Source: Squalus acanthias (lineage: Eukaryota). From it: a DNA stretch of 64,000 nt. The position numbers and the translations under genes are program-made. Below the pieces are notes generated by a model. That model ran no database searches and was not told the DNA's origin. It saw only the letters and a list, made by a program, of their open reading frames with translations. Within the stretch, counting starts at the first letter, position 1, and each line of letters starts with the position of its first letter. Of the stretch, positions 1 through 64,000 are shown piece by piece. Where the stretch lies: contig CM059453.1 of the NCBI GenBank assembly GCA_030390025.1, positions 7,564,001 to 7,628,000 on the forward strand. The letters are read 5' to 3'.

Positions 1-1144
1 CTCATCCCTCTTTCTACCCATGTCGTTGGTACCAATGTGAACCACGACCTCTGACCTTCAGAAGGCCTTCAGTCGTTCAGTGACATCCTTGACCCTGGCA
101 CCAGAGAGGCAACATACGACCCTGGAGTCACGTCTGCGGCCACAGAAACGTCTATCTGTTCCACGTACGTTAGAATCCCCTATCACTATTGCTCTCCCAC
201 TCTTTTTCCTCCCCTCCTGTGCAGCTGAGCCACGACCAGTGCCACGGACTTGGCTCTTGTTGCATTCCCCTGGGCAACCTTCTCCCCCATCAGTATCCAA
301 AATGGAAAATCTGTTGGAGAGTGAGATGTTCCCAGGGGACTCCTGCACTATGTTCCTCGTTCTTTTACTCTGTCTGGTGGTCACCCATTTCCTGTCTGCC
401 TGCGCACTCTTTACCTGCGGTGTGACTACCTCGTTAAACGTGCTATCCACGAAGATCTCTGCTTCGCAGATGCTCCACAGCGACTCCAGCCACAGCTCCA
501 GCTCCGAAACGCAGATTTCGAGTAGCTGCAGCTGGAGAAACTTCCTGCACACCTGTTCGCCCTGGACACCGAAAGTGTCCCTGACTCCCACAGAACACAG
601 GAGGAGCACTCCACGCTGCCGACCTGCCCTGCCATGTCCTACCCGTAATTTAATACATTTACTTCCTTTAATTTAACGAATATTAATTACACTAGGGACT
701 TTACTTCCCTTTAAACACTACTTAATCTGAACTAGAGACCTTACTTTTACTTTAACAACTGGACTGTAGAAATACTCACCAGCTCCTACTTACCAATCAG
801 CTCCTTCCCAGGTTATGACGTCACTTTAGCGGTTTCGCAGTTGTTGTTGTTTGACTGCACCCGCTCTCGGACTCTTTCCTTGGTGTAAAGTAAGAACCAA
901 TTCCCAACTCACAGCACTCTGTTTAAACCGCACTTTTATTTTTCTCCAGATGCGGTTGCGGGATGTCACAGAGCCGAACTCCCGCTGGTTCTCTGTCCGC
1001 TCTTGTGCAGCTTTTTAGCTCCTGCTATCATGGAAGCTGAGAAAGACAGAAAAAGAAAGGAACACCTCCCTCCCCGAACTCCCTCACTAACCAAACTCGC
1101 AGCTTAACACTCTGTTCCGAGCTGCACTACGTGACAAACTGCAC
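1..1144 (-). mobile_element. CR1-type LINE, 5' end (5'UTR and ORF1 with esterase/SGNH-like motif); continues beyond window start
   Basis: ORF 58..609(-) has AIVIGDSNVRGTDRRFCG and VCCLSGARVKDV, typical of CR1 ORF1. Similarity to the second unit begins abruptly at 1145 (taagtgtccggtc = 38739). Confidence 0.85.
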
Positions 1145-1729
1145 TAAGTGTCCGGTCTAAAGTAAACAGGCTTATCCTGTCGGCCAACGGGCACAACATT
1201 TGCACTTTTGCCAAAAGTAATTTATCAGGGATTAGAACTTCATCAAAGAATGCATCATGAAAAGCTCAGGCTCTGTAGCAGGGGAGCTCACTTCGATAAT
1301 AAATGGTTCGGAATGGCTCTCATCTAATTCGCATCAGTCATATTACATTAGAAACATTCATAACCATGAATCAATGATGGTGCCTCCAACAGATTTTTTA
1401 ATGTGATTGTTAATCTTTATTCTATGAACTTCCAGTCAGGTTCTGAGTTTAGTCAGTCATAAATGGAAGCAACAAAGGCCATGCCGAGTTAGTATCTGAA
1501 TCTATGGCACCAGGTCTCAGCTCTGCTTGGGCTTAATAAGAACTTAAGAATTAAGAAAAGTAGTAGGCCATACGGCTCTTCGAGCCTGCTCCGCCAATCC
1601 GGCAATCATGGCTGATCATGGAACTCAACTCCAATTTCCCGCCCGATCCCCATACCCAATATAGTGAATTAATTAGGAGCTTAATTATGCTTATTCAGCA
1701 ATCACGTTTTTCTTTAACGCCTGTTTCAG

Positions 1730-1987
1730 ATGGACTGGAAATCCCAACCGTCAACTCCTCTATAGCAGCTGTGGAAGGAAGTTCATTATTATTATACTGC
1801 AAGGCCTGGGGGAAACCCCTGGTCAGTTTAAGATGGGTGAAAAATGGTGAAGAGACCAGCAGGTCTTCCACTGGTGAACTAAAGCAGATATTCCACAACA
1901 TTCGTTCTGAGGACGAAGGTGAATATTGGTGCATAGCTGAAAATGTCCTGGGCACCGCCAACCGATCCACACAGATTTTAGTACAGT
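1730..1987 (+). CDS. Gene A exon, Ig domain 3 (C2/I-set)
   Basis: tttcag|AT..CAG T|gtaagt; LYC..LRW..EDEGEYWC; 258 nt. Confidence 0.9.
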
Positions 1988-4900
1988 GTAAGTATGTATG
2001 AATTTATCAATTAGATAGTAACCTTTCATTTCACGATCTCTGGATTCGATTCCAATTTTCTCTTGCCTGCTTGCTGGAAGGCGCCCATGTGCATGAGTTT
2101 GGGATAGTTTCACCCCTTCCCGCGGAAATAGCGGCAAACTACCTCGATGGCTCCAATAATGGAAACTAACCTGGCATCTCGCTCAGGATGACAGGAGTGC
2201 AAGATGGCACAGTGTCTCATAAATGCAGCAGTTCTTACAGTATTGCAGTTGCGACAGCAGCACATTTACTGGGACCTTTATTCTACAAATAATTGTTCAT
2301 AAATAATACTCGTAGTCTGAAATAAACCATTTTCCAACCCTTAGAACTGACTTGCAGCAATTGATGAGCACAAATTCTCTCTCAAAACAGTGTGATAAAA
2401 TGGTGTTAAGCTAACTCCTGTTCCTTGTATTAATGTTGAGTTAATTGTGTAATATTCCGAGACTTGGTTCTTTGAAGTGTCGCCTTGTTAGCCGGACGTT
2501 TATTGAAGAATCACGTCAATCCATCACTAATGAAGATGTTTAAAACAGTAAACAAAGTGAAGAAATTGAAATGACTTGACCTTTCAAAACAGTGAGGGTG
2601 AGACACGTTTATGGGTATATTATACATAATCAAAACTCTGAGCTACCTCCGTCTGAGGGTCCCTCACAACATCTGTCAGGAGAGGTATTGATGGACTGAA
2701 CACTCATTGGACTTAATATGAAATTGTTCCTAACGAGCTCACCTTTTATACGTGAAAATATAATAAGCCTTCAACTGGTGCAACATATGCTGCTTCATCT
2801 TAAAATATAACAACCAGAACTATTATGTTAGCTCAAGTCATTATTTAATTGTATTTCTAAACTGCAACTGTTTACATGATCATTTCCTTTTGAAGTTTCC
2901 ATTTTTTCTAGATAAACCCAGAATTTTAATAGGCCCGACATGCACCAGCTCAGAGAATTGGACGAATTGTAGCTGCCGGATCAGAGCCAATCCCGCGGGA
3001 AACATCACGTGGTGCCTCAATGGGAGAAGACTAACTGGGGACAGGTCAGATGTGGAAATCATCTCCTGGGCGGTGAAAAGTCACCTCATGGAGAGCTCCC
3101 TGAGATTGACTCACCCAACCGGAACCGGAAACCTGCTCTCATGTGTTGCAGCAAACGAGCACGGTGATTCTGCCAGCAAATACCAGCTCCACTCTAAGGG
3201 TACATGTTTAAACTGTCTGTAATTCAATACTATAAGGGAGTTGGTCCATCATGGTCAGTCACTAACTGAACGGTGTTAGTTTCAGCAAATACCAGCTCCA
3301 TTAAGCAGGTCCATACTGAATATATCTCTAATGAGTGCAAGGACCTCTTTCCATCAGTGGTCAATCAGCAACTGAAAGGTTGCGTCGGCATTATCCATTT
3401 TAACTTTCATTCTTCTGAAACTTGTTCGGTTTATATTTTCAAGATAAGATGGAATTATCTGAGCACCAGAAGTAGCCAGTGATCTTGGAAAACAAATTCT
3501 TCTGAATTAAGATATTTTTTTAGAAAATCCAAATTGCTCTCAATACATGATAGCACACTGCAATCAACCAGTTTGTAGATAAATGTTCATCTCTATTTTG
3601 TTGAAACTCATTTGAGTATGTAACGCCGAAAAATAATAACCTAAGCGAAATTGCTTTATCTCGAAAGATTATAAATCTTACCGCTGTAACTGTTGACCTT
3701 GGCGGGAATGTATTCCGATTAGATTATGTACACTGATTTTCCGAGGGTGGGTTGTCGCGTGAACTTAATTTATCAATTGAGATTTTTACATAAGCGAATT
3801 TTCAATTATTAATTCCAATTTACACCAGGATGCAATACAGGAATTAAAAGCTTTTATGCAAGGATCATGAGGTTGAGACAAGCGGAGTGCCTCACTTTCC
3901 ATGAGCTTTCTGATCCGAACAGAAAGGAAACTTGCTTCACCACACTCATAAATGTGCTTCTAAGATTGTTGTTTAAACACAACTTCGTAATGTACATCAA
4001 TGTTTTTTCCCCAACATTTTAGGAATATTCTCCACGACAATCGTCCTCATAATAGGAGGAGGAGCCACAGGGCTTGTTATTCTAATTGCAGTCGTGCTCA
4101 CGCTAAAGATACAAAGGTATGTGTGATTCTTAATTTCATAGAATGGTGTTTTAAAGATGACCCTATAGGCCAGTGATTGTTTTCACCTCCGTTGTAATCT
4201 GGATAAAGTTTGCAGCATGCTCAAAGAATAGGCGGATAATCCCTTTCAGTTTGTTTCTGCTGCTACTTTTATGGGGCACCCTCACACGAGCTTCCTTATC
4301 ATGTCAAGCTCTAACGACAGTACTACACAAGAATGATACTTAAGTTCTAACAATCAAGCTAGTAAGGCAAACAGCCTAACAACAAGCAAATAGTAAAAGT
4401 AATGTGACACATATGTTTACAGTACGTGTTAAGTTTGGTTTGCTCCAGGAATAGAACATTATATTTCAAAATTGTTTTCAATGATGTGCTAAAGTATGAA
4501 ACAAGCAATTATTTATGCTGCCCTTGTTATCTTATTCTTACCAGTGACTTAAGCTATTTGGTCTGACTAGTTCTCACTGAAAGCCGTAGACAAACTCCCT
4601 TCTTTTAAAAGGCAGGCTGATAATTACCTTCAGAATTGTGACCGGCTCCCAGTGAATTCAAATAACAATCAGATCGGTTTGCAATCTGCTGCCAATCAAA
4701 TTTATCCTTCAACCAATCAGACAGGATGTTTTCAATTGAAATCTATGACGTTGCTCCTCGGATAGGCGCCGCCCCTCAACAGCAAATGTTTCGACAAAAA
4801 CCGCAACAAAATGAGCCTAAACACTCGTGTGAGTGGTGCTATCTTTTAACCCTTCATGTACCATGATATATTTAAAGAAGGCAATTCCATGCTTAATAAT

Positions 4901-7900
4901 ATCAACTAATCAATGATCGCAAAAAGATTGATGAAGAATATTGATTCATTCCTGATTTCTAACTCCAATGTGTTGAAGTGGTCTACGTAAAAATAGAAAG
5001 GATTGAAACACTTGCATCTGCTATTTACCCAGGTTGAAATCATTAATAAACCTCCCACTGACCGTTATTTATCACACTCAACTTTCACCAAGAGCAATCA
5101 GCTCCGTGCCATTAACACCTATCTTACATAAAGTAAAATGTTCCCTTTTGAAATGTTGGTTGGTGGAAATTGAAAAGATTTTGTTTTGGATCTGGTCTGT
5201 GCTAATCAGTAGAAGTAATTGCCAAAAGGTGCCACATAAAAGGTTAGAACACAAGATTAGGACTCATGGGGTTGAGGCTAATATAGTAGCATCGATAGAG
5301 GGTTGGTTAACGGACAGAAAACAGACAGTTGGGATAAACGATTCTTTTTCAGGTTGGCAGGCTGCAACTCGTGGGGTGCCGCAAGGATCACTGTTGGGGC
5401 CTCAGCAATTTACAATCTATATTAATGACCTAGATGAAGGGACCGAGTGTAATGCATGCACGTTTGTTGATACAAATCTAGGTCGGACAGTAAGCTGTGA
5501 GGAGAACACAAAGAGTCTGCAAAGGGATATAGATAGATTCAATTAGTGGGCAGTAAGATGGCAGATAGAGTATAATGTAGGGAAATGTGAGGTTATTCAC
5601 TTTGGTAGGAAGAATAGAAAAACATAATATTTTAGAAATGATGAGAAACTTTTAAATGTTGGTGTTCAGAGAGATTTGGCTGTCATCGTGCAAGAAACAC
5701 AGAAAGCTAGCATGCAGGTACAGCAAGCAATAAGGCAGGCAAATGGCATGTTGGCCTTTATTGCAAGGGGGGTGGAGTATAAGAGTAAGGAAGTCTTGCT
5801 ACAATTGTACAGATAAGACCACACCTGGAGTACTGTTCACAATTTTGGTCTCCTTCTCTAAGGAAAGATAAACTTGCCTTCGAGACAGTGCAACGACGTT
5901 TCATTAGATTGATTCCTGAGGTGAGAGTGATGTCCTCTGATGATTGATTGTGTACAATGGGCCTATACACTCTGGAGTTTAGAAGAATGAGAGGTGATCT
6001 CATTGAAACATACAAGGTTCTGAAGGGGATTGACAGGGTCGATGCTGAGAGGTTGTTTCCCCCTGGCTGGAGTGTCTAGAACTCTGGGTGATAGTCTCAG
6101 GATAAGGGGTCGTCCATTTAAGACCTAGATGAGGAGGAATTTCTTCACTCAGAGGGTTGTGAATCTTTGGAATTCCCTGCCCCAGAGGGCTGTGAATGCT
6201 GAGTCTTTGAATATTTTCAAGGCTGAGATAAATAAATCTTTGGACTCTAGGAGAGTCAAGGTATACGGAGATGTTTTGGGAAAGTGAAGTTGAGGTCGAT
6301 GATCAGCCATGATCTTATTGAATGGCGGAGCAGGCTTGAGGGTCTCGAATGGCCAACTCTTGCTCCTATTTCTTATGTTCTTATGTTCTTAAGTCTTTCG
6401 TGACCTACTGACGTCCTTCATCGCGCAGGCATCGAGTACTTTCACTAAACATTCCAGTTAATTAAGAGAAGTGCCTAATTTGCATGTTTTATTGTTCAGA
6501 AAGAAACAGGGAGAAGCTGAACGTGTCTCCGAAGTACACGATGATTTGGTGATTTACAGTACGGTGCAGAAGGCAGTAAACACTGACGTAAGTGACGCAA
6601 AGCTGGGCTGCAATTGTAGGATGTTTTGTGTGCTTTCAACCAGCAAGTGATTCATAACGGGCAGTACCCAACAGATAAACTGGAGTATCAGAAACGCGTT
6701 GGCCATTAAGGGAGGATTAACCGCCTGACGGCGCCAAGAGTGCAACATAGCTACAGACTCTACGTGTAGTGACCGATTAAATCCAATTAGGGAGTATTTC
6801 TCACCCTAGCGTTCCTTCAAAAAACAAATTCTTAACATAAGAATGTGTTTCCAATGTCGTCATAGCCCTTCCAATTAGGTCTGATCTGTTAAATGCCCAA
6901 CAAGATCACAATGTGTCAGCGACCCCAGAGGGGATAATCGTTGCCATTCCTCAGGTTTATGTGCAACTTACGAGTTGCAGCTTGCTGCCGATGTGGGCCC
7001 CATGTTCCTCACCTTTGGGTAAGAAGGATGTGGCTTCAAGCTTCGCTCCAGCATTTGAACATATGATCTGGGCTGAAACCTCATTTCAGCACTGAAGGTG
7101 TGCAGCATTGGATGTTAAACGAGGCCCAGTTTGTTTCTTGCTATGGAGGGAATCGATCACTTGGTCCTATTGTGGGGATTGATGAGAGTTTTCCCAGTGC
7201 CCTTACTAACATTTCTCCCTCAATGAACACCAGCTAAAACAGATTAATTCGCCATTCATCCAATTAACTGGTTGCTGCATTTTTTCTACAACAGCGGCTG
7301 GAAATCAAAATATAATAATTGCATAGCAGAGCTTCGGTCTTAATAATCGTAGAATCATACAGCCCAGAAGGAGGACATTGAGCCCACGGTGCCTGTGCTG
7401 GCTCTTTTAAAGAGCTATCCAATTAGTGACACTATTCTGCTGTTTGCCCTTAGCATTGATTTGATTTTTTTTTCATGTTCACGCTTATATCCAATTCCCT
7501 TTTGAAAGTAACTGTTGAATCTGCTGCCACCGACCTACAGGCAGCGCATTCCAGATCACAACTCGCTGAGCTAAAAAAAAACCTTCTCACCTCCTATTTG
7601 GTTCTTGTCCCAAATGTCTTCAATCTGTGTCCTCTGGTTAGCGACGCTCCTGCCAGTGCAAACATTCTCTCCTAAATTTTGTATCAAAATTCTGCAGAAT
7701 TTTGATCAACAATATCTAATCTCTCTTTAACATTCTCTTCTCCAAGGAACCACAACCCCAGTTTCCCTGAACTCTATGTTTAAGTTCAGTCCCTCATTAC
7801 TGCTATAATTCTAGTAAAACTGCTCTGTATCCTCTTTAATTCATTGACAACCTTTCGACGGAGTTATGCAAAGATTTGGACAGAATCCGTCAGACGAGGG

Positions 7901-9593
7901 CTAACCACTGATGTATAAAGGTTCAGCGTAGTTTCCTTGTCTTCAAAATCTGTAACTCAATTTCTAAAAACCCGGATCAAGTATGCTATTTCCAAGCCTT
8001 AGAATCATTTTACAGTACAGAAGGCGAATATTCGGAATGTTGTACCTGTGCAGGATCTTAGAAAGCGGTTTCCAATTTAGTCCCACACCCCAGCCTTATC
8101 GACTCGTCTGGATATACAATTGCCAGGTCTTTGTTTCTTGCATCAAGACATAACAATGCTCGTCTCATTGAACAGCCCCATTATAAACCTTATTAGGGAT
8201 AATAGTTGGATTTTTTCTGGTGCAGACAGCACACTGCCATTGCATTCAGGTCCATATTTTATTTTATTCTTTTATGGGATGTGGGCGTCGCTGGCAAGGC
8301 CAGCATTTATTGAGCATCCCTAAATGACCTTGAAAATGTGGTGGTGAGCCGCCTTCTTGAACCGCTGCAGTCCGCGTGCTGAATGTAGTCCCACAGTACT
8401 GTTAGGGAGGGAGTTCCAGGATGTTGACCCATCGACGATGAAGGATCGGCGATATATTTCTAAGTGAGATGTGGAACTTGGAGGTGGTGGTGTTCCCATG
8501 CGCCTGCTGCCCTTATCCTTCTAGCAGGAAGACGTTGCGTGCTTGGTAGGTGCAGCGGCAGAAGCCTTGGTAAATTTCTGCAGTGCATCTTGTAGATGGT
8601 ACACACTGAAGCCACGGTACGCCAGTGGTGGTGGGAGTGAATGTTTAAGGTGTTGGATGGGGTGCCAATCAAGCGGGCTGCTTTGTCCTGGATGGTATCG
8701 AGCTTCTTGAGTGTTGTTGGAGCTGCTGCACTCATCCAGGCAAGTGGAGCGTATTCCATCACACTCCCTTACTTGTACCTTGTGGATGGCGCAAATGCTT
8801 TGGGGAGTCAGGAGGTGAGACACTCGGCACAAAATACCTTGCCTCTGACCTGCTCTTCTTACCATATATCTGAATAGCCCTGTTGTGGAGTATTTTAAAC
8901 CAACACTCGACACAAGGGTTTAGATCGATAGTCAAGTTGTCTTTATTTTCCGGTGGGGAGACATTCTGATCTGTCTTAGCCAGACTACTCCAAATTGTTA
9001 CAACAAACACTACATTTTTATACATTACAATACACATGACCATCTCATGCACAATTCATTCCTGCCACCTGATTGGTTCTTGGCCCGCATGCACCTTCAC
9101 GGATTGGTTACGAATCTTAATATAAGCATGTATAAGCTGCCTCTTCAATCAATCAGTCAAACTGCTGAATGCTAATTAAAAGATACCTTGGAATGGGACC
9201 TAGGTAATAATGTTCTTATGGGCTGTTGAAATGCTGGACATCCTGTCTACATTTAATTGTTTTATATCTCTCCAAAGGTCAGCTGTCGTTGACCACATCG
9301 TTATAGATGTGGCCCTTCATGTCAGCCCCTGCCTTTTTACACCATTCAGTGAAACTGCCAGCGATATCATTTTAACTCTTTCCCCACTGCAGCTCCACAT
9401 CTAACACAAACGCCTTTCGTTACAGAGGGACCATCAGTGTACAGAGACTGGTCGTGGCGCCGGTCAATCGACTAAACCAGCTCAGCGTGACGAGATTGTG
9501 TACGCGACCGTCAATTTCTCAAACTTCCGCAAACATGATCAATATATTCAAAATGAGGAGATCTGCGAATATGCAGCAATGAAACATAAGTGA
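1730..9593 (+). CDS. Siglec/MAG-like inhibitory receptor gene A, 3' part (exons 1730-1987, 2912-3199, 4023-4116, 6500-6587, 9426-9593)
   Basis: Five AG/GT-bounded exons with compatible phases (1,1,2,0) and no stops; same exon lengths as gene B (258, 288, 94, 88, 168). Leader, V and D2 exons lie upstream of the window. Confidence 0.88.
2912..3199 (+). CDS. Gene A exon, membrane-proximal Ig domain 4
   Basis: ttctag|AT..AAG G|gtac; GPTC-x8-CSC..ANP..W..SCVAANEHG; 288 nt. Confidence 0.9.
4023..4116 (+). CDS. Gene A transmembrane exon
   Basis: IFSTTIVLIIGGGATGLVILIAVVLTLKIQR; ttttag|..AG|gtat; no charged residue in the hydrophobic span. Confidence 0.88.
5220..6390 (+). mobile_element. CR1 LINE 3' fragment (RT end and 3'UTR), shared by both units
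   Basis: KVPHKRL..GVPQGSLLGP..YINDLD; tail ttcttatgttcttatgttctt. Confidence 0.9.
6500..6587 (+). CDS. Gene A cytoplasmic exon 1 (ITIM VIYSTV)
   Basis: ttcag|A AAG AAA..GAC|gtaagt; KKQGEAERVSEVHDDLVIYSTVQKAVNTD. Confidence 0.85.
7340..8060 (-). mobile_element. Degenerate CR1 3' fragment (counterpart ~45205-45900)
   Basis: atcgtagaatcatacag tail and decayed RT C-terminal sequence; boundaries approximate. Confidence 0.6.
8258..8861 (-). mobile_element. CR1/L2-group LINE 3' fragment, unit 1 only, TSD CCATAT
   Basis: MEYAPLAWMSAAAPTTLKKLDTIQDKAARLI; CCATAT at 8252-8257 and 8862-8867; empty site near 48782. Confidence 0.85.
8881..9391 (-). mobile_element. Solo LTR (511 bp), unit 1 only
   Basis: TG..CA ends (tgttgtgg / ccactgca), 4-bp flanks GCCC/GCTC; on the minus strand two CCAAT, then TATAAAA, then AATAAA in LTR order; absent at ~48795. 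Confidence 0.72.
9426..9593 (+). CDS. Gene A terminal exon (ITIM IVYATV and CEYAAM)
   Basis: ttacag|AGG..TGA; RDHQ..DEIVYATVNFSNFRKHDQYIQNEEICEYAAMKHK*; AATAAA at 9668-9673. Confidence 0.85.
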   Translation, partial: RDHQCTETGRGAGQSTKPAQRDEIVYATVNFSNFRKHDQYIQNEEICEYAAMKHK

Positions 9594-9971
9594 AAGTAAA
9601 CTGGAGTGAAACTGTTAGCGCGGATGGTCTTGAAACTGACAATAGTTTAAAACACCTGATGATATAAAATAAATCAAACATTGTATTGAAATAAGCATTA
9701 TGAGAATGGCGATGGTTGAGAAAATCGGTCGCATGTTTTGATTTAAGTTCTCAAAGTGAAGTTCATTGGAATACAGTTGAGAATGTGAATTTTTCATCAA
9801 TGTAACTTTTAAATTGCTTTAAATCTATTCTTTGAAAATAACTATTTTACAAACCATAGCTTGCATCGTCTCTCTCTGTTAATCTACTTTAATCGATTGT
9901 CCCGCAGTAGGAACCCTCACAACCGGGGATCAGGTTGCCAAAAAAGCTTGCAATGAAACACCAGAGACAAT

Positions 9972-10711
9972 GGCCCTGAATTTCCGTTCGGATGCTTCCG
10001 GCGGGCGGAGGCCTCCGATCGGAAAAACATCTACGAACTTACTTGCAGGTTCAGTAGATACCGAGGCTTGCGATCCTGGGCCTCTCCTCTTCGAAATGCG
10101 CAGAAGCCCAGGTATCCCAGGGGCGCATTCGGTTCCCAAGCGCCCCTGCGATCTCGTGGGCCAGGCGAACCAATGGAAGAAGGGAATCTCCCTTCATACC
10201 TTTTTGACAGTTGCGTCGGCACAGAACTGTCAAATGTATAAATGGGGATGACTACAAACATGCACCAACTCACTGAAATAAATAAATAAAAATCATTACA
10301 TTTATAACATTAATTAAAATGCCGTTTTATTAAATATTTTAAAGAGAAATTTAATTTTTTGAAAAATGAATTTAAATGTTTTAAAGCAGCTGAAAAAACC
10401 TTACATTATTGCAAATGTTTTTCAATGTTTAAATGATTGAAAAAAATAATTGTAATGTTATTGTAAACTCTTATGCTAGTAATATAACGCCTGACGCCTG
10501 CTTTTACTAGGCGTAACAATTCTATAGCCTTTCAGCGGGCGGAGGTTGAGCAAAAAGCGCATCTCTCCAGCCGCGGAGGCCCTGCTCAAGTGGATGCGGA
10601 GGATCCGGTATTAGCGCATGCGCTTCGCATGCCTGAACCCGGCTATTGCGCGGCCACTGCAGGTTCCTCCTCATCTCCTGCGCACCTGCAGGCGTCGCCA
10701 AATTCGGCCCC
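9972..10711. mobile_element. MITE-like non-autonomous DNA element (counterpart ~49373-50098)
   Basis: Imperfect TIRs ggccctgaattt / aaattcggcccc; GC-rich arms around an AT-rich core. Confidence 0.65.
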
Positions 10712-10931
10712 TAAACTTTACTTACTGGTGCGCCTAAAATCAGGTGCTTATTTAAAGAGATCCTTAAGGCAAAGCGCCTGTTTACATCATCGTATTGGCA
10801 TTCCTAAGGCTTAAACAAAACATTTAAAAGTCCAAAATTATGTACATACACTGTATTAAATGAATGTATGCAAACATCGGCCCGATTACAGTTTTAATGA
10901 TGTATGAAATTATCAAAAAGAAAAATTATTA

Positions 10932-11699
10932 GCCCTGAATTTGCGTTCGGAGGCATACTTCCGGAGTACACCTCTCACCAGCGAAATATTTCCGAACGAA
11001 GCCCTTGGCTCCACAGCTACGGAGAGTTCGGATGCTGGGATTCCCGGCGTCCGCCTGCGAAAAGCTAAGGTTCCCAGGGACGCAGACGGTCCGGAAACGT
11101 CAATGGGATCACGTGGGCCGAGTCCTCCAATCAGAATGGGGAATTCCATGCAGTCATTTCCGATGGGAATCCGCAAATGATATGCAAGTGAAGCCGTAAA
11201 TAATTAGACAATTCAGCCAACTCTAATAAACATAAATGTTCTGTTTTTCAAATTTATTTAAAAGTCCCTCAATCACTCCAAATGCAAGAAAAAAAATGTA
11301 TCTGATAAAGATTTTTAAACATTTTAAGCTGGGCCAATATTTGCATAAACTAATTTTAATTGTTTGTGCAGCATTTTTTATTTTTAAATTTTTAAATCAT
11401 GATTTATATTAACTGCTACGCTAGTGAAAGCAGACACTACGCATTATTTAACAGCCATCAGTGTTTCGTGGGCAATTGTTGGGCAGTAGTTGGGCAAATA
11501 GCCAAACTGTGCGACAGCGATTATGATTTCTCAGTCGGTTCTTTCGATTTCTCAAGGCGTACCTGGACAGATTGCGGGGTCCTGATTTGCGCGCATGCGC
11601 AACACATGAGCAGACCCGGAATTTGCGGGGCCCAAACTGAAGGAATTAGGATGGCATCGGCTGAGCGTATGCCGTCAAAGACACCATAAATTCTGGCCC
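10932..11699. mobile_element. Related MITE-like element (counterpart ~50567-51338), followed by an inverted partial copy to ~12030
   Basis: gccctgaattt / aaattctggccc; shared arm cggaggcatacttccggagtacacctc. Confidence 0.62.
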
Positions 11700-12860
11700 A
11701 CTGAGTTTGGTGGAATGAAGGTAATTGTGATTAAAATTTCAATTCTGTTAACTGTATAATTTTAAAAATTGGCATTCCCTTGCATATCATTAGCGGATTT
11801 CCTTCGGAAATGACTGCAAAGGAAATCTCCTTTGTCATTGGAGGACCAAGTACATGTGATCCCAGGTACGCTTCCGCACTGCCTGTGCCCTTGGATCTGT
11901 GGGCCATTACGCTGCCCTCCGCCATGAGGCCCGAGACCGCAACTTTTCGCAGCCTGCCCGCCAACAGGTGATTTCGTCATTGTTTGGCGGGTCGGAAGCG
12001 CACTCTGGAGGTACACCACCAGCCTCAATTTCCAGCAAACAATTTATGTCGACGTATTTGGTTTCAGGCTTCATTGTGCATCTTGACAGAAAAAAATCAC
12101 AGGATCTGTAAATCTGTTTTCCGCTCACTCACGACAACAGGTGAGTTTCTGATTTTTTTTTAAGACTTAATTGGCTCCTATCAGCCTCCGCCCACATAGC
12201 CCATGCACCTAGTTGAAATTGCGGGAGGGTGTAATTACAGTTTGATCAGTTCACACAGACAGTTTCCAATAGAAATGATGGCACAGGAACTTATCATGGG
12301 AAATGTTGACTGTAATTGCATCAGATGCATTTTTAAAATATTTTATTATTCGATTTTCCCAGTCACTCAACGCGTGGCAGGTCAGAGAGTGCGGTCTCTA
12401 TTGCGTGTCGCTGAAGACTTCTCATTGCCATTTTGCTCCCTCTATTTCCTCTTTTGCTTCTGTCACTCTCTTGTTCACTCGTTCTCTGATCTCCTGTGCT
12501 TCTCACCAATTAACTCTTCCCAATTTTGTCTCGCCCCCGACTGATTCTCTATATTTCTGTAACTTTTTTATTTCCTTTCAGTTTAATTCGTATTGCATGC
12601 AGCGATGCGGAAAGGAGTCACCAATGCCTGTATGATGGATTTGTCCTGTCGAATTCAGGGAAAATGCGGCAACGCCAACTCCCTTCCCACCTGTTCCCCA
12701 CACATTTATGCTTCCCCAATCTCCTCAATCCAGAACCATCGCCTACCCCGTCAAAGTCCCACTACTCCCTCACGTTTCTATAATTGCCACACGAATAGAA
12801 TTACCCATAACTCAGTCAAATTCCACTTGTTCCTTTGGTAACTGTCCCTTCATGAGAATA

Positions 12861-15175
12861 TGTCATGATGTAGAGATGCCGGCGTTGGACTGGGGTGGAC
12901 AAAAATGAGAAGTCGCACAACACCAGGTTATAGTCCAACAGATTTATTTAATTTTACAAGCTTTCGGAGCTGTTCGCTCCTTCTTCAGGTAGGGTAGCTG
13001 TCAGAGAATCTCCCAGAATTCACAATAGAAACACAGGAAAAACTATTCAAATCTTTCCCTACATCAAAGCCACACTAAGAGCACAGCCAAGAAATGAGAT
13101 GTGTCCCAGGGGGTCCAACGTGTCAAAACACCTGCTGGCTGCATATCCTCTCCATTTGTGTTAGTCTTTTTAAAACAAAACCTGGAAAGACCGGCCATGA
13201 TGTCAAGTCACGTTCTGTATCGTGACATGAACCCGATATCGCGATTGAGGCCATCCTCATGAGTGCGGAACTTGGCTATCAGTTTCTGCTCTATGATTTT
13301 GCACTGTCGTGTATCCCGAAGGCCGCCTTGGAGAACGCTTACCCGCAGATCCGAGGCTGAATGCCCCTGACTGCTGAAGTGTTCCCTGACTGGGAGGCAA
13401 CCCTCCTGCCTGGCGATTGTTGCGCGGTGTCCGTTCATACGTTGTCTCAGTTTCTGCATGGTCTCGCCGATGTACCATGCTCTGGAGCATCCTTTACTGC
13501 AACGTATCAGGTAGACAACGTTGGCCGAGTCACATAAGTATGTACCATGTACCTGGTGGGTAGTGTCCTCACGTGTGATGATGGTATCTGTGTCCATGAT
13601 TTGGCATGTCTTGCAGAGGTTGCCGTGGCAGGGTTGTGTGGTGTCGTGGTTGCTGTTCTCCTGAAAGATGGGTAATCTGCTGCGAACGATGGTACTTTTG
13701 AGGTTAGGCGGCTGATTGAAGGCGAGTAGTGGAGGCGTGGGGATGGCCTTAGCAAGGTGTTCGTCGTCATCGATGACATGTTGAAGGCTGTGAAGAACAT
13801 GGCGTAGTTTTTCCGCTCCGGGGAAGTACTGGACGACGTAGGGTACTCTGTTGGTTGTGTCCCGTGTTCGTCTTCTGAGGAGGTGTATGCGGTTTTTCGC
13901 TGTGGCCCGTCGGAACTGTCGATCGACGAGTCGAGCGTCATATCCCGTTCTTACGAGGCCGTCTTTCAGTGTCCCTAGGTGTCCATCGCTTTCCTCCTCG
14001 TCTGAGCAGATCCTGTGTATTCGCAGGGCTTCTCCATAGGGGATGGCTTCTTTAACGTGGTTAGGGTGGAAGCTGGAGAAGTGGAGCATCGTGAGATTGT
14101 CAGTGGGCTTGCGGTACAGTGAAGTGCTGAGGCGTCCGTCTTTGATGGAGATTCGTGTGTCCAAGAATGAAACCGATTCTGAGGAGTAGTCCATGGTGAG
14201 TTTGATGGTGGGATGGAACCTGTTGATGCTATCGTGTAGTCCTTTCAGTGATCCTTCGCCGTGGGTCCAAAGGAAGAAGATGTCGTCGATGTATCTGGTG
14301 TACAGCGTTGGTTGGAGGTCCTGTGCAGCGAAGAAGTCTTGCTCGAACCTATGCATGAAGATGTTGGCGTATTGGGGTGCGAATTTGGTCCCCATGGCTA
14401 TTCCGTGTGTTTGGGTAAAAAAATGGTTGTCGAAGGTGAAGACATTGTGGTCAATGATGAAGCGGATGAGTTGTAGGATGGCGTCCGGAGATTGGCTGTT
14501 GTTGGTGTTGAGTACTGAGGCTGTCGCAGCGATGCCGTCATTGTGGGGGATATTGGTGTAGAGTGCCGATACGTCCATCGTGACGAGGAGTGTTCCTGGT
14601 TCAACTGGTCCATGGGTGCTGAGTTTCTGCAAGAGGTCTGTAGTGTTGCGACAGAAGCTGGGGGTTCCCTGTACGATGGGTTTCAGGATGCCCTCGACGT
14701 ACCCAGAGAGGTTCTCACACAGGGTTCCGTTGCCTGATACGATAGGACGTCCGGGTGTGTTGGCTTTGTGTATCTTTGGGAGGCAGTAAAAGTCTCCTAC
14801 GCGGGGAGTACGTGGGATGAGAGCGCGTAGGATATTTTGAAGGTCTGGATCGAAGGTCTTGATCAGTCTATTGAGTTGGCGGGTGTGTTCTTTGGTCGGA
14901 TCTGCGGGTAGCTGTCTGTAGTGTTCCTGGCTGTCCAGTTGTCGGTATGCTTCTTTGCAATAGTCCATTCTGTTCTGTATGACGATGGCTCCTCCTTTGT
15001 CCGCTGGTTTGATGACGATGTTGCTGTTGGTCTTGAGAGCGTGGATGGCGTTGCGTTGTGCTCGGGTGACATTCTGGACTGTCTTGTGAGTACGGCTGAT
15101 GAATCTGGCGTTGATGCATTTCCTGACAGCTTGAGCATACATGTCAAGCTTAGGGCTGCGACCCTCCGGAGGGGT
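12861..15175 (-). mobile_element. Penelope-like retroelement, 5'-truncated, unit 1 only
   Basis: Contains RT and GIY-YIG ORF; imperfect TSD catgagaata (12851-12860) / cattagaata (15176-15185); empty site near 52468. Confidence 0.93.
12955..12990 (-). ncRNA. Minimal hammerhead ribozyme motif in the Penelope terminal repeat
   Basis: Minus strand: cCTGAAGAa GGAGC gaaca GCTCC GAAA gcttgt = CUGANGA box, stem II, GAAA box, palindromic AAGCTT. Confidence 0.72.
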
Positions 15176-15178
15176 CAT
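13208..15178 (-). CDS. Penelope RT + GIY-YIG endonuclease ORF (656 aa, N-truncated)
   Basis: IKPADKGG, YCLPKIHK..PGRPIVS, MDVSALYT, GIAMG, RYIDD, YRKPT, NVVY..WYIGET..LRQRMNGH, GLN. Confidence 0.9.
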   Translation of the reverse strand: MTPPEGRSPKLDMYAQAVRKCINARFISRTHKTVQNVTRAQRNAIHALKTNSNIVIKPADKGGAIVIQNRMDYCKEAYRQLDSQEHYRQLPADPTKEHTRQLNRLIKTFDPDLQNILRALIPRTPRVGDFYCLPKIHKANTPGRPIVSGNGTLCENLSGYVEGILKPIVQGTPSFCRNTTDLLQKLSTHGPVEPGTLLVTMDVSALYTNIPHNDGIAATASVLNTNNSQSPDAILQLIRFIIDHNVFTFDNHFFTQTHGIAMGTKFAPQYANIFMHRFEQDFFAAQDLQPTLYTRYIDDIFFLWTHGEGSLKGLHDSINRFHPTIKLTMDYSSESVSFLDTRISIKDGRLSTSLYRKPTDNLTMLHFSSFHPNHVKEAIPYGEALRIHRICSDEEESDGHLGTLKDGLVRTGYDARLVDRQFRRATAKNRIHLLRRRTRDTTNRVPYVVQYFPGAEKLRHVLHSLQHVIDDDEHLAKAIPTPPLLAFNQPPNLKSTIVRSRLPIFQENSNHDTTQPCHGNLCKTCQIMDTDTIITREDTTHQVHGTYLCDSANVVYLIRCSKGCSRAWYIGETMQKLRQRMNGHRATIARQEGCLPVREHFSSQGHSASDLRVSVLQGGLRDTRQCKIIEQKLIAKFRTHEDGLNRDIGFMSRYRT

Positions 15179-15391
15179 TAGAATAGTTTGTCATAAGGGT
15201 AAAAGTTGGAGCTCCATGTCTTCAGCTTGTCTTCCGAGTCTCCTTTCCCTCACGTTCCTATCCTCCTTTCCTCTTTCTTCCCCTCAAAGATGCATTGTTT
15301 GTATTCAAAATAAAACTTTTTTCTTATTCAAGGAATTTGCCTTGCAATATGGATGTTAACCAGACAGACAGCCAATGATAGATAAATAGAT

Positions 15392-15635
15392 NNNNNNNNN
15401 NNNNNNNNNNNNNNNNNNNNNNNNNNNNNNNNNNNNNNNNNNNNNNNNNNNNNNNNNNNNNNNNNNNNNNNNNNNNNNNNNNNNNNNNNNNNNNNNNNNN
15501 NNNNNNNNNNNNNNNNNNNNNNNNNNNNNNNNNNNNNNNNNNNNNNNNNNNNNNNNNNNNNNNNNNNNNNNNNNNNNNNNNNNNNNNNNNNNNNNNNNNN
15601 NNNNNNNNNNNNNNNNNNNNNNNNNNNNNNNNNNN
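15392..15635. other. Assembly gap (244 N)
   Basis: N run preceded by GATA-like repeats. Confidence 0.99.
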
Positions 15636-16217
15636 ATATATCATCAAATATACACCGGCACAAAAGTGAAGCTGTGGATTCCGTCTTAATTTGGTTAATA
15701 TTAATGGACAGTCGAATTACAACGGCCGAGCTAATTTTAATAATCTACAACGATGTCTTTTCAATGTGCTGTTCAGAATTCGTACGCTATTCTGACACAG
15801 TGACATCTCAACACTACTTTCTCCGTTGTACCGATCTCAGATTGCCATTTTAAGTTGTGTATGTGTTTAACATTCGTAAATTATTATCACACAGTATTAA
15901 TCTGAGGCTAGTAAATTATTCATGCACAACTATCACACCGTGCCATTTAACATCAGGCATGTATTTGTACATGGTCAAACAATATAATTTAAAGTCTGAA
16001 AATTTTCCATTTCTTATCATGCAAACGAAACTCAGTTAACCAAAGAGAAGAATTACATCTATGTCCCGTGAATTAAACTTTGAGCTCATCGATTCTCATT
16101 TTGACGATGCATGAATCCCTGGACTGCTGCATATTGGAAATGCAGAACCAGCAATAAACTAATGCGGATATTGTCGATTATTATTAATGTCTTCATTCAG
16201 GAAAAGACTGGATCTAA

Positions 16218-16925
16218 TGGGCAATAATTGCGCTTGGAGCTGTGCCTCCAGAGAACGCCTCCGACGTGTGAAATAATTATGACCCTATCTGGTGGCGGTG
16301 AGGCTGCGAAAACCTGCAGTCTCAGGATTCGAGGCGGAGGGCAGTGCAATGCCCTAAAGTTACCAGGGACGCAGGCGGTGCGGACGTTTACCAGGGCTCA
16401 CGTGGGCCTGATCCTCCAATCTTAAAGCAGAATTCGATTTTAATCATTTCCGAATGGAATCTCGTCATGAGATGTAATAGAATCCCGAAATCTAATTTAA
16501 TTACAATTTACAGAATTGGAATTTAGTTCGTAATTTGCATCATTCCAGCAACCTCACTTAAAATGTAATTTTTGATAATTTTCAACATCTTTAAAACTTT
16601 AATCTGGCCAATATTTGCGGAAACTCACTTCATACAGTGTATGTGTATAACTTACGATGATAAAATGTTCCAATCATGCCTGAAAAATCCCCTTACGCAG
16701 ATGTAAACATATCCTTCGCCTGTTCGCATCAACCGTAAAATTTCCGTGTGCAATTTCTGGCCAGCAATTGCTTTCTCTTGGTCCGCGCGGCTGACCTCTC
16801 AACACATACGCTGACAGACCGCAAGTTCCAGAAAGCGCATGCAGAAATCCTGAACTAGCGGTGGATTTCAAAGGAGAATTGTACCGTACTCTACGCCGCC
16901 ATACCGACTACAAAAACCGTTCCAA
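16218..16925. mobile_element. Degenerate MITE-like element of the same group (counterpart ~55217-55928)
   Basis: Arm motif cacgtgggcctgatcctccaatc shared with ~11110; AT-rich core. Confidence 0.5.
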
Positions 16926-17439
16926 TATAGAATATTGTGGCTAAAGGGAACTGGGAATGCAAAGTGAGATAACGAATTTCTTCATCGCCTAACTTCAACA
17001 ATTGGCAACTAACTCAGTGAAATGCGATGGGATCTCTTTTTTTTGTTCGAAATAAGAGTTTGTAATGGAGAGTTTGAGCAGTGCCATGGATAGGGAATGG
17101 TACAAATTTCAAAACGGGTATTCTTTAATTCTTCCTTAAACGGACAATAATTCATAGGGAGGCTTCAAAGGCATTAAACTACTTAAACGTCAAACCTGTG
17201 CAGGAGAGCTGTTGAACTGCGACTGTTGAAAGCGTAACTGAGACAAGAGATGCACCGTGTGATGTGTGCAATGACACCAGCAGTGGTTCCTGAAATTTAT
17301 CTAAAATTTGTATTCCCATTGAAATCGAAAAGATTTGAAGTCATACCGCATACCAGCCAAACGTATTCGCTAATGAATCCAATCTAGCAGTTTGCATTGT
17401 TTAAAAATAGGAAAAATGACAGCTAAATGTAGCTCATAG

Positions 17440-19450
17440 GCTGAAATCTAACGAAGAGGTTCGAATAGCTTAGGTGCACATTAACACATACCCAACAATA
17501 ACTTCGCGATTGGATTTTGATGTATTGTTTTGGGTGGTTTATATGTAGAATAACGGATACCCGGGAGTGCATTATAGGCTGGAATCTAAACGATGGGTTC
17601 TGGGTTGTTATATATAGATTAACAGATACCTGGGAGTGAGTTATAGGCTGTAATCTAAACGAGGAGTTCGGGGCGGGGGGAGGGTTTATATATAGAGTAA
17701 CAGATAACTGGGAGTGAATTACAGGCCGGAATATAATCGAGGGGTTTCAGTGTGTTTTGTATATAGAATAACAGATACCTGGGAGTGAGTTACAGGCTGG
17801 AATCAAATCGAGCGGTTCGGGGGAGGCCTTATATAAGAACATAATATCATAAGAAATAGGAGCAGGAGTAGGCCAATTGGCCCCTCGAGCCTGCTCCGCC
17901 ATTCAATAAGATCATGGCTGATCTGACCCTAACCGCCAATCTACTATCACAGAACCATCTCCTGAACCTAACAGAATTGGACACACGAAATCGGAGCAGG
18001 ATCAGGCTACACGGCCCCTGGGCCCGCTGCGCTACCCACAGGGCCATGACCAATCCGAACCTAGACTCATGTCCAAATTCCTGCCCGCTCCCCGTAACCT
18101 TTAATTCCCTTTACTTCTAGGAAACTGTCTATTTCTGTTTTAAATTGATGTAATGATGTAGCTTCTACAGCTTTTTGCGGCAGCGTATTCCATGGACCCA
18201 CCACCCTCTGAGTGAAGTAGTTCCTTCTCATCTTAGTTTTGAAAGAGCAGCCCCTTATTCTAAGTTATGCCCCCTAGTTCTAATTTCACCCATCATCGGG
18301 AACATCCTCCCCGCATCCACCCGGTCCAACCCCTGCACAATCTTATATGATTCAATAAGATCGTCTCTCATTCTTCTGAACTCCAATGGGTAGAGCCCCA
18401 ATCTAACCAACCTCTCCTCATATGTCCATCCCCTGAGTGAATCTTTTTTGTACTGACTCGAGAGCAAGTATGTCTTTTCTTAAGTATGGACACCAAAACT
18501 GTATGCAGTATTCCAGGTGCGGTCTCACCAATACCTTGTACAACTGAAGCAATACCTCCCTATTTTTATATTCTATCCCCCTAGCAATGAAAGCCAACAT
18601 CCATTGGCCTTCTTAATCACTTGCTGCACCTGTATACTAACCTTTTGAGTTTCGTGAACCAGGACCCCCAATTCCCTTTGCACTTCAGTACTTTCCAATT
18701 TCTTGCCATTAAGATAATAACTTGCTCTACTATTTTGACTGCCACAGTGCATAACCTCACACTTTCCAGTATTGTATTCTATCTGCCAAATCTCTGCCCA
18801 CTTATTAAGCCGGTCTATGTCCCCTTGCAGATTTTTTATGTCCTCCTCACACAATACTTTCCCTCCCATCTTAGTATCATCTGCAATCTTTGATATGTTA
18901 CACTCGGTCCCCTCCTCCAAATCGTTAATATAGATTGTAAACAGTTGGGGACCCAGCACTGAACCCTGTGGAACACCACTAGTTACTGATTGCCAGTCTG
19001 AGAATGAACCATTTATCCCAACTCTCTGCCTTCTGATAGAAAGCCAATCCTCTATCCATGCCAGAATATTACCCCCAAACCCGTGATTTTTTTTATCTTA
19101 AGCAATAATATATGGAATAACAGATAACTGCGAGAGAGTTACAGGCTGAGATCTAATCGAGGGGTTTCATTTTGGTTTGTATATGGAATAACAGATACCC
19201 GGGAGTAAGTTACAGGCTGGAATCTAATCGAGGGGTTCGGGGGAGTGTTTATATATAAAATAACCGATAGTGGGGAATGAGTTACAGACTGGAATATAAT
19301 GGAGGTGTTCTGGTGGTGTATATACAGAATAACAGAAACCCGGGAGGGAGTTACAGGGTGGAATCTAATCGAGGAGTCGGGGTGTATATATAGAATAACG
19401 GATACTCGGTGAGTCAGTCACAGGCTGGAATCTAATCGAGGGGTTCGGAT
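17440..19450 (+). repeat. ~60-bp satellite (atatagaataacagatacccgggagtgagttacaggctggaatctaatcgaggggttcg) split by a CR1
   Basis: Units at ~17440-17835 and ~19110-19450; only about 2 units at 56425-56590. Confidence 0.88.
17836..19105 (-). mobile_element. CR1 LINE 3' fragment, unit 1 only
   Basis: LGPQLFTIYINDLEEG..ADDTK, LVRPHLEYC; tail aagaacataatatcataagaa. Confidence 0.92.
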
Positions 19451-20614
19451 TAATTATGTCCTAATTGCCTCGCTGGTTTATATCAGAGCTAACAAATGCG
19501 TTCTGAGTGTGTAGACTGCTCCAGGTGTAAGCTGGTCCCATGCTTCAATCGCAGATCTGTGCAAGGTTGCCACACTATTAATGGCATCGACGCTAAATGG
19601 ATTGAAACACACAGTGATCTAATTCCTGATCGCTTTCGAGTGATCCCTTCGCACCAGGTCACCGGGCCCGCATCTTGGTTGCGTAAACCAAGGGTCAGGC
19701 ATTACTGTGAGCACGGAGCCCACTGGCAGCCAGAGCGCTTGAGTTAATAATGTTCACTGGATCCAAGAGAACAATTGAAAGTACGCTCGTTGTTCTTGCT
19801 TGCAGTATTTGCCCCACTATTCTCCACTTCCAACTTGAACGCTTGCTGGAGTTCGATTTCTCCAATCTCTCGCTTAAACTGCTTTTTTGCAGATCCCTCC
19901 CTTCACTACGAGGTTTGTCCCGAGCCCAATACCCCGGAGTCTGCTTCTGTCCTCATATGATATCGAAAAGGCTACTTGCAGCACGGTTCACTGAAAAGCG
20001 ATAAATACTATGGAAGAAATTCCCCTCTCTAACCCAGGGCTGCGAGTCCATTTGGATTCCCTCAGCCAAGATTGATCAATGAGCGACGTGATTACTTTCG
20101 GAACTGCATTGCTCAACTGCATCGGTTAAAGCCACTGAGAGCAATTGTGCTATGCAACGCACTGCCACCCCCCGGATAACTTGAAGCTGATTCTTTACCT
20201 AAGGAGGAAGCGTCCGCGGACGAAGCAATGGGGAGGAACGGGAAACCGTGCACTCTGGTCTCCATAATGCTAAATTTCCGAGTGTCCAACTGATAGATAC
20301 AGTGCAAGGGAAATCTGACGAACACTTCACAGCCTTCTCAACAGATTAGACATATTAAACACGCAATACACTGATGGAAGGTTTGGACCAATCGGTGCAG
20401 TGCAGACCCATGTTGCCGCATGTGAACACAAAAAAAATCAAGCTGCTGCCTTTGTGTTGACTATTGCCTGTTATTGAATCACACTGAGCTGCTTCCAGCC
20501 ACATAATGCAATGTATTAATAAACTATTAAACGGGAGAGCCAACTGGGTTATTAAAGCGCTTTCACTGACAGGATGATTCGTAAACATTTTTTGGGGCAA
20601 TTTGCAGGTCCACA

Positions 20615-20995
20615 TAGTGGTTGTGTTACTGGAGTAGTAAACCAGAGGCCTGGACTAATGATCCGGAGAAATGAGTTGAAATCCACCACGGCAGCTGTGG
20701 GAAATTAAATTCAGTTAATTAAATAAATCTGGAATAGAAAGCTAGTATCAGTAATGCTGACCATGAAACTACCAGATTGTCGGAAAAACCCAACTCGTTT
20801 ACTAATGTCTTTTAGGGAAGAAATCTGCCGTCCTTACCCGGTCTGGCCTACATGTAACTCCCGAACCACAGCAATGTCGTTAACTCCTAACTGCACTCTG
20901 AAATGGCAGAGCAAGCCAGTCAGTTAAGGGCAATTAGGGATAGGCAATACATGCTGGCCTTGACAGCGACGCCCACATCCCGTGAAGGAATAAAC
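20615..20995 (+). mobile_element. SINE with a LINE-derived 3' tail (counterpart ~58690-59070)
   Basis: tRNA-like head with A/B-box remnants; tail gggataggcaatacatgctggccttgacagcgacgcccacatccc matches the LINE 3' end at 8275-8325(-). Confidence 0.75.
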
Positions 20996-22109
20996 AAAAA
21001 TATTGTACCTGTTCAAGAAGGCAGCTCAGCACCACCTTCTCAAGGGAAACTAGGGGCGGGCAGTAAATTGGGCCTTTGCCAACGTCGACTACAGCTGAGA
21101 GCTATTTTAAAAGGCCCCTGCATTTTCCCAGTGCTAATTTTCCAATGTTTCCCCCTTCTGAACATCTTGATTCTTCTTGAAATATGATTCCCGCCGATAG
21201 CTCTTAAATGATCAGATCTCAGCTTTCAATCCTCAAAGCGAGTGGCAGGGGGATTTCAAACGGGAGCGGGAGCCCTGACTGACATTTAAGTGCTGAGCCC
21301 AGTTGTGCTAGACTGCGGACAGACTAATTGCTGAATTGATCCTTGGTTTATCAGATGGTTGGACAATCTAAAATCGCAATTTAAATTGCAGTTTGTTGTA
21401 ATTTCTCTGATTTCACCTGGAACCCGAGCTCTTGCTTGTTCCATGTTCTGTCTGGATGAAGGCTTCGCAATCCAACAGCGCCACAGAATGGCAGGCCGAC
21501 AGCATTACAAAGGCGATCTGTCACTGTATCATCAGATACATCTGTCAATGTATCATCCAACAGGGGCCGAAATCCCGCATCTTGCGCAGACAAACTGCTC
21601 GTTTACCTCACCCTCCCCAACATAGACTGTTGAAGTATGTAAGGTGCGTTGACTGAAGCAGATGTGGCTGGAGAAAGTGCTCCGCTTGATGCGATACACT
21701 TGCTTCCTTTGTCCAGTAGATGGTGTGCGCTGTGAACTGGTCGCTTTGCGCACATCCAGTCGATGGAAGGAACAGCGCCAAAGGCCATTTGAACCACTTT
21801 GCAGAGAAAGCAAAGGAAGCTTCATTTAGCTGAGTGGAATCTTAACCGGAAAACGTAGTGAAGCTTGTAAAGTTCCTGTTGGAATGCCTGTTCCTATTAG
21901 CAATACATCCCGTGTGTATTAGGTTGAATTATATTAAAGGGTGGCGATTTACCAAGGTGACTCTTTGCTTCACTTCATGCTTATTATCTGGTTGCCGTTT
22001 GAACACAGTCATTTTATGGCAATCAGCATGCTTTTTTAATTTAACTGGGACTTTGGAATGTGTTACACTGTGCCGGCAAATAAGTTATTGTAAAAAAAAT
22101 ACAAAAGCA

Positions 22110-22650
22110 ATTGATTGCGGATCCTGGAAATCTGAAATGAAAAGAGAAAATGCTTGAAATACTCAACAGCTCAGGCAGCATCCGTGGAGAGAGAAACAGA
22201 ATTAACGTTAAAGGTCCTTGAATTTTCATGAGAACTGGAAGAGGTTAGAGAAAAAACAGGTTTTAAGCAAGTGCAGAGGCAGGGAAAGGGGGAGGGGAGG
22301 AAAGAACAAAAGGGAAGGTCTGTGATAGGGTGGAAGGCAGTAGAGATTAAATGACAAAAAGATGATGGTACGAGGTGAAAGTATATGGTATGGGACAAGT
22401 AAAGAAACAAAAGATGGATTTAGAGGAGATGTAAATGGGAATAGCAGAATCATCAGCAACAGCTTCCGTCCGAAAAAATGCGGGCAGAGGTTATGAACTG
22501 AAATTGTAGAACTCAATGTTGAGTCCGATGGGCTGTAAAGTGCCTCATCGAAAGATGAGGTGCTGTTCCTCGAGCTTCCATTGAGCTTCATTGGAACAGT
22601 GTAGGAGGCGGAGGACAGAGAGATCAGAGTGGGAATGGGGAGCTGAATTG
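22110..22650 (-). mobile_element. Old Penelope-like 3' fragment of a second family (truncated counterpart ~60250-60465)
   Basis: Minus strand reads LLHCSNEAQWKLEEQHLIFR*GTLQPIGLNIEFYNF, a GIY-YIG C-terminus. Confidence 0.7.
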
Positions 22651-23169
22651 AAGTTTATTTCTTACATTACAAACCGGTAGGGAATGCAGTGAGAGTAATC
22701 CAGAGAACAAGAGTTCAAATCCAAACATGGCAGTTTCAGAATGTGAATGCAGGTTTTACAAATCTGCACGTAAAAAAGCTGGAATCTCAAAGAGTGAACT
22801 TGTAGCTGGTGAATGCCACTCAGTCGAATCAAACTAAGTGCGGCATGAATGAGAATGAAATACATTCTTTGCCATCGTCTGTCTAGGTAGCGTGTCGAAA
22901 AATATTCTAATCATGAAGTTCAAGTTGAATTCATCGCAGACCCGCCTCTTTATAATTCCAAACTTTCAGAAGGATACCGATGGAATCAGAATAAATATTT
23001 ATGAAAGTTTAGCTGCGGCAGTGAAGGAAACTGGTGGAAGTTGACAGGAAGGTGAAGGTTTATTACACTGGGCTGGGAGAGTGTGCAAATCTAACCCCAC
23101 AACCGACAGAGAGAGTCAACGCTATCCGGCAGGGCTATTTAACAACATAACAGGGAGGGGTTTTGCTCC

Positions 23170-23920
23170 AGCCACTTGAGCACAAAAATCTAGGCTGACA
23201 CTCCAGTGCAGTACTGTGGGAGCGCTGCACTGTCGGAGGGACAGTACTGAGGGATCGCCGCACTGTCAGTAGGGGCAGTACTGTGGGAGCGCTACTCTGT
23301 CGGAGGGGTAGTACTGAAGGAGCGCCGCACTGTTGGAGGGGCAGAACTGAGGAAGCGCCGCACTATTAGAGGGACATTAATGGGGGAGCGCTGCATTGTT
23401 GGAGGTGCAGTTCTGAGGGAGCGCTGCAATATCAGCGTGGCAGTCCTGAGGGAGCGTGGCATTGTCGGAGCACTGTACTGAGGGAGCGCTACACTATTGG
23501 AGGGTCAGTACTGAGGGCGTGCTGCATTGTCGCAGGGACCATACTGAGTGAGCGCCGCGCTGTCGGAGCGGCAGTACTGAGGGAGCGCTGCACTGTCGGA
23601 GGGGCAGTACTGAGGGAGTGCTGCACTGTCGGAGGTGTCGTCTTTCGGATGAGATGTTAAAGCAACGCCCCGTCTGCCCTCACAGGTGGAAGTAAAAGAT
23701 CCCATTGCCACTATTTCGACGAAGAGCAGGGGAATTATCCCCGGTGTCATGCAACAATATTTATCCCTCAATCAACATGACAAAAACAGATGATCTGGTC
23801 ATTATCAAATTGCTGTTTTGGGAGCTTGCTGTGCGCAACTTCGCTGCCACGTTTCCTAAATTAAAACAGTGACCACACTTCAAAAGTACTTCATTGGTTG
23901 TAAAGCACTTTGGGACGGCA
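23170..23920 (+). mobile_element. Deu-type SINE with an internal ~30-bp tandem expansion (23205-23635)
   Basis: gtctttcggatgagatgttaaa..aaagatcccattgccactatt..gtaaagcactttgggacg; repeat unit cagtactgagggagcgctgcactgtcggagg. Confidence 0.8.
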
Positions 23921-26779
23921 GAAAGTCTTGCTATTCTTTTTGTTCCGAAATGAAATAAAAGTTCGAACTGGGAAATAGTTATTTTATTATTAAAGCAGAT
24001 AAAAAAGTTTAAATTTACATTGACCATTCTCGCACTCTTGCTGCACCGCTTCCGAAGTATGTTTGGAGTGGACAATCTTTGGGATTGTAAATCAAATCGT
24101 CTCACAAAGAGATTTTAAAATATAAGCTATTACTCTCGGAAATATATCCATTACCACTGCACTTCCTGGAGTGCGAGTTTCTGTTCGAACACATAAAAAA
24201 CAATTGTGTGAAGGTATTGACCAGTTCCATCTGTCAGAATCGGGTGAATGCCGCAGATTTTCATTTGCTTTTAATTGCGGCGTATTCACTGGACTCCTCG
24301 TGCTGGAGATATCGCTCCTGCTTTCGAACGTTTGAAACACTGACAGCTGCATACAGGACCTCTTCACTTTGAGCTGACTGGTTTGATGGAGCCCCTCTCA
24401 CACCAATGTTTCTATACTTGTCTTGTCTCTGTAACAGAAAGTAGTGCGTTAGATGTGGAGCTACTGAACCGGGTGAGACAGCGCTTACTAATCCAGAATA
24501 ACCCGCTTTATTTCATCACTGCCACCATTCTAATTGCCCCATTCAGCTCCTTCTGCCTCGAAAGGGAAACTTGGGCTTCCGCTGGCCCCGAGTACCTGCA
24601 CGCCAAGAGTTATAGCCTGTCCTCAAAACTTAGCCGATTGATTTAGATAGCGCCGCGAACGTTCAGAGGAGCGGCTCTAAACAACATTTGAGAACGACCT
24701 TTAATGTCCCTTTATACATTTAATAGGTTCAAATAACACTTACATTGGACAGAAATCTGTGTGGAGCTGTTTGCGGTGCCCAGGTTATTTTCAGCCACGC
24801 ACCAATACTCCCCCTCATCTTCAGAACTAATGCTGCAAATATCTCCTTTAGTTCACCGGTGGAAGACCTGCTGATCTCTGCACCATCTCGGAGCAATGTT
24901 AAACTGACCGGCGGGTTCCCCATGGCCGTTCAGTATAATAATAATGAACTTCATTCCAATGTTACTATAGAGGAATTGAGGCTTGGTTTCCACAGTGCAG
25001 CTGAAACACCCAAGATCATTGGTGTTGTAGCAAAATGTCGGAGCAGAGGTTTAAAAAACAATCCGGTTGAGAACCAACGAAGAATGTTACTGCAGATATG
25101 GTGGTTATATTGTCAACTGTAAATTGAAAAGCCAGCGTGAGATTGTTGATGTTCCACCGACAAGCTTATTTAGATCTGAAGCATGCTTTATCTCAACCTT
25201 TCATCCTCTTCTCTTCAAAGAGTTGTAGTGACTTCCTGGACGTGGTTCTGCTCCACCGATACGTCAATCAAGCGGCCATTCCTCCCAGAGCAAGAACAGT
25301 GGGCTTTGCCATCCCTTAAATAGAGTTGTTGAGGCCAATTGTATTAACCCGACCACCGCCCCAGCCAACTTGACACAATCCCTCTGATTCAGGTACTCTC
25401 TGGCTGCAACTATATCAGGAATTAGGAGCCTTTGGAATAATATTTGACGTAAACGAAAACCACAGAACGACCAATATTATTCCACGGGTCTGTGGCAATG
25501 TTAAATACTACAAATTACAGTAAATCTCAGATGGACAATTTGATTCATTAATTATAGAAACATAGGCCATTCTACACTTCCAGTCTGTTGCACTAATCAA
25601 TTAGATCATGGTTAATCCGTATCGTAAATCCGTCTACCCGCCTTTGCTTTATTGTAACCCTTAATACACTTAACTAAAATAAAAATCTATCCATCGCAGT
25701 TTAGAAATTTTCAATTTTCCAGACCAGCTGTCACTCCACTGAGAATAAAGACAAGTTTGGATCCTATTTACCAACAGGATGGTATAATGACTGGTACAGC
25801 AGTTACTTACAGTCCAGTGTAAGTGTTTCTTGAACGGTACCCACCACACCATCTAATACAAGTTAATATCCCAGCCTTTTCCCTTTTTGATCCAGTGATG
25901 GGGTGAAATTGAAAGTTGATGCAACCGTCCAGGAACGCGCGAAACTTTTCCACTGTGACTTGAAGTTTTTGTCTCTTGCAGTGTAGGAAGTTTATACTCG
26001 TCCTGAATCCACATCAGTTCAGGTTTGGCGGACGGGCAACTGGTGGTGACTGAGCAGGTCAAATGTGCTGGTTGTCCAGCAAACAGTTCCCCAGAGACTG
26101 ATATCCATGATTTATCTGTAAGGAGAGAAATCAATTCGCGTTCCAGTGGCTTCCAATATAAAAATAAAGTGGAGTGAAGTTCAAGGCGATTCAGCCTGAG
26201 ATAATATCATGAATAGAAATGATTTTTTTTCAATTGTTCTCTGGTGACGGACACGGCCTCGATGGACCGAATGACCTCCTTATGTGCCGTTATGAAACTA
26301 CGGTGCAGGGGAAGGAGCCTATTGTCAGTTATTACTTAACGGTAAAGGAATCAATCGGTTGATATATGTGTTCCTCAACCTAATTATCACCCACTATATA
26401 ACATGTATTATTCATTGCTGGCCTGTTTCTTATAGTTCAGTCACTACTCTATAGCGCATAAGTGTTTCCACTCAAAATTAGTTCTGACAGAAATAGAAAA
26501 CTGTGTCCAAGATTATGCTCCATATCTGCAGTTAGGATAGAATCCAGGATACTCTTAGACTCATAGCTCAGTGTCACGTGAAGCGCTTAAATTACCCGAT
26601 GAGGCACAGGGGCGAATTTAACTCATGCTTATAATTCATTTGACCTCATTTATGTTCGTGATAGGAGCGCTGCAGATGGACTTCATTGAGAAGGAAAGGT
26701 TAACTATCCTCGTTTGTTCCCATTAATAACAGCGGGAGAGTGCAAAGATATCAGAAGAAAGCAAGACCCGGTTCTGTGT

Positions 26780-27020
26780 TCAAGCCCCACTTCAGAGATT
26801 AAAGCGCAAGCTGTAGCCTGACACTATATTGCAGTGCTGATGCAATGCTACAATGCTGGAGATGCCATCTTATGGATGAGACTTGAAACCGATGTCCCGT
26901 CTTCCCTCACAGGTGGATGTAAAAGATCCCAATGTATTATTTCAAATGTCCCGTGTCCTGGTTAACATTTTCCATCAACCAGCACCTAAAACAGATAATC
27001 TGGTCACTATTGCATTGCTG
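26780..27020 (+). mobile_element. Deu-type SINE fragment without expansion (related copies ~7030-7330, ~44860-45190, 63930-64000)
   Basis: ttcaagccccacttcagaga..gatgccatcttatggatgagac..aggtggatgtaaaagatccc. Confidence 0.6.
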
Positions 27021-27239
27021 AGCTATCCCTCCTATCCTTAAATCTTGTCCACTTATTCCCCCTCAGAAGTACAAACCTTAATATTTTTGTCGCGAATCCA
27101 CTAATGATTGAATTTTGACCCGCCAGTCTGTACATCTGAAAACAACATTTTGTGTTTCTCTTTCTATCTGAACATTACAGCGAGCTTTTGTAAGGTCGTA
27201 ATAATGCTAGGGCCGAATATCTGTTCTGGTCAAAACATA

Positions 27240-30200
27240 ACAAGTCAACTGGTCCAGATGGAATGCATCCTAGGCTGCTGAGGAAGCTAGGATGGATATA
27301 GCAGAAGCTCTAACCACAATCTTCAATCCTCCTTGGATATTGGAGTGATACCTGAAGACTAGAGGATTTCAAATGGTACACCACTGTTCAAAAAAGTGGA
27401 GACGGATGAACCTGGGAACTACAGGTCAATCAGTCTAACGTCACTGGTGGGAAAGCTAAATAAGTCCACTGTGAAGGAGAGGATTAATTCTCACTTGGAG
27501 AAGCATGGGTTAATTAGGGACAGCCAAGGCGGTTTTGTTGAAGGCAAATCGTGCCTGACTAATCTTATTGAGTTCTTTGATGAAGTAATCATTGCGGGGA
27601 CGTTTGCTAGTACTGTTGGGAGGCGTTTAAACTATCTTGGCAGGGGGATTGCTAACGGAGTGGAGCAATAGTAGGGGGTGATGCACAGCCAAATATAGAG
27701 GAAAAAACTATTCAGCCGGGAAGGCAGAGCAAATATGTAACGGCACAAGGGAGTATGGCAGGGTTGGATGGCATTCATTTTAATGCAAGGAGTGTTGCGA
27801 GTAAGGCAGATGAATTGAAGGTGTTGATGAACACATGGCAGAATGATATTTTTGCTAACACAGAGACATGGTTGAGGGAGGGGCTGGCCTGGCAGCTCAA
27901 TATTCCGGGGTACGGAATCTTCAGGCGAGACAGAGGGGCTGTAAAAGTGGAGGGGGTGTCGCAGTATTAATCAAGGAGTCAATTACAACTGTAAGGTGGG
28001 ATGATATCTTAGCAGGTTCCTCGAATGAGGCCATATGGGTAGAACTTAAAAACAAAAAGGGGGCAAGCACTTTGCTGGGAGTTTACTATAGGACCCCAAA
28101 GAGTCAGGGGGAGAAAGAGGAACAGATATGCAGGCAAATCTCAGAGAAGTGTAGAAATAATAGGGTAATAATAGCAGGGGATTTCCAATTCCCTAATATT
28201 AACTGGAATATTCAGAGTGTGAAAGGATTAGAAGGTGCGGATATCTTAAAGTGCATCCAGGAGATTTTTTGAGCCACCATGTAGTAAGTCCTACAAGAGA
28301 GGGCGGTACCGGTCATAATTCTAGCTATTGTAGCCGGGCAACTGGCAGATGTGTCAGTGGCAGAGCATTTTGGTGACATTGACCATAATTCGGTGAGATT
28401 TAAGGTATTCATTGAAAAGGACAAATTTGGACAGGAAATTAATGTTCTAAATTGGGGTATCGCCGATTTTAATATGATAAGGCAGGATCTGGCCAAAATG
28501 GTCTGGGATCAGCTACTTGTAGGAAAATCCACATCACAGCAGTGGGAGTCTTTCAGAAAGGAAATAGAGAGAGTACAACGCCAACATGTTCCCGTAAATG
28601 TCAAGGGTGGGAGCAACAAGCCCAGGGAACCCTGGATGTCAAGGAATACAAGAATGGATTCGGAAAAAAGGGAGGCTTTCGGCAGATAGAATGGACTAAA
28701 AACAGTGGAAGCCCGAGAGGAGTACAGAAAGTGAAGGGGGGTACTTCAAAAAGAAATTAGGAGAGCGAGGAGGGGACATGAAAAAAGACTGGCAGGCAAA
28801 ATAAGTGAAAATCCCAAGGTGTTTTATAAGTATATTAAGGGCAAGAGGATAACCAGGGAAAGAGTAGGGCCCATTCGGGACCAAAGTGGCAATATGTGTG
28901 AAGAGCCAGAAGATGTAGGTGAGGTTTTAAATGAATATTTTGCAGCTGTGTTTACTATGGAGAAGGGTGATGTTGGTATAGAAATCAGGCAGAGGGATTC
29001 TGATATACTTGAACAAATTAGTATTGAGAGGGAGGAGGTATTAGCGGTTTTAGCCGGCTTAAAAGTGGATAACTCCCCAGGCCCTGACGGGATGTAGCCC
29101 AGGATGCTGTGTGAGGCAAGGGAGGAGATTGCAGGGGCACTGACACAAATTTTCAGAACATCTCTGGCGACAGGGGAGGTGCCAGATGACTGGAGAACAG
29201 CTAATGTAGTACCAATGTTCAACGAGGGTAGTAGGGATAAACCAGGGAATTACAGGCCAGTGAGCCTAACATCAGTGGTAGGGAAATTATTCGAAAAATT
29301 CTGAGGGACAGAATCATTCTCCACTTGGAGAGGTAGGGATTCATCAGGGATGGTCAGCATGGCTTTGTCAGGGGGAGATCATGTCTGACCAATTTGATTG
29401 AATTTTTCGAGGGGGTGACTAGGAGTGTGGATGCGGGTAGTGCAGTTGATGTAGTTTACATCGACTTCAGTAAGGCTTTTGACGAAGTCCGACATGGGAG
29501 ACCGATCAAGAAGGTAAGAGCCCATGGGATCCAGGGCGATTTTGCACATTGAATCCAAAATTGGCTTAGTGGCAGGAGGCAGAGGGTGATGGTCGAAGTT
29601 TGTTTTTGTGACTGGAAGCCTATGTCCAGTGGTGCACCGCAGGGATCGGTGCTGGTAACTTTGCTGTTTGTAGTGTACATTAATTATTTAGATATGAATG
29701 TAGGAGGTATGATCAGTAAGTCAGCAGATGACTCGAAAATTGGTGGAGTGGTAAATAGCGAGGAGGGAGGCTTGATGTGCATGGACATAGATCCCTGAAG
29801 GCAGCATGACAGGTAGATAAGATCGTTAAAAAAGGCATATGTGATACATGCCTTCATTTGCTGAGGCATAGAATATAAGAGCAGGGAGGTTATCATGGAG
29901 CTGTACAAAACGCTAGTTAGGCCACAGCTGGAATACTGTGTGCAGTTCTGGTCACCACACTATAGGAGGGAAGTGATTGCATTGGAGAGGGTGTAGTGGA
30001 GATTCACCAAGATGTAACCTGGGCTTGAGCGCTTCAGCTATGCAGAGAGACTGGACAGGCTGGGGTTATTTTCCTTAGAGCAGAGAAGGCTGAGGGGGGA
30101 CGTGCTTGAGGTGTACAAAGTTATGAGGGGCACAGATAGGGTAGATAGAAAGGAACTTTTCCCCTTAGTAAAGGGGTCAATAACTAGGGGGCATAGTTTC

Positions 30201-31710
30201 AAGGTAAGGGGCAGGAGGTTTAGACGGGATTTGAGGAAAAACTTTTTCACACAGAGGGTGGTTGGAATCTGGAACTCACTGCCTGAAAGGCTGGTAGAGG
30301 CAGCAACCCTCACAACATTCAAGAAGCATTTAGATGGGCACTTGAAATGCCATAGCATACAAGGCTACGGACAAAGTGCTGGAAAATGGGATTAGAATCG
30401 ACAGGGCTTGATGGCCGGTGCGGACACGATGTGCCGAAGGGCCTCTTTCTGTGCTGAATAACTCTATGACTCAATGACTAACAGAGAGGGCTGATGAAGG
30501 TAGTGCAATAGCTGTTGTATATATGGACGTTCAAATGGCATTGGATGACGTACCTCACAACAGATCTATTCGGAAAATAAAAGCATATTTTATTTACGGG
30601 ACGGTGGCAACGTGAGTACGAAATTGGCTAAAGGATAGGAGGCAGAGTGAAGTGGTGAACGGCTTTTTTTCTGATAGGAGCGAAGTATGCTGTGGGATCC
30701 CCCAGGGGGTCGATCTTAGGACCATTGCTATTCTTGTTCTGTATAAATGACCTGGACTTGGTTATTGGGAGTAACGTTTCGAAGTTTGCGGGTGATACAA
30801 AACTTGGCAACGTATGTAATAGTGAGCATGATTGTAGCAGACATCAGAAGTACATCGACAGACTGGTAAAATGGGCAGGCACATGACAGATGCAATTTAC
30901 TGCGGATAAGTGTGAAATAATGCACTTTGGGTGCAATATATGGAGAGGCAATATAATCTAAATAGTACCATTTTGAGGTCGGCTGCAAGAACAAATGGAC
31001 ATGGGGTGCATATTCACAAAACTTTGAAGATGGCATTGGAAATTAACAAGGCGTTTATTATGAAAGCACATAGGATAATTCGGTTCTTTTTTACATAGCG
31101 GCATTGCATACAAAAACAAGGAAGTCATGTTCAAGTTTTACAAATCGCTGGTTTGGCCTCAGCTGGAGTATTGTGTACAGATCTCGGCACCACACTTGAG
31201 GAAGCAGTTCAAGGTCCTGGAGGAGGTACTGAAGACGTTTGCCAGGCTAATACCAGGGACGAGGGCGTTCAGTTACATGTAGAGATTGGAGAAGCTGGGC
31301 TTGTTCTCCTTATAGCAGATAAGGATAACGGGAGACCTAACAGTGCTATTCAAAATTGATGGGTTATGATAGAATAATTAAGGAGAAACTATTTCCTCTG
31401 GCAAGTGGGTTGGTAAGCAATGGTCTCACATTTAAACCAACTGGCATAAGAACTCGTGGGGAAATGAGGAGAAATGTCTTCACCCAGAGGGTTGATAAGA
31501 TTTAGAATGCACCACCTTTAAGAATGGTGGAATCCGATTCAATGGGTACCTTTAAAAAGCAATTGAAACTGTCCTACAAAAAAGGCTGATTTACAAGGAT
31601 CTGTGGAAAAAGATGGGGAGTGGGACTAAATTTTATAGCTCTTTCAAAGATCCGGCACAGGCGTGGTGGGCCGCATGGCCTCCTTCTGTGCTGTAAGATT
31701 CTAAGATTCT
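27240..31710 (+). mobile_element. Older CR1 (27240-27588 and 30479-31710) interrupted by a younger CR1
   Basis: SCLTNLIEFFDEV continues as TERADEG after 30479; tail gattctaagattctatgattct. Confidence 0.85.
27589..30478 (+). mobile_element. Nested CR1: ORF1 end, degenerate ORF2 (APE endonuclease + RT), 3' tail
   Basis: NARS..TETWL, GVYYR, GDF, DHN, GNYRPVSLTSVVGK, RVVGIWNSLP; tail actctatgactcaatgac. Confidence 0.92.
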
Positions 31711-33528
31711 ATGATTCTTTTCTATGACACACGCATGGGTATTATGCCGTGTACCAGCCCTGCCGGGGAAGCCTGTGACTTGGGCCAAGAGTAACAAGAA
31801 ATCTTTAAACTTTAAGCTCAAGTTAAATGGCACCGAGGAGATGGAAGATAAACTATAAAAGGAACAATTCAAAAAACTTACATAAAATAGAAAGAGTGAC
31901 CTTAGAACCGGAAGAATATCTTTCTGTACTATTCTGGGCGGTGATGATCTTCAATATGAAATAATAATCACCTTGATCGCGCTTGAAGATGTCCTTTAAC
32001 CGTTAGGAACATTGTTTCTTTAGAAATGCGCCGGTGAACTCAGCTCGACCGCTATATTTCAAGTGCACGTTATCTGAATCCCGGGAATCATAGATAATCG
32101 AGACCCCTGAGGTTGCAGAATCAGGACCCCCCTTTAACCACATACCCTGTGGACTGCGGCCAGAGGCAGGATAATCAAATGTACACCGGATCTCTGCACA
32201 TATCCCAGTTCACCGCCGACACCTACCACGGCACCTTCACAGACCATCGTGAACTATGTACAACTGGTGAAAAAATAGAAGTTATACACGCATTGAAATC
32301 CGTAATAATATAGCAATTAAAACATACCCTGACCGTCAAGTTAAATACTATTAATTTAGCATATAAACACCCACTAACAAATTAATTTGTACATCTAATG
32401 AAATTCAAGCAATTTTCTCCAAAACTCTTTAAATTCTGTTAAATATTCCATTGCAAGCCAATATATCATAGCGTAATTATCAAATCAATCCTATATAACA
32501 CAAAATAAAGTTCCGAATAAAATATACATTAAATACCCACTGTCTGAATGCACAAATCATTGACTGAACGTATGCTATGTCTAAAACATTGTTATTTTTT
32601 CTGACATAAATTATTAAAAATGAAAATTTTACCTTCGCTAAATATCAGAATGGAAATAACTCCAATACTCTTCATGACTGGAGGCGGTTGACGATGTCAA
32701 AATGACATAAATTGTCTTTATCTTAGATATAAGTGATGTACTTTCTGTATTCGGTTCGCCGGTAATATATTGGAGTTCGTAATGAATCGAATCACAATAT
32801 TAGGAGGTCAGCTGTTCGCCACCCAACAATCATTGGGAACCGTGGTAGCTCACACAGCTTTCGCCACTCCTCAAATGTTGTTGATCTAAACTGCTGGAAA
32901 TCTGGGACTCCTCAAATATAACAGTTTACATCAGTGTGTGATCCACTGTTGCAGGATATACGAGGCTCACCGACTGCTAAAGAACACTGAGCAGAGATAC
33001 ATCCAGTCCCCTCAACCTCTGCACAGTTGCAGGACAGGCAGTGGCACTTTAGATTGCAATTTTTAAAATAGCTTCTACATCAACTTGAGACGCCTCGACT
33101 CTCAACTCCCACACACTGAGCTATTTATCAGCGCTTGAACTGTGAGTGTTTGAAGTGTGAAGCTGTGGTTAGTCCTGTAGCCGTTGTCTACAGACGTGTG
33201 GGTTGATCACCTTCAGTAGTTCGGGGGCACAACACGTATCTGAAATGTCAAAAGTTCAAGTGTTTCTCAGAAAACAGTTTCAAGAGCGTAAATTGCCATT
33301 TTTAGAATTGACTTCAGCTGTTTATATTAACAGTCCAGCGAGCAGAAATCTGCTGAAATTAACTCATTGAGATCCGAGTTGCTCCAATGACAGGTTTATG
33401 AAGTTTCTGACTTTAGTGTTAGAACTGTGAGGTGTGACTTGAGCTTTTAGATTCGAGTCTCAGCGCTGCTGGAAAGAATGTGGATATTTTTATCTACGGG
33501 AACAAATCCCTGCGATGTGTTTTCACAA

Positions 33529-33795
33529 CCAGGTCTCAGCTTGGCTTTACTGACTAGTTTAGGGTGTGTGTTCAGACCCAGGTCTCAGCTTGGCTTTACT
33601 GACTAGTTTTGGGTGTGTGTTCAGACCCAGGTCTCAGCTTGGCTTTACTGACTAGTTTAGGGATATGTGTTCAGACCCAGGTCTCAGCTTGGCTTTACTG
33701 ACTAGTTTAGGGATGTGTGTTCAGACCCAGGACTCAGCTTGGCTTTACTGACTAATTTAGGGATGTGTGTTCAGACCCAGTTCTCAGTTTGCTTT
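33529..33795 (+). repeat. 49-50 bp minisatellite, 5 full units plus a partial
   Basis: ccaggtctcagcttggctttactgactagtttagggtgtgtgttcagac, near-identical units. Confidence 0.95.
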
Positions 33796-34147
33796 AACAA
33801 TAAGAAAAGCCATAATGTCTGGTCAATCCCAGAGTGGCGGTTGGTGCAATGCACCCTGCTCAATGAAGCTCCACACAAGGCCCAGTTTGCTTTGAGGACG
33901 AAAGCTGAAATGATATGTGGTCAGCATCGGGGCTCAGTTTGGGTTTAACGCTGTATTTGGATGTACTGTGTTTGTGAATGGCGATATGTAAATACAAGGG
34001 CCTGGAGTATCCGCTCGAATGCGGTGCTTTTCGGCGCAATTTTCCTGATATCGGCGTAGTTTTAAAAAGATCGCGCTAGAACATGGCAGCTGGGGGTATT
34101 TTATTTCAGTGAATTAAATAAATCTGGAATTAAAACATACAGGCAAT

Positions 34148-34325
34148 CACCGCATGCTCCCACTCCAGGGACACACGAACGTGGTGGGAGGCAGGCAGTC
34201 AGATCAAATGATCCCCTGGACCGGGTGATGCCTGGACCTGTGATTAGCCACCTTATCCAGGCCCAGAAGCAGACCCACTAGGAGGTCCTCCGAATTCCCC
34301 TCCGCACCGGGTGGCCAATGAGAAA
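34148..34325 (-). mobile_element. Short Tx1/L1-clade LINE ORF2 C-terminal fragment
   Basis: GHPVRRG..SEDLLVGLLLGLDKVANHRSR resembles Tx1-type ORF2 ends (from memory). Confidence 0.45.
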
Positions 34326-35165
34326 AACAGTGTCTCTCGATATTGACCACACTGATCTGTTCGACCGAAACTGTTTCTTCAATCAATTTTATCTGTGTCT
34401 GTTACAGCAATATCTGTATTTACGACAGGAACCTTAAGTCCATTTCACACGTCACAGACCTCATAACTAAATTTCAATAAAAGCACTGCAGCAAATAGAT
34501 TGGAATTTTTCTTAATTTCTGCAATATTTCTGAGCTTGAGTGTGAATGTAAAGAGTTAAATATTTAGAAGAAAGGCTGTTTACCACAGCGTCAAACGGTT
34601 TACTTTCAAACAGCTCCTATCTAAAACGTCACAGATGCATGTTGGAGCGCTCCTTAAAGAAGGTGACGAAACCACACGTCTAAAGACTACAGCAAGCTAA
34701 CTAACTGTAGTGACACCTCTCCAACATTCATCTCGTATTAGCTGCCAGAAAGCTGAATATGTGTGAAATGTGAGTCAGAGCCGTCTGCAAGCGTGGGCGG
34801 TGCCATTCTGACACAGACGCCTATATATCAGCATCATAAGTAACAGTACATTTGGTGCTTTTATGTGTTTGTTCGAGAGAGAGAGAGATGTTGTTTCTGT
34901 ATTAAGTATTATTTTGCAACCGTTAAACATACCATAACATCATATCCTGCAACAAGCGGTCACACACAGCCCATGTACAAGGTGTGCGAGCTGCCTACCT
35001 CACCAACGGAGCTGATTGAGTGAGCACTGCTCCTACACATCTGTAGGAACCGAATCGGAATTCCCCGATAGTCTGATGCTGATTAGCAAAGAAATCCAAG
35101 ATGTGACTGGAAAGAAGAATGCTGAAATCTGAATGGTGTAAATTGTGAATTGGGTTCTTCATTTT

Positions 35166-35175
35166 GGAAGTGAAA
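35166..35175 (+). promoter_or_regulatory. ETS-IRF composite element (EICE) GGAAGTGAAA
   Basis: Exact GGAAnnGAAA ending 20 nt before the gene B ATG; AP-1 TGAGTCA at 34771-34777. Confidence 0.5.
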
Positions 35176-35194
35176 TCGGCAGCAGTTTACAGCC

Positions 35195-35237
35195 ATGAGG
35201 AGTTCCGTGTTGCTGTCGCTCATGATGTTGACAGAAG
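35195..35237 (+). CDS. Gene B leader exon
   Basis: gccATG; MRSSVLLSLMMLTE G|gtac; 43 nt, same length as the minus-strand paralog's leader. Confidence 0.82.
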
Positions 35238-38200
35238 GTACATTTCTGATGTTTTTTTTACAATTTATGCAAGTGATTTATTTCTTGTGGGAAAGGAACA
35301 GCAAAATAACGAATATGAATGATTTTTTTGTTATTGATTTCAAAACTTGTGAAATCGAATTTCATGATTGTTTAACTTGTGCGTTGTTGTTGTATTATAG
35401 CGTATACAGCCTATTCAAATAATATTTAAATACAGGAAATTTCAAATTATTTTATTGTAATGCACATTTAATAAAATTTACTTCATATTGATTGAGTGAT
35501 TTAAAGGAGATTCAATAGATGTTTAATATTTATTTTTAACAATATTTTAATCTATATTTAATGAGCATTTTTATTGGGCGTTCTCTTACATGTTAATCGA
35601 TATGTATTCGGTTTTTAGATGAGTATTAAAAATGTTTCTTACCGGTTCATAAATCTCCCATCAAATAGGTATTCCTCAGACCATTTCAATTGCTGTTGCG
35701 ATTGGAATGTATTTAGTATTTGTTCCTGATTTTGAAAAGACTTACACTGATATTTTAATTGCTATTGTGAATGGCGATTATTTGTCATTAACAAATTCTT
35801 TAATGGAGGATAAAGATGCTGAAATGCATTTTGAATGGCTAATTCAACGGCGTCTAATTTATTTGTCTCAGTTGTTTTTAGTGCTGAATTCTCTGTGATA
35901 ATACCAAAAGTTGTGTCGGCGGTGGTCAGTTCATGTGCAGAGATCCGGTGTACGTTTGATTCTCCAGACTATCGGAGAATCGCTGATGTGACGTGGTTAA
36001 AGTGGGAACATACTCCTGGTAATCAAGGTTTCTCCATTATCTATGATTCTAAAGATTCATACCGGCAGCATTATAACTATCGTGAAAGAGCTGAGTTCAA
36101 GGGCAACATTGAAAAGAAACAATGTTCCCTCCTGCTAAAGGATATCAGGAAGAGTGATCAGGGTACATACGAATTCAGCATCGAGTTCGCTTCGGAGTCG
36201 TATATAAATGGACCTCGGACACTGCGTGCTGACGTATTTCTTTCTGTTTTAGGTGAGTATTCCATTTGTTCATTTTGTACTTTTTCACTCCGGTGCTTCA
36301 GTATGATTCAACCTATGTGCAAAGTGGGCAAATATTATATTGTCCCTGACCGATCTCAATGGGTAGTTGAAACACAGGGTGCAGGGATACTGATATGGGT
36401 CGCAGCTGTCTGATATCCTAAACACAGAAGTATATTGAAATTACAACAGTAAAACAGGCCGTTCGGCCCAGCCAGTCCGTGTTGCTGTTTGTCCTTCACA
36501 TGAGCAACAGTCCGAATCGCTTGTGTCTGCTCAGTTTCCATATCCCTTTATTGCAATTCCCTTCAAACACCTGTCGAACCTATTCTGAAAATGTCCACAT
36601 GAGGATAGATTAGTACTTGTTGACTGAACCTAAAACTGACGTTGTTGGTCGTACATACAATACATAAACCAGCAGCTCATTATTTCCAATGCAATGAAAG
36701 GTAATGAAACTAGGGCGATTGCTCCAATGGGTGACTTATCTGGAATGAGATTTTGACCAGGGCGGCCACTTCAAATTCTACTTCAGTCTGCTACTATCTC
36801 CTCTGTCCCGTTGCTTAATAAGTTGAAGCACATTTGTCAAATCATCCCAAAGTCTGTTGTCCCTTATAAGATCTGCCCCAATTATTACATACTTTCTTGG
36901 TATTTATACATCCTCATACCAGCCAGATACTATGCGAATCCGCCCTAAATCCTTCCTATAGACTGGAGCCCAATACCCGCATTTTTACTCCAACTGTGAA
37001 CTAACTACTGTTCTCATTAGAATCTTCACTGTTCTCGAATTTATATTATTGATCTCTTTCCATTAAACCCAGAGCTCCAGAAACATCTTCATACACTTTC
37101 CCACTGGAGGTGCTGCTTTTACTGTCTTATGAACCTGACCCCAAATTCCTCTGCTCTTCCACATCTCCAAGCTTCCTACGGTTGAAATTAACATCTACCA
37201 TGTCATATTTTCTGTACTTGAATTATATCTGCCTCTTATGTACCCATTCTACTATATCTCCAGTATCCATTTGTTACTCCCTTTAGTTCTTTAGTTATCT
37301 GCTGGGAGTTGTACTTGCAAAGTTGGCATGGGTGCCAAACTGGCGACATTGAATGCGCCTCTCATTATACACCCTGCTCAATTTTCATTTTGATTGAATC
37401 CAATTAATTTCTGCCGGGAAATTTTGACTTCACTCTCTTTAGCGCCTTCTCCAAATTATTGATGCCCACAGTTAGTTGGAGCAATCCCACAACCCTGTGG
37501 GACACCGTCCTCGGATCCAACCATTCTGAGCAACTGTGCTTAACGGTGACTCGCTGCATCGTCCCTTCTAAACAGTTGGATTGCAATTTCTACATTATCC
37601 TTAATTGCAAACATCTTAATATCTTCTCCAATAATCTCCTGTATTTACCGTCGGCAGTGGCTGCTTGATTACATTTCAAGTTACTTTTTGGTGAAGCGCC
37701 TTCTGAGGTCGCGAGGAATTAAAAAGCGTTGAATTAATTCAGTCCATTTTCGTGCTTTTGCCTATCCAGCGCTCATTTACCCGCGTTTCATTAGATCTTA
37801 AATAAAAAGCAGATAATTCAGTAACGTGAAAATCAGTTCAAGTTATAATTTATTTGTTCATTCTAATCCCACGGCTACAAATGATATTTCTGCTGAAGCC
37901 TTCTTCGGATTTACACACGAGGAACCTGCTCTGTTTCTCCCACACACGGTGGTGTTACCCGTCGTGTTTCTGATCTGTCCATGTCTTGAGCATTATAGTT
38001 CTATATCGAGATCTCTCCGCATCTGCATTAATCACCATCACAAAGGTCAGTGCTGGTGCAGAACGAAGCATAGGAGAGGATGTAATATTTGTGACATTTG
38101 AGGAGTTAACGTTGATTCTAAGTCCAGCGTGCGAAATTGGTTCACTGATCTACAACTATCATATCCATGATATAAATAATTTAGGAGAAAACACGACTAA

Positions 38201-41200
38201 AGTTTAACATAAGTGGGAACATATGTTACCCGATGAGCCATAAAACTGCATTACAACTGCGAGGAGTAATTCAGAGTGCTGAACACACTTGCAACACGTA
38301 GCAGACAAAAAGGAACTAAATGTAATTTTCATTTCACCTCCTTCTCAGATTTAGCTGGAAGCCAACACTCGCCCGTTCTAACGTTGAAATGTACCTAACA
38401 CGCTGGTTTTCTCCCGTTTTAATAGAAACGCCACGTATTTCAAGCTATGGCGAACAGATCGCTGGAAAAACTGCACGATTCACCTGTTCCATCACACACA
38501 ACTGCCCGAATGGCAACCTGCAACTGAGGTGGATTAATTACAATGAGTCCCTTCCTCTTCCGTGGGATACACAAGGAGGAGCAGGAATGATCAAAGAACA
38601 TTCAGATTCTCGGACAGTTTCATCCGTGCTGACCGTCACTCTATCATCTGCTCATGACGGGAAAATTCTGGGATGCACAATTCTAATTGATGGTATCCCA
38701 ACTCCTTCAGCACAAAATCTTACCTTGGAGATTAAATGTAAGTGTCCGGTCTAAAGTAAACAGACTTATCCTGTTGGCCAACGGGCTCAAAATTTGCACT
38801 TTTACCACAAGTAATTTATTAGGGGTTAGAACTGCATCAAGAATGCATCATGAAAAACTCAGCCTCTGTAGCAGGAGAGCTCACTTCGATAATCAAAGGT
38901 TCGGAATGGCTCACATCTAAATCTTGTCAGTCATATTACATTAGAAACATTCATATCCATGAACCAATGATGGTGCCTCCAATAGATGTTTTAATGTGAT
39001 TGTTAATCTTTATTCTATGAACTTCCAGTCAGGTTCTGAGATTAGTCAGTCATAAATGGAAGCAACAAAGTCCATGCCGAGTTAAGATCTGATGCTATGG
39101 CATCAGATCTCAGCTCTGGTTGGGCTTAATAAGAATTTAAGAATTAGGGAAAGGAGTAGGCCATACGGCCCTTCGAGCCTGCACTGCCACTCCGGCAATG
39201 CTGGCTGATCATCGAACTCAACTCCAATTTCCCGCCCGATCCCCATACCCAATATAATGAATTAATTAGGAGCTCAATAATGCTTATTCGACAATCACGT
39301 TTTGCGTTAACGCCTGTTTCAGATGGAGTGGAAATCCCTACCGTCAACTCCTCTATAGTAGCTGTGGAAGGAAGTTCATTATTATTATACTGCACAGCCT
39401 GGGGAAAACCCCTGGTAAGTTTAAGATGGGTGAAAAATTGTGAAGAGATGAGCAGGTCTTCCACTGGTGAACTAAAGCTGATATTGCGCAACATTCGTTC
39501 TGAGGATGACGGTGAATATTGGTGCATAGCGGAAAATACCCTGGTTACATCAAACCGGTCCACACAAGTTATTGTACAATGTAAGTATGTATTAATTTGT
39601 CAATTAGATAGTAGCCTTTCATTTGACGAACTGTGGATTAAATTCCAATTGTCTCTTGCCTGCTTGCTGGAAGGCACCCATGTGCATGAGTTTGGGATAG
39701 TTTCACCCCTTTCCGAGGCAATATCAGCAAACTGCCTCGATGGCTCCAATAATGGAAACTAACCTGGCATCTCGCTCAGTATGACAGGAGTGGAATATGG
39801 CACAATGTCTCATAAATGCAGCAGGTCTTACATTTAAGAGGGTAAGATACAAGCACATTTTCTGGGACCTTTAATCTACAACTAATTGTTCATAAGTTAT
39901 ACTCGTCGTCTGAAATAAACAATTTCCCAATCCTTAGAACTGACTGGCAGCAATTTGATGAGTACAAATTCTTTCCAAAAAAAGTGTAATAAAATGGTGT
40001 TAAGCCAACTCCTGTTACTTGTACTAATGTTGAGTTAATAGTGTAATATTCTCGCGACTTGGTTCTTTGAATTGTCGCCTTGTGAGCCGGACGTTTATTG
40101 AAGAATCACGTCAGTCCACCACAAATGAAGATGTTTAAAACAGTACACAAAGAGAAGACATTGAAATAAATTGACCTTTTAAAACAGTGACGGGTGAGAC
40201 ACGTTTGTGCGTATATTATACATAATCAAATCGCTGAGCTAGCTCCGTCTGAGGGTCCCTCACAACATCTGTCAGGAGATGTATTGATGGACTGAACACT
40301 CATTGGATTTAATTTGGAATTGTTCCTAACGAGCTCACCTGTTATAAGTGAAAATAGAATAAGCCATCAACTGGTACAACATAGGCTGCTTCATTTTAAA
40401 ATATAACAACCAGAACTATGATGGTTAGTTCAACTCATTACTTAATTGTATTTCGACACTGCAACTGTTTACTTGATCATTTCCTATTGAAGTTTCCATT
40501 TTTTTTTAGATAAACCCACAATTTTAGCAGGCCCGACATGCACCAGCTCTGAGAATTGGACGGATTGTAGCTGCCGGATCAGAGCCAATCCCCCGGGAAA
40601 CATGACGTGGGACCTCAATGGGAGAAGCCTCACTGGGGAAAGGTCAGACGTGGAAATCACCTCCTGGGCGGCGAATAGTCACCTCATGGAGAGCTCCCTG
40701 AGATTGACTCACCCAACCGGAACCGGCAACCTGATCTCATGTGTTGCAGCAAACGAGCACGGTGATTCTGTCAGTAAATACCAGCTCCACTCGAAGGGTA
40801 CGTGTTTAATTTATCTTTAATCTAATACTATAAGGGAGTTGGTCCATCATGGTCAGTCACTAACTGAACGGTGTTAGTGTCAGCAAATAACTGCTCCATT
40901 CAGCAGGTCCATACTGAATCTCTCTCGAATTAGTGTAAGGACCTCTTTCCATCAGTGGTCAATCTCCACTGAAAAGTGTGCTCGGCAATATTCATTTTAA
41001 CTTTCAGTCTTCTGAAACTTGTTCGGTTTATATTTTGAAGATAAGATGGAATTATCTACGCACCAGAAGTAGCCAGTGATCTTGGAAAACAAATTCTTCT
41101 GAATTATGTTAATATTTTTAGAAAATCCAAATTGCTCTCAATACATGATATCAAACCGCAATCTACCCTTTTGTAGATACATTCTTAGGTCTATCTTGTT

Positions 41201-44200
41201 CAGACTTATTTTGGTATGTAGAACCGATATTCAATAACCGAAACTAAATTGAATTATCGCTATCGATTGTAAATCTTACCGCTGTAACTGGTGACCTTGG
41301 CGGGCCTGTATTCCGATCAGATTAAGCCCACTGTTTTTTCTAGGGTGGGTTGTGGAGTGACCTTCATTTTACAATTTAGATTTTTTCATCAGTGAATCTT
41401 AATTTGTTAATTCCAATTTACGCCAGGCCGCATTACATGAATAAAATGCTTTTACGCAAGGATCATCAGGTTGAGACAAGTGGAATACATAATTTACCAT
41501 TAGCTTTGTGATCCAAACATGAAGGAAACTTGCTTTCTCACACTCATAAATGTGCTTCCAAGATTGTTGTTTAATCCCAAATTCCTAATATCGAGCAATG
41601 TTATCCGACATTTTAGGAATATTCTCCTGGACAATCCTCCTCATAATAGGAGGAGGAGCCATTGGGCTTCTTATTCTAATTGCAGTCGTGATCACGGTGA
41701 AGATAAAAAGGTAGGTGTGATTATTAATTATACAGAATTAAGGTTCAAAGGAAACCTGCATCAGAACGTCCGTGTATCAAAATCTCCTTTAAATTAAACT
41801 CCCGTGAGTACAGTGGGCATCAGCCTAAACTGATGCGTAAAGTAGGTAGGTCAGTCATTCCAGACCAGTCGCTCGCATCTCCAAGCATCAAATACAGAGT
41901 AATATTAGTGGCTGCTTGAATCAGGCTGTCTGTACATTATTCCTGTTATGTTATTGGGGTCTGTTTCCTTCTGTTTAAAGGGGACATTTCTGGACTTCTG
42001 ATCGCTGGCGCTCTGTGTGCCAGGGAGTGTTTACGCTTCCCGTGCAATCTTGATAAAGTTTTCATCAGGCTCAAAGAAAGGGCATACAAGCCCTTTCAGT
42101 TTGTTTCTGTTGCTACTTTTATGGGGCACCCTCAGACGAGCCTCCTTGTCATGACTGACTCTCAGCATAACACTACACCAGATTGACACTTAAGTTATAT
42201 CAATCAAGCTAATCCAGCAAACAGTAAACCAACAAGCAAACAGTAAAATTAACGTGTCACATACGTTTACAGTCGTTGTTAAGTTGTTTCGCTCAAGGAG
42301 TAGAACATTATATTTCAAAATTGGGTGTGACTGATGTGCTAAAGTATGATATAAGCAGTTATTTATGTTGCGCTTGTTATCTTATTCTTCCCAGTGATTT
42401 AAGCTATTTCGTCTGACTAGCTTTCTTTCAAAGCTCTAGACAGACTCGCTGCTTTTAATAGACAGGCTGATAATTACATTCTGAATTGTGACCGGCTCCA
42501 ACTGAATTCAAATAACACCCAATCAGGTTTACAATCTGCTGCCAATCAAATTTATCCTTCAACCAATCGGACAGGATGTGTACAATTGAAATCTATGACG
42601 CCGCCCCTCAACAGACAATGTTTCGACAACAACCGCAACAGCATGAGCCAGAACACTCTTTTAGCTTTTAATCCTTCATGTACCATGAAATATTTAATGA
42701 AGGCAATTCCATGCTTAATAATATCAACTAATCAATGATCGCAAAAAGATTGATGAGGAATATTGATGTATTCCTAATTTCTAACTCCAATGTGTTGAAG
42801 TGGTCTACCTAATAATAGAAAGGACTGCGTTGACACATTGAAACACTTCCATCTGCTATTTACCCAGTTTGAAATCATTAATAAACCTCCCACTGACCGT
42901 TATTTATCACACTCAACTTTCAGCTAGCGCAATCAGCACAGTATCATTAACACCAATCATAGATAAATTAAAATGTACCCTTTTGAAATGTTGGCTGGTG
43001 GAAATTGAAACGAATTGGGTTGCGGATCTGGTCTGTGCTTTTTGGGAGAAGTAAAAGACACAAGGTGCCAAATAAAAGGTTATTACATAAGATTAGGGCT
43101 CATGCGGTTGGGGGTTATATAGTTGCATGGATAGAGGATTGGTTAACAGACAGAAAACAGTGTAGGTATAAACGGATCTTTTTCAGGTTGGCAGGCTGCA
43201 ACTTGTAGGTTGCCGCAATGATCAGTGTTGGGGCCCCAGCTATTTACAATCCATATTAATGATCTAGATGAAGAGACCGAGTGTAATGTATCCAATTTTT
43301 TTGATGATACAAAACTAGGTGGGACAGTAAGCTGAGAGGAGAACACAAAGCCTCTGCTAAGGGATATAGATAGACTAAGTGAGTGGGCAGTAAGGTGGCA
43401 GATGGAGAATAATGTAGGGAAATGTGAAGTCATTCACTTTGGTAGGAAGAATAGCAAAACAGAATATTTTTTATTTGGTGAGAAACTTTCAAATGTTGGT
43501 GTTCAGGAAGATTTGGGTGTCCTCGTGCAAGAAACACAGAAAACTAGCATGCAGGTACAGCAAGCAATAAGGAAGGCAAATGGCATGTTGGCCTTTATTG
43601 CAAGGGGGTTGGAGTGTCAGATTAAGGACGTTTTGCTACAATTGTACAGGGCCTTGGTGAGACCACACCTAGAGTACTGTGCACAGTTGTGGTCTCCTTA
43701 TCAAAGGAAGGATATATTTGCATTGGAGGCGTGCAACGAAGGTTCACTAGATTGATTCCTGGGATGAGAGGGTTGTCTTACGATGACAGATTGTGAAGAA
43801 TGGGCCTATATTATCTGGAGTTTAGAAGAATGAGAGGTGATCTCTTTGAAGCAGACAAGATTCTGAAGAGGATTGACAGGGTAGATGCTGACAGGCTGTT
43901 TCTCCTGGCTGGAGTCTCTAGAAATAGGGGGCATAGTCTCAGGATAAGGGGTAGGCCATTTAAGACGGAGATGAGGAGTAATTTCTTCGCTCAGAGGGTT
44001 GTGAATCTTTGGAGTTCTTTGCCCCAGAGGCCTGTGAATGCAGAGTTTTGGATTATATTCAAGGCTGAGATAGATAGATTTTTGGACTCTTGGGGAATCA
44101 AGGGATATGGAGATTGGGCGGGAAATTGGAGTTGAGTTCGAAGATCAGCCATGATCTTATTGAATGGCGGAAAACTCTAGAGGGGCCGTATGGCCGACTC

Positions 44201-47200
44201 CTGCTCCTATTTCTTATTTCTTATGTTCTTAATTCTTTCCTGTCCCCCTCACGTCCTTCATCGCGCAGGCGCAATGTGCTTCCACTAAACATTCCAGTTA
44301 ATTAAGGGAAGTGCCTCATTTGCATTTGTTATTAATCAGGAAGAAACATGGAGAAGCTGCACGTGTCTCCGACGCACACGATGATTTGGTGATTTACAGT
44401 ACGGTGCAGAAGGCACTAAACGATGACGTAAGTGATGCCAAGCTGGGCTGACAATTGTAGGATGTTTGGTGTGCTTTCAACCGGCAAGTGACCAATAAAG
44501 GTCAATACCCAACAGATAAACGGGAGTTACAGAAACTTGTTGGCCTTTAATGGAGGATTAACCACCTCACGTCGCGAAGAGTGCAACAGAGCTACAGACT
44601 CTACATTAAGTGACCTACTAAATACAATTAGAATGTATTTCTCACCTTGGCGTTCCTTCTCAAAGCTAATTATTTCTATAAGAATGCGTTTCCAATGTTA
44701 TCTTACCTCCTACCAATTAGGTTTCACGTGTTAAATGTCCAACACGATCACAAAGTGTTGGCGACACAGAGGGGATAAACATTTTACTTCCTCAGGTGCA
44801 ACTCCGAATTGCATCTTGCTGCCGATGTGCTCCCCATGTTCCTCACATTTCATTCAGAAGGTTGTGGCTTCAAGCTTCGCTCCAGCATTTGAATCTATAA
44901 TCTGGGCTGAAACTTCATTTCAAAACTGAAGGAGTGCAACATTGCCTGAAGTCCCGTTCTTTCGATTAGATGTTAAACGAGGCCCCGTTTGTTTCCTGCT
45001 ATGGAGGGAAACGATCTTATGTTGCTACTGTGTTGTCGGTTGAGAGTCTTCCCAGTGCCCTTGCAAACATTTCTCCCTCAATGAACACCAGCTAAAACTG
45101 ATTAATTCGCCATTCATCCCATTAACTGGTTGTTGCATTTTTTCTGCAACAGCGGCAAGAATTCAAAATTTATTATTTGCAAAGCATCGATTCGGTCTTA
45201 ATAATCACAGAATCAAGCAGCCCAGAATGAGGCCATTCAGCCCATGGTGCCTGTGCTGGCTGTATGAAAGAGCTAAATAATTAGTCACACTACACTGATT
45301 TTGCCCTTAGCCCTGATTTAATTTTTTTTTCATATTCACGCATATATCCATTTCCCTTTTGAAAGTCACTATTGAATCTGCTGCCACCGCCATAGAGGCA
45401 CCTCATTCCAAATCAAAACAACTCGCTGAGCTAAAAAAAAAATCTCACCTCACATTTGGTTCTTGTCCCAAATATCTTCAATCTGTGTCCATTGGTTAGC
45501 TACGCTCCTGCCAGTGGAAACAATTTCTCCTAAATTTTGTGTCAAAATTCTGCAGAATTTTGATCACCAATATCTAATCTCCCTTTAACATTCTCTAGAC
45601 TAAGCAGAACAATCCCAGTTTCCCTGGACTCTCCGTTTAAGTGCAGTCCCTCATTCCTCCATTAATTCTAGCAAATTTGCTCTGTACCCTCTCTAAGGCA
45701 TTGACATCGTTTTGACAGTGTAATGCACAGAATTGGACGAAATACATCAGCCGAGGCCCAACAACTGATGTATAAAGGTTCAGCGTATTTTCCTTGTTTC
45801 CATAATCTGTACCTCAATTTATAAAAACCCGGATCACGTATGTTATTTAGAAGCCTTAGAATTATTTTACGGCACAGAAGGCGGCCATTCGGCCCGTTGT
45901 ACCTGTGCCGGCTCTTTGAAAGATGTTTCCAATATAATCCCACACCCAAGCGATATCGACTCGTACGGATATACAATTGCATTTTCTTTATTTCTTATAG
46001 AATCATAGAATAATAGAAGATAGGCGCAGGAGTAGGCCATTCGGCACCTCTAGCCTGCTCCACCATTCAATGTGATCATGGCTGATCATCCAAATTCACT
46101 ACCCTGTCCCTGCTTTCTCCCCATATCCCTTGATCCCTTTAGCCTTAAGAAATATATCCAACACCTTCTTGAATCTATTTAATGAATTGGCCTCTACTGC
46201 CTTCTGTGGCAGAGAATTCCACAGGTTCACCACTCTCTGGGTGAAGAAATTCCTCCTCATTTCTGTCCTAAACGGCTTACCCCTTATCCTTCGACTGTGG
46301 CCCCTGGTTCTGGTCTCCCCGACCATTGGGAACATCCTTCCTGCATCTAGTTTGTCCTGTCCTGTCAGAATGTTATAAGTTTCAATGAGATCCCCTCTCA
46401 TTCTTCTTAACTCCAGCGAGTATAAGCCCAATCGACCCAATCTCTCTTCATACGTCATTCCTGCCATCCCAGGTATCAGCCTTGTGAAACTTCGCTGAAC
46501 TCCTTCCATGGCAAGAACATCCTTCCTCAGATAAGGCGAACAAAACTGCACACATTACTCAAGGTGTGGTCGCACCAAGGCCCGGTACAACTGCAGCAAG
46601 ACATCCTTGTTCCTGTACTCAAACCCTCTCGCTATGAAGGCCAACATACCATTTGCCTTCTTAACCGCCTGCTGCACCTGCATGCTTACCTTCAGCGACT
46701 GGTGCACAAGGACACCCAGATCTCGTTGCACTTCCCCTTCTCCCAATCTATTGCCATTCTGATAATAAACTGCCTTTCTGTTTTTAACACCAAAGTTGAT
46801 AACCTCGCATTTATCCACGTTATATTGCATCTGCCACGCTTCTGCCCAATCACCCAACCTGTCCAAATCATCCTGGAGTTTCTCGGCATCCTCCTCGCAG
46901 CACACACGCCCACCCAGTTTTGTGTCGTCTGCAAACTTGAAGATATTACATCTAGTTCCCTTGTCTAGATCATTAATATATATTGTGAATAGCTGGGGTC
47001 CAAGGACCGTTCCCTGTGGTACCCCACTAGTCACTGCCTGCCACTCGGAAAAAGACCCGTTTATTGCAACTCTTTGCTTTCTGTCTGCCAACCAGTTCTC
47101 TATCCAAGTCAATACCTTGCCCCCAATCCCATGTGCCTTAACTTTACACGCTAATCTCTTATGCGGGACCTTATCAAAAGACTTTTGGAAGTCCAAATAC

Positions 47201-48998
47201 ACCACATCCACTGGTTCTCCCTTATCTATTTTAGCAGTTACATCCTCAAAAAATTCCAGTAGATTAGTCAAGCATGATTTACCTTTTGTAAATCCATGTT
47301 GACATTGTCCGATCCTGTCACTGTTTTTCAAGTGCTCAGCTATTACATCTTTTATAATGGACTCTAGCAATTTCCCCACTACCGATGTCAGGCTTACCGG
47401 TCTGTAATTCCCCGTTTTCTCTCTACCACCCTTTTTGAATAGTGGGGTAAAGTTTGCTACCCTCCAATCCATGGGTACTGTTCCAGATTCCATCGAATGT
47501 TGGAAGATGATCAGCAATGCATCTACTATTTCTAGGGCCACTTCCTTAAGTATCCTAGGATTTAGATTATCAGGCCCTGGGGATTTATCGGCCTTCAATC
47601 CCTTCAATTTCCCTAACACCATTTCCCTAAAAATACTGATTTCTTTCAGTTCCTCACTTTCATCAGACCCTATGTTCCCCAACATCTCTGGGAGGTTATT
47701 TGTGTCCTCCTTTGTTAAGACAGAACCAAAATATGTATTTAATTGGACTGACATTTCTTTGTTCCCCATTATAAGTTCCCCTGATTCTGACTGCAAGGGA
47801 CCTATGCTTGATTTCACTAATTTTTTTCTCTTCACATATCTATACTAGCTTTCACAGTCAGTTTTTATGTTCCCTGCAAGCTTACTCTCGTATTCTATTT
47901 TCCCCTTCTCAATTAATCTCTTTGTCCTCCTTTGTTGAATCTTAAACTGCTCCCAATCCACAGGGTTACTGCTTTTTCTGGCCAATTTATATGCCCTCTC
48001 CTTGGATCTTATGCTATCCCTAATTTCCCTTGTTAGCCATGATTGAGTCACCCTTTTTGTTTTATTCGTATGCAAACTGTGTTGAATAAATTCAGTAGTT
48101 CGTCCATGCGGTCTTTGAATGTTTGCAATTGCCTATCCACCGTCAACCTTTTGAGTGACATTCCACAATCAATCCTAGCCAACTCGCACCTCACACAATC
48201 GTAGTTTACTTTATTTAAATTCAGGACCCTAGTCTCTGATTCAACTACTTCACTCTCCATCCTAATGAAGAATTCTATCATATTATGATCGCTCCGACCC
48301 AAGGGGCCTCGCACAACAAGATTGCTAATTAATGCTTTCTCATTGCATAATACTCAGTCTACGATGGCCTGATCTCTGGTTGGTTCCTCGACATATTGTT
48401 CCAGGAACCCATCCCGTAAACACTCCAGGAATTCCTTCTCCATAGTATTGTTACTAATTTGGTTAGCCCAACCTATATGTAGATTAAAGTCATCCAAGAT
48501 GACTGCTGTGCCCTTATTGCACGCTTCTTTAATTTCCCTTTTAATGCCATCCCCAACCTCCGCATTACTGTTTGGAGATCTATATATCACTCCCACTAAC
48601 GTTTTCTGCCCCTTGTTGTTTCTCAGTGCAACCCATACAGATTCCACATCATCAGAGCTAATATCATTCCATCAAGACTTAACAACGCTCATCTCATGGA
48701 TCAGCACCATTAGAAAACTTACCAGGGAAAAAATAGTTCGATTTCTTCTGGTGCAGACAGCACACTCCCATCGCATTCTACTCCATATCTGCAATAGTTG
48801 CATATCTAACACAAATACCTTCCATTACAGAGGGACGATCAGTGTACAGAGGCTGGTCGTGGCGCCGCACAATCGACTAAACCAGCTCAGAATGAAGAGA
48901 TTGCGTACGCAACCGTCAATGTCTCCAACTTCCGCAAACATGATCAATATATTCAAAATGAGGAGACCTGCGAATATGCAGCAATTAAACAGAACTGA
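35195..48998 (+). CDS. Complete Siglec/MAG-like inhibitory receptor gene B, 8 exons, 543 aa
   Basis: Exons 35195-35237, 35872-36252, 38426-38737, 39323-39580, 40510-40797, 41617-41710, 44340-44427, 48831-48998 sum to 1632 nt, all GT-AG, in phase, no internal stop. AATAAA at 49073-49078. Confidence 0.9.
35872..36252 (+). CDS. Gene B V-set exon, Siglec-type
   Basis: CAEIRCTF (two B-strand Cys), VTWLK, RAEFKG, QCSLLL (E-strand Cys), DQGTYEFSIE with no F-strand Cys. Confidence 0.92.
38426..38737 (+). CDS. Gene B Ig domain 2 (C2-set)
   Basis: FTCSITHNCP (extra Cys as in Siglec D2), LRW, TVSSVLT..HDGKILGC; aatag|..T|gtaagt. Confidence 0.92.
39323..39580 (+). CDS. Gene B Ig domain 3
   Basis: Paralog of 1730-1987; 258 nt open. 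Confidence 0.9.
40510..40797 (+). CDS. Gene B Ig domain 4
   Basis: KPTILAGPTCTSSENWTDCSCRIRANPPGNMTW..SCVAANEHG; 288 nt. Confidence 0.9.
41617..41710 (+). CDS. Gene B transmembrane exon
   Basis: IFSWTILLIIGGGAIGLLILIAVVITVKIKR; 94 nt. Confidence 0.88.
43055..44230 (+). mobile_element. CR1 LINE 3' fragment, counterpart of 5220-6390
   Basis: KCEVIHFG, LVRPHLEYC, FAQRVVNLW; same flanks as unit 1. Confidence 0.9.
44340..44427 (+). CDS. Gene B cytoplasmic exon 1 (ITIM VIYSTV)
   Basis: KKHGEAARVSDAHDDLVIYSTVQKALNDD|gtaagt. Confidence 0.86.
45997..48669 (-). mobile_element. CR1 LINE, most of ORF2, unit 2 only, in the last intron of gene B
   Basis: ORFs 48354..48647, 48048..48314, 46555..47835 (NYRPVSLTS, QHGF, GVPQG, FADD), 46099..46551; empty site near 8140. 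Confidence 0.94.
48831..48998 (+). CDS. Gene B terminal exon (ITIM IAYATV and CEYAAI)
   Basis: ttacag|AGG GAC..EEIAYATVNVSNFRKHDQYIQNEETCEYAAIKQN*. Confidence 0.86.
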   Translation, partial: RDDQCTEAGRGAAQSTKPAQNEEIAYATVNVSNFRKHDQYIQNEETCEYAAIKQN

Positions 48999-51900
48999 AT
49001 GTTAACAGGCGTTATACTATCAGCGCGGATGGTCTTGAAACTGACAATACTTTAAAGCACCTGATGACGGAAAATAAATCAAACATTGATTTGCAACAAG
49101 GACGATGAGAATTGTGGTCTTTCAGAAAATCGGTCCCATGCTTTGATTTACGTTCCCAAAGTCGAGTTCATTGGCATAGAGTTGACAGTGTGAATTTTTC
49201 ATCAATGTATCTTTTCAATTTTTTTATCTATTCTTTGAAAATAACAATTTTACAAATCATGTCTAACATCGTCTCTGTCTGTTAATCTATTGAAATCCAT
49301 TGGCCACAGTGTGAACCCTCACAACCCGGGACCAGGTTGCCAAAAAAGTTTGCAATGAAACACCAGAGACAATGACCCTGAATTTTCGATCGGAGGCTTC
49401 CTGCAGCCGGATGCCTCCGATCGGAAAAAATCTAATAACTTACCTGCTGGTTCCATAGATACCGAGGCTTGCGATCCTGGGTCTCTCCTCTTCGAAATGC
49501 GCAGAGGCCCAAATATCCCAGGGGCGAATGCGCTTCGCAAGCTCCCCTGGGATTACGTGGGCCAGGCGAAGCAATGGAAGAAAGGAATCCCCCTTCAACC
49601 TTTTGACCGTTCCTGAAGCACAGAACTGTAAAAAGTATGAATGGGGATGACTACAAAAATGCACCAACACACTGAAAAAAATAAAGAAAAACTAACACAA
49701 ATGTAAAATCAATTAAAATGCAATATTATTAAATATTTTTTAAAAAAATAATTTTTTGAATAATAAATTTAAATGTTTTAAAGCAGCTACAAATAACCTT
49801 ACATTATTGCAAAGTTTTTTTAATATTTAAAAGATTTTAAAAATATTGTTAACGTTATTTTAAACTGTTATACTGGACGTATTAATTCTATGGCCTTAAA
49901 TCGGGCGTAAGTTGCGCAAAAAGCGCAACTCTCCACTCGCAGAGGCCCAAATCCAAGTGATGCGGAGGATCTGTCAAGAAGATTCTTGACAGATCGCAAG
50001 TGCCGGGTATTAGCGCATTCGCTTCGCATGCCTAAATCCGGAAGATGCGCGGCCCCTGCGGGTGCGTACACATCCATAGTGGACGCAAAATTCGGCGCCT
50101 AAAAATCAGGTGCTAATTTAAAGAGATCCATAATTATGCACATAGACGAGATCTGGCAGAGATCCAAATAATTTTAATTTGTAAGCCCTGGAATTGCATT
50201 GTCTGAGTTGGCAGAGTATGCCTTCGTAATAGCTTTGAGATGTGCTGTAATTCCAGATTTCTGGAACTTGCGACATGTCAACGTAAGTATTGACAGGCCA
50301 TCTGCAGGTGCTGCGATGAAGCAATCGCTGGCGCAGAGTTGGGCTATTTGCCCAATTGACTGCCCAGCAATTGATCATGTAAGTCTTACGAATGATGCAC
50401 GCGAAGAGCCTGTTTACATCAGCGTAAAGACATATCTAAGGCTGAAATAAAACATTTCAAAATCCAAATTGCATGCACATACACTGAATTAAATGTGTTT
50501 ATGCAAATACTGGCCCGATACCAGTTTTGAAGATATATGAAATTATCAAATAAATATATTTTTGTTGGCCCTGAATTTGCGGTCGGAGGCGTACTTCCGG
50601 AGTACACCTCTCACCTGCGAAACATTTCTGAACTTACCCATTGCCTCCACAGCAATGGAGAGTTCGGATCCTGGGCTTCGCGGCGTACGCCTGCTAAAGG
50701 CTCCTGTGTCACAGGGACACAGACAGTTCGGAAGCGTCCGTGGGATCGTGTAGGCCGGGTCCTCCAATGAGAATGGCGGATTCCATTGCAGTCATTTACG
50801 AAGGGAATCCGCTCATGAAGTGCAACGGAATCCACAAATAATTATACAATTCAGACAACTCTAATTATAATAAATGTTCTTTTTTTCAAATTTAATTCAA
50901 AGTCCCTCAATCACACCAAACAAAATAAATAAATATTTTTACGAAAAATAATTTTAAACATTTTAAGCCGGGCCAATATTTGCATAACCGAATTTTAACT
51001 GTCTGTGCATCATTTTCTTTATTTTTACATTTTTAAATCAATATTTATTTTAACAGTTACGCAATTGAAAGCAGGCCCTGCGCCTGCGTTTGCCAACCAT
51101 CCGTGTTTCGTGGGCAATTGCTGGGCAGTTGTTCGGTAAATAGCTCAAATGTACGCCAGTGAATGTGATTTATCTGTCGGTTTTTTGGATCTGTCAAGGC
51201 GTACCTGGACAGATCGCAAGTTCCGCGTTTGGGCGCATGCGAATACATTTGTAGACCCGGTATTTGCGGGGTCTAAACTGAAGGATTAGGATGGCACAGG
51301 TTGAGCGTATGCCGTCAAAGACAGCATAAATTCTGGCCCATTGAGTTTGGTGGAATGAAGTTTATTATGAATACAATTCCAATTCTGTTAATTGTGTAAG
51401 TTTCACATTTCGGATTCCACTGCATGTCATTAGGGAATTCAATTCGTAAATGACTGCAATGGAATTCTCGTTTGTCATTGGAGGACCAGGCCCATGTGAT
51501 CGCAAGTACGCTTCTGCACTGCCTGTGCCCCTGAGGATCCATGGGCCATTCGGCTACCCTTCGGCACGAGATCTGAGATCGCAACTTTTCGCAGCTTGGC
51601 TTCAGCAGGTACCTTCGTAATTATGTGGCGAGTCGGAGGCGTATTTCCAGCCCATCATTTATTCGGACTTATTTGATTTGAGCAGTGATTGTGCATCTGG
51701 GCTAAAAAAAAAACTCAGGACCTGTCAATCTGAATTCCGCTCACTCACGAATACACGTGACTTTCTGCTTTTTTGACGATTTAATTGGCTCCAATCAGGC
51801 TCCACCCACATAGCTAGCCATGCACCCAGGTGAAATTGCGGGAGGGTGTAATTACAGTTTGATCAGTTCACACAGACAGGTTCCATTGGAAATGAGCCCA

Positions 51901-52767
51901 AAGGAAGTTATGGTGGGAAATGTTAACAGTAATTGCATCAGATGCATTTTTGAAATATTTTCTTATTCGATCTTCTGAGTCACTCGACGCGTGGCAGGTC
52001 AGACAGTGCAGTCTCTATTACGTTTCTCTGAGGAATTCTCATTGCGAGTTTGCTTCCTCTATCTCCTCTTTCGCTACTCTCACTCTCTCGTTCACTCGTT
52101 CTCTGTTCTCTTGTGCTTCTCACCCATTAAATCTTTCCACTTCTGTCTCGCCGCCGTCTAATTCTCTATATTTCTGTAACTTTATTATGTCCTTTCAGTG
52201 TCATTGGTATTGCATGGTCCCGTTGCGGAAAGGAGTCACCAATGCCTGTATTTTGAATTTGTCCTGACATATTCAGGGAAAATGCGGCGACAACAATTAA
52301 CTTCCCATCTGTTCCCCAAACATTTATGTTTCCCCAATCTCTTCAATCGAATCACATCGCCTACCCCGTCAACTTCCCACTACTCCCTCACTTTTCTATA
52401 ATCGCCACAGTACAAAATTACCCATTAATCTGTCAACTTTGACATGCTCCTTTCTTAACCTTCAGTTCACGAGAATAGTTTCTCACAAGGGTAAAGTCAG
52501 AGCTCCCTCTCTCGCAGCTTGATTTCCCGGGGTCCATTCCCTGACGTTCCTATCCTCCTTTCCTCTTTCTTCCGCTAAAAGATGCATTTTTTGACTTCAA
52601 AATCAACCTTTTTTTTATGAAAAGGAAAATATCTTACAATATAGAAATAAACCAGAAAGACAGCCGAGAATATATAATTAGATCGATAGATAGATAGTTA
52701 GATAGACAGATAGAAAGATAGATCGTCATAACGGCAAAGAATGAGGCCATCAGCCGGAAAAATCGTG

Positions 52768-52834
52768 CCCTCCATCGGGGAATTGAACCGTCTTCCCCCA
52801 CGTAACAGGCGGGGATAGTTTCCACTATAACGGG
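52768..52834 (-). tRNA. Degenerate tRNA-Asp-derived sequence (probable pseudogene), 5' end at the gap
   Basis: Minus strand TATAGTGG..TATCCCCGCCTGTTACGTGGGG..GGTTCAATTCCCCGATGGAG resembles vertebrate tRNA-Asp(GTC) with anticodon reading GTT; T5 run just downstream. Confidence 0.7.
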
Positions 52835-53507
52835 NNNNNNNNNNNNNNNNNNNNNNNNNNNNNNNNNNNNNNNNNNNNNNNNNNNNNNNNNNNNNNNNNN
52901 NNNNNNNNNNNNNNNNNNNNNNNNNNNNNNNNNNNNNNNNNNNNNNNNNNNNNNNNNNNNNNNNNNNNNNNNNNNNNNNNNNNNNNNNNNNNNNNNNNNN
53001 NNNNNNNNNNNNNNNNNNNNNNNNNNNNNNNNNNNNNNNNNNNNNNNNNNNNNNNNNNNNNNNNNNNNNNNNNNNNNNNNNNNNNNNNNNNNNNNNNNNN
53101 NNNNNNNNNNNNNNNNNNNNNNNNNNNNNNNNNNNNNNNNNNNNNNNNNNNNNNNNNNNNNNNNNNNNNNNNNNNNNNNNNNNNNNNNNNNNNNNNNNNN
53201 NNNNNNNNNNNNNNNNNNNNNNNNNNNNNNNNNNNNNNNNNNNNNNNNNNNNNNNNNNNNNNNNNNNNNNNNNNNNNNNNNNNNNNNNNNNNNNNNNNNN
53301 NNNNNNNNNNNNNNNNNNNNNNNNNNNNNNNNNNNNNNNNNNNNNNNNNNNNNNNNNNNNNNNNNNNNNNNNNNNNNNNNNNNNNNNNNNNNNNNNNNNN
53401 NNNNNNNNNNNNNNNNNNNNNNNNNNNNNNNNNNNNNNNNNNNNNNNNNNNNNNNNNNNNNNNNNNNNNNNNNNNNNNNNNNNNNNNNNNNNNNNNNNNN
53501 NNNNNNN
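52835..53507. other. Assembly gap (673 N)
   Basis: N run at the position equivalent to the first gap. Confidence 0.99.
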
Positions 53508-53847
53508 GTTCAAATCATCAATTACACACCGCCATAAAAGTAGAGCTGAGGATTCCGCGTTAATTTGTTTAATACTAATGGACATTCCAATTAGAACGGC
53601 CGAGCTCATGTTAATAAGCTACACCGATGTCTTTTCAATGTGCTGTTTAGAATTCCAAGGGTATTCTGACACAGTGACATCTCAACACTAGTTTCTCCCT
53701 TGCACCGATCCTCAGAGTGCCATTTCAAGTTGTGTATGTTTTTAACATTCGTAAGTTATTGTCACACAGTATCATTCTGAGGCTAGTATATTATTCATGC
53801 ACAAGTATCACACTGCACCATTTAAAACCACTCCTGTACTTGTACAT

Positions 53848-54960
53848 AAGTGAGAAGTCGCACAACACCAGCTTATAGTCCAACAGTTTTATTTGAAATC
53901 ACAAGCTTTTGGAGCGGCTGCTCCTTCGTCAGGTGAAGTAAAGGAATACAAATCGACAAAGCATATATAGATAGAGAACAATGCATGTGTAACGTACAAT
54001 GGCAGACGACTACATTTAATCCTCCTGACTGCCTTTTGTCACACCTCGGCAGATAAAAAATCAGGTCAGCCAGGAAGGCACCACATCAAAGACATAGCAA
54101 GATACAACTGAGAAAATGAGGTGTGGTTACAGGGGGTCTAATGTGTCAAAAGCTGCAGTCTGTAGGGAAAACGATAAACTTTAAAACTTTTCCTTTTTTT
54201 TACAGGAAATCACATCTGTGAACAAGCCAACGATGACTCGAGTCTGGATGACTCTACGTCATGTATCGTGACATGAACACAAGATCCCGGTTGAGGCCGT
54301 CCTCATGAGTGCTTAACTTGGCTATCAGTTTCTGCTCGATGATTTTGCATTGTCGTGTGTCTCTAAGGCCGCCTTGGAGAACACTTACCCGCAGATCCGA
54401 GGCTGAATTACCTTGACTGCTGAAGTTTTCCCCGACTGGGAGGTAACAATCCTGTCTGGCGATTTTTGCGTGGTGTCCGTTCATACGTTGTCTCAGTGTC
54501 TGCATGGTCTCGTCGATGTACCATGCTGCGGTGCATTCTTTCCTGCAACGTATCAGGTAGACAACGTTGGCCGAGTCACATGAGTATGTACCATGTACCT
54601 GGTGGGTAGTGTCCTCACGTGTGATGATGGTATCTGTGTTGATGATCTGGCATGTCTTGCAGAGCTTGCCGTGGCAGGGTTGTGTGGTGTCGTGCTCGCT
54701 GTTATCCTGAAAGCTGGGTAATTTGCTGCGAACGATGGTACTTCTGAGGTTAGACGGCTGTTTGAAGGCAAGTAATGGAGTCGTGGGGATGGCCTTAGCG
54801 AGGTGTTCGTCGTCATCGATGACATGTTGAGGGCTGCGAAGAACATGGCGTAGTTTCTCCGCTCCGGGGATGTACTGGACGACGTAGGGTACCCTATTGG
54901 TTGTGTCCCGTGTTTGCCTTCTGAGGAGGTCTATGCGATTTTTCGTTGTGGCACGTCGGA
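53848..54960 (-). mobile_element. Penelope 3' fragment (GIY-YIG region), unit 2 only, 10-bp TSD
   Basis: Same family as 12861-15175; ACTTGTACAT at 53838-53847 and 54961-54970; empty site near 15963. Confidence 0.92.
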
Positions 54961-56651
54961 ACTTGTACATGGTCGAACAATATATTTTAAATGCTGTAAA
55001 TTTACCATTTCTTATCATGCAAACAAAACTCGAATATTCAAAGAGAAGAATTCCATCTGTGTCTGTTGAATGAAACTTTGAGCTCATCGATTTTCATTTT
55101 GACTTTTCATGAATTCCTGGACTGCTGCTTGTTGGAAATGCAGATCCAGCAATAAACTAATGCGAATATTGTCGATTATTATTAATAGTTTTAATTCAGG
55201 AAAAGACTGGGCCTAATTGGGAAGAAATTGCGCTTGGTGGTGTTCCTCCAGAGTACGACTCCGACCGGTGAAATAATTAGGCACCTACCTGATGGCAGCA
55301 AGGTTGCGAAAACTTGCTGTCTGAGAATGGGAGGCGGAGGGCAATGAAAGGGCTTTAAGATCCCAGGGACGCATGCGGTGCGGAAGTGTGCCTGGGGTCA
55401 CGTGGGCCTGGTCCTCCAATCACAAAGCAGAATTCGATTTTAATCATTTCCGAAGGGATACCAGTAATGAGATGTAATAGAATCACAAAACCAGTCGAAT
55501 TACAATTTACAGAATTGGAATTTAGATCGTAATTAGCATCATTCCACCAACCTCACTAAAAAATTACTTTTTTCATAATAATTTTCAACATCTTTAAAAC
55601 TATAATCTGGGCCAATATTTGTGGAAACTCATTTTATGCAGTGTATGTGTATAATTTATGGCATTAACATGTTTCAATCATGCCTGAAAAATCCCCTTAC
55701 GCAGATGCAAACATACCCTTCGCCTGTGCGCATCAACCGTAAAATTTCCATGTGCATTTTCTGGCCAGCAATTGCTTTCTCTTGGTCAGCGCGGCTGGCC
55801 TGTCAACACGTACGCTGACAGACCGCAAGATCCAGAAAGCGCATGCAGAAATCCCGAACTTGCGGTGGATTTCAAAGGAGGAATTGCACCGTACTCTACC
55901 CCACAACACCAACTACAAAATCCGGGCCAATATACAATATTGTGGCATAAGGGCACTGAGAGAACTAATTTTTACATCGCCTACCTACACCAATTGAAAA
56001 ATAACTCAGTGAAATGCGATGGGATCTCTTTTTTTGATAACTTTTAGAGTTTGAGATGGAGAGTTTGAGCAGTGCCATGGATAGGGAATGGGACAAATAT
56101 CAAAATGGGTCATCTTTAATTCATCGTTAAACTGACAGTAATTCAGAGCGAGGCTACAAAGGCGTGAAACTATTTAAACGTCACACTTCTGCAGGAGAGC
56201 TGTTGAACTGCGACTGTTGTAAACCTAACAGAGACAAGAGATGAACCGTGTGATGTGCGCATTGGCTCCTGCAATGGTTCCTTAAGATTATCGCCAATTT
56301 GTATTCCCAGTGAAATCGAAAAGAGTTGAACACAGATCGCATACAAGCCAAAAGTATTGGCTAATGGATCCAATCTAGCAGTTTGCACTGTTTATAAATG
56401 GGAAAAAGCACAACTAAATATAGGTCATAGGCTGAAATCTAACGAAGAGGTTCGAATGTGTACATGAACAGATACCCAACAATGCCTTCGCGATTGGATT
56501 CTGATATATTGTTTTGGGTGGTTTATATGTAGAATAACGGATACCCGGGAGTGAGTTACAAGCTGGAATCTAATCGAGGGGTTTATATATAGAAAGGGCT
56601 GTGCAACCAATTGATTTATTATGTACTAATTGCCTTGCTGGTTTATATCAG

Positions 56652-57740
56652 AGCTGACACATGCGTTCTGACGGTGAAGTCTACGCCAGGTGTAAAGCGG
56701 TCCCATGCTTCAAGCGCAGGTCTGTGCAAGCCTGGCAGCGGCCGCACTATGAATGACATCGACGCTAAATGGAATGAAACAGCCAGTGAACCAATTTCTG
56801 ATCACTGCCGAGTGACGCCTTCCAACCTGATCACCGTGCCCGTATCTTGGCTTAGTAAGTCCAGGGCGAGGCACAACTGTGAGCACTGAGTCAATTGGCA
56901 GCCACTGCGCATGAGTTTACAATGTTCACTGGATCCAAGAGAACAATTGAAAGTACTATAACCATGCGCTAGCCAAATTAGTTATTCATCGCAGGCGGTA
57001 GCGTAAAACTGGCATTATCGCATCGCAGGGAATTAAATAGTAAGATGGGCGTATGACTGGCGGACTTTCCGTTCTGCGCTTCCGTCCAAGAAAAATCCTA
57101 CTCCAACGTGTTCTGAAACGGAAGGATACATTGGGAACTGACAAGAACAGTCAGTTAGTTGTAAGTAGTATTACATCTCCCGTGTACTGACAGTGTGTAA
57201 CGGAATCAAATACAGTGTACCCACCGCGCCACCTACTGGCCGTAGCCAGATACTGCACATCCATCCGAACCCGCCATAATAACTATATTTGCATGTCGCT
57301 GACACACAGAATGCAAAGGTAAGAGAGACCAGAGTGAGTCTCTCTATCCCCGTATGCTGTGTTTCCCAACACTGATTCTGTTCAAATCGAAGCAGAAATC
57401 CTTCTTTGTATCGCTGCACCACGAGTTCTTTGTGTATCTGTACCACGTGTTCTTTGTCTATCTGCACCACGTGTTCTTATTGGATCTGTACCAGGTGTCC
57501 TTGGTCTACCTGTATCCCGTGTTTTTTGTGTATCTGTACCACGTGTTCTTTGTTTATCTGTACCACGTGTTCTTATTGGATCGGTACCAAGTGCTCTAGG
57601 TTTATCTGTACCACGTATTCTTTGTCTACCTGTACCCCGTTTTATTTCTGTATCTGTACCACGTGTCCTCTTTTATATGCTGCACGTGTTGTTTCTCTTG
57701 CAAAGAGACGAGCGAATATGCAGCTATTAAATTTACCTGA
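56652..57740 (+). pseudogene. Probable heavily decayed third Siglec-like gene 3' end (D4-like, TM-like and Tyr-motif exon relics)
   Basis: MTSTLNG..LGLVSPGRG..YNVH resembles D4; LTHRMQ AG|gtaag at 57318 resembles the TM exon end; LLYAA and ETSEYAAIKFT* end at 57740. Confidence 0.5.
57405..57670 (+). repeat. 24-bp minisatellite (tctgtaccacgtgttctttgtgta), ~11 units
   Basis: Visible periodicity; yields repetitive ORFs in all three plus frames. Confidence 0.9.
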
Positions 57741-60464
57741 AAAGGACGAGAACTTAGAGAGGACGTTTCTCTGAATCTCAAAATTTTAGTTTCTTTGTCA
57801 CAACGAACCAATTATAACAACGAAGAGATACGACACGTTTTTGCAATCAAGACATTGGAAACACTCGTTGTTCTTGCTTTCAGTATTTGCCCCAGTTTTC
57901 TCCACTTCCAACTTGAACCCTAGCTGGAGTTCGATTTCTCCAACTTCTCGCTTAAGCTGCTTTTTTTGCAGATGCCTCCCTTCACTACGAGGTTTGTCCC
58001 GAGGCCCAATACCCCGGAGTCTACTCCTGTCCTCACTGGATATTGAAAAGGCTACTTGCAGCACGGCTCACTGAACAGCGATAAATACTATGGTTGAATT
58101 GCCCCTCTCTGACCCAGGGCTCCGAGTCCATTTGAATTCCCTGAGCCAAGATTGATCAATGAGCGAATTGATTACTTTCGGAGCTGCAGTGCTCAACTGC
58201 ATCGATTAAAGCCATTGAGAGCAATTGTGCGATGCAGCGCACTGCCATTCCGGGTAACCTAAAGCTGATTTATTTGCGAAGACGGAAGCATCCGCGGACG
58301 AAGCAATCGGGAGTAACGGGAAAACGTGCACTCTGATCTCCATAATGCTACATTTCCAAGTGTCCAACCGATAGATACAGTGCAAGGGAAATCTGACGGA
58401 CACTTCACAGCCTTCTCATCGGATTAGACATGTTAAACACGCTGTTCACTGATGGAAGGTTTGGACCAATGGGTGCAGTGCAGACCCATGTTGCGGCCTC
58501 TGAGCACAATAAAATTCAAGTTACTGCCTTTGTGTTGACTATTGCCTGTTATTGAATCACTCTGAGCTGCTTCCAACGATATTATTCAATGTATTAATAG
58601 ACTATTAATCAGGAGAGCCAACCGGGTTATTGAAGCGATTTCACTATAAGAATGATTTGTAAACAATTTTGGGCAATTTGCAGGACCACATAATGTATGT
58701 GGTACTGGAGTAGTAAACCAGAGGTCTGGACTAATGATCTGGAGACATGAGATCAAATCCGCCACGGCAGCTGGGGGAATTTCAATTCAGTTAATTAAAT
58801 AAATCTGGAATAGAAAGCTCCTATCAGTAATGCTGACCATGAAACTAACCGATTGTCGGAAAAACCCAATTCGTTCACTAATGTCCTTTAGGGCAGGAAA
58901 TCTGCCGTCCTTACCCGGTCTGGCCTCCATGTGACTCCCGAAACACAGCAATGTGGTTAACTCTTAACTGCCCTCTGAAATGGCGGAGCAAGCAACTCAG
59001 TTAAGGGCATTTAGGGATGGGCAATAAATGCTGGCCTTGACATCCACGCCCACATCCCGTGAATGAATAAACAAAAATATTGCACCTGATCAAAAGGCAC
59101 CTCAGCACCCCCTTCTCAAGGGAAACTAGGGATGGGCAATAAATGCCGGATTTGCCAGCGACGCCCCCCGCCGAGAGTTATTTTAAAAATGTTCCTATAT
59201 TTTTCCCACGGCCAATTTTCCAATTATGCCCCCTTCTGAACATTTTGTTTCTTGTTGAAATGTGATTCCCGCCGGTAGCTCTCAAATAATCAGATCTTAG
59301 CTGGCAAGACTCAAAGCGATTATCGGCGAGATTTTTAACAGGAGCGGGAGCCCTGACTGACCTTTAAGTGCCTAGCCCATTACAGCTAGACAGCGGACAG
59401 AGTAATTGCTGTATTGGTCCTTGGTTTTTCAGACTTTTGGACAATCTACAATGGCAATTTATATTGCAGTTTGTTGTAATTTCGCTGATTCCTCCTGCAG
59501 CCCGAGCTCTTGCTTGTTCCATGTTCTGTGTGAATGAAGGCTTCTCAATCCAACATCGCCACGTAGTGGCAGGGCGAAAGCAATACGCAGGCGATCTGTC
59601 ACTGTATCATCAGACACATCTGAGTCCAACAGGGGCAGAAATCCCGCATCGTGCGCAGACAAACTGCTGGTTTACCTTACCCTCCCCAACGTAGACTGTT
59701 GAAGTATGTACAGGTGCGTTAACCGAAGCAGATTTGGCTGCAAAATGTGCTCTGCCAGATGCGATGCACTTGCTTCCTTTGGCCATTAGATGGCGTGCGC
59801 TGTGATCTGGTCGCTTTGCGCCCATCCTGTCGATGGAAGGAACAGGGCCAAAGGCCATTTGAACAACTTTGCAGAGAAAGCACAGGAAGCTTCATTTAGC
59901 TGACTGGAATCTTAACCGGAAAACGTAGTGAAGCTTGTAAAGTTCCTGTTGGAATGCCTGTTCCTATTAGCAATACATCCTGTGTGTATTAGGTTGAATT
60001 TTATTAAAGGGTGGCGATTTAACAAGGTGACTCTTTGCTTCACTTCATGCTTATTATCTGGTTGCCGTTTGAACACTGTTACGGGGCCTCGTTTAACATC
60101 TAATCGAAAGAACGGGACTTCCGGCAATGTTGCACTCCTTCACAGTCATTTTGTGGCAATCAGCGTGCTTTTTTAATTTAACTGGGACTTTGGAATGTGT
60201 TACACTCTGCCGGCAAATAAGTTATTGTAAAATAAATACAAAACCATATTATTGCGGATGCTGGAAATCTGAAATGAAAACAGAAAATGCTGGAAATATT
60301 CAGCAAATCAGGCAGCACCCGTGGAGAGAGCAACAGAGTTAACGTTTGAGGTCGGTGAATTTTCAGGAGAACTGGAAGAGGTTAGAGATGTAATAGGTTT
60401 TAAGGAAGTGCAGAGGCAGGGAAAGGGGGAGAGGAGGAAAGAGAGGGAAGTTCTGTGATAGGGT

Positions 60465-61085
60465 GACTTGATCACAAAAATCTAGGCTGATACTCCAGTG
60501 CAGTACCGACGGAGCGCTGCACTGTCGTAGGGGCAGTACTGAGGAAGCGCCGCACTGTTGGAGAGGCAGTACTGAGGAAGCACCGCAGTGTTGGAGGGAC
60601 ACTAATGGGGGAGCGCTGCACAGTGGGAGGGGCAGTTCTGAGGGAGTGCTGCACTGTCGGCGTGGCAGTCCGGAGTGAGCGTGGCATTGTCGGAGCACTG
60701 TACTGAGGGAGCGCAACACTATTGGAGGGTCAGGAACTGAGGGCGTGCTGCATTGTCGCAGGGCCAATACTGAGGGAGCGCCGCGCTATCGGAGGGGCAG
60801 TACTGAGGGAATGCTGCACTGTCGGAGGTGCTGCCTTTCGGATGAGACGTTAAAGCAAGGCCCCGTCTGCCCTCACAGGTGGACGTAAAAGATCCCATTG
60901 CCACTATTTCGAAGAAGAGCAGGAGAATGATCTGGTCATTATCAAATTGCTGTTTTTGGGAGATTGCTGTGCGCAAATTCGCTGCCACGTTTCCTAAATT
61001 ACAACTGTGTCCTCACTTCGAAAGTACTTCATTGTCTGTAAAGCACTTTGGGACTTCCTAAATGGCGCTATAGAAATGCAAGTCT
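60465..61085 (+). mobile_element. Counterpart Deu-type SINE with ~30-bp minisatellite
   Basis: Same structure, fewer repeat units. Confidence 0.8.
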
Positions 61086-61416
61086 TTCTGTTCTTTTTGT
61101 TCCGAAATGAAATAAATGTTCGAACTGGGAAATAGTTATTTTATTATTAAAGCAGATGAAAACGTTTAAAATTACATTGACCATTCACGCCCCCTTCCTG
61201 CACAGTTTCGGAAGTATGTTTGGAGTGAACAATCTCGGGATTGAAAATCAAATCGTCTCACAAAGAGATTTTAAAATGTTAGCTATTACTCTCTGAGAGA
61301 TTTCCATTATCACAGCACTACCTGGAGTGCGAGTTTCTGTTCTAACTCATAAAAAACAATTGTGTGAAGATGTTGACAAGTTCCATCTGTCAGAATTGTG
61401 TGAATGCCGCTGATTT

Positions 61417-63254
61417 TCATTTGCTTTTAATTGCGGCTTATTCACTGGACTCCTCGTGCTGGAGATATCGCTCCTGCTTTCGAACGTTTCAAACACTGAC
61501 AGCTGCATACAGGACCTCTTCACTTTGAGCTGACTGGTTTGATGGAGCCCCTCTTACACCAGTGTTTCTATACTTGTCTTGTCTCTTTAACAGAAAGTAC
61601 TGTGTTAGATGCGGAGGTACTGAACGGGCTGAGACTGCGCTTACTATTCCAGAATAACCCGCTTTATTCCATCACTGCCACCATTCTAATTGTCCTATTC
61701 AGCTCCTTCTGCCTCGAAAAGGAAACCTTGGGCTTCCGCTGGCCCCGAGTACTGGCGCGCCAAGAGTATTGCCCCCTCCTCAACAATTAGCCGACTGATT
61801 TAGATAGCGCCGCGAACGTTCAGAGGAGCGGTACCAAACAACATTTGAGATGGACCATTAATGTCCCTTTATACATTTAATAGGTTCACATAATACTTAC
61901 ATTGTACAGAAATCAGTGTGGATCTGTTTGCGGTGCCCAGGTGATTTTCAGCCACGCACCAATACTCCCCCTCATCTTCAGAACTAATGCTGTGAAATAT
62001 CTGCTTCAGTTCACCGGTGGAAGACCTGCTGATCTCTATACCATCTCGGAGCAATGTTAATCTGACCGGCGGGTACCCCATGGCCGTTCAGTATAATAAT
62101 AATGAACTTCCTTCCACTGTTACTATAGAGGAATTGACGCTTGGTTTCCACAGTGCATCTGAAACACGCAAGATCTTTGGTGTTATCGGAAAATGTCGGA
62201 ACAGAGGATTAAAAAACAATCCGGTTGACAACCCATGAAGAATATTGAAGCAGATTTGGTGGTTATATCGTCAACTGTAACTTGAAAAGACAGCTTGAGA
62301 TTTTGTTGTTCCATCGACAACCTTATTTAGATCTGAACCATGCTTTAACTCAACCTTTCCTCCTCTTCCCTTCAAAGAGTTGTAGTGACTGCCTGGAAGT
62401 GGTTCTGCCCCACCGATAAGTCAATCAAGCGGCCATTCCTCCGAGAGCAAGAACAGTGTGCTGTCACATCACTTAAACAGGCCTGTTGAGGCCAATTGTA
62501 TTAACCCGACCACCGCCCCAGCCAACTCGACACAGACCCTCTGTGTCAGGTACTCTCTGGCTGCAACTATATCAGGAATTAGGAGCCTTTGGAATAAATT
62601 TGAAGTAAACGAAAACCACGGAGCGAACAATAATAATCCATGTGTCTGTGTCAATGTTAAATAATACAACTTACAATAAATCTCAGACAGTCAATTTGAT
62701 TCATTGATTGTAGAATCATCGGCCATTCAGCCCTTCCAGTCTGTTGCACTAATCAATTAGATCATGGTTAATCCATATCGTAACTCCTTCTACCCGCGTT
62801 TGCTTTATTGTAACCCTTCATACCGTTCCCGAAAAAAAAATCTATCCATCGCATTTTTGAAATTTTCAATTTTCCAGGCCAGCTACACTCCACTGAGAAT
62901 AAAGACAAGTTTGAATCCTATTTACCATATTAGAATGAAGGGTACAGCAGTTACTTACAGTCCACTGTAAGTGTTTCTTGAACGGTACCATCAACTACAA
63001 GCTTACATCCCAGACTTTTCCCTTTATGGTCCAGTGATGGGGTGAAGGTGAAAGTTGATGAAACCGTTCAGGAACCCTCGAAACTTTCGCCATTGTGACT
63101 TGAAATGTTTGTCTCGTGCAGTGAAGGAAGTTTATCCTCGTCCTGAATCCACATCAGTGCAGGTTTGGCGGACTGGCAAATGGTGGTGACTGAGCAGGTC
63201 AATGTGCTGGTTGCCCAGCAATCGCTTCCCCAGAGACTGATATCCATGACTTAT
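61417..63254 (-). pseudogene. Siglec-like pseudogene 2, 3' part (D2 63254-62959, D3 62158-61901, ITIM exon 61584-61417)
   Basis: Paralog of pseudogene 1; D3 Cys codon is TGA (62088-62090); two stops in the ITIM exon. Confidence 0.88.
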
Positions 63255-64000
63255 CTGTAAGGGGAGAAAGAAATTCGAGTTGCAGTGGCTTTCAAAATAA
63301 TAAAAATATGGAGTGAAGTTCCAGGCGATTCAGCCCAACGCCTGAGATAATATCATGAATAAAAAATATCGTTTTTGCATTTGATCTCTTGTGACGGACA
63401 CGGACTCGATGGACCGAATGACCGTCCTTCTGTGCCGTTATGATTCTATGGTGCAGGGGAAGGAGCCTATTGTCAGTTATCACTTAACGGTTACGGAATT
63501 AATCGGTTGATATATGTCTTCCTGAAAATAATTATCACCCACTATATAACATGAATTATTAATTGTTGGCCAATTTCTTATAGCTCAGTCACCACTCTAT
63601 TGCACACAAGTATTTCAACTCAAAATTAGGTCTGACAAAACATAGAAAACTGGGTCCAAGATTATGTTCCATATCTGCAGTTGGGATAGAATCTTGGATA
63701 CTCTTAGACTAATGGCTCAGTGTCACGTGAAACGCTTAATTTACCCTATGAGGCACAGGGGTGAATTTAACTCTTGCTTATAATTAATTTGACCTCATTT
63801 AAGGTCGTGATTGAAGCGCTGCAGATGGGCTTCAGGGAGAGGAAAAGGTTAACTATCTTCGTTTGTTCCCATTAACAACAGCGGGAAAGTGCAAAGATAT
63901 CAGAAGAAAGCAAGACCCGTTTCGGGGTTTAAGCCCCACTTCAGAGACTAAAGCACAAGCTGTAGCCTGACACTCCATTGCAGTACTGATGCAATGCTAC

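What the first reader, a model, noticed from the sequence alone, without database searches (positions are those of the whole stretch)
24261..48998. Tandemly amplified cassette of head-to-head Siglec-like receptor genes with triple-tyrosine inhibitory tails
Seen: a complete 543-aa V-C2-C2-C2-TM gene with tail motifs VIYSTV, IAYATV and CEYAAI; its ATG (35195) faces away from a paralog's ATG (32675) 2.5 kb upstream; the arrangement repeats every ~37.6 kb. Known: two B-strand Cys, an E-strand Cys and no F-strand Cys in D1, plus an extra D2 Cys, define Siglecs. Inference: a lineage-specific inhibitory receptor family under birth-and-death evolution in a cartilaginous fish, distinct from MAG (5 Ig) and CD22 (7 Ig). 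The ITIM exons are absent from the ORF track, so automated annotation could miss them.
Basis: partly seen in the sequence, partly recalled or inferred. Interest (0 to 1): 0.85.

Follow-up and report, generated by a model that had tools for sequence, protein, structure and literature searches.

The report
Shark Siglec-like inhibitory receptor array
A shark-type genome carries a tandemly repeated block holding one intact inhibitory immune-receptor gene built like a Siglec but lacking the residue that Siglecs need to bind sialic acid, next to a decayed copy of a sister gene.

Summary
The plus-strand gene (35195-48998) is an 8-exon, 543-codon model with GT-AG at every intron: signal, V, three C2 domains, TM and a tail with VIYSTV, IAYATV and CEYAAI. 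The block repeats in tandem about every 37.2-37.6 kb.

Three parts of the interpretation need correcting.
- **Partner gene.** The head-to-head gene (ATG 32675) is a pseudogene, with at least 8 stops or frameshifts and no C2c, TM or first-ITIM exon. One nonsense change is shared by both units, so the decay predates the duplication.
- **Family range.** The family is not species-specific. RefSeq already predicts it in many sharks and rays as Siglec-5/8/12/13/14, MAG-like or sialoadhesin-like. Some of those models have the same architecture and tail, so automated annotation does find the ITIM exons.
- **Arginine.** The V domain has the Siglec cysteine pattern and fold, with sialoadhesin as best match, but Ser replaces the essential arginine. 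14 of 15 rows of its elasmobranch clade also lack it.

The most likely reading is an ITIM-signalling inhibitory receptor derived from Siglecs whose ligand is probably not bound in the canonical sialic-acid way. No RNA evidence was obtained, and CD33-related, Siglec-1 and Siglec-15 references could not be fetched for the tree. The scan's own notes list 86 unchecked 'Siglec' findings elsewhere in this genome.

The parts
35195..35237 (+). Gene B exon 1: start codon and signal peptide (MRSSVLLSLMMLTE), ends in phase 1
   Evidence: Colinear with the N-termini of P0010 and P0002.
35872..36252 (+). Gene B exon 2: V-set domain with the Siglec cysteine pattern. Ser stands at the canonical arginine position (GTYEFSIEF).
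   Evidence: Pfam V-set 1.2e-11 and Ig_CD22 2e-10. Sialoadhesin 2.1e-11. AF2 pLDDT 90.4. Foldseek top hit sialoadhesin D1, 1.8e-10. Residue table.
38426..38737 (+). Gene B exon 3: first C2 domain (D2) with an extra Cys (CSITHNC)
   Evidence: sub-threshold Ig hits. The alignment to MAG D2 alone is not significant (E 0.63). The family profile aligns both Cys to MAG and Siglec-8.
39323..39580 (+). Gene B exon 4: second C2 domain (DDGEYWCIAEN)
   Evidence: Pfam Ig_2 4.9e-13 and I-set 5.2e-12. 72-73% identical to P0010 and P0159.
40510..40797 (+). Gene B exon 5: third, membrane-proximal C2 domain (C..C.C motif). Aligns with MAG D5 in the family profile.
41617..41710 (+). Gene B exon 6: transmembrane segment with no charged residue in the hydrophobic core. 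Ends in phase 2.
   Evidence: 75% identical to P0010 431-458.
44340..44427 (+). Gene B exon 7: first ITIM (VIYSTV)
   Evidence: motif kept in relatives.
48831..48998 (+). Gene B exon 8: second ITIM (IAYATV), ITIM-like CEYAAI, stop codon
   Evidence: (69% identical to P0162 407-461).
1732..9593 (+). Gene A (unit 1 copy of gene B), exons 4-8: 1732-1986, 2914-3198, 4025-4114, 6501-6587, 9426-9593. All are open with AG/GT kept. Exons 1-3 lie before the window.
   Evidence: 77-86% aa identity to gene B; motifs VIYSTV, IVYATV, CEYAAM.
1100..1150 (+). Point where unit 1 stops being homologous to unit 2, exactly at the position of the exon-3 donor. Unrelated sequence lies upstream.
24261..32675 (-). 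Unit 1 pseudogene of the sister clade. Signal exon 32675-32633 is intact. V (about 32320-31883) has 2 stops and 1 frameshift. C2a (26104-25806) has a frameshift and a stop. C2b (24986-24745) has 2 stops and a 1-bp deletion. The last exon (24428-24264) is open (VLYAAV, SEYAAI). No C2c, TM or first-ITIM exon.
61413..63291 (-). Unit 2 copy of the same pseudogene. Last exon 61584-61426 has 2 stops, C2b 62144-61902 has 1 stop, and C2a 63211-62987 has 1 stop. The V exon lies beyond the window end.
   Evidence: TGC to TGA at the B-strand Cys codon of C2b, shared with unit 1.
32676..35194 (.). 2.5-kb spacer between the two diverging start codons. Holds a 50-bp tandem repeat of 5.7 copies at 33514-33796.
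27396..30400 (+). LINE fragment (endonuclease-reverse transcriptase ORF pieces) inside the pseudogene's V-C2a intron
   Evidence: Pfam Exo_endo_phos_2.
43000..44300 (+). LINE 3' fragment in gene B intron 6, shared with unit 1 (5264-6393)
   Evidence: very high contig cover typical of a repeat.
45995..48650 (-). LINE (RVT_1 8.6e-32, endonuclease) in gene B intron 7, absent from gene A intron 7
1145..26851 (.). Unit 1 of the tandem duplication. Its partner is 38739-64000.
   Evidence: blocks of 708-4029 bp at 81-91% identity.

Best explanation
The window holds about 1.7 units of a tandem segmental duplication in an elasmobranch genome. Each unit of about 37.5 kb carries three things:
- one apparently intact gene for a type-I membrane receptor (V, three C2 domains, uncharged TM, and a tail with two canonical ITIMs plus a conserved C-terminal [C/S]EYAxI motif);
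- a decayed copy of a gene from a sister clade, facing it head to head;
- a LINE-rich spacer.

The receptor belongs to an old, elasmobranch-wide clade descended from the Siglec branch of the Ig superfamily. It keeps the Siglec V fold, the B-E disulfide cysteines and the D1-D2 cysteine pair. The F-strand arginine that all sialic-acid-binding Siglecs use has been replaced (Ser here, I/S/L/T in relatives).

Most likely mechanism (inferred, not shown): ligand engagement leads to phosphorylation of the tail tyrosines by Src-family kinases, SHP-1/SHP-2 are recruited, and leukocyte activation is damped. The ligand is probably not sialic acid bound in the canonical way.

Shown here: gene structure, intactness, duplication, pseudogene state, fold, residue pattern and clade membership. 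Inferred: expression, cell type, ligand and phosphatase recruitment.
For: - **Gene model.** Intact 543-codon model with all GT-AG introns and Ig-typical phase-1 exons. It is colinear with RefSeq relatives exon by exon.
- **Tandem unit.**
- **Second copy.** Gene A exons 4-8 are open with splice sites kept. dN/dS is 0.46 over the two C2 exons, and the tyrosine motifs are kept.
- **V domain.** Pfam V-set and Ig_CD22, sialoadhesin 2.1e-11 by sequence and 1.8e-10 by fold on a pLDDT 90.4 model.
- **Family profile against solved structures.** MAG 5e-60, Siglec-8 1.5e-35, Siglec-5 8e-29, CD22 4e-27, CD33 1.4e-26.
- **Cys pattern and Arg column.** Arg is present in 1 of 15 clade-A rows, 5 of 9 clade-B rows, 10 of 10 MAG rows, 2 of 3 CD22-like rows and 13 of 14 other rows.
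- **Cys covariation.** The two clade-A proteins that lack the first C2 domain (P0004, P0160) are also the only two clade-A rows that lack the first B-strand Cys.
- **Tree.** Gene B lies inside a 99/93-supported clade of 15 shark and ray rows.
- **Tail.** The motifs are conserved across relatives.
- **Pseudogene lesions.**
Against: - **No transcript evidence.** The only three runs offered had next to none of the words, and their contigs covered only the repeat parts of the 6-kb stretch laid. No exon was covered apart from a trace depth of about 5 in the bin that holds part of exon 4.
- **Tail substitutions.** TM plus tail between genes A and B shows 27 non-synonymous against 5 synonymous differences (dN/dS 1.6, small counts). 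This fits relaxed constraint as well as divergence of function.
- **Weak single-exon support.** Exons 3 and 5 reach no Pfam cut-off on their own. D2 alone has no significant PDB match.
- **Third motif.** CEYAAI fits neither the ITIM nor the ITSM consensus.
- **Tree limits.** The tree uses the V domain only (128 columns) and lacks CD33-related, Siglec-1 and Siglec-15 references. The clade-B grouping of the pseudogene has only 85/78 support.
- **Gene A.** Its exon-3 donor is replaced by unrelated sequence, so the second copy may be impaired or may skip that exon.
Confidence: 0.7

Rival explanations
1. Gene B still binds sialic acid or another acidic glycan through a non-canonical site, so it is a working Siglec in spite of the missing arginine.
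For: The rest of the V domain is conserved across the clade. A search listing shows a paper reporting glycolipid recognition by Siglec-6 through a non-canonical pocket (PMC10122656, title and start of abstract only).
Against: Arg is kept in 10 of 10 MAG rows and 13 of 14 other relatives, but in only 1 of 15 clade-A rows. No basic residue replaces it at that column: the replacements are S, I, L or T.
Confidence: 0.15
2. Gene B is a silent or recently dead copy. The open frame is a leftover of a young duplication and not maintained by selection.
For: No RNA evidence. Tail dN/dS is 1.6 against gene A. Pseudogenes and TE insertions are common in the array. Gene A has lost its exon-3 donor.
Against: 1632 nt stay open with 14 of 14 splice dinucleotides intact, while the neighbouring pseudogene at the same age of duplication has gathered several lesions per exon. 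Synonymous divergence from gene A of about 0.07-0.17 leaves ample time for decay. Ectodomain dN/dS is 0.46. All three tyrosine motifs are kept in both copies.
Confidence: 0.1
3. The gene is a MAG-type adhesion molecule of the nervous system and not a leukocyte inhibitory receptor.
For: MAG is the best solved match of the family profile (5e-60), including the D5-like membrane-proximal domain. RefSeq names several relatives MAG-like or Schwann cell myelin protein-like. PMC7226832 (passages read by find) says that MAG of salmonid fish carries ITIMs.
Against: - Four Ig domains, not five.
- No R118 equivalent.
- The V domain lies outside the 100/99 MAG clade.
- A multi-copy tandem array with pseudogenes is unlike the single conserved MAG gene.
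- For D1-D3 constructs, Siglec-8 scores as high as MAG (125.8 against 125.7 bits).
Confidence: 0.05

Closest known systems
Myelin-associated glycoprotein (MAG, Siglec-4)
   Same: - Best solved-structure match of the family profile (5e-60, 206 bits).
- Same V-domain cysteine pattern and D2 C-x5-C motif.
- Near-identical DDGEYWCVAEN strand in a C2 domain.
- Membrane-proximal domain aligns with MAG D5.
   Different: - Four Ig domains against five.
- Ser instead of the essential arginine (10 of 10 MAG rows keep it).
- Two ITIMs plus an ITIM-like motif in the tail.
- Tandem multigene array.
- The V domain falls outside the MAG clade.
CD33-related Siglecs (such as Siglec-5, -7, -8, CD33)
   Same: Tested here: a short ectodomain with a V domain plus a few C2 domains, and solved members matching the family profile at 1e-26 to 1e-35. 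From recall, not tested here: a membrane-proximal ITIM plus a membrane-distal ITIM-like motif, fast-evolving tandem clusters with pseudogenes, and occasional arginine-mutated members.
   Different: - The relationship could not be tested in a tree, because no reference sequences could be fetched.
- Three tyrosine motifs.
- Loss of the arginine is clade-wide and old, not sporadic.
- PMC7226832 (passages) states that fish genomes lack CD33-related Siglecs. That paper deals with teleosts.
Sialoadhesin (Siglec-1) V domain
   Same: Best single-domain match of gene B's V exon by sequence (2.1e-11) and by fold (1.8e-10, TM 0.76-0.83). B- and E-strand cysteines align without gaps.
   Different: The arginine of GTYNFRFE is Ser in GTYEFSIEF. 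From recall: sialoadhesin has 17 Ig domains and no ITIM.
RefSeq-predicted elasmobranch proteins, such as XP_067831324.1 (Heptranchias perlo, 545 aa) and the Pristiophorus japonicus protein P0162
   Same: P0010 has the same V-C2-C2-C2-TM architecture and tyrosine tail. P0162 has the same tail but two C2 domains. Both belong to the same clade in the V tree, and both lack the arginine.
   Different: Only 55-75% identical exon by exon, so they are not the same gene or species. They are computer predictions with borrowed names, and no functional study was found.

Membership tests
Siglec family (sialic-acid-binding Ig-like lectins) | N-terminal V-set domain of the Siglec type | tested here: met
   Pfam V-set 45.2 bits and Ig_CD22 41.5 bits, both above cut-off. 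Sialoadhesin 2.1e-11. Foldseek top hits are sialoadhesin, with Siglec-7, MAG, Siglec-10, Siglec-8 and CD33 further down.
Siglec family (sialic-acid-binding Ig-like lectins) | Cysteine pattern: B-E intrasheet pair, no F-strand Cys, extra B-strand Cys partnered by an extra Cys in D2 | tested here: met
   Positions 21, 26 and 84 are Cys and position 101 is Phe. The D2 motif CSITHNC aligns with MAG and Siglec-8. The two clade-A members without D2 also lack Cys 21. The bonds themselves are not testable here.
Siglec family (sialic-acid-binding Ig-like lectins) | Essential arginine on the F strand that pairs with the sialic-acid carboxylate | tested here: not met
   Ser at that column in gene B and Ile in the pseudogene. 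The alignment to sialoadhesin GTYNFRFE has no gaps. Family table.
Siglec family (sialic-acid-binding Ig-like lectins) | Binding of sialylated glycans | not testable with these tools
   Needs a recombinant ectodomain and a glycan array or sialidase-treated cells.
ITIM-bearing inhibitory receptors | Cytoplasmic (I/V/L/S)xYxx(I/V/L) motifs after an uncharged TM segment | tested here: met
   VIYSTV and IAYATV fit the consensus, CEYAAI does not. The TM core has no charged residue. The motifs are conserved in gene A and in relatives from other species.
ITIM-bearing inhibitory receptors | Recruitment of SHP-1/SHP-2 after tyrosine phosphorylation | not testable with these tools
   Biochemical assay needed.
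MAG orthologs | Five Ig domains, conserved arginine, single-copy gene, placement in the MAG clade | tested here: not met
   Four Ig exons, Ser at the arginine column, tandem copies, and a position outside the 100/99 MAG clade.
CD33-related Siglec subfamily | Phylogenetic grouping with mammalian CD33-related Siglecs | tested here: inconclusive
   No tetrapod CD33-related sequences were obtainable. Only bit scores against solved structures are available, and they do not separate MAG from Siglec-8 for D1-D3.
Unprocessed pseudogene (minus-strand partner) | Intron-bearing copy with disabling changes in several exons | tested here: met
   - V: 2 stops and 1 frameshift.
- C2a: 1 frameshift and 1 stop.
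- C2b: 2 stops and a 1-bp deletion.
- Three exons are missing.
- One nonsense change is shared by both units.

The most novel reading that the evidence does not exclude
Clade A is an ancient family of Siglec-derived inhibitory receptors, predating the shark-ray split. It gave up canonical sialic-acid recognition for a different ligand. In elasmobranchs it has expanded into large, fast-turning tandem arrays, where it plays the part that KIR, LILR or CD33-related receptor clusters play in mammals. That would place rapidly evolving inhibitory Siglec-like clusters at the base of jawed vertebrates, contrary to the statement that fish lack such receptors.
Probability: 0.3. Interest if true: 0.7.

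Novelty: new variant of a known kind. Interest (0 to 1): 0.5.

Why it matters
Published work on fish Siglecs (PMC7226832, passages read) recognises only Siglec-1, CD22, MAG and Siglec-15 as regularly present, and states that fish lack inhibitory CD33-related Siglecs. This locus, with its predicted relatives in many sharks and rays, shows a multi-copy family of short, ITIM-bearing receptors with a Siglec fold in cartilaginous fish. It evolves by tandem duplication, pseudogene formation and TE insertion.

A whole old clade has lost the sialic-acid arginine yet keeps the fold and the inhibitory tail. That points to a change of ligand that can be tested at the bench. It offers a natural case for asking how Siglec-type domains acquire new specificities.

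The gene family itself is already visible in RefSeq predictions. The news is therefore its reading and its characterisation, not its existence.

Tried and rejected
**RNA evidence.** The look-up of sequencing runs listed no holder of the stretch. It offered only three small runs of the same species label, kind guessed. Read laying on 38430-44429 (likeness 85) put contigs only on the repeat parts (39030-39430 and 43030-44230). No exon was covered apart from a trace depth of about 5 in the bin holding part of exon 4. Expression stays open.

**Naming the species.** No protein retrieved is more than 75% identical to any exon. The nearest V domain is from Pristiophorus japonicus at 55%.

**A full Siglec tree.**
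- The representative search and three word-based searches returned elasmobranch family members, MAG orthologs and ray-finned-fish relatives.
- They returned no tetrapod CD33-related, Siglec-1 or Siglec-15 sequences.
- No chondrichthyan MAG ortholog appeared among the 120 rows listed.
- The tree therefore cannot place the family relative to those groups.

**D2 alone against solved structures.** No significant hit was found; MAG scored E 0.63. The cysteine match rests on the family profile.

**A third gene in the spacer.** A weak Ig-like match at 58448-58522 (E 0.01) was not confirmed. tblastn with all 324 stored proteins found no further IgSF exon outside the mapped ones.

**An activating partner.** I considered and rejected the idea that the facing gene is an activating partner. 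It has no TM exon at all and is disabled.

**Papers.**
- Searches found no paper on shark or ray Siglec-like receptors.
- Only PMC8455134 mentions Siglecs with cartilaginous fish, in one sentence (passage read).
- Its Supplementary file 9, which lists the gene families, could not be opened and may bear on the claim of novelty.
- Subscription-journal reviews on Siglec evolution are not in the library.

Full report
**1. What is in the sequence**

The window is AT-rich vertebrate-type DNA with two N runs, 15392-15635 and 52835-53507. These were left untouched.

A self-comparison (102 rows after removing the self-match and mirror rows) aligns 1145-26851 with 38739-64000. The aligned blocks are 708-4029 bp long and 81-91% identical. 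The window therefore holds about 1.7 units of a direct tandem duplication. Measured at homologous exons, the period is 37593 bp (exon 4 of the plus genes) and 37156 bp (last exon of the minus genes). Local offsets reach 41 kb where insertions differ.

**2. The plus-strand gene (gene B)**

Stop-to-stop reading frames and the splice-site sequences give eight exons. All have AG before and GT after, with entry phases 0,1,1,1,1,1,2,0. The total is 1632 nt, which is 543 codons and a single terminal stop.

The exons encode, in order:
- a signal peptide;
- a V domain;
- three C2-type Ig domains;
- an uncharged TM segment;
- a tail with VIYSTV (exon 7);
- IAYATV and CEYAAI (exon 8).

Pfam on single exons gives V-set and Ig_CD22 above cut-off for exon 2, and Ig_2 and I-set above cut-off for exon 4. 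Exons 3 and 5 get only weak Ig hits.

The exon peptides map one after another onto RefSeq relatives. Where the aligned stretches abut, as at exons 3/4 and 4/5 on P0010, exactly the one split-codon residue lies between them. This supports the junctions without using RNA.

**3. The second copy (gene A)**

Exons 4-8 of the unit 1 copy lie at 1732-9593. They are open and keep their splice sites.
- Against gene B, the two C2 exons give dS 0.17 and dN 0.078 (ratio 0.46).
- TM plus tail give 5 synonymous and 27 non-synonymous differences (ratio 1.6, small counts).
- The three tyrosine motifs remain (VIYSTV, IVYATV, CEYAAM).

Homology between the units stops exactly where gene B's exon-3 donor lies. 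Unrelated sequence lies upstream in unit 1. Gene A may therefore skip or lack that exon. Its exons 1-3 are outside the window.

**4. The facing gene is a pseudogene**

The minus strand has an intact signal exon (ATG 32675, GT donor). The remaining exons are damaged:
- **V exon:** a stop after VKVPW, a frameshift before TGICAEIRC, and a stop in KKQCS*RLKD.
- **C2a exon:** a frameshift and a stop.
- **C2b exon:** two stops and a 1-bp deletion.

No C2c, TM or first-ITIM exon exists between C2b and the last exon, which are about 300 bp apart. Intact relatives such as P0164 have these exons.

The unit 2 copy has one stop each in C2a and C2b, and two stops in the last exon. The TGC to TGA change at the B-strand Cys codon of C2b is shared by both units, while the other lesions differ. 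Inactivation therefore came before the unit duplicated, and decay went on separately afterwards.

Gene B is open over 1632 nt in the same assembly. Sequencing error is thus an unlikely cause of the lesions.

**5. The rest of the unit**

LINE pieces with endonuclease and reverse-transcriptase domains lie in the introns and the spacer. One of them, at 45995-48650, is present in gene B's intron 7 but not in gene A's.

tblastn with all 324 stored proteins found no further Ig exon.

**6. What family it belongs to**

*V domain.* The V exon matches the sialoadhesin V domain best, at 2.1e-11 without gaps. MAG (4e-6) and Siglec-7 (6e-5) follow.

*Structure model.* An AlphaFold2 model built with 35 aligned sequences has mean pLDDT 90.4. 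Its best Foldseek hits are sialoadhesin D1 (1.8e-10). Siglec-7, MAG, Siglec-10, PILR-alpha, Siglec-8 and CD33 also appear, among other V-set proteins such as CRIg and sodium-channel beta-2.

*Relatives.* A search of 1.84 billion representatives found 396 proteins at E up to 0.001, of which 150 were listed.
- I looked up names for 30 of the 150, and 22 of these are sharks or rays.
- The other 8 are ray-finned fishes (6), a frog and a lamprey.
- A word-based search with P0010 gave 21 proteins, of which 20 are elasmobranch.

*Family profile.* A profile of 18 family members matches solved MAG best (5e-60). Siglec-8, Siglec-5, CD22 and CD33 follow. The D2 C-x5-C motif aligns to MAG and Siglec-8, and the last domain aligns to MAG D5.

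**7. Tree and the arginine**

The V-domain tree has 53 rows and 128 columns (IQ-TREE).
- Gene B falls inside a clade of 15 shark and ray rows (99/93 support), next to a Pristiophorus protein (55% identity).
- The pseudogene groups with a Heptranchias protein in a second elasmobranch clade (85/78 support).
- Bony-vertebrate MAG (100/99) and elasmobranch CD22-like proteins (98/98) form separate clades.
- The tree is unrooted in effect. It contains long branches (frog, Mobula, pike, lamprey) and lacks CD33-related, Siglec-1 and Siglec-15 references, which I could not fetch.

The table below gives the residue at the column of the essential arginine, after alignment to one V-domain model.

| Group | Rows with Arg | Notes |
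|---|---|---|
| Clade A | 1 of 15 | The others are I, S, L or T. Gene B has Ser. |
| Clade B | 5 of 9 | The pseudogene has Ile. |
| MAG | 10 of 10 | |
| CD22-like | 2 of 3 | |
| Other rows | 13 of 14 | |

The Siglec cysteines are kept almost throughout. The two clade-A proteins without the first C2 domain are the two that lack the first B-strand Cys. This fits the expected D1-D2 disulfide.

**8. Reading**

The locus is a tandemly duplicated block. It holds one intact inhibitory receptor of a Siglec-derived, elasmobranch-wide clade and a dead copy of a sister-clade gene.

The tail has two canonical ITIMs about 50 residues apart and a conserved C-terminal [C/S]EYAxI motif, which lies about 24 residues after the second ITIM. 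It is conserved across species. This argues for signalling through SH2-domain phosphatases, which is inference from the known behaviour of ITIM receptors.

The clade-wide absence of the arginine argues against canonical sialic-acid binding, so I do not file the gene as a Siglec in the functional sense.

The age of the duplication, from 11-19% non-coding divergence, is probably tens of millions of years. This estimate rests on recalled slow substitution rates in sharks and is only an estimate.

**9. Limits**

- No RNA evidence could be had.
- Gene A's first three exons and the unit 2 pseudogene's V exon lie outside the window.
- The literature check covers only the open library, and supplements were closed.
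- The scan's own notes list 86 findings with the word Siglec in this genome, up to 1.5 Mb away and on other pieces. They are unchecked first-stage notes and were used only as leads.

Noticed in passing
window 57402-57685: 24-bp minisatellite of about 12 copies, present in unit 2. The corresponding part of unit 1 carries 71-bp arrays instead (17532-17822 and 19108-19448).
   Followed up: partly
window 23208-23635 and 60500-60828: 33-bp minisatellite (13 and 10 copies) just downstream of the pseudogene's last exon, in both units.
   Followed up: no
window 33514-33796: 50-bp tandem repeat, 5.7 copies at 93% match, in the spacer between the two diverging start codons.
   Followed up: no
window 1-1145: Sequence unrelated to unit 2 abuts the exact position of the exon-3 donor of gene A. 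It holds a 183-aa minus-strand ORF (58-609) with no Pfam hit. This may be a transposon insertion that removed the donor.
   Followed up: partly
window 24257-24452 (minus strand) and protein P0167: The Heptranchias RefSeq model P0167 lacks a TM segment and reads its tail exons in another frame. That frame of the window's pseudogene last exon matches it at 54% but has a stop. It could be a TM-skipping soluble isoform in that species, or a faulty model.
   Followed up: no
proteins P0008, P0003, P0001: Some relatives carry three, four or seven Siglec-type V domains in a row (Scyliorhinus, Hypanus, Paramormyrops). This architecture is unlike classical Siglecs.
   Followed up: no
window 13208-15178 (minus strand): A 656-aa open frame with a reverse-transcriptase domain (RVT_1 3e-8) next to an N run. 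Possibly a fairly young LINE copy.
   Followed up: no
proteins P0004, P0034, P0163, P0044 (Heterodontus); P0028, P0045 (Pristis): Family members and CD22-like proteins are reported on contigs of identical length (44,089,062 and 10,237,845 bp). This suggests that the family is linked to the CD22-like gene.
   Followed up: no
window 39182 and 44165-44171: Contigs of the three runs join these places on opposite strands. The places are the ends of repeat copies lying in opposite orientation in introns 3 and 6 of gene B.
   Followed up: no
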